Source: Malacoraja senta
Taxonomy: Eukaryota
Length of the DNA stretch: 64,000 nt
Assembly (NCBI GenBank): GCA_038087875.1
Contig: CM075988.1
Span: 11,782,001 to 11,846,000 of the forward strand
Direction of reading: 5' to 3'
Positions within the stretch are counted from its first letter, which is position 1. Every line of letters begins with the position of its first letter. Shown here piece by piece: positions 1 to 64,000 of this stretch. The notes under the pieces are model-generated. The model saw only the letters and a program-made list of their open reading frames with translations, made no database searches and was not told the DNA's origin. The position numbers and the translations under genes are program-made.

Positions 1-569
1 TCGCACTAGTCAGAGTTAGTTTGTTATTCCATTTGAGGATATAACACTTTTCGTGAACACACTCTCCTCCAAGAAAGCTCCAGGTGATATTAATATCACC
101 ACACAGTCCACTGATATGGTTTATTCCTTGTTTTAGAAGGGGAAACATCATATTATTCATTTGGTCAAGCAGATGGCGGAAGTCCTTTCTAACTACAGTG
201 ATATTGCCCGATGTTGCAGAAAACCTTTGTGCATAATATTGAACTCCACTCCATTGAAATCTTGTCGAGCATCAAGTGGACCTTCCCAAGGAGACACCAT
301 CATTGTTTCACATTGCATTAATACTCCGTCCTCCCCTCCTTTCTGTAGTCCACCACTGAAAAAGCTGATGTTTGAAATGAGGACTATCCCAGAAACACAT
401 GGCTTATTAGAAACCCATGAGGTGGCATTGTTTATCAATGCACCCCCTCCGTATACAACCAACTCCATGGGGCATCTAAAGAGAAGAAGCATAAAAATGT
501 TGCCTGCAGCCAGAGCTCTTTCAAAGTCAATTGAAGTGTGCTTCACCTAAACAACGAGATAAGGAAAAA

Positions 570-810
570 CTTTATCACCCAGAGAGTTGTCAATCTGTGG
601 AATTCTCTGTCACAGAGACAGTGGAGGCCAATTCACTGGATATTTTCAAGAGGGAGTTTGATTTAGCTCTTAGGGCTAAAGGAGCCAAGGGACATGGGGA
701 AAAAGCGGGAACGGGGTACTGATTTTGGATGATCAGCTATGATCATATTGAATGGCGGTGCTGGTTCGAAGGACTGAATGGCCTACTCCTGCACCTATTT
801 TCTATATTTC
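570..810 (+). mobile_element. CR1 3' end fragment
   Basis: Close match to the 3' 240 bp of the CR1 at 47398-48520. Confidence 0.9.
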
Positions 811-2745
811 TAACCCAGTCTCAACAATTAATCACCCACACCTTTCCCATTTCTTGTTTTTCTGAGCACTTGCCCCACCTGGTTTTAGTTAAGTTGATTT
901 CATTTCTTCAAAGTTCTCCCTTTCACACTCCGGGAGGCCAAGCATTGGTTTTACCATTTTCCAGATTGTGGCAAATGTGATAAGTGCATTTAAACATTCT
1001 GGAAATACTCAGCAAATTAGGTAGCACCTGTGCAAAGAAGGAAACAAGAGATTCATGTTTCAGATGCGAAGTTTTCAGAGCAGGGACATTTAATAAAGTA
1101 GGGATGAAGAAATTATTGGGGTATGATGAGAAGCATGATCTAGACTGGAAGGCAGTTGATTAAATGACAAACAGGATTAAACCAATGGAGAGGGTGGGGT
1201 AATGGATGTGAAGCAAAAGGCTGACCTAAAAGAAATTGACTTAACATCAAACATTGGAGCAGTTGTTATTCTCTGATTCTTTATTGCGAGTGGAGGATTG
1301 TAAAGTGCATAATCAATAGATACTGTTCCTTTAGCCTGTATATGTCCTTCATTGGAATAGTGAAAGCCTTTTCCTCTATGACTTAGTTATTGCCACCCCT
1401 TTCATCTGCCACAAATTATATTTATTAATCATCATTATATTCCATTTTAGGTGTTGCAAGGTTATATTGAGTTGATTGAGATGCCCTTTGCACTTAACCT
1501 TTCAGTTTGTTTCAGCTTCCATTACATTCCAGCAGTTTTTCTATTTGCTTTGACCTGATCCTCTATTTTAAAAACAATCTATAGAATTCCTTTCACTCCT
1601 TGACTCATTTTAACAGATCTTTTACATGTTCACTTAATATTTATCCATAAATGCTGCTGCTCAGTGCAAAGATTTTGCCCCATCACATTTATAATCTTGA
1701 CATCATAATAAACAGACAGTGATAGCTTTAAATAACAGCTCATAATTTATTTATTGAAGTATTTAAAGCTGTTTTCGCTGTATTTTCAGCAGGAAGTACT
1801 AAATGTTTGCACATCTGCCATGGTGACATGTCTCCTCCTGTGGAGTGCTGCCTTCCTTCTGGGTTCCATATGTGAAGCCAGAATTCGCCAAAGACAAGGT
1901 TGTTGGGAAACTCAGGGAAAAATCGACATCGTATTATAGCAGTTGGGTTCTATTGAAACTAATCATCAGAGGTGCTGCACATTATAACATGCACAATCAC
2001 TTTGTCTTCAGTAATCTTTAGAGTGGCTGATTATTGTTCTCCTGTGTTGCTTTCTTGGAGAACCATATGGACGGAGAAGAATAAATGAAATGCATGCAAT
2101 TGTTTACGCACCCCACCAAGAGAGAGTTCAATTTCCATTTTGAAGTAACATGGCCATCTGTGGTTTCATTGAACAACATGTTTTTAACACGCAAAGTGCC
2201 AACATAGAATTATCATTGTGTAGGGAGGAACTGCAGGTGCTGGTTTGTACAGCTGAGTTTCTTCAGCATTTTGTGTCTATCTTAAGAATGATCCTTGCTG
2301 CAATTGCATGCAACCAGCAAAGAATCAATGATTATTCAGTAAAGAGATAAATTAAAATGCTGCCATTTTTTATATAACTGACACAGGGCCAGAAGGTTAT
2401 TGAGGCCAGAATGGGTACAACTAGCAGATAGAACATTGTGAGTATTTTGTGAGTTAATATATGGTTTTGAGATCCGTTGTTCTATCTTGCATCGGTGCCA
2501 ATAATGTGAGGAAGGATAAGTTGTCATATATATGGCACCCTTTATATAGCATGCTGTTATTTTGAACCGTGAGACATTCTTGGGAATGAGAAGTTACTAT
2601 TCTCTGCATAAGCAACATTACTGCCTAGGTTTGGGAGGGACTTTGCCCAATGTTCATGCCTGAACTCGCCCCGCAAATGTCAGATCGCATGATCAGTTGC
2701 TGCCATTGTCATTATCACCAAACCTGCCGATATGATTATACTGAA

Positions 2746-2959
2746 GATAGACACAAAATATGTTGGAGTAACTCAGCGGGACAGGCAGCATCTCTGGATA
2801 GAAGGAATGGGTGATGTTTCAGGTCGAGACCATTCTTCAGAATCAACCCGAAACGTCACTCATTTCTTCTACCCAGAGATGCTGCCTGTCCCACTAAGTT
2901 ACTGTTGCATTTCGTGTCTATCTCTGGTTTAAACCAGCATCTGCAATTCCTTCCTACAG
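2746..2959 (+). mobile_element. Fold-back Penelope-like non-autonomous element with hammerhead motif
   Basis: Inverted arms plus constant 3' end CCAGCATCTGCAATTCCTTCCTACA; 17-bp TSD with 2 mismatches at 2729-2745 and 2960-2976. Confidence 0.8.
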
Positions 2960-5163
2960 GATATGACTATAGTGAAAGTTACCTCCTTTTAAATGTCACA
3001 GACAAGTGTGGTTAAATATTTAGAACTGAAGCTAATGTCTCACCAACCTCCTCCCACCAAATACCACCCGCAATCCCTGCTCTCCCACACCGAGCCCTTT
3101 GCATTGGCTCACCTCACATCAAGGGTGCCTTGAATTATTTTGTCATATTTATCAAGTATTTATTTCTATTTAACAATACCGATGTAACGCTATTGCTGGG
3201 AAAGCTCCATCCAGCCAGGCATCATAAAAAGTGTCTCAGTCTGAAGAAGGGTCTCGACCCAAAACTTTACCCTTGCCTTCTCTCCAGAGATGCTGCCTGT
3301 CCCACTGAGTTACTCCAGCATTTGGTGTCTATCACAAAAAGCACACTCACAAACCTATAATATAACACGTTTCATCAGACACTTTATTTTGAAAGCAGCA
3401 AAGCACAGTCATTTCTAAAAGCATAAATGCAACTGCAAAATTAGCTGCAAGACATCCATATATACATTATTCATAAACTAGCCCTCAATTGGAGCTGATG
3501 AAGTGATTTTTGTTCTTCAACTGGTTTTGATTGTAGGATTGGAATAATGGTTTATTTTTCTGAAAGTCTTGTGGGTGATATGCGATTCATTGTAATATTA
3601 ATCTGAATGTTACTCTGAGATTTACCAGGCAAAAGCAAAGACTCAGAAATCTGACATAAGACACATGCACACACTAATGTTAATAAACATTTTTTAAATA
3701 ATAACATGGCTATGATATCCAGATTAAGTAATATCCAAACAATTTAAAAATGTGAATTTGCAATTCCAGCAATTCAGATGAGATGAACCTCATTTAAGAT
3801 TGATGAATAGACTGTGACAAAAGAGGGTAGTGTGTCAACATGTCCAGGCTGTTTGATCATGCTGATAACATCACAACTAATTGCATAATAAGGTGACAAT
3901 TCACCCATATTACGATGTAGCAGAATAATAAGAGCAGAGGGTCACCTGCAACAGGAAGAAAGCAAGCTTGAACGGTTGATTTTGACCCAAGGGCAGTAGT
4001 TTTAATACAGAAGAAAACTAATACATTTCCTTCCTACAATTTCGCGAGTAATGTGCCATCATGGCTATAGGCATTCGTCAAATCTTTTTCCAAGCATATT
4101 TAATCTACTTGCTGTACCTTTCGGGGATGTTCAACATGGTTTTAGTGTCATAGTCCAAAATGCATGCCTTTCAATTTTGGGTATGACCAGAATTTGTGTC
4201 CAACCATCTAATCAAGTGCATAAGTTTGCAATATTTAAAAAAATGTTGTGATCTTATAATTTCTGGGGAAAAAACAGCACCAGGAAGGAATATTACTTAC
4301 ATTTTGAAAATATAATGCAATGCTAAAAATGTAAATATTAATTTATTGATTTTTATTTTGTTTATTATTATCTATGTGGATTGTGTTTTCAGGACTGCTA
4401 TGCGGCTGCAAGTAAGCATTTTATTGTTCTGTTGATGGTACTTAAGACAATTAAAATTAAGATCAGGTCTTCATTAATATTTACATTTTCCAAGGCTTCA
4501 ATTTTAACTCGGAGTTAACTCTTAAGGTTTGGATTTAATTGTTTTTAAATGCTGGAGGAACACATAGTTCAGCCAATATTTGAGGCGGGACTGCATTTCA
4601 TTGTCTACTGCATTTCGTTGTCTCTGTACTGTACACTGCACAATGACAATAAAGTTGAATCTGAATCTGAATCTGAAATGGACAGACAATGCTCGACATT
4701 ACGTCCCTTCACTTTGAAGAAGTGCCCTGGAACATCCAGGTGCTGCCTGACCCACCAAGTTTATCCAGCACTGTTTTTTGCTCAAAATTCTAATATCTAT
4801 AGTCTGTTGTGTCTCTTAGATTCAATTAAGTTTTTTTTGTAAAGTGTTGGGGAACTTTTGAAGAATAAATGTCATATTTCAGGTTGGTTTCATCAGCAGG
4901 GCTGGTTAATTCAACTTTTTGAATATACTTTGTATCTCCAACACATTAAGTGTCATGCCCTTTCACCTAAAGATTAAATTTTTACAATATCCTACCTACT
5001 GGATATCAATTATTAAAATAACACTCAATAAACTTAAAACAAAAAAGACACAAAATGCAGGAGCAACTCAGTGGGTCAGGCAGCATCTCTCGTGAACAGA
5101 AATGGGTGACATTTCAGGTTGGGACCCTTCTTCAGAACCTGAAATGTCACCTATGCATGTTAT

Positions 5164-5324
5164 GTCATAAGGAATAGGAGTAGAATTAGGCCATTCGGCC
5201 CATCAAGTCTACTCCACCATCCAATCATGGCTGCTCTGTCTCTTCCTCCTAACCCCATTCTCCTGCCTTCTCCCCATAAACTCTGATGCCTGTACTAATC
5301 AAGAATCTATCTATCTCTGCCTTA
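5164..5324 (-). mobile_element. CR1 3' end fragment inserted in a fold-back element
   Basis: Reverse complement of the tail seen at 42290-42440. Confidence 0.85.
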
Positions 5325-8300
5325 ATGTCTTTGTTTTGTAAACCAGCATCTGCAGCTCCTTATTTTCTCATCAAACTCAAGTTGCACAAAAGCCAAACAC
5401 TGAATGACAAATATAATTATTAAGTTTAACTCCCTTTCTTGTAGTGCTGCATTGACTCTCTCTTCCTTCCTTGTAAAATCGTACCCCTTACCATCCAATG
5501 TTTATGCTATCTAGTTCTGCACTGTTCCATCTGTCTTTCTCAGCCTTCTCCCACATCTTATTCCCTTTGGATTCTGCTATTCCGTTCATACCCCTATCCG
5601 CTTATCACATTTGTTAACCGGCAAGTCACATTTATTATTAATCGGGGTGACAACTGGATATTTTTCCCTCACCCTAAATTGAACCTTGGTTTAGGAACAT
5701 ATGATGCACCCAGTCTCTTACTTAATCCTATAGGTGATCACACCCAAGATGTCAATGACCAGAGATGTGACAACGATGATCATGTTAGGGTTAGAGTTGA
5801 CTTTTTTTTTCTGTTGTTATTTATTTGCTGAAAACTATGTGGCATGGTCTTTGTACTGGTCTTCTCTTTGGGCCGAATGTGGCCAGGTTCAAAACCACTG
5901 TATTTAATGAACACGCTGATTACGGAACCTCAAACAAAAAAACTCAACCGCTCAGCAGCATCCGTGGAGGGAAATGGGGTCAGACGATGGGACATTGGGT
6001 TTTAATAGGTTCCTGAACTAACCTGTTTGGTTACTGACATCTTTGGTGGAGCCAGATGACAAGATCAAAGGGATTTTTGAGCTATTGTCACACTTGCCCA
6101 TAGTTGACAAGTGAGATCATTCTCAAGGCTACTTGGTTTTTTTTCTTAGTCCGAATAGCATTGTTAAATGAATATCACAGGAGCATCATAGTTGCCCAGT
6201 TGAGGTTTTGCATTGCTGTACCTCATTCCCCCCACTAGATGAAGGAGATCTATTCACAAACCTGGGTTTCTGTGTGTTAACATTTTTATGCGTTAACATT
6301 ATTTTACAATCTCCATGGTGATATGTTGTGCTAGAACTCATGTTTTTCACATGAGTTCTAGCAGTCAAATGTTTATTTATCTACATTTTCAAAGTTAACT
6401 TTTAAAATGTGACGAGGCTTGAGTTGAACCATAAAATTGGACATCTTACACAACAGCAATTTTCCTTTCATTTGCATAATTGTTGCTGTTTCAATTCAAA
6501 TCAATTGAGAAAATGGATAGATGAATGACCTTTCTACAATTCAAAAAATGCTGCAGGCCCAGAAAATAAAAATGCTTTGAAAATTCAGCTTTTAAACTGT
6601 CCTTACTTGCATGAGAACATTGTCTTCTTTCAACAGATTCTTATGACCACAACTCTATTTTGGAAATGTGATACTAGGTATTGTTTGCTTCAAAATCACC
6701 CCCGAGTCACAGCTGGATGCACCGTAATCAGTTCTGCCATTGTGTGGGGAGATTTTTACAAACAGTGACTATACAGGGTTTGTTATATTTCCATGAAGGA
6801 TTCTCAGTTGCCTGCACAACTCCTTCCTCGTTTAAAAACAAAATAAAATAACAAAAATGCTGGAAATTTGTATACAAGTCAGGAAACATCTGTGAGAAGA
6901 GAAACCGAGTTAATGATACAGATTCAAGACCTTTCTTCAGTCTCAGACCAGAAGCTCTGTTTCTCATTCCATAGGTGCTGCCTGATCTGCTAAGTATGTC
7001 CAACACTTCCTGTTATATATATTTCAGATTTCCAGCATTTGTATGATGTTCTTTTGTTGTGTATTCTAATTTCACTTTCCATCGAGTGGAAGGCGCGCAA
7101 GTCCTTTCAGGTTTCGGTTTCATTCATATAAGAAATCTTCGGTCTTGTATTTATTCCTTGCAAGCATTGTTAAGCCACAACTGCTATGAATTGATGGTGG
7201 TTTGCTTCCTGGGTGCATAACAGATGAGATTAACAAGCAAACTGAATTTAAGATGCATCACCTCTATTTCATCCCAATATCTCAAGATATTTCTCAAGGT
7301 AAAATAGTTAAATTATGTTCCGCAACCAAAATAAAGTCCACAGTCTCCAGGAAAGAGACAGCACTATTATTGAGATTGGCCACATAACCATTAGAGGATG
7401 ACAACATTGAATTCAGACTGATTCTATTTGGTTAGATTTTATCTGTGAAGTCTCTGACCACAATCTGATAAAAGTAAATGATGATTAAATAACTTTCCAC
7501 AAGTTATGATTCATTGTCTTCTTTCTAGTGCATTTAGTTAAACATCAGAGCGAAGAGCAAAATATAATTTGATTGTTACCATACAGGTATTGGAATCTTC
7601 CAATTATGCTATCCTGATTCATAAGCTCGATTTTTTTTAAATCTTTGTGGATCCGAGCATAACCGGCAAGATCAGCATTTATTGCCTATTCCGAGTTGTC
7701 TTTCACAAGAGTGGTTTCTTGGTCTTCTCAGGACATTTATGACTTAACCACATTGGTGAGCCTGGTCACAGTTTTTCTTCCCTGGGGAACATCAGTGAAC
7801 TCGATGGATTTTGGCAACTATTTGTAGCTTTGTGGTTATTATTTAAAATGACCGCATTGGTTAAAATGCAGATTATTATTCAATTTTAATGTATTGGAGC
7901 CTTGCATTAAGCCAACTTAGATCACGTTATAAGAGAAGAAAACTTTTATTTATCAACAGGATAAAATATTGTATATTGTATCACTGACTAAATCTTCTGC
8001 ATAATTTTTCTTGGTAGAATAAATGCAACTAATTTTAATGGCTTGATCTATATAATCTGTGAGGATGATGGTTTTAAAACATAATTAGGAGATCCTAGTG
8101 CAAGTTTATTGTAAATGTTCCTTGTCTTTTAAAATCTTTAATTTCACACTCAATATATAAGGTAATTGGAAATGTCGCAACTAATAATGGATGGTTTTCT
8201 TTGTAAATGGTAAACACCTAATGTCATTTCTTATACATGGTAGATGGTGCAATGGACTGCTAGCTGGCAAAATGACTTGCGTAAGGCAGTGCCATTGTGT

Positions 8301-8446
8301 TCTAAAGAAGCAGAATATTAGTTGTCCTCTATATTCATTTATTGCATTGATTTTAATGATGGACTTAAACCACTTAGATTTTCCTTCCACCATTTGATAT
8401 TCAGTGCTGTTGTTGCAAATCAGTTGAGTCAAACTGTGTCGGAAGG

Positions 8447-8653
8447 TATGTGTAGAAAGAAACTGCAGATGCTGGTTTAAACCAAAGATAGACACAAAAA
8501 GCTGGAGTAACTCAGCGGGTCAGACAGCATCTCTTGAGAAAAGGAACGGGTGACATTTCGGATCGAGACCTTCGACCCGAAACGTCACCTATTCCTTTTC
8601 TCCGGAAATGATGTCTGACCCGAGGTGTTATTCCAGCTTTTTGTGTCTATCTT
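8447..8653 (-). mobile_element. Fold-back Penelope-like element
   Basis: Same family, opposite orientation; GACCCGAAACGTCACC. Confidence 0.8.
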
Positions 8654-9180
8654 CTTCTGTCAGTATGTAGGTGATTCTGGAGATGATAAATAATCTGTGA
8701 AATGTCCGCTCCATGCACTCAGACGCTCCATGCACAGTCAAATGTGCAGGTCCAAGATGTCTGGCAATGACAATGCCTTAGACCTCTGCCACCAACCTTT
8801 GAGCCCAATGGTGGAAGAGCAACTGCACATAACAACTGGTCCTAACCTTCCAACAGAGAGCACCAATGTGTAGATAGAGACTCCATGTGTTCGAGACTGC
8901 TGATCCAGTGAAAAGTGTTAAGTAGAAGTCCTTTACTTTAATTTTGCTTTATTTAAGTGTTATCAATCATGTTAATTAACTCAATTTCTAAAAGTATGAT
9001 GAAAATCCATTTTCATAGTTTAAAATTGATCTTAATAATTAAAAGTAATTAATTAAAAACCTTCAAATAAAAAAACATTAAAATGTTTTATTTTGATAGC
9101 CATCGATGCTGAGCCAACTAGCAGGGAAGGTTGGTAGCACCTGATGGACGTGGGTCGTCTGTATGCACTGCTGGAGGCTG

Positions 9181-9605
9181 CGAGGATGTTGCCAGGACTG
9201 AAGGGCCTGAGCTATAGGAAGTGGTTGAGCAGGCTGGGAACCTATTCCTTGGAGTGCAGCAGGATGAGAGGTGTATAAGATCACGGGATGAATAGATATG
9301 ATGAATACACAGTCTTTCACCCAGAGGAAGGGAATCCTTTATGATGAAAGGAGAGAGATTTAATAAGAGCATCAGGGGCAACTTTTTTGATACAAAGGGT
9401 GCTAGATTTTTGGAATAAGCTGCGAGAGGTGGTAGTTAACTTGGGTACTATCGCAAAGTTTAAGAGAAACATTTTATCAAGTATATGGATAGGATAGGTT
9501 GAGAGGGATATGGATCAAATGCAGGCAGGTGAGGCTGGTGTAGTTGGGGCATGTTGGTCGGCATGGGCAAGTTGGGCCGAAGGGCCTGTTTCCACACTGT
9601 ATGAC
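9181..9605 (+). mobile_element. CR1 3' fragment with the tail type shared by the HE1-like SINE
   Basis: RMLPGLKGLSYR motif; tail GGGCCGAAGGGCCTGTTTCCACACTGTATGAC. Confidence 0.85.
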
Positions 9606-11199
9606 CCAGTCGGTCAGAGGCTGCTCTGCATCACTAGATGCCTGTTGCGACGAGTGGGTCTGGTTGCTTGACATCTGAAGGAAGTGCTGGAGCGCGGGGA
9701 GTTTGGGCATTGATTCTTGCTCGTAGAATGGGCCCAGAGAAATTCAGGCCATGATCCCAACAAAGAAGCCTGAAATAATTTATCGCTAACTTAGAAGAGA
9801 AAGTTGGGATCTCGAGTCTGAGGGCATTCTATCACTTGGACTGCTTGCCGTGGTCGGGTGAATTTCATCAATTTTTAGGTAGACCGCCGAGGGTGAGGGA
9901 AAGAAAGAAAACTGACACTTCTATTTTGTACCATTTCTGTTGTACCTCCTGCAGGCATTGCTCCTGCATGGAACAATATTAATAATAGCTGTGAGGAAGT
10001 CTGTGCTCCATGCACTCAAAGCTACCTGAGTGGCAGGGGACATGTACCAGTGATGAACTGCCAGTGGGAGCAAATGAAAGGAAAGATGGGGGGGAAACAA
10101 AAATAGAAAAATAAAAATGAAGCTTGCAGAGACTGAGAACCAGACCAAAACCAGCTCGAGGAAAATTCAGCATTCACCAGATGAAAAGCACTTTTCAATA
10201 TTTGACTGTATAAGAGGAGGCTGTTGCGATGAATATAAAACTGATGTAACATTAATAACTGTTTAAATGAAATAAGTGTTTCTATTATTCTGCCGACGGA
10301 AGAATGTTATCTTTGGATTGTTGCACCAAATTCTATCTTTGCACAGATTTTCTTCCACATGTTTAAAGAAACCAAAATTGGAAACTACTTTTATAAGAAT
10401 AACAATGCTATACAATCATTCAAAAGCATCTTAAGATTTCATTGTAATGCGTAACCTGTACTGAATTATTTTTAGTATTTAATTAAGTAACAACAGTCTT
10501 CGTGGGAAGTCTATGCCAGGCATATTAATATGAAGTGACTGTGCAAGGTTGCAAAATGCAGATCACTGTTGAATTTCAGTCTGAACTATCATGAGATCAG
10601 ATAATGGCAGCTTGCGCAGAGCAAGAGTTAGTGAATTAGATAGAAATGATTTGATTCTGTGGTTGTTTCTTTTATTATCCATTTGCTCTTACCTGAATTA
10701 TCATGATTTATCCATTTGTGAAAGGTATCATAGATAACTATCGAATCTTTCAATCAACCTTACAGTACCATTTTTTTTAAACCTTCCTCGTGTGATGCTT
10801 ATTCTGATGTTTCTCTTGATAATCATTTGAAATTAACTAAATGGATGGGATTTCAGGAGATTAATAGGATGGATTGTAATCCATGATGGGTCCTTTTGTA
10901 CCAGGTGTGTTAAATAGCAAACAAGATGTGTTGGAAGTATCTTCAGCAGGTTCAATGTGCCAGCTTTCATTAATAAAATTTCATGTTCAAATTTTACATA
11001 AGCTTACAGAAGGGGTTGATACTATTTAGAAGAACCATGAGGTCAAATTTATTTTCCAGCATTTGTAATTTTGAAAATCCAGCAACAATTTTCATTAATA
11101 GAACAATTCAGGTGCTAGGATGCCACAGGTTTGTCATCAGTCCTTCTCTCTGGGGCAAGATGGCATACTAGAAATGGAAGCCAAAAGCAAGTCAAAGAG

Positions 11200-11645
11200 A
11201 TGGAGTCAAGTCAACGAAGATTCTTGCATTAAGAGAGGCAGTTGAAGCTGCAGAAGTGTTGAGGGAAGGAATTTCAAACAGCGAGATTGAGATGATATAT
11301 TGCCTTGCCAATGCTATAATATGCTGGTGATGCACTGAGGCTGGAGTTCAAAGAATGGATCATTCACTGTTCGGATGTTGACAGGCTGAAGGACGATGGA
11401 GAGACGACATGGAACAAGCTCGTGAAAATGAAATTAATGCTTTGAGTTTGTAAGTGATGCAGCATAGGTTAGTGAGGGCAAGTGTATTGGATCTGCCAGC
11501 TTTGTGGTGGGTGAGATAGGGGAACATAGTTTGCAATGAGGAAAATTTATGGAGGGTAAAGGATAGAAAGCTAGCCAAGAGAGAATTGGAATAATTATGT
11601 CTGGAAGTGATAGCTGCATGGAGGAACATTTCTGTGTCAGGCATG
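11200..11645 (-). mobile_element. Ancient L2 LINE ORF2 C-terminal fragment
   Basis: HAAITSRHNYSNSLLASF..TLHKF resembles the L2 motif HAFxTSRLDYCNSLLAGLP..LxKLQ. Confidence 0.75.
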
Positions 11646-12894
11646 TGGAAAAAGTGTGTGGAGACTAGTAATTCATGTTGATTTATGACTGTACTTCTCT
11701 CACTAGTGCAATTAATCAATCGACTGATTTCATGTTCGCGTGGAGGGTTTTCCCATTGTCTCCGATCTACTGTCATTTGTAAGTGAAATACTTGTGGCAA
11801 TATACAGTTGACAAATAGTAGCCTCTCCTCTGTACTTTAGCTGCAATCCAGGATTCCATCTGCACACATTCAACTGGAACTAACATAGTCGGACTCTAAC
11901 CAGGCAGAGGTTTTCATGCATCAGGTGTCACTGACGTGGATGCCCCAAAGCGAAAAAAAAAATTATGATGGATGGATTGGCAATTATTTTGCACATTGCA
12001 TTTCAGTTTACTTTGCATTTCAGCCTTTAATCCTTTGCAAGAGCATATTGAGTAAAATGATTTTAATTTCACATTTCACAAATTTCTTTGGAGGTCACAC
12101 AATTAATCACCCCTGTCACCACATCAAGATAGTTAAGAAAAACCCTAGACTGAAATAAATGAAAAGCCATCTCAATGTTTTGAGCAGCATAACCAATGCT
12201 CAAAGCATCATCAAGGTTTTGTGTGAATTTAGAGCGTTGGAAATGTGTTCATGATGGATGAAAGCGAAGCCCCATTTTCAGACATGCCTGTGATCAGATG
12301 CCGGGTGAATCATTAAAATGTAATTCAAGGGTTGATCTTCTGAACTGCCCTAAAAGATGACAAAAATCATTCCCATCCTGAGCCAAGAAGCAAAGTATTG
12401 AAGGAACTCAGCATCTGTGGACTTTTTCAGTTCAAATCGTTTCTTCAGACTGAGTTAAGTTTCTCCAAAGTAACCCACATATTTTGCACCTTCCTCCAAA
12501 ATAAAGTCAATTGATGCCCTAATTTGAAGAATTTTCTTTTGCTTTCTAAATTTACACAGATTTATCTTGCACTTAAATGTGCATGGGATTTAAGTTCAAT
12601 TTGGATCTCAGCTTTAGCGATCTACATGGTCAGCAAATTTACATTTATATCTTATAATTTAGACAGTATATTTTGTCTGAAATAAAGGACCCGACCCAAA
12701 ATGTCACCATGTTCTCCAGAGATGCTGCCTGACTCGGGGAGTTACTCAGAGAATTTGTGTCATCCTTTGTCATTTTCTGCTACCAGAGGGCCATTTACTT
12801 CCTTTAAACAACAGTACATTGATTTAATCGGTATGATAACAACCTCAGAGATGATCCACATCAACGACTACCCAGCCCTTTGGCCAACATTGTA

Positions 12895-13135
12895 TCTTTC
12901 GTCAGAGGGTGGTGAATCTGTGGTACATTGCTACAGACGGCTATGGGAGGCCAAGGCAATGGATATTTTTAAGGCACAGGTTAACAGATTCTTAATTAGT
13001 ACAGGTGTCAGTGGTTGTGAGGAGAAGGCAGGAGAATGGGAATTGAGAGGGAAAGATAAATTAGCCATCATTGAGTGGCAGAGAACATGTGATAGGCTGA
13101 ATGGTCTAATTCTGCTCCTGGAACTTAAGAGCTTC
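12895..13135 (+). mobile_element. CR1 3' end fragment
   Basis: CAGAGGGTGGTGAATCTGTGG..GAGAAGGCAGGAGAATGG..GAATGGTCTAATTCTGCTCCT. Confidence 0.85.
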
Positions 13136-14111
13136 TGAACTTATTTAGAAGATAAACTAGAAGGCTCTCAAAATTCAGCAACCGATAAGACCCAAAAGCG
13201 GGATATTTAAGATTTATTATGTCCTTGCACGCATGATATCTAAAGGACTCTCTATGGAGCTTGATTTCAATATAGTGTTGCTCTGTAGAACATTTTTTTG
13301 GAACAGTCTTGAATTAAATTATTGATAGTTCAGTTAGTACAAATGTAAATCCCGTTATGGTTTCTTGAATCTAAGTGAGTTGATAATCACATCGAATAGC
13401 CAATGATCTTGGGAAATCAAATAGGGTCTTTGATTCACATTTCATAATAGCTTTTGCTGCTGTGTTCAATGTATCCTTATTTTGTTGCAGAATTTCCAAG
13501 ATTTTATTTTGTTCATGCTCAATACATCCTTTCTATATACAGTCCAACTATATTTGGCCTATATTTAGCATTTTACTCGTTTTCCCCAATGATCTTTTTC
13601 ATTAGTGTTTCAGTTCCTGGGAAGATAATTTGTTCTTCGCATAGGGAGGGGTCAGCAAATACACCCCCCCCCCCCCCCACAACACACCATAATAATTGCC
13701 CATCATAGGAACAGATGCACATACCTTCAAGGGTATTATCTGAATCTGTTTATTGTCCTCCCCAAATTCATCGACATAACCACGACTCTTCATGGCCCAC
13801 AATGATGCACACTTTTTGGTGTACAAAAATGGCAGGGTAGTCATAATGGCAGTGGAGGGGGAATGGCAGGATTTGTTGAGCTAGATGGGTGAGGATAACA
13901 TGAAACTGCTCAGGTTTTGGAAACAGAAGCTTACAGGCCAGTACAAGGCCACTTTCCTTTTGTATACCCAAGATTTGTACTGGAAAACATTTTTACTGCT
14001 AATGAAAATTGATTGAAAACCTTAAGCTTAATCACTACAGTGCAAAGCATGATTAGAGGGGAATAATGGATGTCAATATTTTCAATATCATACATATCAA
14101 ACTATCCAGTA

Positions 14112-14345
14112 AATAGACACAAAAAGATGGAGTAACTCAGCGGGTCAGACAGCATCTCTAGGGAGAAGGAGTATGTGATGTTTTAGGTCGATCTGACATT
14201 CTTCAGACTGAGAGTCAAGGGAAAGGCAAATGAGAGATATAGACGGTGATATGAAGGGATGAAGAACAAATGAATGAAAGATATGAAAAAAAGTAATGAT
14301 GATAAAGGAAACAGGCCTTTTGTTAGCTGTGGGCTAGGTGAAGAT
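14112..14345 (-). mobile_element. Longer single-arm copy of the hammerhead-bearing family
   Basis: Arm plus ~130 bp upstream of the core, similar to 41575-41650. Confidence 0.7.
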
Positions 14346-14739
14346 TTGCTGGTTGGCATTTGAAATGGCAGAAAATACCCAATAGAGTGTCCTTGTGCAA
14401 CTAATCTGAAAGCTCCGGGCAAACCATCTGACTTTGTTTCCAGGTAAACTACTTCTTTATGTATTGAAGAATTATTTCTCCTGTGAAAAGATTTAGAATG
14501 ACATATAATATAATCAGATATTATGGAACAATATATAGCTGTAATAAAGTTATCTGAAATGAGAATTTATTGAAAGAACGTGATGTGTTTTGCAAAAGCG
14601 GTTAGCAGTATTGAGTTTATGATTGATTCTGATAGATCTGAGGTTCTATTCCTCCCTGAAATAAAAAGATCAAGTCACTTTCCAACTACTTTTGTATTTT
14701 ACTGCTTAGTCTACATCATGAGTGTTCTATTTCACACTG

Positions 14740-14939
14740 NNNNNNNNNNNNNNNNNNNNNNNNNNNNNNNNNNNNNNNNNNNNNNNNNNNNNNNNNNNNN
14801 NNNNNNNNNNNNNNNNNNNNNNNNNNNNNNNNNNNNNNNNNNNNNNNNNNNNNNNNNNNNNNNNNNNNNNNNNNNNNNNNNNNNNNNNNNNNNNNNNNNN
14901 NNNNNNNNNNNNNNNNNNNNNNNNNNNNNNNNNNNNNNN
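14740..14939. other. Assembly gap (200 N)
   Basis: N run, with an identical 41-bp sequence on both sides. Confidence 0.99.
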
Positions 14940-15179
14940 TTACTGCTTAGTCTACATCATGAGTGTTCTATTTCACACTGAAGTGAATGTTTGACAGTGG
15001 AAAGTGTTGTAGAAAACTGGAGCAGTTTGCCAAGATGTTGGGCTTTTTCAGAATTGCATTTGCTACTCATGATCAGATTACCGTTTTCTTTTTCCAATAT
15101 GCAGCTTAATCATATTTCTCTTATGTTTGGCACCAAGAGTACGAGGTCAAAAGCAGGTCTGGTTGTCATAAAATCCGTT

Positions 15180-15335
15180 ACATAAGTCCAAGGAGCAGAA
15201 TTGGCTATTCGTCCCATCAAGTCTACTTCGGCATTCAATCATGGCTGATCTAACTTTTCCTCTTAAACCCATTCTCCTGACTTCTCCTATAACCCCCGAC
15301 ACCCATACTAATCAAGGGCCTGTCCATCTCTGCTT
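15180..15335 (-). mobile_element. CR1 3' end fragment
   Basis: Reverse complement of the CR1 tail. Confidence 0.8.
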
Positions 15336-15519
15336 TTCGGGCCATTGTCCACGCTAACCATCCATTAGATGTTCACTTGAGCAGATAGGATGTGTCTATA
15401 CACGTCAGAATTCATTGTGCTACTGCCGTCAGCAGTTGTATCAATGTTAGGCCAAGCTGCTCTCTATTAAAGCATAAAACAATCATTATAAACTGCAAAC
15501 AAATATTTTTCCTCCTCAT

Positions 15520-15715
15520 CAAGGTAGTTGAGGCCAGTTCATTGGCTATATTTAAGAGGGAGTTAGATGTGGCCCTTGTGGCTAAAGTGATCAGGGGTAT
15601 GGAGATAAGGCAGGTACAGGATACTGAGTTGGATGATCAGCCGTGATCATATTGAATGGCGGTGCAGGCTCGAAGGGCCGAATGGCCTACTCCTGCACCT
15701 ATTTTCTATGTTTCT
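15520..15715 (+). mobile_element. CR1 3' end fragment
   Basis: Near-identical to 48323-48517. Confidence 0.9.
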
Positions 15716-16457
15716 GCAGTCCAGAATTTACTTATCATGCAGTGACTGATGGCAACAATTCACTTTGGAATCATTGGTCACAGGCAGTACAGTTGCAGCT
15801 GAAGCTTCCTCATATATTCATTAATTAGCTTATCCTTGATCTGGCATAAACATGATGTGAATACAATATCCCATTTGTGTTTTTTTAGAATACTGGAAAG
15901 CAGCCTTTTTAACCTTGTCCATAATAATGAATATTTATAAAATGCGATTGCATTCATATTTGTAATACTTTTTATTCTTGTCTGCCACATATTTAGGAAA
16001 CACACATCACCACTAGTGTGTTGAAATATATGCAGGTCTATTTTCTGAAAGTCTCTAACAAGGCTACATTTTGCATGTTGTATTTGAGTCAGTTTTGTTC
16101 ATTGCTATCTATGTAGGTTTTCTCATGATTATCTGGCAATATTATAAATAATATTGTTATGTTTCCAAGTTGTCAATTTGTTTCAGCCTCTATTGCTTCA
16201 ACATAAATAAAACATCTTGTCCTAATGACCATATTTGCTATGCAGGAAGTAAATGTCAATGGAATCATAATTGAAACCTTTATTCACCTATGAATTATCA
16301 AAATTTGGCAGCTATCACTCGTAGTACAATCAGATGGCAGTGTTCTCTGTAAGGTTTGTTATTCTGGATGAGATCTGTTGGGGCAGGCCAAACCAACAAC
16401 CAAAATCTGGAAAGCATTACATCTAAATGATTAGGTAGCATCGTGTCACAGAGGGAC

Positions 16458-16783
16458 TCATAAGGTCATAAGGAATAGGAGTAGAATTAGGCCATTCGGC
16501 CATTAAGTCTTCTCCACCATTCACTCATGGCTGATCTATCTCTCCTTCCTAACCCCATTATCCTGCCTTTTCCCCCATAACCTCTGACACCTGTACTAAT
16601 CAAGAATCTATCTCTGCCTTAAAGATATCCACTGACTAGGCCTCCACAGCCTTCTTTGGCAGAATTCCACAGATTCACCACAATCTGACTAAATACATTT
16701 TTTCTCATCTCCTTCCTAAAAGAACGCCCTTTGATTCTCAGGCTATGACCTCCAGTCCTAGACTCTACCATAGTAGAAACATC
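16458..16783 (-). mobile_element. CR1 3' fragment
   Basis: Reverse complement of 42115-42440. Confidence 0.9.
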
Positions 16784-17101
16784 GGGTGTAATTTTTTTTT
16801 CTTTCTTTTTTTCAATGAATCATGCCAAATTGAATTGCAATGCTCCATTATCCAGATGTTTGGGCAATATTGCCCTCAAACAAAAGATAGACACAAAAAG
16901 CTGGATTAACTCGGCAGGACAGGCAGCATCTCTGGCGAGACGGAATGGGTGACGTTTCGGGTTGAGACCAAAACACCTTGCATCTCCTTCTACATATCAC
17001 AGTCCACAAAGTATCTAATAATTTGAAGAGAGAGTGCAATTCAACTGTATTTTCCTTATTCTAAATTAATAGAAAATGCATCAGGATAAATTGTAGACCT
17101 A

Positions 17102-17307
17102 GCTCTCTCCTCAAGTTGTGGTTCTGATTTTCTTTTTTTTGTGTTTTTGGAAGGAATTCTGTCCCTGATTTATGTATTGGTCTTTATAACCTATTTTTTT
17201 AAAATTCTGATTATATGTTTTCTATAAATCTCTATATGGTGTCCTTGAGACCTCGGTATAAGGCGCCCGTAAATAAAATCCATTATTATTATTATTATTA
17301 TTATTAT
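17102..17307 (+). mobile_element. Truncated copy of the same L2-tailed retroposon
   Basis: Aligns to ~59120-59326; (ATT)n tail. Confidence 0.8.
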
Positions 17308-18129
17308 TGTTGTTAAATCGTTGAGAACTTGCTTTCCCTGGTGCACCTTTCTAATGTGTTTGTGACTAGCTCTGTGCATTACTGTAGTCAGTAGACAGCC
17401 AATCTTATGGAAAATCCAGAGGAAAATGACAGAATTCCAGTCCTGGAACTAAGATCATCCAGTGTGGGAATAATCCAGGACCAGACATTATGGATCACTG
17501 CCGTCTATTATAAGAACACATTCAACAGCTTGTGTTATGGAATTAAATGTATGTAGTGATATATATATCACTGCATAATTGTGAGACTTCTCAATTTCCA
17601 ATTTCTCATTAAAAGGGAGAGCCCACAAAGACAAAGAATTATTACCCGGACAGGCTAAAGATGCACAAGAGAGCTACAGCCCCTGAACAATTGAATGGTT
17701 GTCACATCTTTTCTCAACAATTCTTTTGTTATTAATTGGATTGTTATTTTGGTATTAATAGGGTTGGTGACAGTATGCACAAATCACCTAAAAAGTCTCC
17801 AGGTTTTGTAAGTTATAGAACCAAACTCATTAGCAAATATTGTACTGAAGTAAAAAAATCATTAATTTCATTGTCGGGGTAACGGACAGAAAATAATTGA
17901 CAATGATCTTGAATCTTAAATCCATTGAAGGCATCCACCCTGAGATGTGTGTGAAGCTCTTTACCATTTGGCATGGCTAATTTATTGTTTCCTACAGGTA
18001 AAAATGATTTAAAGCGTTACTGGAAGCCAGTGATTTACTCCATATGGATTTACGATGAGTTGGTGTGGATATCTGTTAGATTACATTGGCATCCATTGAT
18101 GGATGAGCAGAAATGTCTGTGAACACCGT

Positions 18130-18565
18130 AATGGGAAAATCAAAGCCATTGCCTTCAATCCCCATTGCAATCAAACCCTCTCCATGGCAACTGTCTGAGA
18201 CAGCTCGCGTACTTGCTGTCATCATTGAAGCTGCGGATATACTTCACAACACAAAGCCACACCATCCTCGGGACTGTAGACTTCCATCTCTGTACATCAT
18301 CTGTGTCTGCCCTGCCTCAGTTCGTCAAATCCTTTCACCATCATCCATCTTTGTTACCTCTAGGATTGAACATTCTACCCCACTCTGGCTGCCCTCACCA
18401 TATCACTCTTTTGTGAACAGGATCATCTGCTATCTGTGTCCAAAATCGCTACTCCCATTTATCCGTCACCCTTGTGTTTGCCGACCTACAGTGCACCAAG
18501 TTAAGCAAGTTTTTGATTTTATCCTTATTTTCAACTCCATCCACAACTTTCTACCTTTTGAATAT
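18130..18565 (+). mobile_element. Ancient L2 LINE ORF2 C-terminal fragment
   Basis: ARVLAVIIE (L2 ARNLGVIFD), FVTSRIEHST (FVTSRLDYCN), VKQVFDFILIFNSIH (VKQRIDFKILLxxFKSLH). Confidence 0.75.
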
Positions 18566-19154
18566 CCTTCAGTTTAGTTTAGTTTATTGGTGCCATGTGT
18601 ACTGAGATACAGTGAAAAACTTGTCATTGTGTGCTATCCAAACAAAGAAATATTTAAACATGATCCCAAGCTGTCCCTCAGGGTATTGATAAAGGATACA
18701 ACATTTAGTGCAAGATCAAGTCTGATAGAGTCCAATTAAAGACAGTTCAAGGTCTCCAATGGGGTAGATGGGAGGTCAGGACTGCACTCTAGCTGGTGAG
18801 ATGTCACTGAATGTGGAGGTATGCATTTTCACACTTCTATACCTCTTGCCTGATGGGATAGGGGGGAAGTGGGAGAGACTGGGGTGAGACTGGTCATTGT
18901 TTATTAATTTGAAATTATGCACAAGGAAACCATTCCTGATGACTTATTTGGTGGAGAGGTTCACTGCTAGATATGAGATATAAAGAATGGAGAAGCCCAA
19001 CATTTTTCTCACAGTTGTTTTTGGAGTAACCACTATCAGCCAAGAGATCTAAGCAATGATCTTTGGTCACAGTATCAAAGGGATAAACATCGGAAACACA
19101 GCTGTCTTCTATTGAATGGAGATCAGTGATTGGCAGTGTAAAGTTAAAAGTACT

Positions 19155-19340
19155 AACAAGGAACTGCAGATGTTGGTTTATTGTGGAAGGGCACAAAATG
19201 CTGGAGTAACTCAGTGGGTCAGGCGACATTCCTGGAGAATATCAATAGGTGGTGCTTCAACCCCGAAACGTCACCTATCCACGTTCTCCAGGAATGCTGT
19301 CTGACCCGCTGAGTAACTCCAGCATTTTGCGTCTTTCCTT
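19155..19340 (-). mobile_element. Fold-back Penelope-like element
   Basis: Inverted arms GCTGGAGTAACTCAG / CTGAGTAACTCCAGC. Confidence 0.75.
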
Positions 19341-20289
19341 AAATTAAAAGGCAGTGGCTTACCAATAAGCACAGAATTGAGTTCCTCTCTAGCGCCTTTT
19401 GGTCATGTAGACCTACCGCCAGGTTAACATACAAGGCTTGGCCTTTTATTCAGATAATTGAAGATGCTGTACAATGATCTGCCCATTTAAACAGCTCCCA
19501 GTCTGGAACAAATTTTCAGACTCTTCTGACCTTTGTGAATGCATTTATGACCATTAAACTTCTGGCAACTGGAGTAACTATGGTAACATTAGCACACATA
19601 GTCATCAAGTTGTTGAAATGGTTCAGAAGAAAAGGCCTAGCTGCTTGATGGAAAGGAGCAGCACGCCTCAGCTGAAAGCATCCTGCTGCTGCGAGTCATT
19701 AGTGATGTATCAAGTTGTTCTGTGGTGTTCATTTGCAGAGATTGTACTACTCCTCCACACCAGCACTTTGTTTATTTACTGTAATAGAGCAACCAACTGG
19801 TGTAGGAATTGTCTGTGTAATTGCTCTATTGCTAAGATTTGCCAGAAATGATAACATGCTACAAGCATAATGTCAAATTATTCTTCTCCCTACAGCCTTG
19901 CTGTGAAGTTAAATCATCGAATACCAGCTCAAAACACAGATTCATTCCATTGTGTGGTTTTACTATGCACGTCTTCTTCCATTTTGCACATACAGTATCT
20001 GGTGATGGTTTCTCTTCATAAATTCAACAGCATCTTTCGACCTTGTTTCGTTCCCACATTATAAGCCTTCACCTGGGCTTCTGAATAAAGCCTAGTTTTC
20101 CAGTCAAGGCATGACAAAAAAGAATAGGAGTTAGAAACTCGTCTCAGGCACTCAGGCCAACCAACCATTAACAGTCAGGTTGTCTGTTATACAGGACTTG
20201 AAGCTTATTGTACATCAGTTAGCCAAGCTAGTGCCATCTGTTTCAGTAGAATTACAAATCATTGATCTTTTAGTAATAGTTAAAAATAT

Positions 20290-20504
20290 AGACACAAAAT
20301 GCTGGAGTAACACAACGGGTCAGGCAGCATCTCTGGAGATGCTGAAGATGGGTTTTCTGAAGAGGAATCAGAGGGATCTATGAAGAAGGGTTCTGAAATG
20401 TCACTTTTTTTAAAACAGAGATGCTGCTTGAGCCGTTGAGTTTTTCCCACATTTTGTGTTTATCTTCGGTATAAACCAGCATCTGCAGCTCTTCCCCACA
20501 TACG
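20290..20504 (+). mobile_element. Fold-back Penelope-like element
   Basis: 11-bp TSD GTTAAAAATAT at 20279-20289 and 20505-20515. Confidence 0.8.
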
Positions 20505-20971
20505 GTTAAAAATATTTTGATTAAAGTGCGTAAAGATTTTCTGGGTGAGATAATTAATGCTTCATTTGTGGGCTTTGTGGATTGGCTGCCTATTATACAC
20601 TCAGCCTAGTTTCCAGTACTTGAGTATATAAGGCTTTATTAGTTGCTCTCGGTCAAATTGTTAAATGGTCTTTGTGTTAATTGTACAATTTGGTTACATT
20701 CACAATCTACCATGTTATATCTGTACCAATTTACAAGTTTGAAAAATCATTGCAGCTTCCTCTTTGTAACTGCTCGATCAAAGAAGCATCAACATTTCTG
20801 ATGTACCTTGAGTAAGGATTTATAAACTTATAGATTTATTCACACTGTTTAAGTAACCTGGAATGGGGAGTTTCTGCATTGGAAGTCCTGAAATATTTGA
20901 TTTAGATCCTGATTACAAATCTTTAATTGCAGCATAATCTTAATTTCCAATCAGATGAGTTTCATCATTTC

Positions 20972-21274
20972 AGTTTTAGTTTTAAGATACACTGTGGAAA
21001 CATGACCTTCGGCCCACCTAATTCACGCCTACCGCCGATCACCTGTACACTAGTTCTTTGTTATCTCCCTTTTGCGTCCTACAATTGACAACAACTGATT
21101 AACCTACAAACCCGCGTGTCTCTTTGGAATGTGGGAGGAAACCGGAGATCCCGTAGAAAACCCACGGGGTCGCAGAAGAACGTACAAACTCCGCGCTGAC
21201 CGCACCCATAGTCAGGATCTCTGCCGCTGAGTATCTGGTGCTGTGAGGCAGCAGCTCTACTGCTGCATCACTGT
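20972..21274 (-). mobile_element. HE1-like tRNA-derived V-SINE
   Basis: Head, GGAGTTTGTACGTTCT core and CR1-like tail on the minus strand. Confidence 0.85.
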
Positions 21275-21554
21275 TTCCTTGTTAACTGTATTGTGCTGCA
21301 GCCTTTCCTTTAGCACAGATCATTGAAAACTTGAAAAGAGCAATAATCTTAAATAGTGACAAAGTGATAGGAATGAGAGCATACTGTGTACCTGTTATTG
21401 GTTTGGTGCTGAACATTTTGACAGTTAAGTCAATTCTTAAGATCTGTAGGATACCTTTTCATCCGTTGCTCAATAATAAATTTGACTACATTCCTGCTGG
21501 TCACCAGCAGTGCCTGAGTTTACCCTGTCAATGAGAATATGAACCTTTAGATGT

Positions 21555-21900
21555 CTCTACCCCAGACAGCTGTGGAGGCAGAATAATTGGATATATTCAA
21601 GGCAGAGGGTGTGAAACATTTACACTGCAATGATGTCCAGGAGTATGGGGAGAGCACAGAAAAGTGATTTGAGGTCAAGATTGAAGAAGGGTCTCGACCC
21701 GAAACATCACCTATTCCTTTGCTCCATAGATGCTGCCTCACCTGCTGAGTTTCTCCAGCATTTTTGTCTACGATCGATTTTTCCAGCATCTGCAGTTCTT
21801 TCTTAAACATGAGGTCAAGAGTAGATCGGGCAGGTGTTTGCTGAAAGGCACAGCAAACTTGAAGGGCAGAGTTACCTCGTATTCTCCTATTTCTTACATT
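21555..21900 (+). mobile_element. Degraded CR1 3' end interrupted by a hammerhead-bearing element
   Basis: GCTGTGGAGGC..GGATATATTCAAGGCAGAG..TATGGGGAG. Confidence 0.7.
21681..21809 (+). mobile_element. Single-arm hammerhead-bearing element
   Basis: Begins at TGAAGAAGGGTCTCGACCCGAAAC; 11-bp TSD TGAGGTCAAGA at 21670-21680 and 21810-21820. Confidence 0.85.
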
Positions 21901-22002
21901 TATCTGACTCCATGCACCATTGCAGCCAGAACTACTTGCTATGCTCTTGAGAAATAAATGAAGAGAAAATAAATTGTCAGTGATGCCCATATTTCATCAA
22001 CA

Positions 22003-22085
22003 CATGAACCTTCATGTACCTTTCATGTACCTTTCATGAACCTTTCATGAACCTTTCATGTACCTTTCATGTACCTTTCATGAAC
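22003..22085. repeat. 11-bp minisatellite (CATGWACCTTT), about 7.5 units
   Basis: Seen directly. Confidence 0.95.
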
Positions 22086-23134
22086 ATATTAGGAAGGTTA
22101 GTGAGATTACTGCATGGAGAAAAAGGCCAGAGAATCACCACTCCACTCTTTGTTCTTTACATTTTGAAAGCCCATTGGCTGTCAATACATTTAAGAGCCC
22201 CCATCCCCATGAAATACACTATGTTTGTATAAGGAGCTATGCTGCACTTGCTCCTAAACAAACTACTGTCATGTAGGAACACTGTAAGGAACTTAACAGT
22301 TCAGGCAGCATCTGTGGAAGGAAATGGACAGTCGAACCTTCGGCTGGTGACCCTTTGTTAAGCTTGCGTCTTGTATTAGCGTGGAGCATATTCACATCTT
22401 CATGCTTTGGAGAGCATCATCATTTGTGGATACTACCTGTCAGAGTTCTGGTTCATTCATTTGAGTCAGGTTAGCTAAATGTGTTGGCAAAGGAAGTCGG
22501 TGTCTCTGGCTCTGCCCTCAGTGACATCTGCTCTGTAAACCCTGGGCTTACAAAAAGATTACACCTCTTTCCTTAGAACGGAAGCTCCAGGAACTGGCAA
22601 AGCTCCATCAACAATGGGTGTCTGTGATAATCCTGGGATTCGGATGTTCTCCCACCAGAGTGCACGGATTTACAAATCTCACATCTCTGGCTCCATTAAT
22701 GTTCTTCGGCAATCTGTTCACAGACTTTGGACAGCTGTTGCTTCGGGAGACACGTTAATGGCACCGAAGCATATTAATAACCAACACATTTTCATTCAGA
22801 ACCATTGTAAAAAATATTAGTTAACTAACCACAATTGTTAATATATTTTTTCACTAATGATATCGGACACTGCTGTTAAAGCAGGATCTGGAAAAGGCTT
22901 AATTCTTTTGGTGCTTTCTCCATCTGGCAACAAATGAATATCCGATTATTGACTTGTTATTGACTCAATGGTCAACTCTTTCTGTGCTTCTGGAATAACT
23001 TTTTCAAGATTGAACTAGTTACCTTCAATTGGAAAGGGGTTTCCTGGTGTTTATTCTTTTCACCTGAGTTTTCATTGTGAGCAAAGGACGTTGTTGGAAC
23101 GTGGACAAGAATCATTGTACTCTCTCTTGCTGCA

Positions 23135-24660
23135 GATATGGCATCAGAGGGCTGGAGAGCAGCCAATGCTGTTCCATAGTTTAAAATGGGAAGTACAGAT
23201 AATCCAGGAAATTATAGGCCGACGAGCCTCACATCAGTGTTAGGGAATCTTTTGAAGAGGATTCTTCGGGATAAGAATTACTCAAATTTGGAAGCGAATG
23301 AGATAATTATGAACATTAACAGCATGCCTTTGTCTATGCATACCGTGACTTACAAGCTAAACTGAGCTTTTTGGGGTGGTGACAAAGGTGATCAATGAAC
23401 AATGGAAATTTCCTACATGGATTTTTGTCAGCCATTTTATAAAGTCCCCCGTGTTAGGCTGTGATTTGGAGTCATGTGGATTCAGAACTGGCTTACCCAT
23501 GAAAGACAAAGAGTGGTGGTAGAAATGTGTATTTCTGGAAGGAGGTCTGTGACCAGTGGAGTTCCACAGGAATCTGTACTGGGACCTATTTTTGTGATTA
23601 TATAAATAACTTGGATGAAAATGTAGCTGCCTTGTTTAGTAAGTTTGCAGATGACACCAAAATTGGTGGAGTTGCGGACAGTGTGGAAGGCTGTCGAAGG
23701 ATACAGTGGGATACTGATCGGTTTAAGAAATTACAGATGGAGTTGAATCCGAGCAAATATGAGGTGTTACACTTCAGGGGGTTGAATGTAAGGAGAACAT
23801 ATACTGTTAATGGCAAGATCTTTAACAGCATTGATGTACAGAGAGATCTTGTGTTCCAAGTTCGTAACTCCCTGAAAGTGGTAACACAAGTAGATAGAGT
23901 GGTAAAGGAGTACTGTATACTTGCCTTCATCACATGGGGCAGTGTGTACAAGAGTCAAGAGGTCATGGTGCTGCTTTTTGAATCTTTAGTTTGGCTACAT
24001 TGACAGTATTGTGTGCAGTTCTGCTTGCCCCATTAGATGGAGGATGTGGAGGCTTTGGAGAGGATGCAGAAGTGGTTTAACGGGAGCTGCCTGGGGGTCA
24101 AACGTAAGGATGTCAAATGTAAGGAGAACATACACAGTTAACGACAAAGCCTTTGACAGCATTGATGTACAGGGGGATCTTGTGGTCCAAGTTCATAACT
24201 TCCTGAAAGTGAGATTAGAAGGTTTTAACTATAAGGAGAAGTTTAACAAACTTGGATTGTTTTCCCTGGGGCACTGGGGGTTTGGAAACTTCAGTTTAGT
24301 TTAGTGACACAGCGTGGAAACAGGCCCATCGGCCCACCGGGTCCATGCTGACCAGCGATCCCCACCATTAATACTATCCTACACACGGGACAATTTACAT
24401 TTAAACCAAACCAATTTACCTACATACCTGTACATCTTTGTAGTGTGGGCAGAAACCGAAGATCTCAGAGAAAACCCACGCAGGTCACGGGGAAAACGTA
24501 CAAAGTCCGTACAGACAGCACCCATAGTCTGGATCGAACCCGGGTCTCCGGCACTGCAAGCGCTGTAAGGCAGCAACTCGATCACTGCGCCAACATGTCT
24601 GCCCTGACCTGATAAAGTTGATTAAATGATGAGAGGCATGGATAAGGTTAACACTCGTGC
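23135..24660 (+). mobile_element. Older degraded CR1 LINE RT fragment, interrupted by a SINE (24291-24604)
   Basis: NPGNY motif near 23201; YINNLDE..SKFADDTKIGG in ORF 23527-24003; frameshifts. Confidence 0.9.
24291..24604 (-). mobile_element. HE1-like V-SINE
   Basis: A-box-like TGGCGCAGTG, B box GGTTCGATCC, core, (CTAAA)n tail. Confidence 0.9.
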
Positions 24661-26509
24661 CCACATTGCTCCTGAGAAGGGTCAACATCAAATTGCTCAT
24701 GGTAACTTTCAGACTAACACAATCATGTGAATGCCCCTGTTTCTTTCAGGTACACAACAAAGTGCAGACATTTTCTCATCAAATCCAGGCCAATGTCCCT
24801 GAAAACATTCCATATCCATTTTCCACATTTCTCCATTGCTACCTGTGGGACCTGCTGCCTTGCTACCCTCCAGTTATGAGTTGCAATGTTTTTTAGACAA
24901 TTTCAATATTAATACATGATCATTCTGCGTCTGAAGCTCATTGCAATTACCTTGGTGTGATGAATGTTGTAAGCGTGGTGTAGTATGCTGATGTGCCGAA
25001 ATAACATAATCAGAGCAACTAACTGGGCATTACTTACCAGGCATGTGTTCCATCTGCTCTGTTCTGAAACAACAGGAAAATAATACATTTTGCAAGCAGA
25101 GTTTTCCAAATTAGTTATTTTTATTGAGGTTTTTTGGTCAGAGTCACGAATAATATGAGCTCCAATTGCTTTACCCCGATAGTGCTTACTGTGTGGAATG
25201 TGTTAGGTGGTGAGGTTCAACTTGCATTGACAAAGGCACAGAAGGGAGAATGGTCTGAGGAAATGCTGAGGAGCAAGCTGGAAAGGCTTTTATAAAATAC
25301 TATACATTTCCTAACCAGGGCAACTGGGAATGGTTTTCAACCAGTGAGAGGCCAGCGCAAAGGGAAATCAAAATAGAAATCGGTAGCTGATTATTCAAGA
25401 TTTTTAAGATAGTTTCCCAATCGGCAATGTTGAAGTGGAACAACAGAAAGTGAATAGAAAATAATGGAAAACAATATATGTGTTAGTGATTTTGAAGTCC
25501 AGTCATTTCAGATCTAATACATTGTTATTTAAAGTTATTTTTCTGTTCCTCTTCTGTCATCTGTCAAAAAGGCACATATTTTACAGGCAAGGTGATGTGT
25601 TAGGTGCCCTCATGCTGAACATTTACATTTTGACAAATTCCTCGGTGTTACACCAGGTTTATTTAGTAGCCAAATCCAGCATTCGTGGGTTGTCACTCGG
25701 TGGATTAAGAGACCGATAACAGAAAGTCACAGAATGTAATGAGCTGTTAGATCACAAGATTATGAGGAGACCATTCAGCTCATTCTGCCTTTTCCATTTT
25801 TACCCAGACAGCTCGATTAATGATGTAACCAAACATTTATATGCTGTCCATGCTCGCGCAATGCTAAGTTGTTTTATTCCCAAGTGTAGATCAAGATGCC
25901 CTTATCTGGAGTTTTACTGCATTCCCTATATTCCCTTCTCTGTCAAAAATCTGTCAAACATTTTTTTTCGTTGCAGAAATTTACAGCCTCAATTTTAGCA
26001 GATTCAAAAACCTTTGAGGAATGTGGGTGAGTCACTGGAGTATCGATCAGTGCAGATAATGATGATGACATCTCGGTAAATTGCGAATTATTCCAATCAA
26101 TACATTCCAGCCCATTCAGAGTCACAGTTGAAGTTGCTTCCTGTCACCATTGATCGGGTGCAGTACTTCAACAGACTTGAACTGTAACATGGCTGTGAGG
26201 TGAATTCCCTGTCCTGATTCTTGTAGCCATTCTCTGATCCACACTCATAAAATGCTATTGATTTGTGTTCCTCGTCAATTACCTCTTCCTGTAAATCCCA
26301 GTTGTTTTGCTAAAGATTGACAACCTTTTATTTCTTCGATCTTTCTCCTCCAAGGTGATGGGCCAGAGTTCGATTTTGAAATAATCAGAATATAATCTCT
26401 TCACCTCTCGGGTCTGTGTTTCAATGCATTTTAGATTTAATACATGAACGTCCTTTCTCATCTCCTGGCAGTTATCTGATGGATAGCGAAGGGGAGGGAA
26501 GCAAAAATT

Positions 26510-26703
26510 CAATGACCCTCGGACTATCTTTAATCAGACTTTACTGGACTATATCTTGAACTAAATATTATTTATTTTATCACGTATCTGTACACTGTGG
26601 TGGCTGGATTGTAATCATGTATTGTCATTCCACTGGTTAGCACGCAACAAAAGATTTTCACTGTTCCTCGGTACACTTGACAATATACTAAACCAAACTA
26701 AAT
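26510..26703 (+). mobile_element. LINE/SINE 3' end, probably Rex1/Babar type
   Basis: TTTCACTGTTCCTCGGTACACTTGACAAT..(CTAAA)n; related ends at ~4340-4455, 4590-4677, 18572-18900 (minus), 46365-46420 and 55980-56105. Confidence 0.6.
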
Positions 26704-27829
26704 ATTGAAGGGCATTCAATGGCACAACGCGTGGGCATTATAGGGATATGGTCAGTGGTGAATGAATTGGTGGAAGGAAATAGGAAGAGAGAAAAGAGTT
26801 AGTTACAACCTTGCCTAAGTTTTAAAAAAAGTCAAATTTCTATGGCTGATGCTGAATACCAGTTAGCATCAAGCAATTACACATTTGCATTTTTTGATAT
26901 TTAATTTGGAAAAGAACTTTCAAATGTTATTTGAAACTTGGGTAGACACATTTTCCTGATAAATTTCTGAATTTAAAGTGCCATTGATTGGAACAATTTG
27001 CAATTGCACCTTCTAATGGATGTAATTAAACTTCAGATAAACTGGAGACAAAAATGGTCTTCAGCAATGAAATATTGTGGGCCTTGTCTGTCAGGCTTGC
27101 AATGCCAATCCTTATTTCATATATTTTCATATTTAGGCTTATTTATTATTTGTTAGTTTTTTAAAGTTTTATATGACAGAGAAGGAAGCCATTCCACTCA
27201 TCAGCCTACAGCAGATCTGAGAGCAATCAAATCAAATCATTCCCCAACTTAATTTTCCTGTGTCCTGTGTTACAAGATACTGAATGGATTGTTTTTCTGT
27301 ATCACTGTCAGAATATGATGGAAGGGATTTACCATCTGTGAGTTTTATTCTATTGCAATCGGTTAGAAACCATTTTAGTGGTATCTGTATGCCTGGAATA
27401 TGGCAGAGGAGATTATTTGAACCTGGCATCATGTATAGCATGGACTTTGTGGGCCTAAGAGCCTGTTACTGAGCTGTATTGTTCAATGCTCTTGGGTTAA
27501 GACACAGATCAGCCTTGATGAATTTGAATGACAAAATAGATTTGCTGAGTCTGAAAGAACCACCTATGACAGAGTCCATGATTCTCATGTAAGTCCTATC
27601 AACCATCTCAGCCAACCATGGAGTGGAAACAAGTCATGTGTTGCAGGAGCAGAATGAGGACATTCAGCCCGTCGAGTCTAATCCGGGGGGAGGTGGGAGG
27701 GGTGGGGGAAGAGAAGGGATTTTCTAAAATACCTCGGGTAGAATACCGAACTTCTAGATGGAAGCCACATTTGAAAATAAATCTCTCATTTTCCATGGTC
27801 ATGGCGATTGGTCGAATATGGCACGGGGC

Positions 27830-28195
27830 TGGTACTGGGTGGCAGAGTGGTGCAGCTCATAGAGCTACTTCCTCACAGTTCCAGCATCCCAATTTCACAG
27901 CTGTCGATGTGAACTTTGCACATTTTCCCAGTGATTATAGGGGTGGCACGGTGGCGTAGCGGTGGTGTATACCTGGGTTCGATTCTGACTGCAGGTGCTA
28001 TATGGATGGAGTTTGTACTTTTTCCCTTTGACCGCGTTGGTTTCCTTCAGGAGCTTCGGTTTCCTCCCACACTCCTAAGACGTACAGGTTAGTTGGTTAA
28101 ATGACGAAGGTAAAAAATTTAAATTGTCCCTCTTGTGCAGGATAGTGTTTGTGTACGGAGGTGATCGCTGGTCAACATGGACTCAGTGGGCTGAG
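27830..28195 (+). mobile_element. Two adjacent HE1-like SINEs (partial 27830-27938; 27939-28195)
   Basis: GGCACGGTGGCGTAGCGG A box, GGGTTCGATTC B box, core. Confidence 0.85.
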
Positions 28196-29432
28196 TGGAG
28201 GTAAATGGTTGAAGGTTGCGGGGGAGGGGTGGTGCTGTGTGGATGGAGGAAAAAGGGACTTCTTAGGATCAGCCTAAATGCATGGTCATTGGTTGGCTTG
28301 CATGTTAGGCCTGAGGGTCTATTTCCATTTTGCACAAATCTGTGACTCTACAAATTGGAAATAAGCATGAAAGTCACCCGAGGATAAACTGCATTATGAG
28401 CAAATTGGGTTGTCAGAGATAACTTCAAACAGTTCATATCAAATTGGCACAAACTCTGAAAATGTTTAAAAGGACCTCGAGTTTGCTTTGCACATTTGGC
28501 ATTTTCATCACTCAGCAATTTGATCCCCATACTCATCTCCTATTTGGTTGCATTAATTAGAGGCATAGTTATGACTAAAGGGAACTGCTTCAAACACTTC
28601 ATTAATCTCTGCATAGAAATGATATTCCAATGTTTTCTCAAGTTGTTTGCTTGTCACAAAAGGATTAGAAACACTGATGTCAGCTTTTTCAACTCGCACC
28701 TATTACCTGATCACTTATCAAGTAAAAACAAAATTCCGACTGAATTTTTTAAAGGATTGCCATAAAACAATAGCACACTGGAAATCTGGCTGTGTATAAA
28801 GTAAATATTGACTGAGATGGTTTGGGACCTCAGCTGGCTCACGAAAATACCATACTTCTATCTTCCTGATGACAATCTGCCCTCTGTCACAAAACGACAT
28901 AACAGTCAATCATCTGCTATCATTGCATTTGTTTCTCAGTTTTTATTACACAGCATTGCGCTGAAAATAATAACATGTTTTAAAAGCGGCACAGAGCCCT
29001 TGCTGCACAGAGCGGTTGTGATCTCTGTGTCTTTGTAATTTTCCTATATCGGTTGTGCTGACACCAACGTGACCTTTGTGGGGAAAGTCATCTAAACCCA
29101 GGTGTGACGACTGTGCCTCAGTGATAGATTAATCACCAGACGCTGCTCATTTCAGAATCATATAAAAGGGGCTTCTCATTATTCCTCTGTCAGGGCTGAC
29201 CACCTGAGTCTGACCTGTGCCACAACCGTCTACCGTTACATGATCCGTGCAATGATGCATCACCTGCCTGACCCATGCAATTATTTATTGCTTGTATTTG
29301 ATCATTTTGACAATCTGCTCTAAATAAGGTGGAGCAAGGAACAGTAGTTCTAACCCCACATCAAAATGGATTCATCAAACCCAGTCTAATGTTGTTGGAG
29401 ATGCTGCCAAACACTCTAGAGCAAACATGGGA

Positions 29433-29721
29433 TGTTTAGTTTAGAGATACAGTGCGAAAACGGGCCATTCGGCCCCCCCGAGTCCCCGCCAACCAACGAT
29501 CCCCGTACACAAGCACTATCCTACACTCGAGGGACAATTTACAGTCTTTGCTGAGCCAATTAAACTGCAAACCTGTACGTCTTTGGAGTGTGGGAGAAAA
29601 TCAGAGCACCCGGAGAAAACTCACGTGGTCACGGGGAGAACGTACAAACTTTGTACGGACCACACCCGTAGTCAGGATCTGCCGCTGTAAGGCAGCAACT
29701 CTACCAATGCACCACCATGCC
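29433..29721 (-). mobile_element. HE1-like V-SINE
   Basis: Same consensus as 24291-24604. Confidence 0.9.
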
Positions 29722-31719
29722 ATCTATGCGTACGAGGGGTTTAAAAAAAATGCCTTTTAATTTTAAATGCTGGTAGAAAGCAATTGGGTTTAGCTGGAAT
29801 AGAATAGATGATCAGTGTTTTACACAATGTTCTTCTATTATGATCCAATATTATCAAATCTGTGGTGGCAGAATTACATGCATAATTTTTATAAAGTTGT
29901 TGATTAAATTGCAATCATAGAAACCAGTTTTAATGTAAATCTATATTTGGCATAACATTCAAACTGGAATAATCTTGTTCAAATGTCTCATTAAAATGGT
30001 TAGTGTAATAACATGTTTTAATGTATTGTAAACATGGTATCGCTACAAAGGACGTAAGGCACATAATTGAATAGTCAAAAATGAAGGAATGTAATTGAAT
30101 TAGCTTTAACATCCTCTGGCAATGTTATTGTTTCTTACAGTAATCGTTATAATTGAGTAGATATCTCAGTATGGTTCCTTCTGTTGTTACCAGGAAATAT
30201 TATTTTTCACCTGATTTACTGGGGTTGCTCCATGGGGCAAGAACATAGAATTTTGTAAACTTTTAAAGTCTGCATATTCAAAATTTACATCAAGATCATG
30301 CTTTTGAAGAATCCCATAGTTAATTCACTTTCATCAGGCAATGCAATGTGCCACTTGTTACTGACATGTCACATTCCATCTATAAACACAGGTGAACTGC
30401 AAAGGTTATCGATATTAGATTTTTTTTTTGGAAAACATCATAATATTAGAAATTGTCTTAAAAATAGATAACATAATAGGTCAAACACTGACTTTTTTCC
30501 TGATGATTAGTGATCCCATTTCGACAATTAGAGTAACCCACTGAGTTACACCAGCTTTTTGTGTCTATCTTTGATTTAAACCAGCAGCTGCAGTTCCTTC
30601 CTACACATATAAAGAAATAAATCAGGCTTCCTACACATTTTATTTAACTTGGTATATTTCTGAAAAAGATATTGTTATTAAAATACCAATATTTGCAGCT
30701 ATGTACACAAAATGGTGTCAATCCAGTGTAATGTTATCCCATGAGGATAAATAATTTTGGACTTTAAATGTTTAGAAAATGACATTTTTGTTAGTAAGGG
30801 TGTAAATCCAAAGCCATTAAAAAGATCAGCTTGTGTCTTATATCACTATCACGGCCATTTGTTTGCAGATGAGTTGCCAGAAAAGGGTGTGAGATGCTAA
30901 AGGTCAGTGAAACCGATTCCATCTATGGCTACTAGATGGAGTGTGAGATCCGAGGCTGCATTGAAGGACTAGATGGATATAAACTACAAACTACAAAGGT
31001 GAACAATGAGTGCTTGTGACTTGAATTCAATGATTCTGTCTCTAGTGGTTGATACATAGGTGTGTTTTCTCGGAAACAAATTGTGTGCAGTTGGCTTTGT
31101 TCATTTACAACCTGCCTGCCTGAATTTTCTTGGTGAACTGGAATAGAAAATGTTCAGTTTTATGAGGACAATATTGGACAAGCACCCCGGAATTTCTGAA
31201 TTCAAATGCGGACATGAAAATTCACTCTTTACAATTCACGCATTCGCATGTAAACACATTCCAGTTAATTCCAGTTAACTCTTCATTATCAACTCGACCC
31301 CAGCCGACATTGGACCATTGTGGGCTCGACCTTTCCTGAGTCATCGGTGCAGGCTCTGCTTTGTTCTATACCTTCCCATACCTTCAGTGTCCCCATCTCT
31401 GACTCTGTTTGATGAAGTGTCTCGACCCGAAACGTCACCTATTCCTTTTTCTCCAGAGATGCTGCCTGACCTGCTGAGTTACTCCAGCATTTTGTGTCAA
31501 TCTCCAGTTAATTCTAATCTGCCTATGTGTTATTCCATTCCAACAAGTTGCCTTATCAGGTCATTTACATATCTAGAATAAAGATGATATCATCTTCCTG
31601 TGTTTTCACCACTTTGAACTACCTTGGTGGGGTCCCTCTTCATTGTGTCTGTTGTTTCCTTAACTGGTCTCCCCATCACATAACTACCTCTGGAACTGAT
31701 CAATTTCCTCAACCTCAAA

Positions 31720-31995
31720 TGGTAGACCTGTTGCCTCTCGGTACCAGAGAGCCGGGTTCAGTCCTGAGCTGTTGCCAGTGTGGAGTTTGCACACACTCCC
31801 TGTGACCACATAGGTTTCATCTAGATACTTTTCCTCCCACATCCCAAAGACATGCTGGTTAATTGGCCACTGTAGATTGTGTGTAGAAAGTGAATACCAA
31901 AGTGGGATAACATATAGCTAGTGTGGACAGGTGACCGATAGTCAGAGTGGACCCGGTGGGTCATAGGGCATGTGCCCTTGCTGTACATTTCAATC
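31720..31995 (+). mobile_element. HE1-like V-SINE (diverged)
   Basis: CCGGGTTCAGTCCTG, GGAGTTTGCAC, TTTCCTCCCACATCCCAAAGAC. Confidence 0.8.
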
Positions 31996-32254
31996 AATCA
32001 AACATTCTAATTAATGTTCCTGCTGTGCATAAAATCTGGGCACAGATTCTCATGTTGGTAAAGCAAGGAGACCAAAAGAAAATAGCTAATCCAGGAAGAA
32101 TGTTTCTATTTAAAGCTAGCTTGTATTTTAAGAGGCTACAACAATGGAAAATAGAGCGATGAGTTTTTGGACTCCATGCGATGTATGAGGTTGCAGCCCC
32201 GTTTTGAACACTTGAAGGGGCCGCTCCTCAAATTCTGGTTATACTTCAGCCTCA

Positions 32255-34507
32255 ATACCTGAAACACTAGCGGAATCAACGATCATATTAATACTTAAAA
32301 AAGATAAAAATATAGAAGAACCAGGATCATATAGAGCTATTGCTTTGTTAAATACGGATCAGAAAATAATAGCAAAAACATTAGCCAATAGATTAAGCAA
32401 GTATGTTAGTAGACTAATACATGAGGATCAAACAGGATTTATACCTAAGAGACACTCATTTAATAATTTGAGACGTTTGCTTAACATAATGCATTCACAT
32501 AAATCTTATGACGAAGAGTTAGCTATCATCTCACTGGACGCAGAAAAAGCGTTTGATCAAGTAGAATGGGACTATATGATCAAAGTATTGCAAAAATTCC
32601 AATTGGGAGAAAACTTTATTGCATGGATAAAACTACTATATAACAAACCTACGGCTAGAATACTAACTAATAATATATTATCTTCAAAATTCGAATTATC
32701 TAGGGGCAACAGACAAGGATGTTCACTATCACCGCTGTTATTTGCTTTGGTAATTGAACCCCTTGCTGAAAAAATAAGAACACACTCGAATATTCACGGT
32801 TATAACACAAAATATTCAAACAACAAACTATCCCTATATGCTGATGATGTACTACTGTACATCACAAAACCACAAATTAGTATACCAAATATATTAAACT
32901 TAATTGAGGACTTTGGATCCTTTTCAGGATATAGAATAAATTGGAACAAAAGTGAAATTATGTCGATTAAACCAAAAGACTCAACACATCTCAGGAAATT
33001 CCCTTTTAAAATAGCTATGGAAAAATTCAAATATTTAGGAATTGAGATTACTAGAAATTACCATGATATGTTTAAAGCTAATTATAATCCCCTACTTAAG
33101 AAATTAAATAATCTGATTAAATTTTGGAAAACACTTCCGATGTCCTTAATAGGTAGGATAAATGCTATAAAAATGATTTTCTTACCACAAATCCTTTACC
33201 TATTTCAATCAATACCTATATATCTCCCAAAAAAGTTTTTCAAAAAACTGGACTCAGACATTACAAATTTTATATGGGATTACAAATCCCACAGAATACA
33301 AAGAACACACCTTAACAAACGAAAAGAGTTGGGGGGTCTAGCGCTCCCTAACTTTATGTATTATAACTGGGCAGTAAATATTAAAAATATGATTCACCTG
33401 CTGGACAATTCTGCCCAGCAGGTGGACTGGATTATAATGGAAAAAGGGGATTGCTCCCCGAATAATATAGGAGCGATTATTCTCTCTCCAATAAATTTGA
33501 ATAATAAAAATTATAATAAAAATCCAATTATATATAGCACTATTAGAACATGGAAGCAAATAAAACAGAATCTAAAATTAAGAAACCTATCTCTCTTAAT
33601 ACCAATAGTCAATAACCCATCGTTTAAACCTTCAATCATAGATAAAGCATTTATACAATGGGAAAGAATGGGAATTAAAACGCTCGAAGATCTGTATGAA
33701 TTAGAAAAATTACTATCATTCCAACAACTACAACTGAAATATAATTTGAAAAATAATCAATATTTTAAATATATACAAATCTGTGACTATTTGAAAACAC
33801 ACACAAAAGATTATTATAATATGCCTTCCGACTTACTAGATGAAGCAATGAAGACAAAGGCGGAATCAGTTAATTTAATATCATACTTATATAATATCAT
33901 CTTAAATATAGAAATACCCACAACAGATGGAATTAGAAGAGATTGGGAACAAGATCTAGGTATAAAAATTTCAAAAGAGAGTTGGGATAATCATTTATTA
34001 CAGGTGCATAAATGCTCGATCAACGTACGACATACGCTTATCCAATTTAAAACATTACATAGATTATATTATTCAAAAACCAAACTAAATAAAATCTTTC
34101 CTAACGTCTCACCAATCTGTGATAAATGTATATGTCAAGAAGCTACCATAGCACATTCTTTTGTTTTTTGTACAAAAATCCAAAAATTCTGGTTTGAAAT
34201 ATTTGATATTTTTTCAAAATTAATCAAAATAAAACTGGTACCAAAACCAGAATGGATTATTTTTGGAATATCGGAAGGTATTCCTGAATTAAACGTGTAT
34301 CAGAAGAATTTACTCAATTATGGGCTAATAATGGGAAAAAAGCTTATACTTAAATTCTGGAAAAATGCGCCCACACCAACAATAAAAATGTGGACATCAA
34401 ATATGTTGGAAACATTACATCTGGAAGAGATGAGATTCCTCCTAGTAGGTAAAGTAGATCAATTTCAAAAGACGTGGTCTACGTTTTTGGACCTATTACA
34501 AGCATGA
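32255..34507 (+). CDS. L1 ORF2 fragment: reverse transcriptase plus C-terminal Cys/His zinc-knuckle region (endonuclease lost by 5' truncation)
   Basis: Frame open from the 5' junction (IPETLAESTIILILKK..GSYRAIALLN) through DQTGF, SLDAEKAFD, RQGCSLSPLLF, LYADD, KYLGI and CDKC..H..C to TGA at 34507. Confidence 0.95.
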   Translation: MPETLAESTIILILKKDKNIEEPGSYRAIALLNTDQKIIAKTLANRLSKYVSRLIHEDQTGFIPKRHSFNNLRRLLNIMHSHKSYDEELAIISLDAEKAFDQVEWDYMIKVLQKFQLGENFIAWIKLLYNKPTARILTNNILSSKFELSRGNRQGCSLSPLLFALVIEPLAEKIRTHSNIHGYNTKYSNNKLSLYADDVLLYITKPQISIPNILNLIEDFGSFSGYRINWNKSEIMSIKPKDSTHLRKFPFKIAMEKFKYLGIEITRNYHDMFKANYNPLLKKLNNLIKFWKTLPMSLIGRINAIKMIFLPQILYLFQSIPIYLPKKFFKKLDSDITNFIWDYKSHRIQRTHLNKRKELGGLALPNFMYYNWAVNIKNMIHLLDNSAQQVDWIIMEKGDCSPNNIGAIILSPINLNNKNYNKNPIIYSTIRTWKQIKQNLKLRNLSLLIPIVNNPSFKPSIIDKAFIQWERMGIKTLEDLYELEKLLSFQQLQLKYNLKNNQYFKYIQICDYLKTHTKDYYNMPSDLLDEAMKTKAESVNLISYLYNIILNIEIPTTDGIRRDWEQDLGIKISKESWDNHLLQVHKCSINVRHTLIQFKTLHRLYYSKTKLNKIFPNVSPICDKCICQEATIAHSFVFCTKIQKFWFEIFDIFSKLIKIKLVPKPEWIIFGISEGIPELNVYQKNLLNYGLIMGKKLILKFWKNAPTPTIKMWTSNMLETLHLEEMRFLLVGKVDQFQKTWSTFLDLLQA

Positions 34508-34819
34508 GGTGCAATAGTAATTTAGAAAAACAAATAAATAAATAAAAGGTATCTGGACCTGGTAATGGGAGGTAAAATAAAAACAGACTTGGTTGGTAGT
34601 TCCTTCTCTATGAAGTATGGTATAAGAGTTATAATAGAGCGATTGTTCCTTCTTTCTTTCTCTTTTTTTTTCTAGGGTCTATTTTCTAACTTTACTTCCT
34701 TCTCTAACCTCTTCTCTAAGGGGCTTTCTTTTCCCAACACTCTTTTGCACTTCACAACCTTTGCGCACTTTCTTCACTTTTCTTACTTCTTTCTTTTTCT
34801 TTCTTAAAAAAAAAAAAGG

Positions 34820-34848
<29 letters not shown>
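32255..34848 (+). mobile_element. Young 5'-truncated L1-clade LINE (ORF2 3' part, 3' UTR, poly(A) tail)
   Basis: 14-bp TSD ATACTTCAGCCTCA at 32241-32254 and 34849-34862; A tail 34806-34848; uninterrupted A-rich RT ORF. Confidence 0.97.
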
Positions 34849-34852
<4 letters not shown>

Positions 34853-36479
34853 TTCAGCCTCAGTCGGGTGACCCTTGGGCACCCGGTGTGAGGTGGATGG
34901 GTTGGTCGGACGATCTTTCATGGGTCATGGCAGCAGGCAGCTGGGGGCTCCACCCAGGCCGACTACCCGCCCCTCTTTCAAGCTTACGTCCATGTCTGGG
35001 TGTCCCTGCAGAAGGAGCATGTGGTGCCCATGAGCACCTTGGCTGCTTTCCTGAACCGCTGCGCATCCGAGGAGCTTGAATGCTTCTCAGAAGAAAGTAA
35101 TAACGTTTTGATTTGATACTTACATGGATGTCCCTTTTTTAGATAGATGTCTCCCTAGGGTCATGTTTTCATTGACTTTGTAACTGTAAATAAACTTCTG
35201 TTTTTAAAAAAAGTTTCTGGACAGAAAGAAACTGATTATTATCAGCTTAAATTACATGTAATGCCTAAGGAAATATTGCCCAAAATAGTTATTACGTTTG
35301 ATTACCTAGTGCACCTTAGTGGGTCAAAGGACACAGATTAAACAGGCCGGTAGGGAACTAGCCTTAAAAATAATTCTGTCGCCGACTACATTCTTTAGCA
35401 GATTTGTGTTGTCTTTCAGACATCTTTTAGACCATCAACACCTAAAGGTTCTTGCAAATGAAAGTTGGAAAATCCATAGTCAGCACGAAACTCTACCCAG
35501 AAACTTTTCATCTCCTCTCATGGTTGTTCATTGAGGCTGGAATTAGCAGTATTGAATCTCTGCATCCTGTTTCACCCATTGGCTCTGAAATGGTTTATTT
35601 CCAATGTTGAAAAATTATTCTTAATTCGATATCTTCCTGAATTTTATTTATGCTTCACTGTCCTCCAGACTTGATATCAGGTTTTTTTTGTGTGCTTTTC
35701 CAATTGTATTTCATGAAAGGCAAATCACTGTTTTCCAGTAACTACCTATTCTTGGCATCATGTTCGGCACAGATATTGTGTGCCAGAGAGCCTGTTCCCT
35801 CTGCCGTACCCTTCCCCCTTCAGTGTTTTCCTTTGTCTTGCACAAACTATCCTCTACATTAGAGGAAGGAGCAATTGTATTCAAGTTAAATTGTCCCTGC
35901 ATACAATGTAGTTGTTGATCACTACCTGTGGATTGGTTTTTGACATATTGCAGAACTTTTTTGCCGATTTATCCAGCTTTTTTTCCGAGTTCTTCAGTCT
36001 TCTGATTCTTGCATCTGGAGTTAAGTTGAAAGAATCAAAATACTGCTTAACCAACTACATGAATCAAAAGTTGGGATAAACTCCAAAATATATTTTTTTG
36101 CATTCCCAGAACTATTCCCTGCCTAGTTTGCAGTGCCTAAGTTCAATACTATTGATTGTTTCAAGAGAAATACCTGCAAGGGTTTCCTTTGATGGCATTG
36201 ATCAGAGATCTAGACTTGATCTAGCAGAGTGCCTGCAATATGAATTCATGCGAAACAATTTATTTCCCCATCAACAGCATGATACCCAGATGATTTAATT
36301 AGCTGATAGTTTAATTCAACTGTATTCACTGATTCTGGACCTTACCGCAGGCACACAAAATAACACAGCTAACAGGAGTTTAATAGACATAACTTGTCCT
36401 TCCATTTTGTAAGAATCTTCCATGGTTCAGCTCAGAAGGCAAGTATTGTTCAAGAAATATTGTTTGTGTTTTAGTCATG

Positions 36480-37228
36480 TCTTCCTGGAACAAGAAGGCT
36501 GAGGGGTGATCTGATGGAAATATATTACAAGAAGCTTACATAGAGTAGATATTTAATCTCTTCCTCCGGTTGGGGTACCAAAACCATGAGGGGAAAGGTT
36601 TGATGTGACAGGAAGGAGCTTTAAAGGGGATTTGAGAGGTAAGTTGTAACCAGAGAGTGGTTGATACTGTATATGGAACACACTACCAGAGGAGGTGGTG
36701 GAATGAGATACAATTCCAATATCTAAGAGACATTTCAACACCTAATCAGTGTCATGGAGTCATACAGAGATAAGCATGGAAACATATCCTTCGGCCCATT
36801 GAGTCTGCATCAGCAACTTATTTTTGTTTGCACTCATACGAGATTAATACCATATTTTATTCTCCCTATAATCTCTTTAATTCCCTCCAGATTCTTCCAC
36901 CTGCCTGTACACTAGTGGCAATTTACAGTGGCCAATTATTCTACAAACAGCTCGTCTTTGTGATGTGGGAGGAAACCGGAGCACCTGAGGATGATCACAG
37001 GGAGAACATGCAAACTCGACAAAGGCAGCACCCAAGGCTGGGATTGAGCCTGGGTTTCTGGCACTGTGAGCGAGCAGCACTACTAACTTTCCCAACATGC
37101 CGCCGTTGAAATAAGACAAAGTAGAATATGATTCGACTGACTACACACAGGGTTAATGGCCAAAAAGATTAGCGTGGACATGGTAGACTGAAGGGCCTGT
37201 TTCTGTACTGTACGACTCCATAACTCTA
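36480..37228 (+). mobile_element. Degraded CR1 3' fragment split by a SINE
   Basis: RRLRGDL motif near 36494; tail resumes at ~37150-37228. Confidence 0.7.
36750..37106 (-). mobile_element. HE1-like V-SINE
   Basis: Core and tail on the minus strand. Confidence 0.8.
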
Positions 37229-37589
37229 TTTGGCATCAAGTTCATCTGGCAGGAGATATTTATCATCCTCTAGTCCCATTTATATCATTTTCATTACGAG
37301 AGCAACAAGTCAATGGGAGGCAAGAAGCAGTAGAGCTCCATCCTCATAATTTGATGTCATAAGATCATGATCTTATGATCCTATGACAAGAAACAGTAGT
37401 AGAGCTCAATTCTCATAATTTGATGTCACTCCTCAAACCACAAGCTCAGGAAATGTATAATCAATAAAAATAGAACATTAGATTAACACTTTTTAAAGTA
37501 TTACCAAATTATTACTCCATCACTCTGAATTGTTACTACTTAAATGCACAGCCATTCAGGCAGCATTGATGTGAACAGCGAGAGTGTGT

Positions 37590-37621
<32 letters not shown>
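37590..37621. repeat. (GA)n microsatellite
   Basis: Seen directly. Confidence 0.95.
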
Positions 37622-39070
37622 TCTTCTCCATCTACCTAAAGTTAAGCATTTCCTTATTTTGTCAATGTAATGGAAGGAAATTCTAAATGCTCCAATATTT
37701 TCCCAGGCTTGCCGTAAGTAACCCATTCATTCTGTGCTTGTCAATAAAGTAATATGTGTGATGATTTAACAAAATATATTATTTTTTACTGAGTGATAAT
37801 GAGAATACTTCACCACACTGATGATCTATAAGCAAAATACTGCAGATAATGGTAATCTGTAATTAAAATATAAAATTATAAATATGCATTGCAGCACATA
37901 CATTACCTGTGAAGAGTGAGGCAGAATTAATATTTCAGATTGATTACCTTTAATAAGAACACAAAGTCGTCATGAAATGTTAGCTCAATTTATCTCTCTC
38001 CACCTGTCCTTCCAAGCATTTACAGTTTTTTTGTTAATTTAAGGAGATAAACAAACTTAATTAAAATCAGTTTGGTCTTAATAAGAAAGAACTTGAATTT
38101 AGATTAAGTTACCTCACCACAAAAATAAAACCGCAAGTGTTGTTTTAGTTAAATTGTTTGTGACCAAAACCAAAGAATAATTCTGAAGGAATTTCTGAGT
38201 AAACATTTGAGAGGGCCAGAGAAACACAAGACATCTGATAAAATCAATCATTTTTTATTATTTCCCATCTTTGACTCCATCACCTTAAGATGTACTTATG
38301 TAATCTCCTGGTGTGCCCGTTTCTTCAGATGCAAGCGTAGGACGACATGGAGCATGGACTTTTTCAATAACTTGTTATGTAACAAGATTTCTTTTGTTAT
38401 GGAACAGGTCATTGAAAAAGTTGAATTACTTTCCAACAAACCCAGCTCTCACAAAGAAATTCAGTCTTAAGAAACAGTAAAACGAGACCTTGTTATTAAT
38501 TCTATGCACACACGGAGACACAAATGAGGTGCAGTGCACCTTTGTTGGAATGTGGCTTTTCCAAAATTGGTTACAAATCAGTGCATCAGTTATGGAAGAT
38601 AGATTATTATAAAACAGTACTGAGTGACAGCTGAAAAGATTACACTGTTCTTGGCACCGTTAGGTGCAATGTGCTGTCTAATTTATTTTCGTGATTTTAA
38701 ATAATGTCATAAAATATTACCTGTGGATCCAGACCTATACACAGGTCCATGCATTTGGGGGGGAATGAGGTGACGGGGGTGGGGGGCTGGCAGACATTTG
38801 CTGATTTTTAAATAAAAGGGAAAGAGGTACTCATCAAATATTGGCATTTCATTCTATTGACTATTACTTGCATCCCTGTTTCTAATGGAGCTTTTGAATG
38901 AGTCACTTAGTTTACAATTAGATTGGACTAACCTGCTTCTCACCAAAGACCTACCTTGCCTTTTTTTTGGTGTGCTGTTTCATGACCAAGTTAACTTTGA
39001 TCCAAACTAAACCATGTGAGCTGATGTTTCTAATCCAAGATCATACCTGATCTTGAATAGCTGGGTGAGA

Positions 39071-39296
39071 ACTATCTGTACGGGGTTTGAACGTTCTCCC
39101 TGTGACCGCGTAGGTTTTCTCCGGGAGCTCCGGTTACATCCCATTCTCCAAAGACGTACAGGTTTTCAGGTTAATTGGTTTTAGTAAAGCTGTAAAATTG
39201 TCCCTAGTGTGTGGGTTAATGCTGTTCTACAGGATGATCGTTGGTCGGCATGGACTCGGTGGGCCAGAGTGCCTGTTTCCATGTTGTATCTCTAAA
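39071..39296 (+). mobile_element. HE1-like V-SINE, 5' truncated
   Basis: Core plus GCCTGTTTCCATGTTGTATCTCTAAA tail. Confidence 0.85.
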
Positions 39297-39569
39297 TGAA
39301 AAAATATTTTTCACTTTGTTTTTGTCTGCCAGTCCTTGTTCTTTGGCTCTGAACTTCCACTTAAAATGCCAAACAGCAATGCCAGCATATGTGCACTTAA
39401 CTTGCCACCCGGTCAGGATTCCTGGGCAGAGACTGAAGTGCTGCCATCCATTCAGCTGAGTGAGAAACCCAGGATATCTGCACTCAATTGGACAGTGAGC
39501 ATCCAGTCTCATAGACTGATGTGTCTGCCCCCTAAGCCACAGTCATATCACAACTAGCACAGATTGATT

Positions 39570-39815
39570 GATTGAAATATATAGCATGGAAATGGGCCTT
39601 TTGGACCACTGAGTCCACGCTGACCATCATTCACACTATTTGTATGTTATCCCACTTTCCCATTCACTCGCTACACACTCTGGGCAAGGTACAGAGACTA
39701 ATTAACCTACAAACACATACATCTTTGGGATGTAAAAGGAAACCGGAGTACTTGGAAGAAAACCAGGTGGTCACAGATTGAATGTGCAAAATCCACACAG
39801 ACCGCATCCGAGGTC
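39570..39815 (-). mobile_element. HE1-like V-SINE (partial)
   Basis: Core and tail on the minus strand. Confidence 0.8.
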
Positions 39816-40450
39816 ATGACATGTGGGAAAAATCAAAAGGATGAGTAAACTTCTCTTTACTCTCATTTCATTGCTTTAAGTATATCTGCATGTTTTTTTT
39901 TAATTTCTATGTTAGAATAGGTCCATGTCAATGTAATTTTGATTGTCCATGTCAAAAGCATTCACAAATGGTCATGACAGGATTGGCAACCAATTGCCTA
40001 GAGTGAGAGTTTCACAAGCTGTTGAAATTGTTCTGGGAGTATAACTAGCCACATATGGTCTTGTGCTGCTCTGGAATGGTCTAATGAATGGGGAGCGGGA
40101 TTCCCAATGGAAGCCAGCAACTGCAATCATGCAAGAAGAAACAATGTGGTCCAAGGTACTTGGACACACGACAAGCGAGTTTGGAATCATCTGCTCTATT
40201 CACACATACTTCCCTTAGTTTGCCTCACAGGTAGGTGTTTGAAGAGTGGAAGGTAGCGCTGTATGGGAGGAGAAAAGTTAGGGAGTTGGGTTTCATTTGG
40301 TGATTAAGATGCATTCTAAAGGTGTTACACAATTGAGACGGGATATATTGCCTTTTTCTATGATTTTTATGTATGTGGTTTGGCCACTACCCATTTTGTA
40401 AATAAGTATAAAAAAAGAGAATGCTGGAAATCTGAAATATAAAACAAAAT

Positions 40451-40670
40451 AGACACATAAAGTTGGAGTAACTCAGTGGGACAGGCACCATCTCTGAAGA
40501 GAAGGAATGGATGACGTTTCAGGTTGAGACCCTTCATCAGACAGAAGGGTCTCGACCCGAAACGTCACCCTATCCTTCTCTCCAGGGATGCTGCCTGTCC
40601 CGCTGAGTTACTCCACCTTTTTGTGCCTATCTTCGGTTTAAACCAGCATCTGCAGTTCCTTCCTACCTAC
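40451..40670 (+). mobile_element. Fold-back Penelope-like element
   Basis: Perfect 14-bp TSD ATATAAAACAAAAT at 40437-40450 and 40671-40684; core motif on both strands. Confidence 0.88.
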
Positions 40671-41574
40671 ATATAAAACAAAATGCTGGAAAGACTCGAA
40701 CATCAGGTAACATCTATGGAAAGTTTAACAGAACCATCCCTTTGTCTGTGACCTGAAATGTTGAATTTTTCATAAATGCTGCCCTTGTTTCTTGCATTTT
40801 CAATTTTTATTTAACATTTTAGTAAAGTTCAGTGATTTTTTTCCCCATTGCTTTTGCTCTGGAAGGAAAAGGTCAACTTTCTTTAGTCTTTGATGCTCTT
40901 TTGCTTTTATGAATGCAGATAGGTTTTTGTGATTTAATAAGTAAACTGCACATGATGCAAATGTGAAGTCGTATTCTTTCTAATCATTGAATCCTCTTAT
41001 GATTTAATCAACATTTTCATTTCATATCTATTTCATTAACTTTGCTAATTGCTTTTCATCAAAATGGTCGATGCAAATCCCTTTCTAAGATTGCATTTAT
41101 GAAGGAAACTCCACAGACTCTACGAATGATTTTATTGCATTTGTGAAAAGTTGTAGGTGTTATAAATGACATTTACCGTGTATTTGCATACAGATATAAA
41201 CTCTCTTCCAAACCCGTGCCTGAAACTTTGTTCTCTTTATGATAAGTTGTATGTTTTTTCCATCAATCACCAATTTTCACAACCCATTACTTTAAAAACA
41301 GCAGAAAATCTTGAAGAAACCCTGCTGAACTCCATTAGAAATATATTTTCAGTTGTCATAAGTTAGGGATTGGCTTTGGCACAGAAACAGGAGGGTCACC
41401 TTTGATCAGACGGCAAGCTGTGCCAACATTTGACCTCTGGTTTCCCAATGAGGTACTGAAGGTGTGATATTGTATAGAAAATAACTTAAACTGAGGAGAC
41501 ATTTGTTGTCATGGATGTTCCTGTGGCACGCTACAAGGAAGTGCACGGTTGTTTTCTCAATATTCTGGGCAAAG

Positions 41575-41742
41575 CATATCTTTCATTCATTGTTCTTTAT
41601 CTCTCTACATCATCCTCTATATCTCCCATTTCCCTTATCCCTACTCAGTCCGAAGAAGGGTCTCGACCTGAAACGTCACCCATTCCTTCTCCCCAGAGAT
41701 GCTGCCTGAGTTACTCCAGCTTTATGTGTCTATCTCCAGCAT
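41575..41742 (+). mobile_element. Single-arm hammerhead-bearing element
   Basis: CAGTCCGAAGAAGGGTCTCGACCTGAAACGTCACC. Confidence 0.8.
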
Positions 41743-42087
41743 CAACCAAGAACAATTTAAAGAAACGTTTTAATCATTTATCTCTGTGGGAGTATCCAAC
41801 CCCAAATTAAGTTGTTGCATTCCTATAATACAACATGGAGAATACTGAATAAGTGATGAAGTTATATATTTCTACAGAATAGAAATGGGTACTTTGGCCC
41901 ATGTCCATGAAGATCTTTTGATCCATCTCCACCATTTGGTCTATATCCTTTCCTGCCTTGCCTATTCAACTGGCTGTCAATATATCTCTTAAACCTTGTG
42001 ATTGTATCTGATCCCAACACCTCCTGGCAGTGGGTGCTGAAGCTGGTTCAAGACACAAGGTCTGAAGAAGGGTTCCGAGCCGAAACC

Positions 42088-42442
42088 CAGCTTGGATAGA
42101 GTGGATGTGGATAGGATGTTTCCACTGGTGGGAGAGTCTAGGACTAGAGGTCATAGCCTCAGAATTAAAGGACGTTCTTTTAGGAAGGAAATTAGGAGAC
42201 ATTTCCTTAGTCAGAGGGTGGTGAATCAGTGGATTTTTTTGCCACAGAAGGATGTGGAGGCCAAGTCAGTGGATATTTTTAAGGCAGAGATAGATATATT
42301 CTTGATCAGTACGGGTGTCAGAGGTTATGGGGAGAAGGCAGGAGAATGGGGTTAGGAGGGAGAGATAGATCATCCCTGATTGAATGACAAAGTAGATTTG
42401 ATGGGTCGAATGGCCTAATTCTACTCATATTCCTTATGACCT
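42088..42442 (+). mobile_element. CR1 3' fragment inserted into a hammerhead core
   Basis: LDRVDVDRMFPLVGESRTRGHSLRIKG..QRVVN..GYGEKAGEWG. Confidence 0.92.
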
Positions 42443-44214
42443 AATGAAACGTCACCTGTACATGTTTTCCAGAAATGCTGCCTAACTCGCTGAATTACTC
42501 CAGGATGTTGTGTCATTTTTCGTAAACCAGCATCTGCAGTTTCTTGCGTACACATCAAATACACTTCATTGTACCTGTTTGACAGAATAACATCATGGCA
42601 CAGAAAACTGTCATGGGGGCACGAGATATATTGAAGTCCTTTATTCTCCTCCAAGTTCTGCATGTGATCTTGATCTCCTTTTGTTGGAAGATGCTACTTT
42701 TCAAGTTGGCATTTACCACAATGTCATAGATTTTGTAATCAGTGAACAACTGAGATCTGAAGAAAATCTATCTCTGCAACATGAATCCTTTCCCAATGCT
42801 GGTTCCCATCTGGCTTTAATTCTCTGGAATCTCTGGCAACTAGCATCAGTGATACCAGTAAGTAGTTGGTGCAGCCAAACACATTGAGGAATTCTCACAT
42901 ATGGCAAACCAGGAGGCAAAAATCAAAATATTCAATTACATTTTTGAACATTTTACAGATCATGAAATAGAGATTGGAGCAAATAGATGCAATGAAGATC
43001 AAGGCAGAAACATCTTAGACTTCATCAGAGAAGAAATTATTTTAAAAACTGATTAAGGGATAACATTTTGTGAACTTTTCCTCAGAGAATCAAAATTGAT
43101 GGTTGAAAAAAGTAGGGTTTTTTTAGTCAGGGCTGTTTCGTAGCAACACTATGATTTTAGTTAACATTTTCAGGGTTAATAGCAAACTTTGCTCAATTCA
43201 GTAATTTCTGCAGAATTCACTGGTGAAGTTTGCAAACACATTTTGTTTAGAAAATCACTGACAGTGACTTTCGGATGTTGTGAGATTTGCTCATCTTATT
43301 TATCGTTGTGAATTTTGTTTATTTCCTAGAGCAAATATTGTTGGTTTATTTCAAGTTGGTAATTGCCACAGATGACGTTAGCCTTGCTTCTTGAACCAAC
43401 TTCAGCAGCCACTGCTAGAGGAGGTGATCGGATCAGATACAATTACAATGTTTAAGGAATATTTTGACAGCCAGTTGAATAGGCAAGGCAGAGAAGGATA
43501 GAGACCTAACGGGATTAGTGTAGATGAACCAAAAGATATCCATGGCCAAAGATCTTCATGGCCTAAGTACCTGTTACTGTTCTGTAGAAATATATAACTT
43601 CTTAACTTATTCAGTATTCTCCGTGTTGTTTTATTGGAATGCAACAAATAACTTAATGGACGCAGTGGGCCAAAGGCTCTGTAAGAATATATTACTTCAT
43701 GACTCTGACCCATCAGAGAAGAATTTCTTGGAATGATCAAGAAATGCTCCAGTGAGATATGAAGCATCATATTAAGCAATGTTTCCGCTTTCAAGTAAAT
43801 GCTAGGTATCTATTGTAATATAGACAATGATCCAACCTAATGCTCAGAATATGTTGTCAAACTTATTGGCTTGTTTCTGACTAAATCAAATATGATATCC
43901 TTTACAAATGTTTGTACATCTTCATCCGTGGCCAATAATTCCTTCATAAGGTTATTCAGTGCCAGAATTCACAAGTAACACAAAAAAGAGGAGGCACCCT
44001 CCAGGGACTAATTTAGCAAAACATAAATTTAAAACTTCACCCATTCATCTTTCCACTGCCACTTTAATCCTTTAGAATACCAACTCCTCTAATTCACCCA
44101 TAACTGTGTTATTGTAGGGGGTTTGAATTCTGCTTAGCACCCAAATATTCCTTCAAAATGCTTCAAAAACTTTGAGTTTTAACACAACCTACTTTCCTAA
44201 CCATTCCTACAGAG

Positions 44215-44237
44215 GATATATATATATATATATATAT
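44215..44237. repeat. (TA)n microsatellite
   Basis: Seen directly. Confidence 0.95.
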
Positions 44238-44707
44238 TTGAATTTCTATTTTAATTGACTATTTTACATTTGCCCCTCATTCTCATTTATTTGACATTTT
44301 TTAAATAAATGTTCTATTTTTCTTCAATTGGGGTACCTTTTTGTAGAATGTTAATTTTTTTAGGGCATCACCCTTGGGCGAACTTTACTTTCTTAAAATG
44401 ATATCTTTTTGTCTCTTTTCACACTTCGTGATTGCTTGATCATTTTGCGGTTAATGATGTCATGGTTACCAGCCACTGGAGAATCCATTACTTTGACATT
44501 GTTGCTGAAGTTCTGGAAACATTTTGAATCCAAATATAAAGGAGAATTGGTCCTCTTGATGTATCAACCCATCATTTTCACTGCAGGCTGTAGCCTAGTT
44601 AATGAATCTGGCTTGTTTCATTAAACGTATTTCATTTGGCCACATTCATTAGTTTACTGATTATTGTTCTAACTTCTAATGTGGTATTAACTTTATTGAA
44701 AGAGTAC

Positions 44708-45020
44708 CCAGTGATGCAACTGGTACAACTGCTGACTCGGGTTAGATGCCCAAGACCTGCGTTCGATCATGACCTCGGGCGCTGTCTGTGTGGAGTTTGC
44801 ACGTTCTCCCTGTGACTGCTGAGTTTCCTTTGGTTGCTCCAGTTTCCTCGAACTTCCCAAAGACTTATAGACTTGTAGGTTAATTGTCCTCTGTAAATTG
44901 TCCTTGCTGTGTTGGGAGTAGCTCCAAAAATGGGATAACATAGAACTAGTGTGATCGAACGATTGATGGTTAGCAGTGCTTCTGTGGGCCCAATGGCCTG
45001 TTCTAAGCTGTACTTTTCAA
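44708..45020 (+). mobile_element. HE1-like V-SINE
   Basis: GTTCGATC B box, GCTGTCTGTGTGGAGTTTGCACGTTCTCCC core. Confidence 0.85.
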
Positions 45021-46065
45021 CCTTTTAATCATTTCAATCAATTAAGAAATGTGTTCCTTCAGAAGTGGGAAAATTGGGCGGGAGCTGGGTATACACAGCC
45101 TTGTCCTGCTATCTTCTCACACTCATAGTTTGCGTCATAGAATAGGATAGCATGGAAACAGGCCCTTCAGCCCACCACTTCAGTGCTGACCTTTTTGCCC
45201 ATCTACCTTAATCCTTCTGCCCGCATTAGGGCAGTAGACATCCCTGCCTCTCAGTTAGTACAGATGTAGGGTTGCAACTCCACCTCCCAATGCATCCTAG
45301 AATCCTGCAGCAGAATCTCACGGGTATCGGGCCCGTAGTATCACCATGAGAAGGGCTGAGCCAAGACCTGCCCTGCAATCGCTCTCAGCCAGGAAAATCC
45401 CTACCACTAGCGTGGCCAGCTGTCGAAGCTGTAAGAGTTTTTCAACAACTTTTAAAATATATCTGAAATTGGGAGTCATTTAAAAACCAGTTAATATTAA
45501 ATTACATACAAAAATGCATTGCAAATTGAAAAACGTAAGGTTTATAATCGAAAATTTAAAGCCAATCAGAAATAATATAAAAATAGTCATGATATTCCAC
45601 TTTGGCTCCTAATCTGCCGTTACCATGGAAATCATTGGGCCATGGATCCTGTGGACTCCACCGGAAATCAGATGTTTCAGCAAAGTGGCAGATTCGAGAA
45701 AAACAAGAAACATAAATGCTGGAGTTACTCAGCAGTTGGGCAGCATCTCAGGAGAACATGGACAGGTGACATTTCAAGTCAGGACCTTGTTCTCATAGAT
45801 TCAGGCGGCTACTTTGGGACTTCTCTATCTAAAAGATTATCTATTGTGAATTTGAGTGCAGGCTGCTCTGAACTGAATCACTGTCATTCTCCACCCAGTG
45901 AAACATTAAATGATGAACAGGTACCCTGGATTGTTTATTGAATTGAGAATATCTCGGATCCCGTTCCTACTTATGGCGATGACTTTCATGTCAGTAACTG
46001 GGAGAGAGCTAAAAAAAAAGGGCCACATTGACATGAACCAGCAGAAATTCTCATTCCTAACTTTG

Positions 46066-46357
46066 AACTTGAGACTTTAGAGATATAGCATGGAAACAGG
46101 ACTTTGGCCCACCAAGTCCGCACCGACCAGCAATTACCCCATACATTAGCACTGTCCTACATACTAGGGACAATATATAATTTTTTACCAAAGCCGATTA
46201 ACCTACAAACTTGTACGTCTTTGGAGTGTGGGAGGAAACCAGAGCACCCGGAGACAACCCAGGCGGTCACATACAGACGGCACAAATAGTCAGGATTGAA
46301 CGCGGGTCTCTGGCTCTGTAAGGCAGCAACTCTATCGCTGCGCCACTGCGCCATCCC
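46066..46357 (-). mobile_element. HE1-like V-SINE
   Basis: GGCGCAGTGGCGCAGCG head, GTTCAATCC B box, core and tail. Confidence 0.9.
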
Positions 46358-47397
46358 TTGAAAACAAAGGCTTTCAATGTATCTCAGTACACGTGATAAT
46401 TAACCGATACTAATACCAATAATGAGTTGCATAACAAAGTGTAATATAGAGATAGTTATGAATGATGCCAATGACACAGGAGAACCAGAAAAAATGGATT
46501 CCAAAGTGAGTCTATGTCTGATAAAGAGGGGCAGTGAGTCTTGCTGGAATTTCAAGGGTTAAATTGTTCATTCGTGACCTGCACTGTGGTTTACAAACAC
46601 TGCAGAGTAGAGCAGAACCTTATTCAAACTCATATGACACTCTCATAAATTTTGTAATAAAATTGACATTACTTCATGTTCAATTCTGGAAAGAGATCCT
46701 CAGCACCTTGTTTCAAATCAAATGCTGAATACATAAAGTACCAAGTGTGGAATGAAGTTATATTTTAAAAAAAACATTGAAATACAGAAGGTCAGGCAGC
46801 TGTTTGCTGTGATCCAATCAGCCCCAAGCCGATTGGGAAGCTTGTGCATTGCAAAAGGTCCTGATGGGGGCGATCACATCTAACTGTTGCAAAACTCCAT
46901 CTGAGATATGATGGGAGCGGTGTTGGAGGAGATTAAAAAATGTTTGTGGGACTGGCTAATAATTTTTGTATTTTAGATGGTTATGTAAGTGAATGGAAAA
47001 GTCAATTGTTTTCAATACACATCTCGTGATGCTGCCGAGCATGGCTTCACTTCAGGGAATAGACTGATTTGGTTCATCGGGATCTTCAGAGATAATGACA
47101 TCCAGAGTCTTGGATTGAGTAGGCAGATGCCAAACTCTGGGAGTGTCTGAGAGGGTGGCCAAGAACCCTTGGAGCATCCAAAATGGAGGACAGTGCACTT
47201 GAAGCAAGACCAGGTGGTATGTTAAGACCCACTGCATTAAAAAAAGTTAATATTATGGAAGCTTCAGTTTTCTCAGTATTGCAATTGAGGTCCTTGGATA
47301 TCATATTACTGTGATGAAATGACAGTAGTGCCCTTGGATATGATACTGGGTGCTCAGGCCTGGGTGCGACCACAGGTCTCAGTCACTCTTGGCCGAC

Positions 47398-48520
47398 TAT
47401 TGGGGGTTCAGTATTGATGTGGATAGAGAACTGGCTGGCAGACAGGAAGTAAAGAGTAGGAGTAAACGGGTCCTTTTCACAATGGCAGGCAGTGACTAGT
47501 GGGGTACCGCAAGGCTCAGTGCTGGGACCCCAGCTATTTACGATATATATTAATGATTTGGACGAGGGAATTGAATGCAACATCTCCAAGTTTGCGGATG
47601 ACATGAAGCTGGGGGGCAGTGTTAGCTGTGAGGAGGATGCTCGGAGGCTGCAAGGTGACTTGGATAGGCTGGGTGAGTGGGCAAATGCATGGCAGATGCA
47701 GTATAATGTGGATAAATGTGAGGTTATCCACTTTGGTGGCAAAAACAGGAAAGTAGACTATTATCTGAATGGTGGCCGATTAGGAAAAGGGGAGATGCAA
47801 TGAGACCTGGGTGTCATGGTACACCAGTCATTAAAAGTAGGCATGCAGGTGCAGCAGGCAGTGAAGAAGGCGAATGGTATGTTGGCATTCATAGCAAAAG
47901 GATTTGAGTATAGGAGCAGGGAGGTTCTACTGCAGTTGTACAGGGTCTTGGTGAGACCACACCTGGAGTATTGCGTACAGTTTTGGTCTCCTAATCTGAG
48001 GAAAGACATTCTTGCCATAGAGGGAGTACAGAGAAGGTTCACCAGACTGATTCCTGGGATGTCAGGACTATCATATGAAGAAAGACTGGATAGACTCGGT
48101 TTGTACTCGCTAGAATTTAGAAGATTGAGGGGGGATCTTATAGAAACGTACAAAATTCTTAAGGGGTTGGACAGGCTAGATGCAGGAAGATTGTTCCCGA
48201 TTTTGGGGAAGTCCAGAACAAGGGGTCACAGTTTAAGGATAAGGGGGAAATCTTTTAGGACCGAGATGAGGAAAACATTTTTCACACAGAGAGTGGTGAA
48301 TCTCTGGAATTCTCTGCCACAGAAGGTAGTTGATGCCAGTTCATTGGCTATATTTAAGAGGGAGTTAGATGTGGCCCTTGTGGCTAAAGGGATCAGGGGG
48401 TATGAAGAGAAACCAGGTACAGGATACTGAGTTGGATGATCAGCCATGATCATATTGAATGGCGGTGCAGGCTCGAAGGGCCGAATGGCCTACTCCTGCA
48501 CCTATTTTCTATGTTTCTAT
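47398..48520 (+). mobile_element. Young 5'-truncated CR1 LINE (RT C-terminal half, 3' UTR)
   Basis: SGVPQGSVLGPQLF, KFADD, RPHLEYCVQFWSP, RGDLIETYK, FFTQRVVNLWNSLP; one in-frame TGA at 47801 (likely CGA>TGA CpG decay); ends in TTTCTATG repeats. Confidence 0.95.
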
Positions 48521-49357
48521 CGTAGAGGAAGGGGTTCTACAGCAAAATAATGTCCAGTTAAAGAACATCAAGTAGGAGGCAGTAAGGGTGCTGTGATCAG
48601 CATTCAGATAAAATAATTTAGCCGTATATCTGCAGCAGCTGCTGTCAATCTGGGACAGAATCATGAGTTAGTTTAATTCCTTGCTCTGTAGAAAATTTTA
48701 CAAGGTGCAAACTGCTGTCTGAGAAAATAAGCAAGAAATGAGTTACCACCTGTGCCATTAAACACAAAACATTTGTTATGCGATCAGAGTTCAGCCCAGG
48801 AGCTGTCCAACTGTTCAGTGCTGATCCCTTTTGTAAGTTTGTAGAATACACACAGTCTGGTGGCATATCTTGATGCTGTATGAGCAATGTGTTGGCATGG
48901 ACTACGGTGGCATCAGGAAGGTTCAAGGATCTTCAATGGTATAAAAGGACAATGTGTTTCAAAATGCCCTAGGTAAGACCAAGCTTGCCTTGCTTTGAAC
49001 TACATTTCTGTATATCCAGGATGGAGACATTACCATTCCCATTCATTGAAAAGCGGAACTGTTTATTCTAGATCTCCCGTACAGATGAAGTTAAGATGAT
49101 AAAGAGCATCATGTTTCATATTTTCCCAGCCACTGGCTGTATGTCGGGAATCAAGGTAATTGGTTCATTTCTGCATCTGAAAGATGAGAATGAAGCTAAT
49201 CAATTTGTTTATCTGTTGTTGGTTATAATGATTGAAATATCAAAATAGACTCCTGTACATTAGTGCTTCCTTGACCACTCTCACTGACTATGCTTTGATT
49301 TTGGTCTCTGCATGAGAGATACGCATTGTGCTTTCTTATTTCCAGTGAGGTGTAACA

Positions 49358-49515
49358 TACAAACATAGAAAATAGATGCAGGAGTAGGCCATTCGGCCCT
49401 TCGAGCCAGCACCAGCAATCAATATGATCATGGCTCATCATCCAAAATCAGTACCTCAGTCCCTGCTTTTTCCTCATATCCCTTGATTCCGCTAGCCCTA
49501 AGAGCTCTATCTAAC
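49358..49515 (-). mobile_element. CR1 3' end fragment
   Basis: Reverse complement of the CR1 tail. Confidence 0.85.
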
Positions 49516-51734
49516 TGAACCATTTAAGAGCGCGTTTTGAACTGATAAATTGGCAATATGAACAATGGATGTGAATTGAGAGCAGGTGCCATGCCTAGCC
49601 AGATTAAGACTCAACAAGCCCAACCTTTATTAAGAAGGGGGCCATATTTAAACATGCCCTCTCACGTGGTACTGTGGTACATTTACCACCTGGAGGTTGG
49701 AGGTGGAAAATGTATGCATCCGTCGGCGGAGCAATGGTTACCCATAACATTGAGAATGCTGGGGATTTTAATGATGCACTGTTCCTGAGGGTGTAGGTAG
49801 GTCCTGGTGTTGACATTTACCACAAAATTCAGGCCAAAGAGATCCTAGGATTCCTCACCGAGTGGATGAATGCCTCGTATTTCTCGAGCCTCCCAAACAG
49901 TTCAAAATGGAGGTAAAGCTTTCAAGCTTAACTTTGAGTTGTATCTCCTATTATGTTTCAAGACTTCTCATTTTGTTGACCTGGATGTTACCCCAATTGC
50001 TAAGAACTGATTTATAAGTAAGCAGCTGCCTTCCTTAAGCACAAGTCATATCAAGAAAGAAAGGAAGCGAGACATTGACTGCTGGTTCTCTAATTCCTTA
50101 CTTGACCCATCTTGGGTCACATTGAGTCCATTAAGTTAGGCTGAAAACATGTATCAATGAAAATTAAGTACAATGCACTTCACTTGACATGATCATTGGT
50201 CTCGGGGATCAATTCACCTTATGGATCAAGTCGTATTTTTACAAAATCATTTCCCATTTACAGAAGTACATTTGCCCTTGGTTGTAATGATCTATGGCCA
50301 TTTACTCCAAAAGATCAATTTTGAAATGATTGACTTGGATGTTTCACAGCCAGGAATTAAATCGCAGATTGTGGGAATGTCTATTAAAGGGAAGTGGACC
50401 AAGATTGACTTTCTCTGGGTTTAAAAGCAGCCTCCTCTTTATTCCTTTATCAGAGCACAAGGTTTTATTAACTGAAAGTGTCACGGGAAGCCTGTTTGCT
50501 CCTGTTCTTTGGCGAAAAGTAAATGTCTTCTGAAGGCATCAAGCCAATTCTACCACCCACGTGTCTCAATGATAACACTCTGGTGAACTTGACCCAAGCT
50601 GAGATCTATATGATTTTGGAGCCCGTTGTTAAACTCTGGCCAGTTCTGTAAAATGTGGACAATCAAATTATCTGCCCATTATAAACTATAATCATTTCTA
50701 CTGAATGGAAAGACAAATTAGCTGGCATGCATAATGGATAGTCATTTAGATATGATAGTACTAGAGATTAAATCAATTATTCTTGTGCTGTAAAAATGGA
50801 ACATGTATTTTTTTTTATGTTTAAGGATAGTGTATGATTTAAGGGCCTACTTTTTTTCTTCCATACACTGAAAACCCAGATTAGCATCCATACTTTGGAA
50901 TATATTCAGAGTATGTCATATTTTTAAAATGAAAAATGAAGACTATATGCTCACACAAAGGATTTCAGTGGGGAAATATGGATTGAAAAATAGGAACTTT
51001 GTCATTTATGATGAGTGGTGATAAGATGCGATCTTCAAGATGATAAAGTCTCCATTTACCAAATAGTGACATATTGTGGTTTATCTTTTAATGATATTAA
51101 AATATATAAATTAGCTTATTGACTCTGAACAGAACTGTTAGATATAATCATCTGGTCAGTTGGTCTTGGACCACCATGGTTATTTGGTCAAACACAGAAG
51201 TCCTAAATGAACCAGAGATCAAAATGTTGATCAAAATGAGATCAAAATGCGAAATCTTCCTCCAAAACTCCAGTGTGCAGCATTGATATTCTGATCTGAA
51301 ACTTTGCGTGACACTGACGTGAACCCACAAGGTGCCAACTCTCTGAAGAGACTTGAAAGAAAGTGGTTTACCTATCTTTTAAGTTAATGGGTTTTTTTTA
51401 AAACTATTTACAATCATTTAATATATTTTAATAGGATATATGTCTTAAGCATATATATGCATTATAGCATTATATACTGCATTATATATTGGATATAGTA
51501 TGTTTTTATTTATTTATTTAAATCTATGTAGTGTCTGAGATATACAGCACAGAAACAAACCCTTTGGCCCATTGAATCAGTGTCGACATTAAGCACCCAT
51601 TTACACCATTTGGATATGCAGAGCATTTTATCCTCCCCAGTTCTCCTGATTCGACCATTCACCTACACGCTAATGGCAATTTACAGTAGCCAATGAACCA
51701 AGCAACCAGTGCAGGAAGGAACAGCAGATGCAGC

Positions 51735-51972
51735 CCATTCAAGGGATCTGGGGAGAAAGCAGGAACGGGGTACTGATTTTAGACCCTTTTGCAACCAGTG
51801 CCCATGCGAGCGTAACCTGCACGATATAGCCCAGCTGTTGGCGGTTGTGCAGTAAACAAGCAGAAGCAGAAGCAGAAGCAGATGATCAGCCATGATCATA
51901 TTGAATGGTGGTGCTGGCTCGAAGGGCTGAGTGGCCTACTCCTGCACCTATTTTTCCTTGTTTTCTATGTTT
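51735..51972 (+). mobile_element. CR1 3' end with a ~100-bp insertion
   Basis: GGGGTACTGATTTT|insert|AGATGATCAGCCATG, compared with the uninterrupted copy at 713-741. Confidence 0.85.
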
Positions 51973-52066
51973 CAATGCTGGTTTATATCGAAGATAGGCA
52001 CAAATGATGGAGCAACTCAGTGGATCAGGCTGAGAGAAAGAATAGGTGACATTTTGTGTCGGAACC

Positions 52067-52270
52067 TGTGATGATGTGACACAAACACACACTAAGATAC
52101 AACGCATGTTTATTAAATCATTTACAGCATAGGATCTGCATACGTTACAGCTCCGAGCTGCTACTTCTACTAGCTAGCGTAAGTGAGCTCTTGATACTAT
52201 AAAGCACATACTAGGCAGAGCTACTACTAACAAGCACTATAATTGGCTAGTATGAAATAGCCAATCTACA
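52067..52270 (-). mobile_element. Solo LTR (204 bp)
   Basis: TGT..ACA termini; 5-bp TSD GAACC at 52062-52066 and 52271-52275; minus-strand AATAAA ~40 bp from the left end; removing it restores the host element. Confidence 0.8.
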
Positions 52271-52634
52271 GAACCCTTCTTCAGACTGAATGTAGAGATG
52301 GGGGCGGGGGCGGGGGCAAATAAACTGGAGGCGAGAAAAGGCAAGAACAAATCCGGGATGGGAACAGATGGCCAAACAACCTGCATGGCTTTGGGATGTA
52401 GGAACAAACTGGAGCTCCTGGGAAACCCACGTGGTCACAGGGAATACATACAGAGACCACATCTACAACACCTAAGGTCCGGATGGAACCCAGGGCAGTG
52501 GCACAGGAAGGCGCTTGAGCTGTGCTACTGTGCAATAGATGATCAGAAATACATGGACATAGATTTAAAAGCCTTTGACAACTGCAAGCTGTCACAACAT
52601 TCTGGGTGAGAACGCAGGATCCATGATTAGCAGC

Positions 52635-53100
52635 TTTAGACTTTAGAGATACAGTGTGGAAACAGGCCTTTCAGCCCACTAAGTCCACACCGACCAGTGA
52701 TCCCCAGACACTAACACTATCCTACACACTAGGCACAATTTACAAGTTTTACTAAAGCCAATTAACCTACAAACCCATTTGTCTTTGGAATGAGGTAGGA
52801 AACCAGAGCATGCAGAGAAAAGCATTCAGTCACAGGGAGAACGTACAAACTCCACACTGACAGCAACCGTCATCAGGATCGAACCAGGGTTTCCGGCAAT
52901 AATAGACAATAGGTGCAGGAGTAGGCCATTCGGCCCTTTGAGCCAGCACCGCCATTCACTGTGATCATGGCTGATCATCCACAATCAGTACCCCATTCCG
53001 GCCTTCTCCCCGTATCCCTTGACTCCGCTATTTTGAGAGCTCTGTCTAACTCAAGGCAATGTAAGGCAACAAGTTTACTGCTGCGCCACTGCACCGCCCC
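52635..53100 (-). mobile_element. HE1-like V-SINE interrupted by a CR1 end
   Basis: Head at 53061-53100, body at 52635-52900. Confidence 0.85.
52901..53054 (-). mobile_element. CR1 3' end inserted in an HE1-like SINE
   Basis: Flanked by GGCAAT at 52895-52900 and 53055-53060. Confidence 0.85.
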
Positions 53101-53904
53101 CTGCTGGAACTGTTACTACCTCATGAGACTCTTTCCAGCTACTAACTATCAGCTCAGCCAAACTTTCCTCTGCGGGGAGATGTATCCAGGCAGTTATAAT
53201 ACTCTAACACTTTGCAGGCCTGACCCAGGGTTACCTGGCCTCAAATTTTATCATGAAATCAAAACTGAAAGGAAAGTTTAGATAAAATCTTTTGGACAAA
53301 TAAAATCTTTTGGACAGATCATTAGAATTTTAAATTGAAATTGTTCTTGAAGTACAGTAAATACTTTTCATATGAACTTGCTTAAGAGAAATGTTGAAGA
53401 GTTTTGCCGTTATCAGCAGAATGGATTAGACTACTTAGCAAGTATAAAGTTATATAAACCTAATGGACCAAATAGTGCGATCTACACTGTAGGTTGCTAT
53501 CATTTCAACAAAAAAATGTTCAGAGGTAGAAATGTGTTCTCGGTTCTATGCACTAAACATACGCATTAGTAGCAGATGTTTCTAACTTGTTTCTCCGATG
53601 TTGATGATATTGAAGTTGTAACAAGGTTCATTGTCTATATCCAACGGAGGACACTTTGCTATTTTTCATCTCTCCTATCACTAAAACTCTTCGCCTTGTT
53701 TGTGGTTGTGTGTGTGCTGTGTCAATTTCTATTTTCTTATTTTCTTCCAAACGCTAGGCCACAACCTTCCCATTTTCACACATTCTACTCTCATGTTTCC
53801 CACCGAGGCCATAAACATCTTCCCGTCGCATTCCCACCTATATTTCCGGACTTTTTAATCGTTTAAAGTTTTTTAAAAAGCCAGAAAACTCACCCATTTC
53901 GGAG

Positions 53905-54210
53905 AAAAAACCCGAGTGACGTCACAAACGACTCGCAAGGCAGGACGGGACACTCCGGGAGGGAGGGGCACTCCAGCGCACTCACGTGGCAGCTGCTGCC
54001 AGTGCCCAATGCCCGACGGGCAGGGTGGTGCTGGAGCTGGAGTGAGAGCCGGGCCCGGGGCTGAAAAATAAGCCGCCGCTGGAACCATGGGTCCGGGGTC
54101 AGGAACGAGCCCACTGGAGTCCAGGCGGCTGCAATCTACAGCCAGGGCCGAGCCGACTACGAGAACCAGGCCGAGATTCAGGCCCTGGCACTACTCTACG
54201 ACCTGGGTAG
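53905..54210. promoter_or_regulatory. CpG/GC-rich island with CRE palindrome and E-box (inside the putative Helitron)
   Basis: GTGACGTCAC 53916-53925; CACGTG 53983-53988; donor-like sites on both strands (GTGAGT minus 53888-53893, GTAGGG plus 54207-54212). Confidence 0.4.
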
Positions 54211-54224
54211 GGCCTGGGGCAAGG

Positions 54225-54755
54225 AATGGGAGTGAGGGGAGGGGGATGATGGAAATAAGGAGGAGGGAGATGGGGTGGGGAGTGGAGTGGTAGAGGGAGA
54301 TGGGGGGAGGGGGTGGGTGGAGGGAGATGCCCCTCCCATCCTCTCTACCCCCCCTCTACTCCCCTCTACCCCCTCCATATCTACCCTCACTACCACCCTC
54401 TACCCCCTCCCTCTCTACCTTCACTCCTACTCTCTCTACCCCCTCCCTCTCTACCTCCCTCCCTCTCTACCTCCCTCCCTCTCTATCCCCTTCCCTCTCT
54501 ATCCCCCTCCCTCTCTACCGTCCCTCCCCGACTCTACCCCCTCCCTCTCTGCCCCTCTCCCTCTCTAACCCAGCCCCCTCCCTCTACCCTCTGTACCCCA
54601 CTACCTCTCACTCTACCCCCATCCCCCTCCCTGTCCCTCTCTACCCCCTCCCTCTCTACCCTCCCTCCCTCTCTCCTACCTCTACCTCTCTAGGTATTGA
54701 AGAGGGAGGGTGAAGAGGAGGAGGTGGGAGTGCTGGGGGATGAGGAGAAGTTGGG
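54225..54755. repeat. Low-complexity purine/pyrimidine tract (degenerate CCCTCTCTAC units flanked by G-rich blocks)
   Basis: Visible directly; accounts for the Pro/Ser/Leu-rich spurious ORFs. Confidence 0.95.
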
Positions 54756-55090
54756 GACTATGCGTGAGTGGTGCCATATTGCGTTGGGGGAACGGCTTGC
54801 ATTGGGGGAACGGGTCAGTGGTGGAATCTTGCATTGGGGGTGCAGACCCACTTGGTCTAGTCAATTTTAAAACCAAAGTCATAATTCAGGCACTTCAGAT
54901 AAAGTGGATCAGCGTGTTTTATTATTTCTAATGTAATTTCGGAAAGCAGAGTTTTGTTTCATTTGCTTATGAGCATAATACTCTTCTGCAAAATTTGGGG
55001 AAATGTAGCAATTAAATCGAGGTACAACAAGGCAATGATAAAGCGATACTGATCGTACGGATATCCTGACAGTTTTGGCCACTGACGTAG

Positions 55091-55245
55091 CATAAAACAT
55101 AGGAGCAGAATTAGGCCATTCAGTCCAAATCAGCTATGCAATTTGACCATGGCAATCTATTTTTCCCTCAACCCCAATCTCCTGTCTTCTCCCTGTAACC
55201 TTTGATGCCCTTAGTAATCAAGAACCTATCAATCTTTGCTTTAAA
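55091..55245 (-). mobile_element. CR1 3' end fragment
   Basis: Reverse complement of the CR1 tail. Confidence 0.8.
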
Positions 55246-55429
55246 AAATGAAAGTAGCAGTTCTCTTTCCCCTGGTCCCTTCAAATCAAGTCCTATTCAT
55301 GTGTTCCATTTAATACACTCAGACTCCTTGGCACATGTTTCCTTTAACTCACCAGATCCCAACTGTCCACACTCACTTTAACTCACAAGACCCCAGTCGT
55401 GGTGCAACTTAAAAACTCTCCTGGTTCTC

Positions 55430-55820
55430 TTCTTCTGCTTCTGTCGTATGTATTTTAGACCTGCAGCTCCGTTGAGGCGAGCCAGGCCAACGTGTCATCG
55501 TCCAGGTCAATCAGACCTCGTTCACCATTCGGTGGTCGGTGTTTGGGGCAACTGGTGACTATGTGCTCCACTGTCTGTGTTGGGTCCCCACACTCGCAGG
55601 AGGCGCTGTCCACGAGGCCCCACCTCTTCATCGCTACTCCATAGCATCCGACGACTGTCCTCAAGCGGTTGAGGGTTGTCCACTGCTTTCGGGGCAGGTC
55701 CTGGCCAGGAACGTCCATGGGGTTATTGATGTAATGGTGTAGCCTAGATGGTTCCGCTGACTTCCACTTGTCTCTCCATCTCGTCTTGACCCAGGCGGCC
55801 TTGGAAGCGTCAGCTGGTGT
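55430..55820 (-). mobile_element. 5'-truncated Vingi/Ingi-like (I-group) LINE 3' end
   Basis: Open frame 55455-55820 ..PGQDLPRKQWTTLNRLRT..SCECGDPTQTVEHIVTSCP..; very short 3' UTR CATACGA plus GAA-rich tail; 8-bp TSD TGGTTCTC at 55422-55429 and 55821-55828. Confidence 0.8.
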
Positions 55821-56369
55821 TGGTTCTCATTCTTGCATTCCTTCAAAATTCACCGGGATCTGTATCCATGCCTCTCTCAGCTTAGGGTTCTCTGGGGAAA
55901 AGTGTTACTGCATAATTTTTGCTTTTAAGAAAAAATGTGAATGTTTGTATTATCAATCGGAATAACACCGAACAGTCCAGAACATTTACCCTGTATTTGG
56001 CTTGATTCCAATCATCTCTAGTCAATTTTGCTGACTGGATAGCACACGACAAAAACCTTTTCACTATACCTCGGTACACGTAGCAATAATGAACTAAAAT
56101 CAAATCTGGCATCGTGACACCAAAGTCCTGACTCCACTAGATTAACGGCAGAATTGGAAAGAAACTCCATTTGTTTTCTTGGCCACATTGTGCTTGCATA
56201 TAGCCAGCACTTTCACGGAGAAACAACAGCAATGCTCAGCCCACAGCTGATTTCAGAACCTGCGGATTGAAATGCACAGCTGATGATCAGAGGCATCTCG
56301 TCTTGCCTCTGGCTCCACCACATAAACAAGTGGAAAGGATAAACCAATTAACTACAGATATTAGTTTAG

Positions 56370-56910
56370 CTTAGTTGTTGTGATAATTAATGGAATGCGT
56401 CCTCATTTCGAAAAGCACGGATTAATCAAGGATAACGTAGGTCTGCTGAGGGAAGGTCATGTCTAAAGGGCATATCAGATGAATTTGATTGAATTTCTTG
56501 AGTAGATTACAAAGAGGGTCAACGAGGGCATAGTATCTGATGTAGTCTACCTGTATTTTAACAGCATCCAATTTATCAAGCTGCCAGTGGATATGATACA
56601 GGATATTTTCATTTAAATGCATTTGAACAGGTCCTTGCAAAGGAGTAGAGGGATGTGGGTTTAATGCTGGCAATTGCGAGAGGCATAGAAAGGCATTATG
56701 GTTGACATGGAAGAGTTAGGCCAAGTGGCCTACCTCTGGGCTCCATGGCTCTATGACTCTCTATGGGATCCTTAAAGGTCAAGGACAGGTCAAAAAAGGT
56801 GATTATGAAGACATTCAGGATGCTCTCCATAATTTGCTGAGGCACGGAAGACAAAGGTTTTGCTCGGAGTGTATACAACATTAGTTCAGCTGCAGATAGA
56901 GTACTGCCTA
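56370..56910 (+). mobile_element. Degraded CR1 fragments
   Basis: NLIEF..ITKRVNEG..DVVYL-like DNA, CR1 3' tail near 56700-56765, QIEYCLQ motif near 56892. Confidence 0.65.
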
Positions 56911-57447
56911 CAGTTACATTTGAATGCTTTTAAAGTGTTTCTGACATTTGAAAGCCGCTCAAAGGGAGCAAGGAGTCACAAGTCCTTCTCGGGAAGCTGG
57001 AAGCCAAGGGTTCAATTGAAGCCTGACTCCTTGTTGCTACTCAAAGCCTTCTCCATTCATGGCAGGACTCTTGAGTACAGAGTAATATCTCAGCCAGACG
57101 AGAGAGCACCAAGTTCAAGCAGTTGGCCAGAAACAGAATTTTCAATTAACTCAACCTTTTCAATGCTGAAGAAACAGTGTTCCCTCTGGAACTCACACTT
57201 CCAAGAGGATATTAGATGGTGGACACAAGGAACTGCAGCTACTGGTTACAAAAAAAAGACACAAAATGCTGGAGTAACTCAACAGAGCAGGCAGCCTCCC
57301 TGGAGAACATGGATAGGTGAAGTTTTAGGTCAGAACCTGTATATATCCTGCAGAGTTGTTGTCCGATTAGTTACCCCAGCAATTTGTGTGGACATCAAAT
57401 GGTCCTTGTTGTTGGTAACATTCTAAATGATTGTATCAGAAGTCTAA

Positions 57448-57813
57448 AGGGCCTGTCCCACTGTACGAGGTAATTCAAGAGTTCTCCTGAGTTTTCCCTG
57501 ATTCGAACTCGGAGAATTACGGTAATAGCCGCTCCGAGGTACTCGGGGCTCTCGTGGACATTTTTCAACATGTTGAAAAAACTTCACGAGCTTACCGCGT
57601 TTCCCGAGTCTCTTAGCGGCTCGTAATGCTAACAGCAGATACTCGGGAAACGCGGTAAGCTCATGAAGTTTACGAGTTTACGTTACGAGCCGCTAAGAGA
57701 CGTCCCGAGCTCCGGCGTACCCACTAAGTACATTCTACGTACTTACCACGAGTTTGATTTTGTTTTAAACTCGGGAGGGCTCTTGGGTAAACTCGTATAG
57801 TGGGACAGGCCCT
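57448..57813. mobile_element. PIF/Harbinger-type MITE
   Basis: TIR AGGGCCTGTCCCACTRTACGAG (22 bp, 1 mismatch, degenerate to ~47 bp); TAA TSD at 57445-57447 and 57814-57816; CpG-rich; no ORF. Confidence 0.88.
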
Positions 57814-58474
57814 TAAGTCTTGATGGCGATAACCTAATTGGCTTGCATGCTGCTCCTGGTCGAGTTTTACATGTGGCTTCAGTCATTGTCAGGAAGTTTA
57901 CTTGAATGTCTCCTCAGATTTGAACACTATTTTAATCCAGAGAATTTTCATGCCCAGACCTGGGCACAGTGCAATGGGACAGATTTATTATTACAATGCA
58001 CTTGATAAATCAGTTGGATCTGTTTTCTGAAAAGGAAAGTAATAGTTGGAATTTACACACAGAGTAACAATTCCTCATAATCAACGAACTCCTGCCACTG
58101 AAAGATTTGTTTTAGCTCAGAATGGAATATGTGTATAGGAAAGCATCACCATAGAAATACGAGTATTTTGCCAGGAATGTAAATGTAAATATCTTGACAC
58201 GTAAAGATATTTTGACATTCAACCTGACATTCTTAACTGAGCATTAAAATATTTTACTATCAGCTTACTTCGGATTGACACAAATTCATCTTAAATATAT
58301 ATCCATATGCAATTTATACTGACTCGAAGGCTTAGTGTTGGTATTGTCGGCACCAAGCTCAATAAGGTTTTTGCAGGAGCAGTGTACTTTGACTATTTTA
58401 CATCTATTTAAAATGGAAATGATATGTAAATCATGCTAGCTTGTTGTGCACATATCAAAACCATAGTATAAGAA

Positions 58475-58789
58475 GATAGACACAAAATGTTGGAGTAACT
58501 CTGCGGGTCAGGCAGCACGTCTGGAGAGAAGGAAGAGCTGACGTTTCTGGTTGAGATCCTTGTTCAGACTGAGAGTCAGGGGAGAGGGAAACAAGAGATT
58601 TGAAAAGGTATCATTTGTTCTTTGTATCTTTTCATACCTCGTTTCGCTCTCCCCTGACAGTCTGAAGAATGGTCTCGACCCGAAACGTCACCAATTCCTT
58701 GTCTCCAGACATGCTGCCTGACCCTCTGAGTTACTCCAAATTGTTTTGTCTATCTTTGCTGTAATCCACCATCTGCAGTTCCTTCTTAC
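58475..58789 (+). mobile_element. Long fold-back Penelope-like element (~135-bp imperfect stem)
   Basis: Core CTGAAGA 58662-58668 to GAAACGTC 58682-58689; 14-bp TSD with 2 mismatches at 58461-58474 and 58790-58803. Confidence 0.85.
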
Positions 58790-58869
58790 CCGTAGTATGA
58801 GAAATTGCTTTAGGTTCTGAAGAGCAAGGATTGTTCGCATGTTTCCAGTTAGGATTTTCCATATTGAGG

Positions 58870-59326
58870 ACTCTCCCGACGCCCAGGAACATCGGGCCTC
58901 CGTAGAGGCAACTGTGGCGGCCTCGATGGGCCTGACTCTGGGGAGAACTGGGTTGGGGACTGGACATTGTGCCTTCCCCCACAGTGGTAACCATTGTGGT
59001 AACCAGTGGTAACCATTGTGGGGGGATGATTTTGTGTGTAGTGTTAAGTGTCTGTGTTAGTCTATGTCCAACATGGTGGGCGGAAGGGAGAGTGTACGCT
59101 GGCGCGGTTTGGCTGCCGCTGCTCTCCCTTCATGTTGTGTTTTCTGAAGTTTGTTGTTGTCTTTTTTGGATCAAATTTCTGTTTTTAATTTATGTGTTGG
59201 TGATGTCTTCATAACCTATTTTACTCTGATTATATGTTTATATGTTTATATGTTTCTTAAATTGTAAGGTGTCCTAGAGACCTTGCTATTAGGCGCCCTT
59301 AAAATAAAATCTATTATTATTATTAT
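58870..59326 (+). mobile_element. Non-coding retroposon with L2-type 3' end and (TAT)n tail
   Basis: 3' end GGTGTCCTAGAGACC..AGGCGCCC..AATAAAATC(TAT)n; a shorter copy lies at 17102-17307; flanked by a 77-bp direct repeat. Confidence 0.8.
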
Positions 59327-60989
59327 TAGTATGAGAAATTGCTTTAGGTTCTCAAGAGCAAGGATTGTTCGCATGTTTCCAGTTAGGATTTTCCATATTG
59401 AGGTAGCTCCTTGTGGGGAGAGCATTGTGTTCTGAGCAATGCAATGATAAAGACGAGATCCAAGGAAGGGCAGCCACTGAAATCATGAGCAAAACACAGT
59501 GTTGGAGTTTGTGTTTTGCTGAAGATTCTAGCACCTGAGTCTGAAGAAGTGTCCGATCAGAAACGTTGTCTATCCTTATCCTCCAGCGATGCTGCCTGAC
59601 CTGCTGAACTACTCCAGCACTGTGTGTAATGACAAGGAGGCTAGTGTTAAGAAAGTGGATTTCAGTTCTCAATCTATGATAATCTCATTGCAATCCAAAA
59701 CCTTTGATCTCACAAGGGAACAAGCACAAGAGATTTGAGTCTGAAGATGGGTTCAGACCCAAAACTTCACCTATTCCTTTTCTCCAGAGATCCAGAGATG
59801 CTGCCTGATCCACTGAATTACTCCAGCATTTTGTGTCTATCTTAAGTATAAGTGGTTGCGATCCACTTTCTCTAGGTTGGGAGGCTCTTCAACATGGATG
59901 GTGGCCTAGAAAATAGACCAATTCATCCCATGGAAAAGGCTGTGTGAATAATTAGGATTTGGCTTCACATCCCACTGATGGTCATTTAGCCAGGAAAATT
60001 GAAGCCTGCAACCTTGTGGATCCATACCAGCGTAAATTGGTTGGTCATGTCAAGAAATTGAAGCACCGAAACTAAACATGAACAAATTTATGACAGGCTT
60101 CTGTGGAGTGACTATGAATGATTTGATGTACATTTTCTTTGTTTATTCGGCAGGATCATCGCAGTCCATGCTGTGCATGGCTTATTATGTGGGAAAGAAA
60201 TTTTGAGCTGTGCTCAGAAAATAATGCCAATTCCAAGTCATCAGAGGAAAGTCCCGACAGAATAAAGCAAAACTAGGTCCCTTGCGCTCATTTCAAAGCA
60301 GTTAAGTGGAAATGTAAGCTTTGTTTATTCCACACGACAGTTGAGTAAAACAAACCAATGTTCCTCTTGACACGTCTGAACAGTTTTCTTTTTCCCTATT
60401 GAGAGAGAGATCAAGGTGGCAGGTCAAGTGTAGCATGGGTCTCTCAAGCATTTCGCATGAAAAACTGAATTTAGCATCAAACCATTTCATTAAAAAATCC
60501 AAGCTAACCGGTTTATTGAAGTTTCGGAGAGAACATTGCTAAAGGTCGCCAGGAGTGCATTGACATCTTGCCGTTCAATCCTCAGCAACTTGCAGCTTGA
60601 CTAACTCCATTACTGGGCCTTGTATTAATTATGTAGAATTTAGCTGGACCTCTTTCCTATTATGGTTGGAAAATAAAACAGGTCTGGTTTCCGGTTATCA
60701 TTGGTATTGGCCAGGTTGTGCTATGAGTCTACTTTTATTCTTGAGATTTTTTTATCCATATAATGGTCACTTGCTCCAGGTAGAATTGTATTAACCCACT
60801 TATTCAGGCATTAATGTGAACTTGCCACCTCTTCCCTTGATAAGCAATGGTTAGCATAATAAAGCCTGCAGGCAAAATAAGTAGTAAAATTAAATGGCCT
60901 TTTTTGAAGAATGAACTGCATTTGCTATTGTTAGTTCACATTGACGAGAGATAAATGAAACATGCATGTCCTGTGGTCAATAAGGAGGA

Positions 60990-61650
60990 TCAACGATACT
61001 TGGCTCATATTTGCTTGAAGATTGGAATACAAAAATAAAGTCGTTGCATTACAATTATATGAGACTTGGTTGAGATTGCATTAGTGAATTGTGGTCTTAA
61101 TTATAACAAAAAATTATTATAGAGGGGGTTCAGCATAGATTGGCAGTCCATTACAAGGGGCAACTAGTTATTTGTCCTTTAGAATGTAAAAAATGAGAAA
61201 TTACAGCTTTGAAACACAGAAGATCCTTAGAGGGCACATGAAAGGGAGATGCAATGAGAATGTTTCTCCAGGCTGAGGAGTCTAGAACTAAGGGTTATAG
61301 TCTTAATATAGAGTCATACAGTCATAGAGTGAAACAGTGTGGAAACAGGCCCTTCTGCCCAATTTGTCAATATGTCCCAGCTACACAAGCCCCACCTGCC
61401 AGCATTTGGTCCATATCCTTCCAAACCTGTTTTATCCATATATGAGGTAGATGATTAGAACCTAAAGTGAGAAGAAATATCTTCACAGTGGGTGGAGATT
61501 CTTTTCCCCAAGAAGGCTCTGGCATTGATTGATCTATTTCTAGAAACTGGAGGAATTGAGGGATATGGGGAAAGAGCAGGACAATGGGGTAAAGGTAGAA
61601 GATGAGCCATAACTCTGAATGGGAGGATAAGAACCACCTACCATTATTTC
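60990..61650 (+). mobile_element. Highly degraded CR1 fragment(s)
   Basis: AEESRTKGYSL-like motif; includes an inverted tail piece at ~61310-61440. Confidence 0.65.
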
Positions 61651-62249
61651 TTGCATAAATTGTGAAACCATCATTTTATTTCTGGTTTTGTAAGTTGTTT
61701 GGCCAACCATTAGTTTATTTACAGAGAATACAGCTTAACAACATGAGCAGTTGAAACAGCTTAATGTGAGACATTTGCTAAAGAAAGAATGGGAGAATAC
61801 AATCATTGGAGTTGTACAACATGGAAACAAGCACTTTGGTGCAATTTGTCCACACAACCAAGATGGAAAGATAATGATAAATTTGGAGAAAAATAAATGC
61901 ATCAAAATGGTTAAATAAGGAGACGCATTGTAAACCATGTTTCATAAATTGAGAATAGAAAACGAGAATAAAGTCATAATGGTAAATGTGTGTAGATGTA
62001 GTTAGAAGTGTTTAGGAGAAAATAGTTACACAAACATTAAAGCTACTGAGCATACTGGTGTACATTGGATGACATAATGGATTCCCAGAAAGACTAATGA
62101 GAAGACAATGAGATACTGAAGCTATTTCCATTAGACACAATTAGCTTTAGTAAAAGATTAAAAGATAGGAAGACTTTTAATAGGGCAAGATGGTGTCCTG
62201 TGTTAAAGATTTCTTTCTCAAGGTAAAGCACTTCTAATCTTCCTCAAGA

Positions 62250-63740
62250 GAATGAAGAGAAAGATTAGGAGAAATTAGCATTTATCCAGAGAGCATAAAA
62301 TATTCTGGCACACAGTATGGTGGGCGAGGGTGATTTTATATATTTGAAGGAGAAAATGAAAGTGTGGAGTAGGAAATACAACAGCATGATTAAGATGAAA
62401 GCAGTAAAAGGAGTGTGGACTTTAGCAGGGCCTTTGGAAAAAAGTGCTGCATGGTGGGCTAATCTGATGGTTAGATCCCATGGGATCCAAAGTGAAATGG
62501 CCAATTGGATATAAAATTGCCTGTAAAGGCAGGAAAAGAAGGGAAACAAAGGGTGGTGGTGGAGGATTGTTTTTCAGATATGAGGCCAGCAATGACTGAT
62601 GAGCCACAAGGATCTAGGCTGTATCCATATTGCTCATTATTTGTACTAACAACTTGTTTTTGTATGTGTATGTAGGTGGCATAATTAGTTGGTTTGCAGA
62701 TGGTCGTGTAGTGAACAGTGAAAACATTATCAATGATTACAATAGAATCTTGATCAATTGGGCTAATGTGTTGAGGAATGGCAGATGGAGTTTAATTCAG
62801 ATAAATGTGAGGTGCTTCAGTTTGGTTGAACAAACCAGGGGCCTGGAGAATGTTGCAACACAGAGAAGCCAAAGGTTGAAGGTACAAACTTCCCTGAAGG
62901 TGGAGACACAGATGGATGGGGTGGCAAAGAAGGCATTTGACACATTTAGCTTTATCGGTAAGGGCATTGGGTACAGGAGATGGGATGTTATGTTACAGCT
63001 GGTCAAGACTTTGTGAGGCCACATTTGGAGTACGATGTACAGTTCTCGTCTCCCTTTTATGGGATGTACATCATTAAATGGGAAAGGTATAACAAAGACT
63101 AAGGAGGATGTTAGTAGGTCTGGAGGGTTTGAGCTATAGGAGAGGCTGGATGGACTGTGTTCATTTTCCCTGGAGCATAGGTGGCTGAAGAGTGACTTTG
63201 GGGAAATATATATAAAATCATGATGAAAGTGAACAGCTACAGTCTTTTCACCAGGGTGGGGGGGGGGGGGGGTGTCTAAAGCTAGAGGGTATAGAATTAA
63301 GATGAGAGGGGAAAGATTTAAAAGGGAATTGAGGGCAACAGATTTCCCACAGATGTTAGTGCCTAGCTAGAATGACCTGCCAGAAGAAGTGGTTGAGGCA
63401 GGTACAATTATTTCATTTATAAGACGCTTTGACAGATGCAAGGATAGGAATGGGTTGAAGGGCTCTGGACCAGGTGCAGGCAAGTAAGACTATTTTACTT
63501 AAGTTGAAGATAGACACAAAATGCTGGAGTAACAGCGGGTTAGACTGAGGAAGGGTCTCGACCCAAAACATCGTCTATTCCTTTTCTCTGGAGATGCTGT
63601 CTGATCTGCTGAGTTACTCCAGCTTTTTGTGCCTATCTTTGGTGTAAACCAGAATCTGAAGTTCCTTCCTACACATCTTATTTAAGCTACCTGGTCAGCG
63701 TGGATGTGTTTGTGCCGAAGGGCCTGTTTCAGTGTTTGGT
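62250..63740 (+). mobile_element. Degraded CR1 LINE RT fragment and 3' end
   Basis: IISWFAD, SLKVETQMDGVAKKAF..IGYRRWDVMLQLVKTL, RPHLEY; 3' tail ..CCGAAGGGCCTGTTTC; interrupted by a fold-back element at 63506-63677. Confidence 0.85.
63506..63677 (+). mobile_element. Fold-back Penelope-like element inside a CR1 tail
   Basis: Short inverted 5' arm, core remnant, constant 3' end. Confidence 0.8.
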
Positions 63741-64000
63741 AGATCTATGGCAGTGGGATTAGTTGCAAATTGTTAGATTGTGACATGTAAAATGGACCAC
63801 AGAACATGACAAACATCCCATGCTTCCGTAATCTGACCCAAACACAAGTTGCTCCGACACCTTCAGCAAACTTGAGAAGTTCTATCTCTCATTTTTGGAG
63901 AAAAAGCTACTTGAAAAAACTGAGGAAGTGTTTCAACAAGACAATCCTACAAAAGTTGTACAAATGTAATAATTATATAAAATTCCTCGAAGGTATTAGG

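What the first reader, a model, noticed from the sequence alone, without database searches (positions are those of the whole stretch)
2746..63677. Very abundant short retroelement family carrying a minimal hammerhead-ribozyme core (Penelope-like)
Seen: about 25 copies or fragments in 64 kb (e.g. 2746, 3235, 5045, 8447, 12676, 14112, 16885, 19155, 20290, 21681, 31295, 40451, 41575, 42058, 51975, 58475, 59535, 59736, 63506). Their shared core reconstructs as CTGA(A/T)GA-A-GGGT-CTCG-ACCC-GAAA-C-GTC. That is CUGANGA, helix II, GAAA and a GUC cleavage triplet, with helix III reduced to the palindrome ACGT. Copies share one 3' end (..CCAGCATCTGCAGTTCCTT..ACA, no poly(A)), vary at the 5' end, and have 11-17 bp TSDs. 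Established: Penelope-like element pseudo-LTRs carry minimal type I hammerheads with palindromic truncated helix III, proposed to cleave as dimers. Inference: this is a massively amplified non-autonomous PLE derivative. Caveats: no single copy here is perfect (many changes fit CpG decay), helix I is only 2-3 bp, and the family may already be in repeat libraries without the ribozyme being noted.
Basis: partly seen in the sequence, partly recalled or inferred. Interest (0 to 1): 0.75.

Follow-up and report, generated by a model that had tools for sequence, protein, structure and literature searches.

The report
Penelope retrotransposon ends carrying hammerhead motif
The repeat is real and covers over 5% of this window; it carries a minimal hammerhead-ribozyme sequence, often sits as mirror-image pairs, and is likely the decayed end piece of a known kind of jumping gene (a Penelope-like retrotransposon) rather than a new, working ribozyme element.

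Summary
The repeat is real: 36 arms in 27 loci (0 in control), 5.6% of the window. Its majority core fits the published minimal hammerhead of Penelope-like elements (PLEs), in the window and in contigs of four related organisms. At least nine loci are head-to-head inverted pairs inside 10-17 bp target duplications. There are two 3' ends about 35 nt apart, and each inverted pair carries the longer 'tail' on one arm only. Junctions differ between loci, so the pairs likely form at integration and are not an amplified unit. No arm starts at the predicted cut site (0 of 37), so templates were likely uncut RNA. Core CpGs decay like their neighbours; only 2 arms pass a strict descriptor, both in inverted loci whose RNA is predicted to be a long hairpin. 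Best reading: 5'-truncated ends of an endonuclease-bearing PLE, nearly all dead. 'Non-autonomous derivative' is not shown. The link to an RT/GIY-YIG ORF and self-cleavage are untested. This scan noted the same kind of repeat before in several other shark/skate-like windows. New member of a known kind.

The parts
2217..2284 (.). Collapsed inverted pair; left arm is tail only, right arm tail-less
   Evidence: TSD 11 of 13 matching
2746..2959 (.). Inverted pair; minus arm tail-less and spanning the core, plus arm with tail
   Evidence: TSD 15 of 17 matching
3235..3333 (+). Single tail-less arm starting just 5' of the core; G12 mutated
   Evidence: (TSD 10 of 11)
5045..5361 (.). Inverted pair whose plus arm is interrupted by another repeat (about 5160-5325); the minus arm passes the strict min-HHR descriptor (C3 at 5135)
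   Evidence: (TSD 11 of 14, by eye only)
6845..7043 (.). Older, diverged inverted pair of a related subfamily
   Evidence: TSD not established
8448..8657 (.). Inverted pair; tail on the minus arm; junction inside helix II
   Evidence: TSD 12 of 16, p 0.035-0.054
12676..12774 (+). Single tail-less arm, loop-CCCG subfamily
14113..14342 (-). Tail-less arm with the longest upstream extension in the window (about 130 nt 5' of the core)
   Evidence: repeat depth falls to single-copy level near 14345-14355
16885..16969 (-). Single tail-less arm starting inside helix II
19151..19340 (.). Inverted pair; tail on the minus arm
   Evidence: TSD 9 of 10
20290..20504 (.). Inverted pair with filler at the junction; tail on the plus arm
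   Evidence: exact 11-bp TSD
21681..21809 (+). Single arm with tail, starting at the core
   Evidence: exact 11-bp TSD
30535..30608 (+). 3' fragment with tail, no core
31283..31502 (+). Tail-less arm with about 120 nt of upstream sequence between it and the left TSD; C3 mutated
40451..40670 (.). Inverted pair inserted into an older relative; tail on the plus arm; the minus arm passes the strict descriptor (C3 at 40540)
   Evidence: exact 14-bp TSD; hairpin -136.8 kcal/mol
41575..41736 (+). Tail-less arm with about 70 nt upstream extension shared with the 14113 copy; U4 mutated
42058..42554 (+). Likely one arm with tail, split by another repeat inserted just after GAAA (pieces 42060-42086 and 42446-42554)
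45713..45788 (-). Diverged tail-less arm
51975..52066 (-). Arm whose tail is cut short next to another repeat
57221..57389 (.). Diverged inverted pair; tail on the minus arm
   Evidence: TSD 11 of 14
58475..58789 (.). Inverted pair, both arms reaching about 45 nt upstream of the core; tail on the plus arm; plus-arm core intact except pair 10.1-11.1 (C3 at 58662)
   Evidence: TSD 12 of 14
59535..59843 (+). Two same-strand tail-less arms 200 bp apart, both with damaged cores
63504..63674 (.). Inverted pair; short minus arm, plus arm with tail; G12 mutated
   Evidence: TSD 10 of 12

Best explanation
The repeat is a family of short, dispersed, decayed inserts carrying a minimal hammerhead sequence, and they are likely the 5'-truncated end repeats (pLTRs) of an endonuclease-bearing Penelope-like retrotransposon, likely copied from RNA that the hammerhead had not cut. 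Shown in sequence: the min-HHR core; two 3' ends about 35 nt apart; inverted pairs inside 10-17 bp TSDs with the tail on one arm only; a different junction at each locus; 5' ends clustered just upstream of the CUGA core and none at the cut site; CpG decay through the core. Inferred mechanism: the PLE protein nicks AT-rich DNA on both strands 10-17 nt apart and starts reverse transcription inside the pLTR at one of two sites (with or without tail). cDNA mostly stops in or just beyond the hammerhead. When both nicks are extended, one from each start site, the two cDNAs join head to head, giving an inverted pair. The hammerhead is a real, constrained feature of the source elements, probably active only as a dimer or with protein help. 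In the genomic copies it is a passenger.
For: Core matches the metazoan min-HHR consensus of PMC4209133 Fig. S3, including the extra nucleotide after A9, G10.1-C11.1 and the palindromic 15.2/16.2 pair. The same core from G5 through GUC is the consensus of loose ends in 4 of 4 runs laid, from four coded organisms. In 2 of 2 runs, the only changes at >=4% between C3 and C17 are at two CpGs plus the laid copy's own mutation; a second subfamily changes loop II and downstream bases but keeps the stem and core. Core plus helix II non-CpG mismatches are 26 of 369 against 52 expected base-matched. Inverted 5'-truncated copy, 30-40 bp tail at one end, and 8-10 bp TSDs are published PLE features. Semi-blind test: in 11 of 11 inverted loci the best TSD lay at a one-short/one-long boundary pair, 9 of them credible. 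29 of 37 arms start upstream of consensus position 26 and 0 of 37 start within 4 nt of the cut site. This fits PAc in vitro: both strands cut and extended, two internal RT start sites, uncut RNA as main substrate, protein-assisted ribozyme. Arms of one pair share variants at 3.6 per 100 sites against 1.1 between loci.
Against: No PLE RT or GIY-YIG ORF was found in the window or tied to the repeat, so PLE membership rests on anatomy. All three frames of the majority pLTR close before the tail ends (read from the majority line), unlike PAc and Pen2a_Av, whose ORFs begin in the pLTR. About 11 of 37 arms start within 10 nt of the core's 5' edge, and 328 and 386 contigs in two runs leave into low-agreement AT-rich flank at that point; a fixed-start non-autonomous element would also give this. 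Helix I is only 2 bp and is unfavourable in the nearest-neighbour model (pair probability 0.004). No covariation in helix II among 18 arms. The conservation excess comes from A, T and C positions, not G (12 of 81 against 29 of 291), and copies are not independent. Rfam hammerhead models gave no hit at E<=1. TSDs were found for only 3 of 14 single arms.
Confidence: 0.8

Rival explanations
1. A dedicated non-autonomous PLE derivative (SINE-like or monomeric retrozyme) with its own fixed 5' end at the base of the hammerhead, mobilised in trans by a PLE protein; this is the first reader's view.
For: 5' ends cluster at the 5' edge of the core. No ORF is linked. pLTRs suffice in cis for trans-mobilisation in Adineta. 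A 2026 preprint derives vertebrate retrozymes from pLTRs and reports them in its one chondrichthyan.
Against: Shared sequence extends at least 130 nt upstream and continues past the longest window copy in four organisms. 5' ends and junctions are heterogeneous. No head-to-tail arrays of intact units were seen among the 27 clusters. No tRNA was called in the window.
Confidence: 0.13
2. The inverted pairs are MITEs (DNA transposons with long terminal inverted repeats), and the hammerhead is inherited or accidental.
For: Long, near-perfect hairpins flanked by TSDs.
Against: The two termini are unequal (tail on one arm), TSD length varies from 10 to 17 bp, every junction differs, and single arms also carry TSDs.
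Confidence: 0.03
3. 3' ends of an ordinary LINE or SINE, with inversions from twin priming and a chance hammerhead-like string.
For: Variable TSDs and 5' truncation are generic to target-primed retrotransposition (established knowledge). Helix I is minimal and no covariation is seen.
Against: No poly(A) or simple-repeat tail. Both arms end at 3' termini and overlap in sequence, whereas L1 twin priming gives non-overlapping inverted segments (recalled). The full min-HHR pattern including its extra features is present, with 2 strict hits against 0 in controls.
Confidence: 0.04

Closest known systems
[quoted passage not shown]
   Same: CUGANGAH core, extra nucleotide after A9, G10.1-C11.1, loopless palindromic helix III, short helix I; mostly dispersed single motifs from truncated PLEs; dual motifs 100-700 bp apart on opposite strands.
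   Different: Helix II is 4 bp (many published ones 5-8); helix I is 2 bp, the short end of the published range. No chondrichthyan is in the Fig. S3 list as read. Density here looks far above the about 4,000 (coelacanth) and 9,000 (Xenopus) motifs reported, although those counted only descriptor-passing motifs.
Insertion anatomy of EN+ PLEs (Penelope/Poseidon, Neptune, Nematis): Arkhipova et al. 2013 (PMC3846280, passages) and Craig et al. 2021 (PMC8557442, passages)
   Same: Heavy 5' truncation, adjacent inverted truncated copy, 30-40 bp tail at one end only, short TSDs, palindromes at junctions.
   Different: Here the units are pLTR-only, 70-315 bp, with no ORF seen; TSDs are 10-17 bp against 8-10 bp in Adineta; clade not determined.
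Poseidon element of Anolis carolinensis (PAc), Frangieh et al. 2024 (PMC11167929; parts 1-2 of 4 read)
   Same: Two RT start sites defining the tail, AT-rich targets, both strands cut and extended, uncut RNA used; all consistent with the ends seen here.
   Different: The PAc ORF starts at helix II; here no frame stays open through the majority pLTR and tail.
Non-LTR retrozymes (bioRxiv 10.64898/2026.07.22.740005; parts 1 and 3 of 5 and passages read)
   Same: Non-coding, type I hammerhead, pLTR-related; reported in one chondrichthyan.
   Different: Defined there as head-to-tail tandems with intact hammerheads; here the copies are single or head-to-head and decayed.

Membership tests
Metazoan PLE minimal hammerhead (min-HHR) | CUGANGA and GAAA core with NUH triplet | tested here: met
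   Majority of window arms; majority in contigs of other runs
Metazoan PLE minimal hammerhead (min-HHR) | Helix II with G10.1-C11.1 and an unpaired nucleotide after A9 | tested here: met
   4-bp stem, 84.7% of cells paired in 18 arms; no covariation above shuffles
Metazoan PLE minimal hammerhead (min-HHR) | Palindromic, loopless helix III | tested here: met
   ACGU in the majority
Metazoan PLE minimal hammerhead (min-HHR) | Helix I of 2-6 bp | tested here: inconclusive
   Only 2 bp; predicted pair probability 0.004; 2-bp examples are in Fig. S3
Metazoan PLE minimal hammerhead (min-HHR) | Self-cleavage as dimer or with protein | not testable with these tools
   Bench assay needed
EN+ Penelope-like element | ORF with telomerase-like RT and GIY-YIG endonuclease joined to this terminus | tested here: inconclusive
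   None in window; no genome held; no linking locus or protein
EN+ Penelope-like element | Inverted 5'-truncated copy next to the terminus | tested here: met
   At least 9, up to 11, of about 27 loci
EN+ Penelope-like element | Optional 30-40 bp tail, at one end only | tested here: met
   14 arms with, 16 without; one-sided in 9 of 9 credible inverted loci
EN+ Penelope-like element | Short variable TSDs, no poly(A) | tested here: met
   12 of 23 insertions, 10-17 bp
EN+ Penelope-like element | Direct pLTRs flanking an ORF (partial tandem) | not testable with these tools
Non-LTR retrozyme | Head-to-tail tandem units each with an intact hammerhead | tested here: not met
   Nearby same-strand arms (for example 59538/59738, 2843/3237) have damaged cores and unrelated spacers
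MITE | Equal terminal inverted repeats, fixed TSD length, copies amplified as one unit | tested here: not met
   Unequal ends, TSD 10-17 bp, locus-specific junctions

The most novel reading that the evidence does not exclude
These inserts are a very large natural record of PLE integration. Every inverted pair would arise from one protein dimer that nicks both target strands 10-17 nt apart and obligatorily primes the two cDNAs at different start sites (one with tail, one without) on uncut RNA, the cDNAs stopping and annealing at the self-complementary base of the hammerhead. The hammerhead region would then act as the stop-and-join signal for reverse transcription, not as a processing enzyme, and this lineage would hold one of the most abundant hammerhead motifs known in a vertebrate genome.
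Probability: 0.3. Interest if true: 0.55.

Novelty: new member of a known kind. Interest (0 to 1): 0.3.

Why it matters
The motif, its home in PLE end repeats, and the inverted-plus-tail anatomy are all published, so this is not a new kind of element. Its value is as material. PLE integration is still an open question (PMC11167929 says later steps are yet to be validated), and a family this abundant, with readable TSDs and two sharp 3' ends, allows genome-scale tests of the one-tail-per-pair rule, of where cDNA stops relative to the hammerhead, and of target microhomology. If transcribed, the inverted pairs would be a large source of long double-stranded RNA rather than of active ribozymes.

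Tried and rejected
Own genome: none held. Rfam scan to E<=1: no hammerhead model hit; the microRNA-family hits only reflect hairpins. Pattern scans for related loci found 0 in metagenome contigs, viral contigs and prokaryotic genome contigs. Pfam on 5 long ORFs and 135 further stop-free frames of >=75 aa (143 such frames listed, the rest scanned or low-complexity) gave only LINE-type RT fragments and one sub-threshold DUF; a motif scan of all six frames showed no convincing PLE ORF piece. Shorter or frameshifted PLE remnants are therefore not excluded. Two searches for longer proteins reading through into the repeat found none; weak evidence. No RNA holder listed, which says nothing about expression. 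A-to-I editing footprint: no arm shows an A>G cluster (maximum 4 of 18 changes). Two-template origin of the arms: not supported here; the partner arm ranked in the top 5 of 27 for shared variants in 13 of 14 cases, though same-subfamily templates or gene conversion could give the same. Helix II covariation: none above shuffles. In one search two loci (5045, 6850) gave 8-bp matches at mis-projected boundaries and were dropped from the credible count (9 of 11). Summed contig depth (2.5e7 against 31 in unique flank, run X2) is not used as a copy number. Lunse et al. 2017 (PMC5785218) is not held; I saw it only as cited in PMC6765202 (passages). Literature searches for a description of this family in cartilaginous fish listed none, but Repbase and Dfam cannot be searched here and the 2026 preprint's supplements, which may hold its chondrichthyan consensus, were not seen.
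Full report
Observation. The window is CpG-depleted animal DNA (CpG observed/expected 0.36) with LINE RT fragments and several other repeat families. I read it as a skate or ray from recalled likeness of those repeats to the HE1 SINE and CR1 ends; no call tested the taxon. An HMM built from 9 copies finds 36 arms in 27 clusters, and none in the reversed window. A second round covers 5.6% of non-N bases. Runs from eight other coded organisms share 16-23% of the sampled words of window 57000-60000. In the 4 runs laid, from four organisms, 43,000-54,000 contigs each align to a 511-bp stretch holding one arm. The family is therefore abundant across the lineage. I give no copy number, because summed contig depth is not one; window density alone is one arm per 1.8 kb.

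The hammerhead. The majority of window arms reads CUGAAGA, A, a 4-bp helix II with a 4-nt loop, GAAA, CGU, C. That fits the metazoan min-HHR consensus in the supplement of PMC4209133, including the extra nucleotide after A9, the G10.1-C11.1 pair and the palindromic helix III. Loose-end consensuses in all 4 runs give the same string from G5 through GUC. In 2 runs laid on 58612-58815, the only differences at 4% or more between C3 and C17 are at two CpGs and at this copy's private change. A second subfamily appears with a different loop II and different downstream bases but the same stem and core. In the window, non-CpG core and helix II positions mismatch the majority in 26 of 369 cells against 52 expected from base-matched downstream positions (position-level p 0.008). 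This suggests constraint on the source elements, with caveats: G positions show no excess, and copies are related. Core CpGs are changed in 18 of 49 cells against 18 of 60 downstream, so inserted copies decay freely. There is no covariation in 18 arms. Helix I is 2 bp. In the nearest-neighbour model the first 50 nt of the majority prefer another fold (helix II probability 0.11, helix I 0.004), and the helix II plus III dimer (-12.7 kcal/mol) is above the best dimer (-21.1). A strict descriptor passes 2 arms (C3 at 40540 and 5135, both minus strand, both with a G-U closing pair) against 0 in each of 8 controls. Both lie in inverted loci; the 40451 locus folds into one hairpin of -136.8 kcal/mol, z -19, which would bury the core. 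Rfam hammerhead models find nothing; those models include a full helix III (recalled).

There are two 3' ends about 35 nt apart: 14 of 37 arms carry the extension and 16 full-bodied arms lack it (the arm at 40446 scores as tailed only because it sits in an older relative, outside its exact 14-bp TSD). At least nine loci are head-to-head pairs. With boundaries set by eye, TSDs of 10-17 bp scored p<0.05 in 9 of 9 inverted and 3 of 14 single insertions; those p-values are optimistic. I therefore projected the two consensus ends on each arm and tried all four boundary pairs. In 11 of 11 inverted loci the best TSD came from a one-short/one-long pair; two of these were spurious 8-mers, leaving 9 credible, of which 5 pass p<0.0125. 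The tail is on the left in 4 and on the right in 5. Junctions differ at every locus. Published EN+ PLE insertions show exactly this: an adjacent inverted truncated copy, a 30-40 bp tail at one end, short TSDs. Cervera and de la Pena already noted dual min-HHRs 100-700 bp apart on opposite strands and attributed dispersed motifs to truncated PLEs.

How it likely works. 29 of 37 arms begin upstream of consensus position 26 and none within 4 nt of the predicted cut at position 32/33 (six starts at position 1 are limited by the model's edge). The templates therefore likely carried an uncut hammerhead; earlier notes of this scan on other genomes made the same reading, and I checked it here. About 11 arms stop within 10 nt of the core's 5' edge, where the helix I strand and CUGA form an imperfect palindrome. 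In vitro, the Anolis PLE protein cuts and extends both strands of AT-rich DNA, starts at two internal sites that define the tail, uses uncut RNA, and its hammerhead cleaves only with protein present. The simplest model is that single arms come from one primed nick and inverted pairs from two, one at each start site, joined head to head. Arms of one pair share variants more than arms of different loci (3.6 against 1.1 per 100 sites, 7 pairs), consistent with one template or one subfamily. These steps are inferred; Arkhipova et al. proposed self-priming on an antisense template as another route.

Autonomous or not. The copy at 14113-14342 extends about 130 nt upstream of the core, and 227-324 contigs per run continue beyond 14317 with a shared sequence. 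So the source element is longer than the common short copy. I could not follow it to an ORF: no genome is held, four pattern scans were empty, two read-through protein searches were empty, and the window has no PLE ORF. Earlier notes state that related shark repeats end protein-coding PLEs; I did not verify that. Truncated ends of an ordinary PLE is the more economical reading (0.8), and a fixed-start non-autonomous derivative remains open (0.13).

Novelty. The motif, its PLE association and the anatomy are in print. Four searches listed no description of this particular family, no chondrichthyan is in the 2014 alignment as read, and a 2026 preprint reports tandem retrozymes in one chondrichthyan whose supplements I did not see. 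Repeat libraries could not be searched. The scan has noted the same kind of repeat in at least eight other findings from shark- or skate-like DNA. Verdict: new member of a known kind, interest 0.3. The strict one-tail-per-pair pattern and the stop at the hammerhead's base are the parts worth a genome-wide test.

Noticed in passing
window 14199-14260 (-), 41600-41650 (+), 58620-58661 (+): A pyrimidine tract ending in CAG lies directly 5' of the helix I strand, like a splice acceptor. In D. virilis Penelope an intron ends at the 5' side of helix I. A second pyrimidine tract with CAG lies about 19 nt after the cut site, followed by an ATG. Untested.
   Followed up: no
window 40410-40740: The young inverted pair at 40451-40670 is inserted into an older relative of the same family, between its two CCAGCAT motifs.
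   Followed up: partly
majority positions 79 and 109: The 7-mer CCAGCAT occurs twice, 30 nt apart, each about 20-25 nt before one of the two 3' ends; it may be the protein's recognition mark for the two start sites.
   Followed up: no
window 2729-2746, 3333, 20290, 40451, 40670, 63674: Several TSDs begin with 2-3 bases, once about 9 of 10, that match the element's own continuation, suggesting target-RNA microhomology at priming. Seen by eye, not quantified.
   Followed up: no
window 32216-34507 (+): Open 763-aa frame with a Pfam RVT_1 domain (E 2e-41); looks like a 5'-truncated, young L1/Tx1-type ORF2 (type recalled).
   Followed up: partly
window 47453-48430 (+), 23503-24003, 62618-63016 and short copies: CR1-like RT and 3' end fragments (RVT_1 at 47453-47800; type recalled); one such repeat family interrupts two hammerhead arms (5160-5325, 42087-42445).
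   Followed up: partly
window 24300-24553, 29440-29697, 39572-39790, 46192-46315, 52642-52898: A second abundant family (D14-D16, D19, D20) resembling the elasmobranch HE1 SINE (recalled; ARAGORN called no tRNA).
   Followed up: no
window 54226-54720: G-rich stretch followed by a complementary C-rich low-complexity array forming a long imperfect hairpin.
   Followed up: no
window 14699-14739 and 14940-14980: 41 bases on either side of the 200-N gap are an exact inverted copy of each other; possibly an assembly artefact.
   Followed up: no
window 55455-55826 (-): 123-aa frame resembling the C-terminal end of an RTE-type LINE ORF (recalled; no Pfam hit).
   Followed up: no
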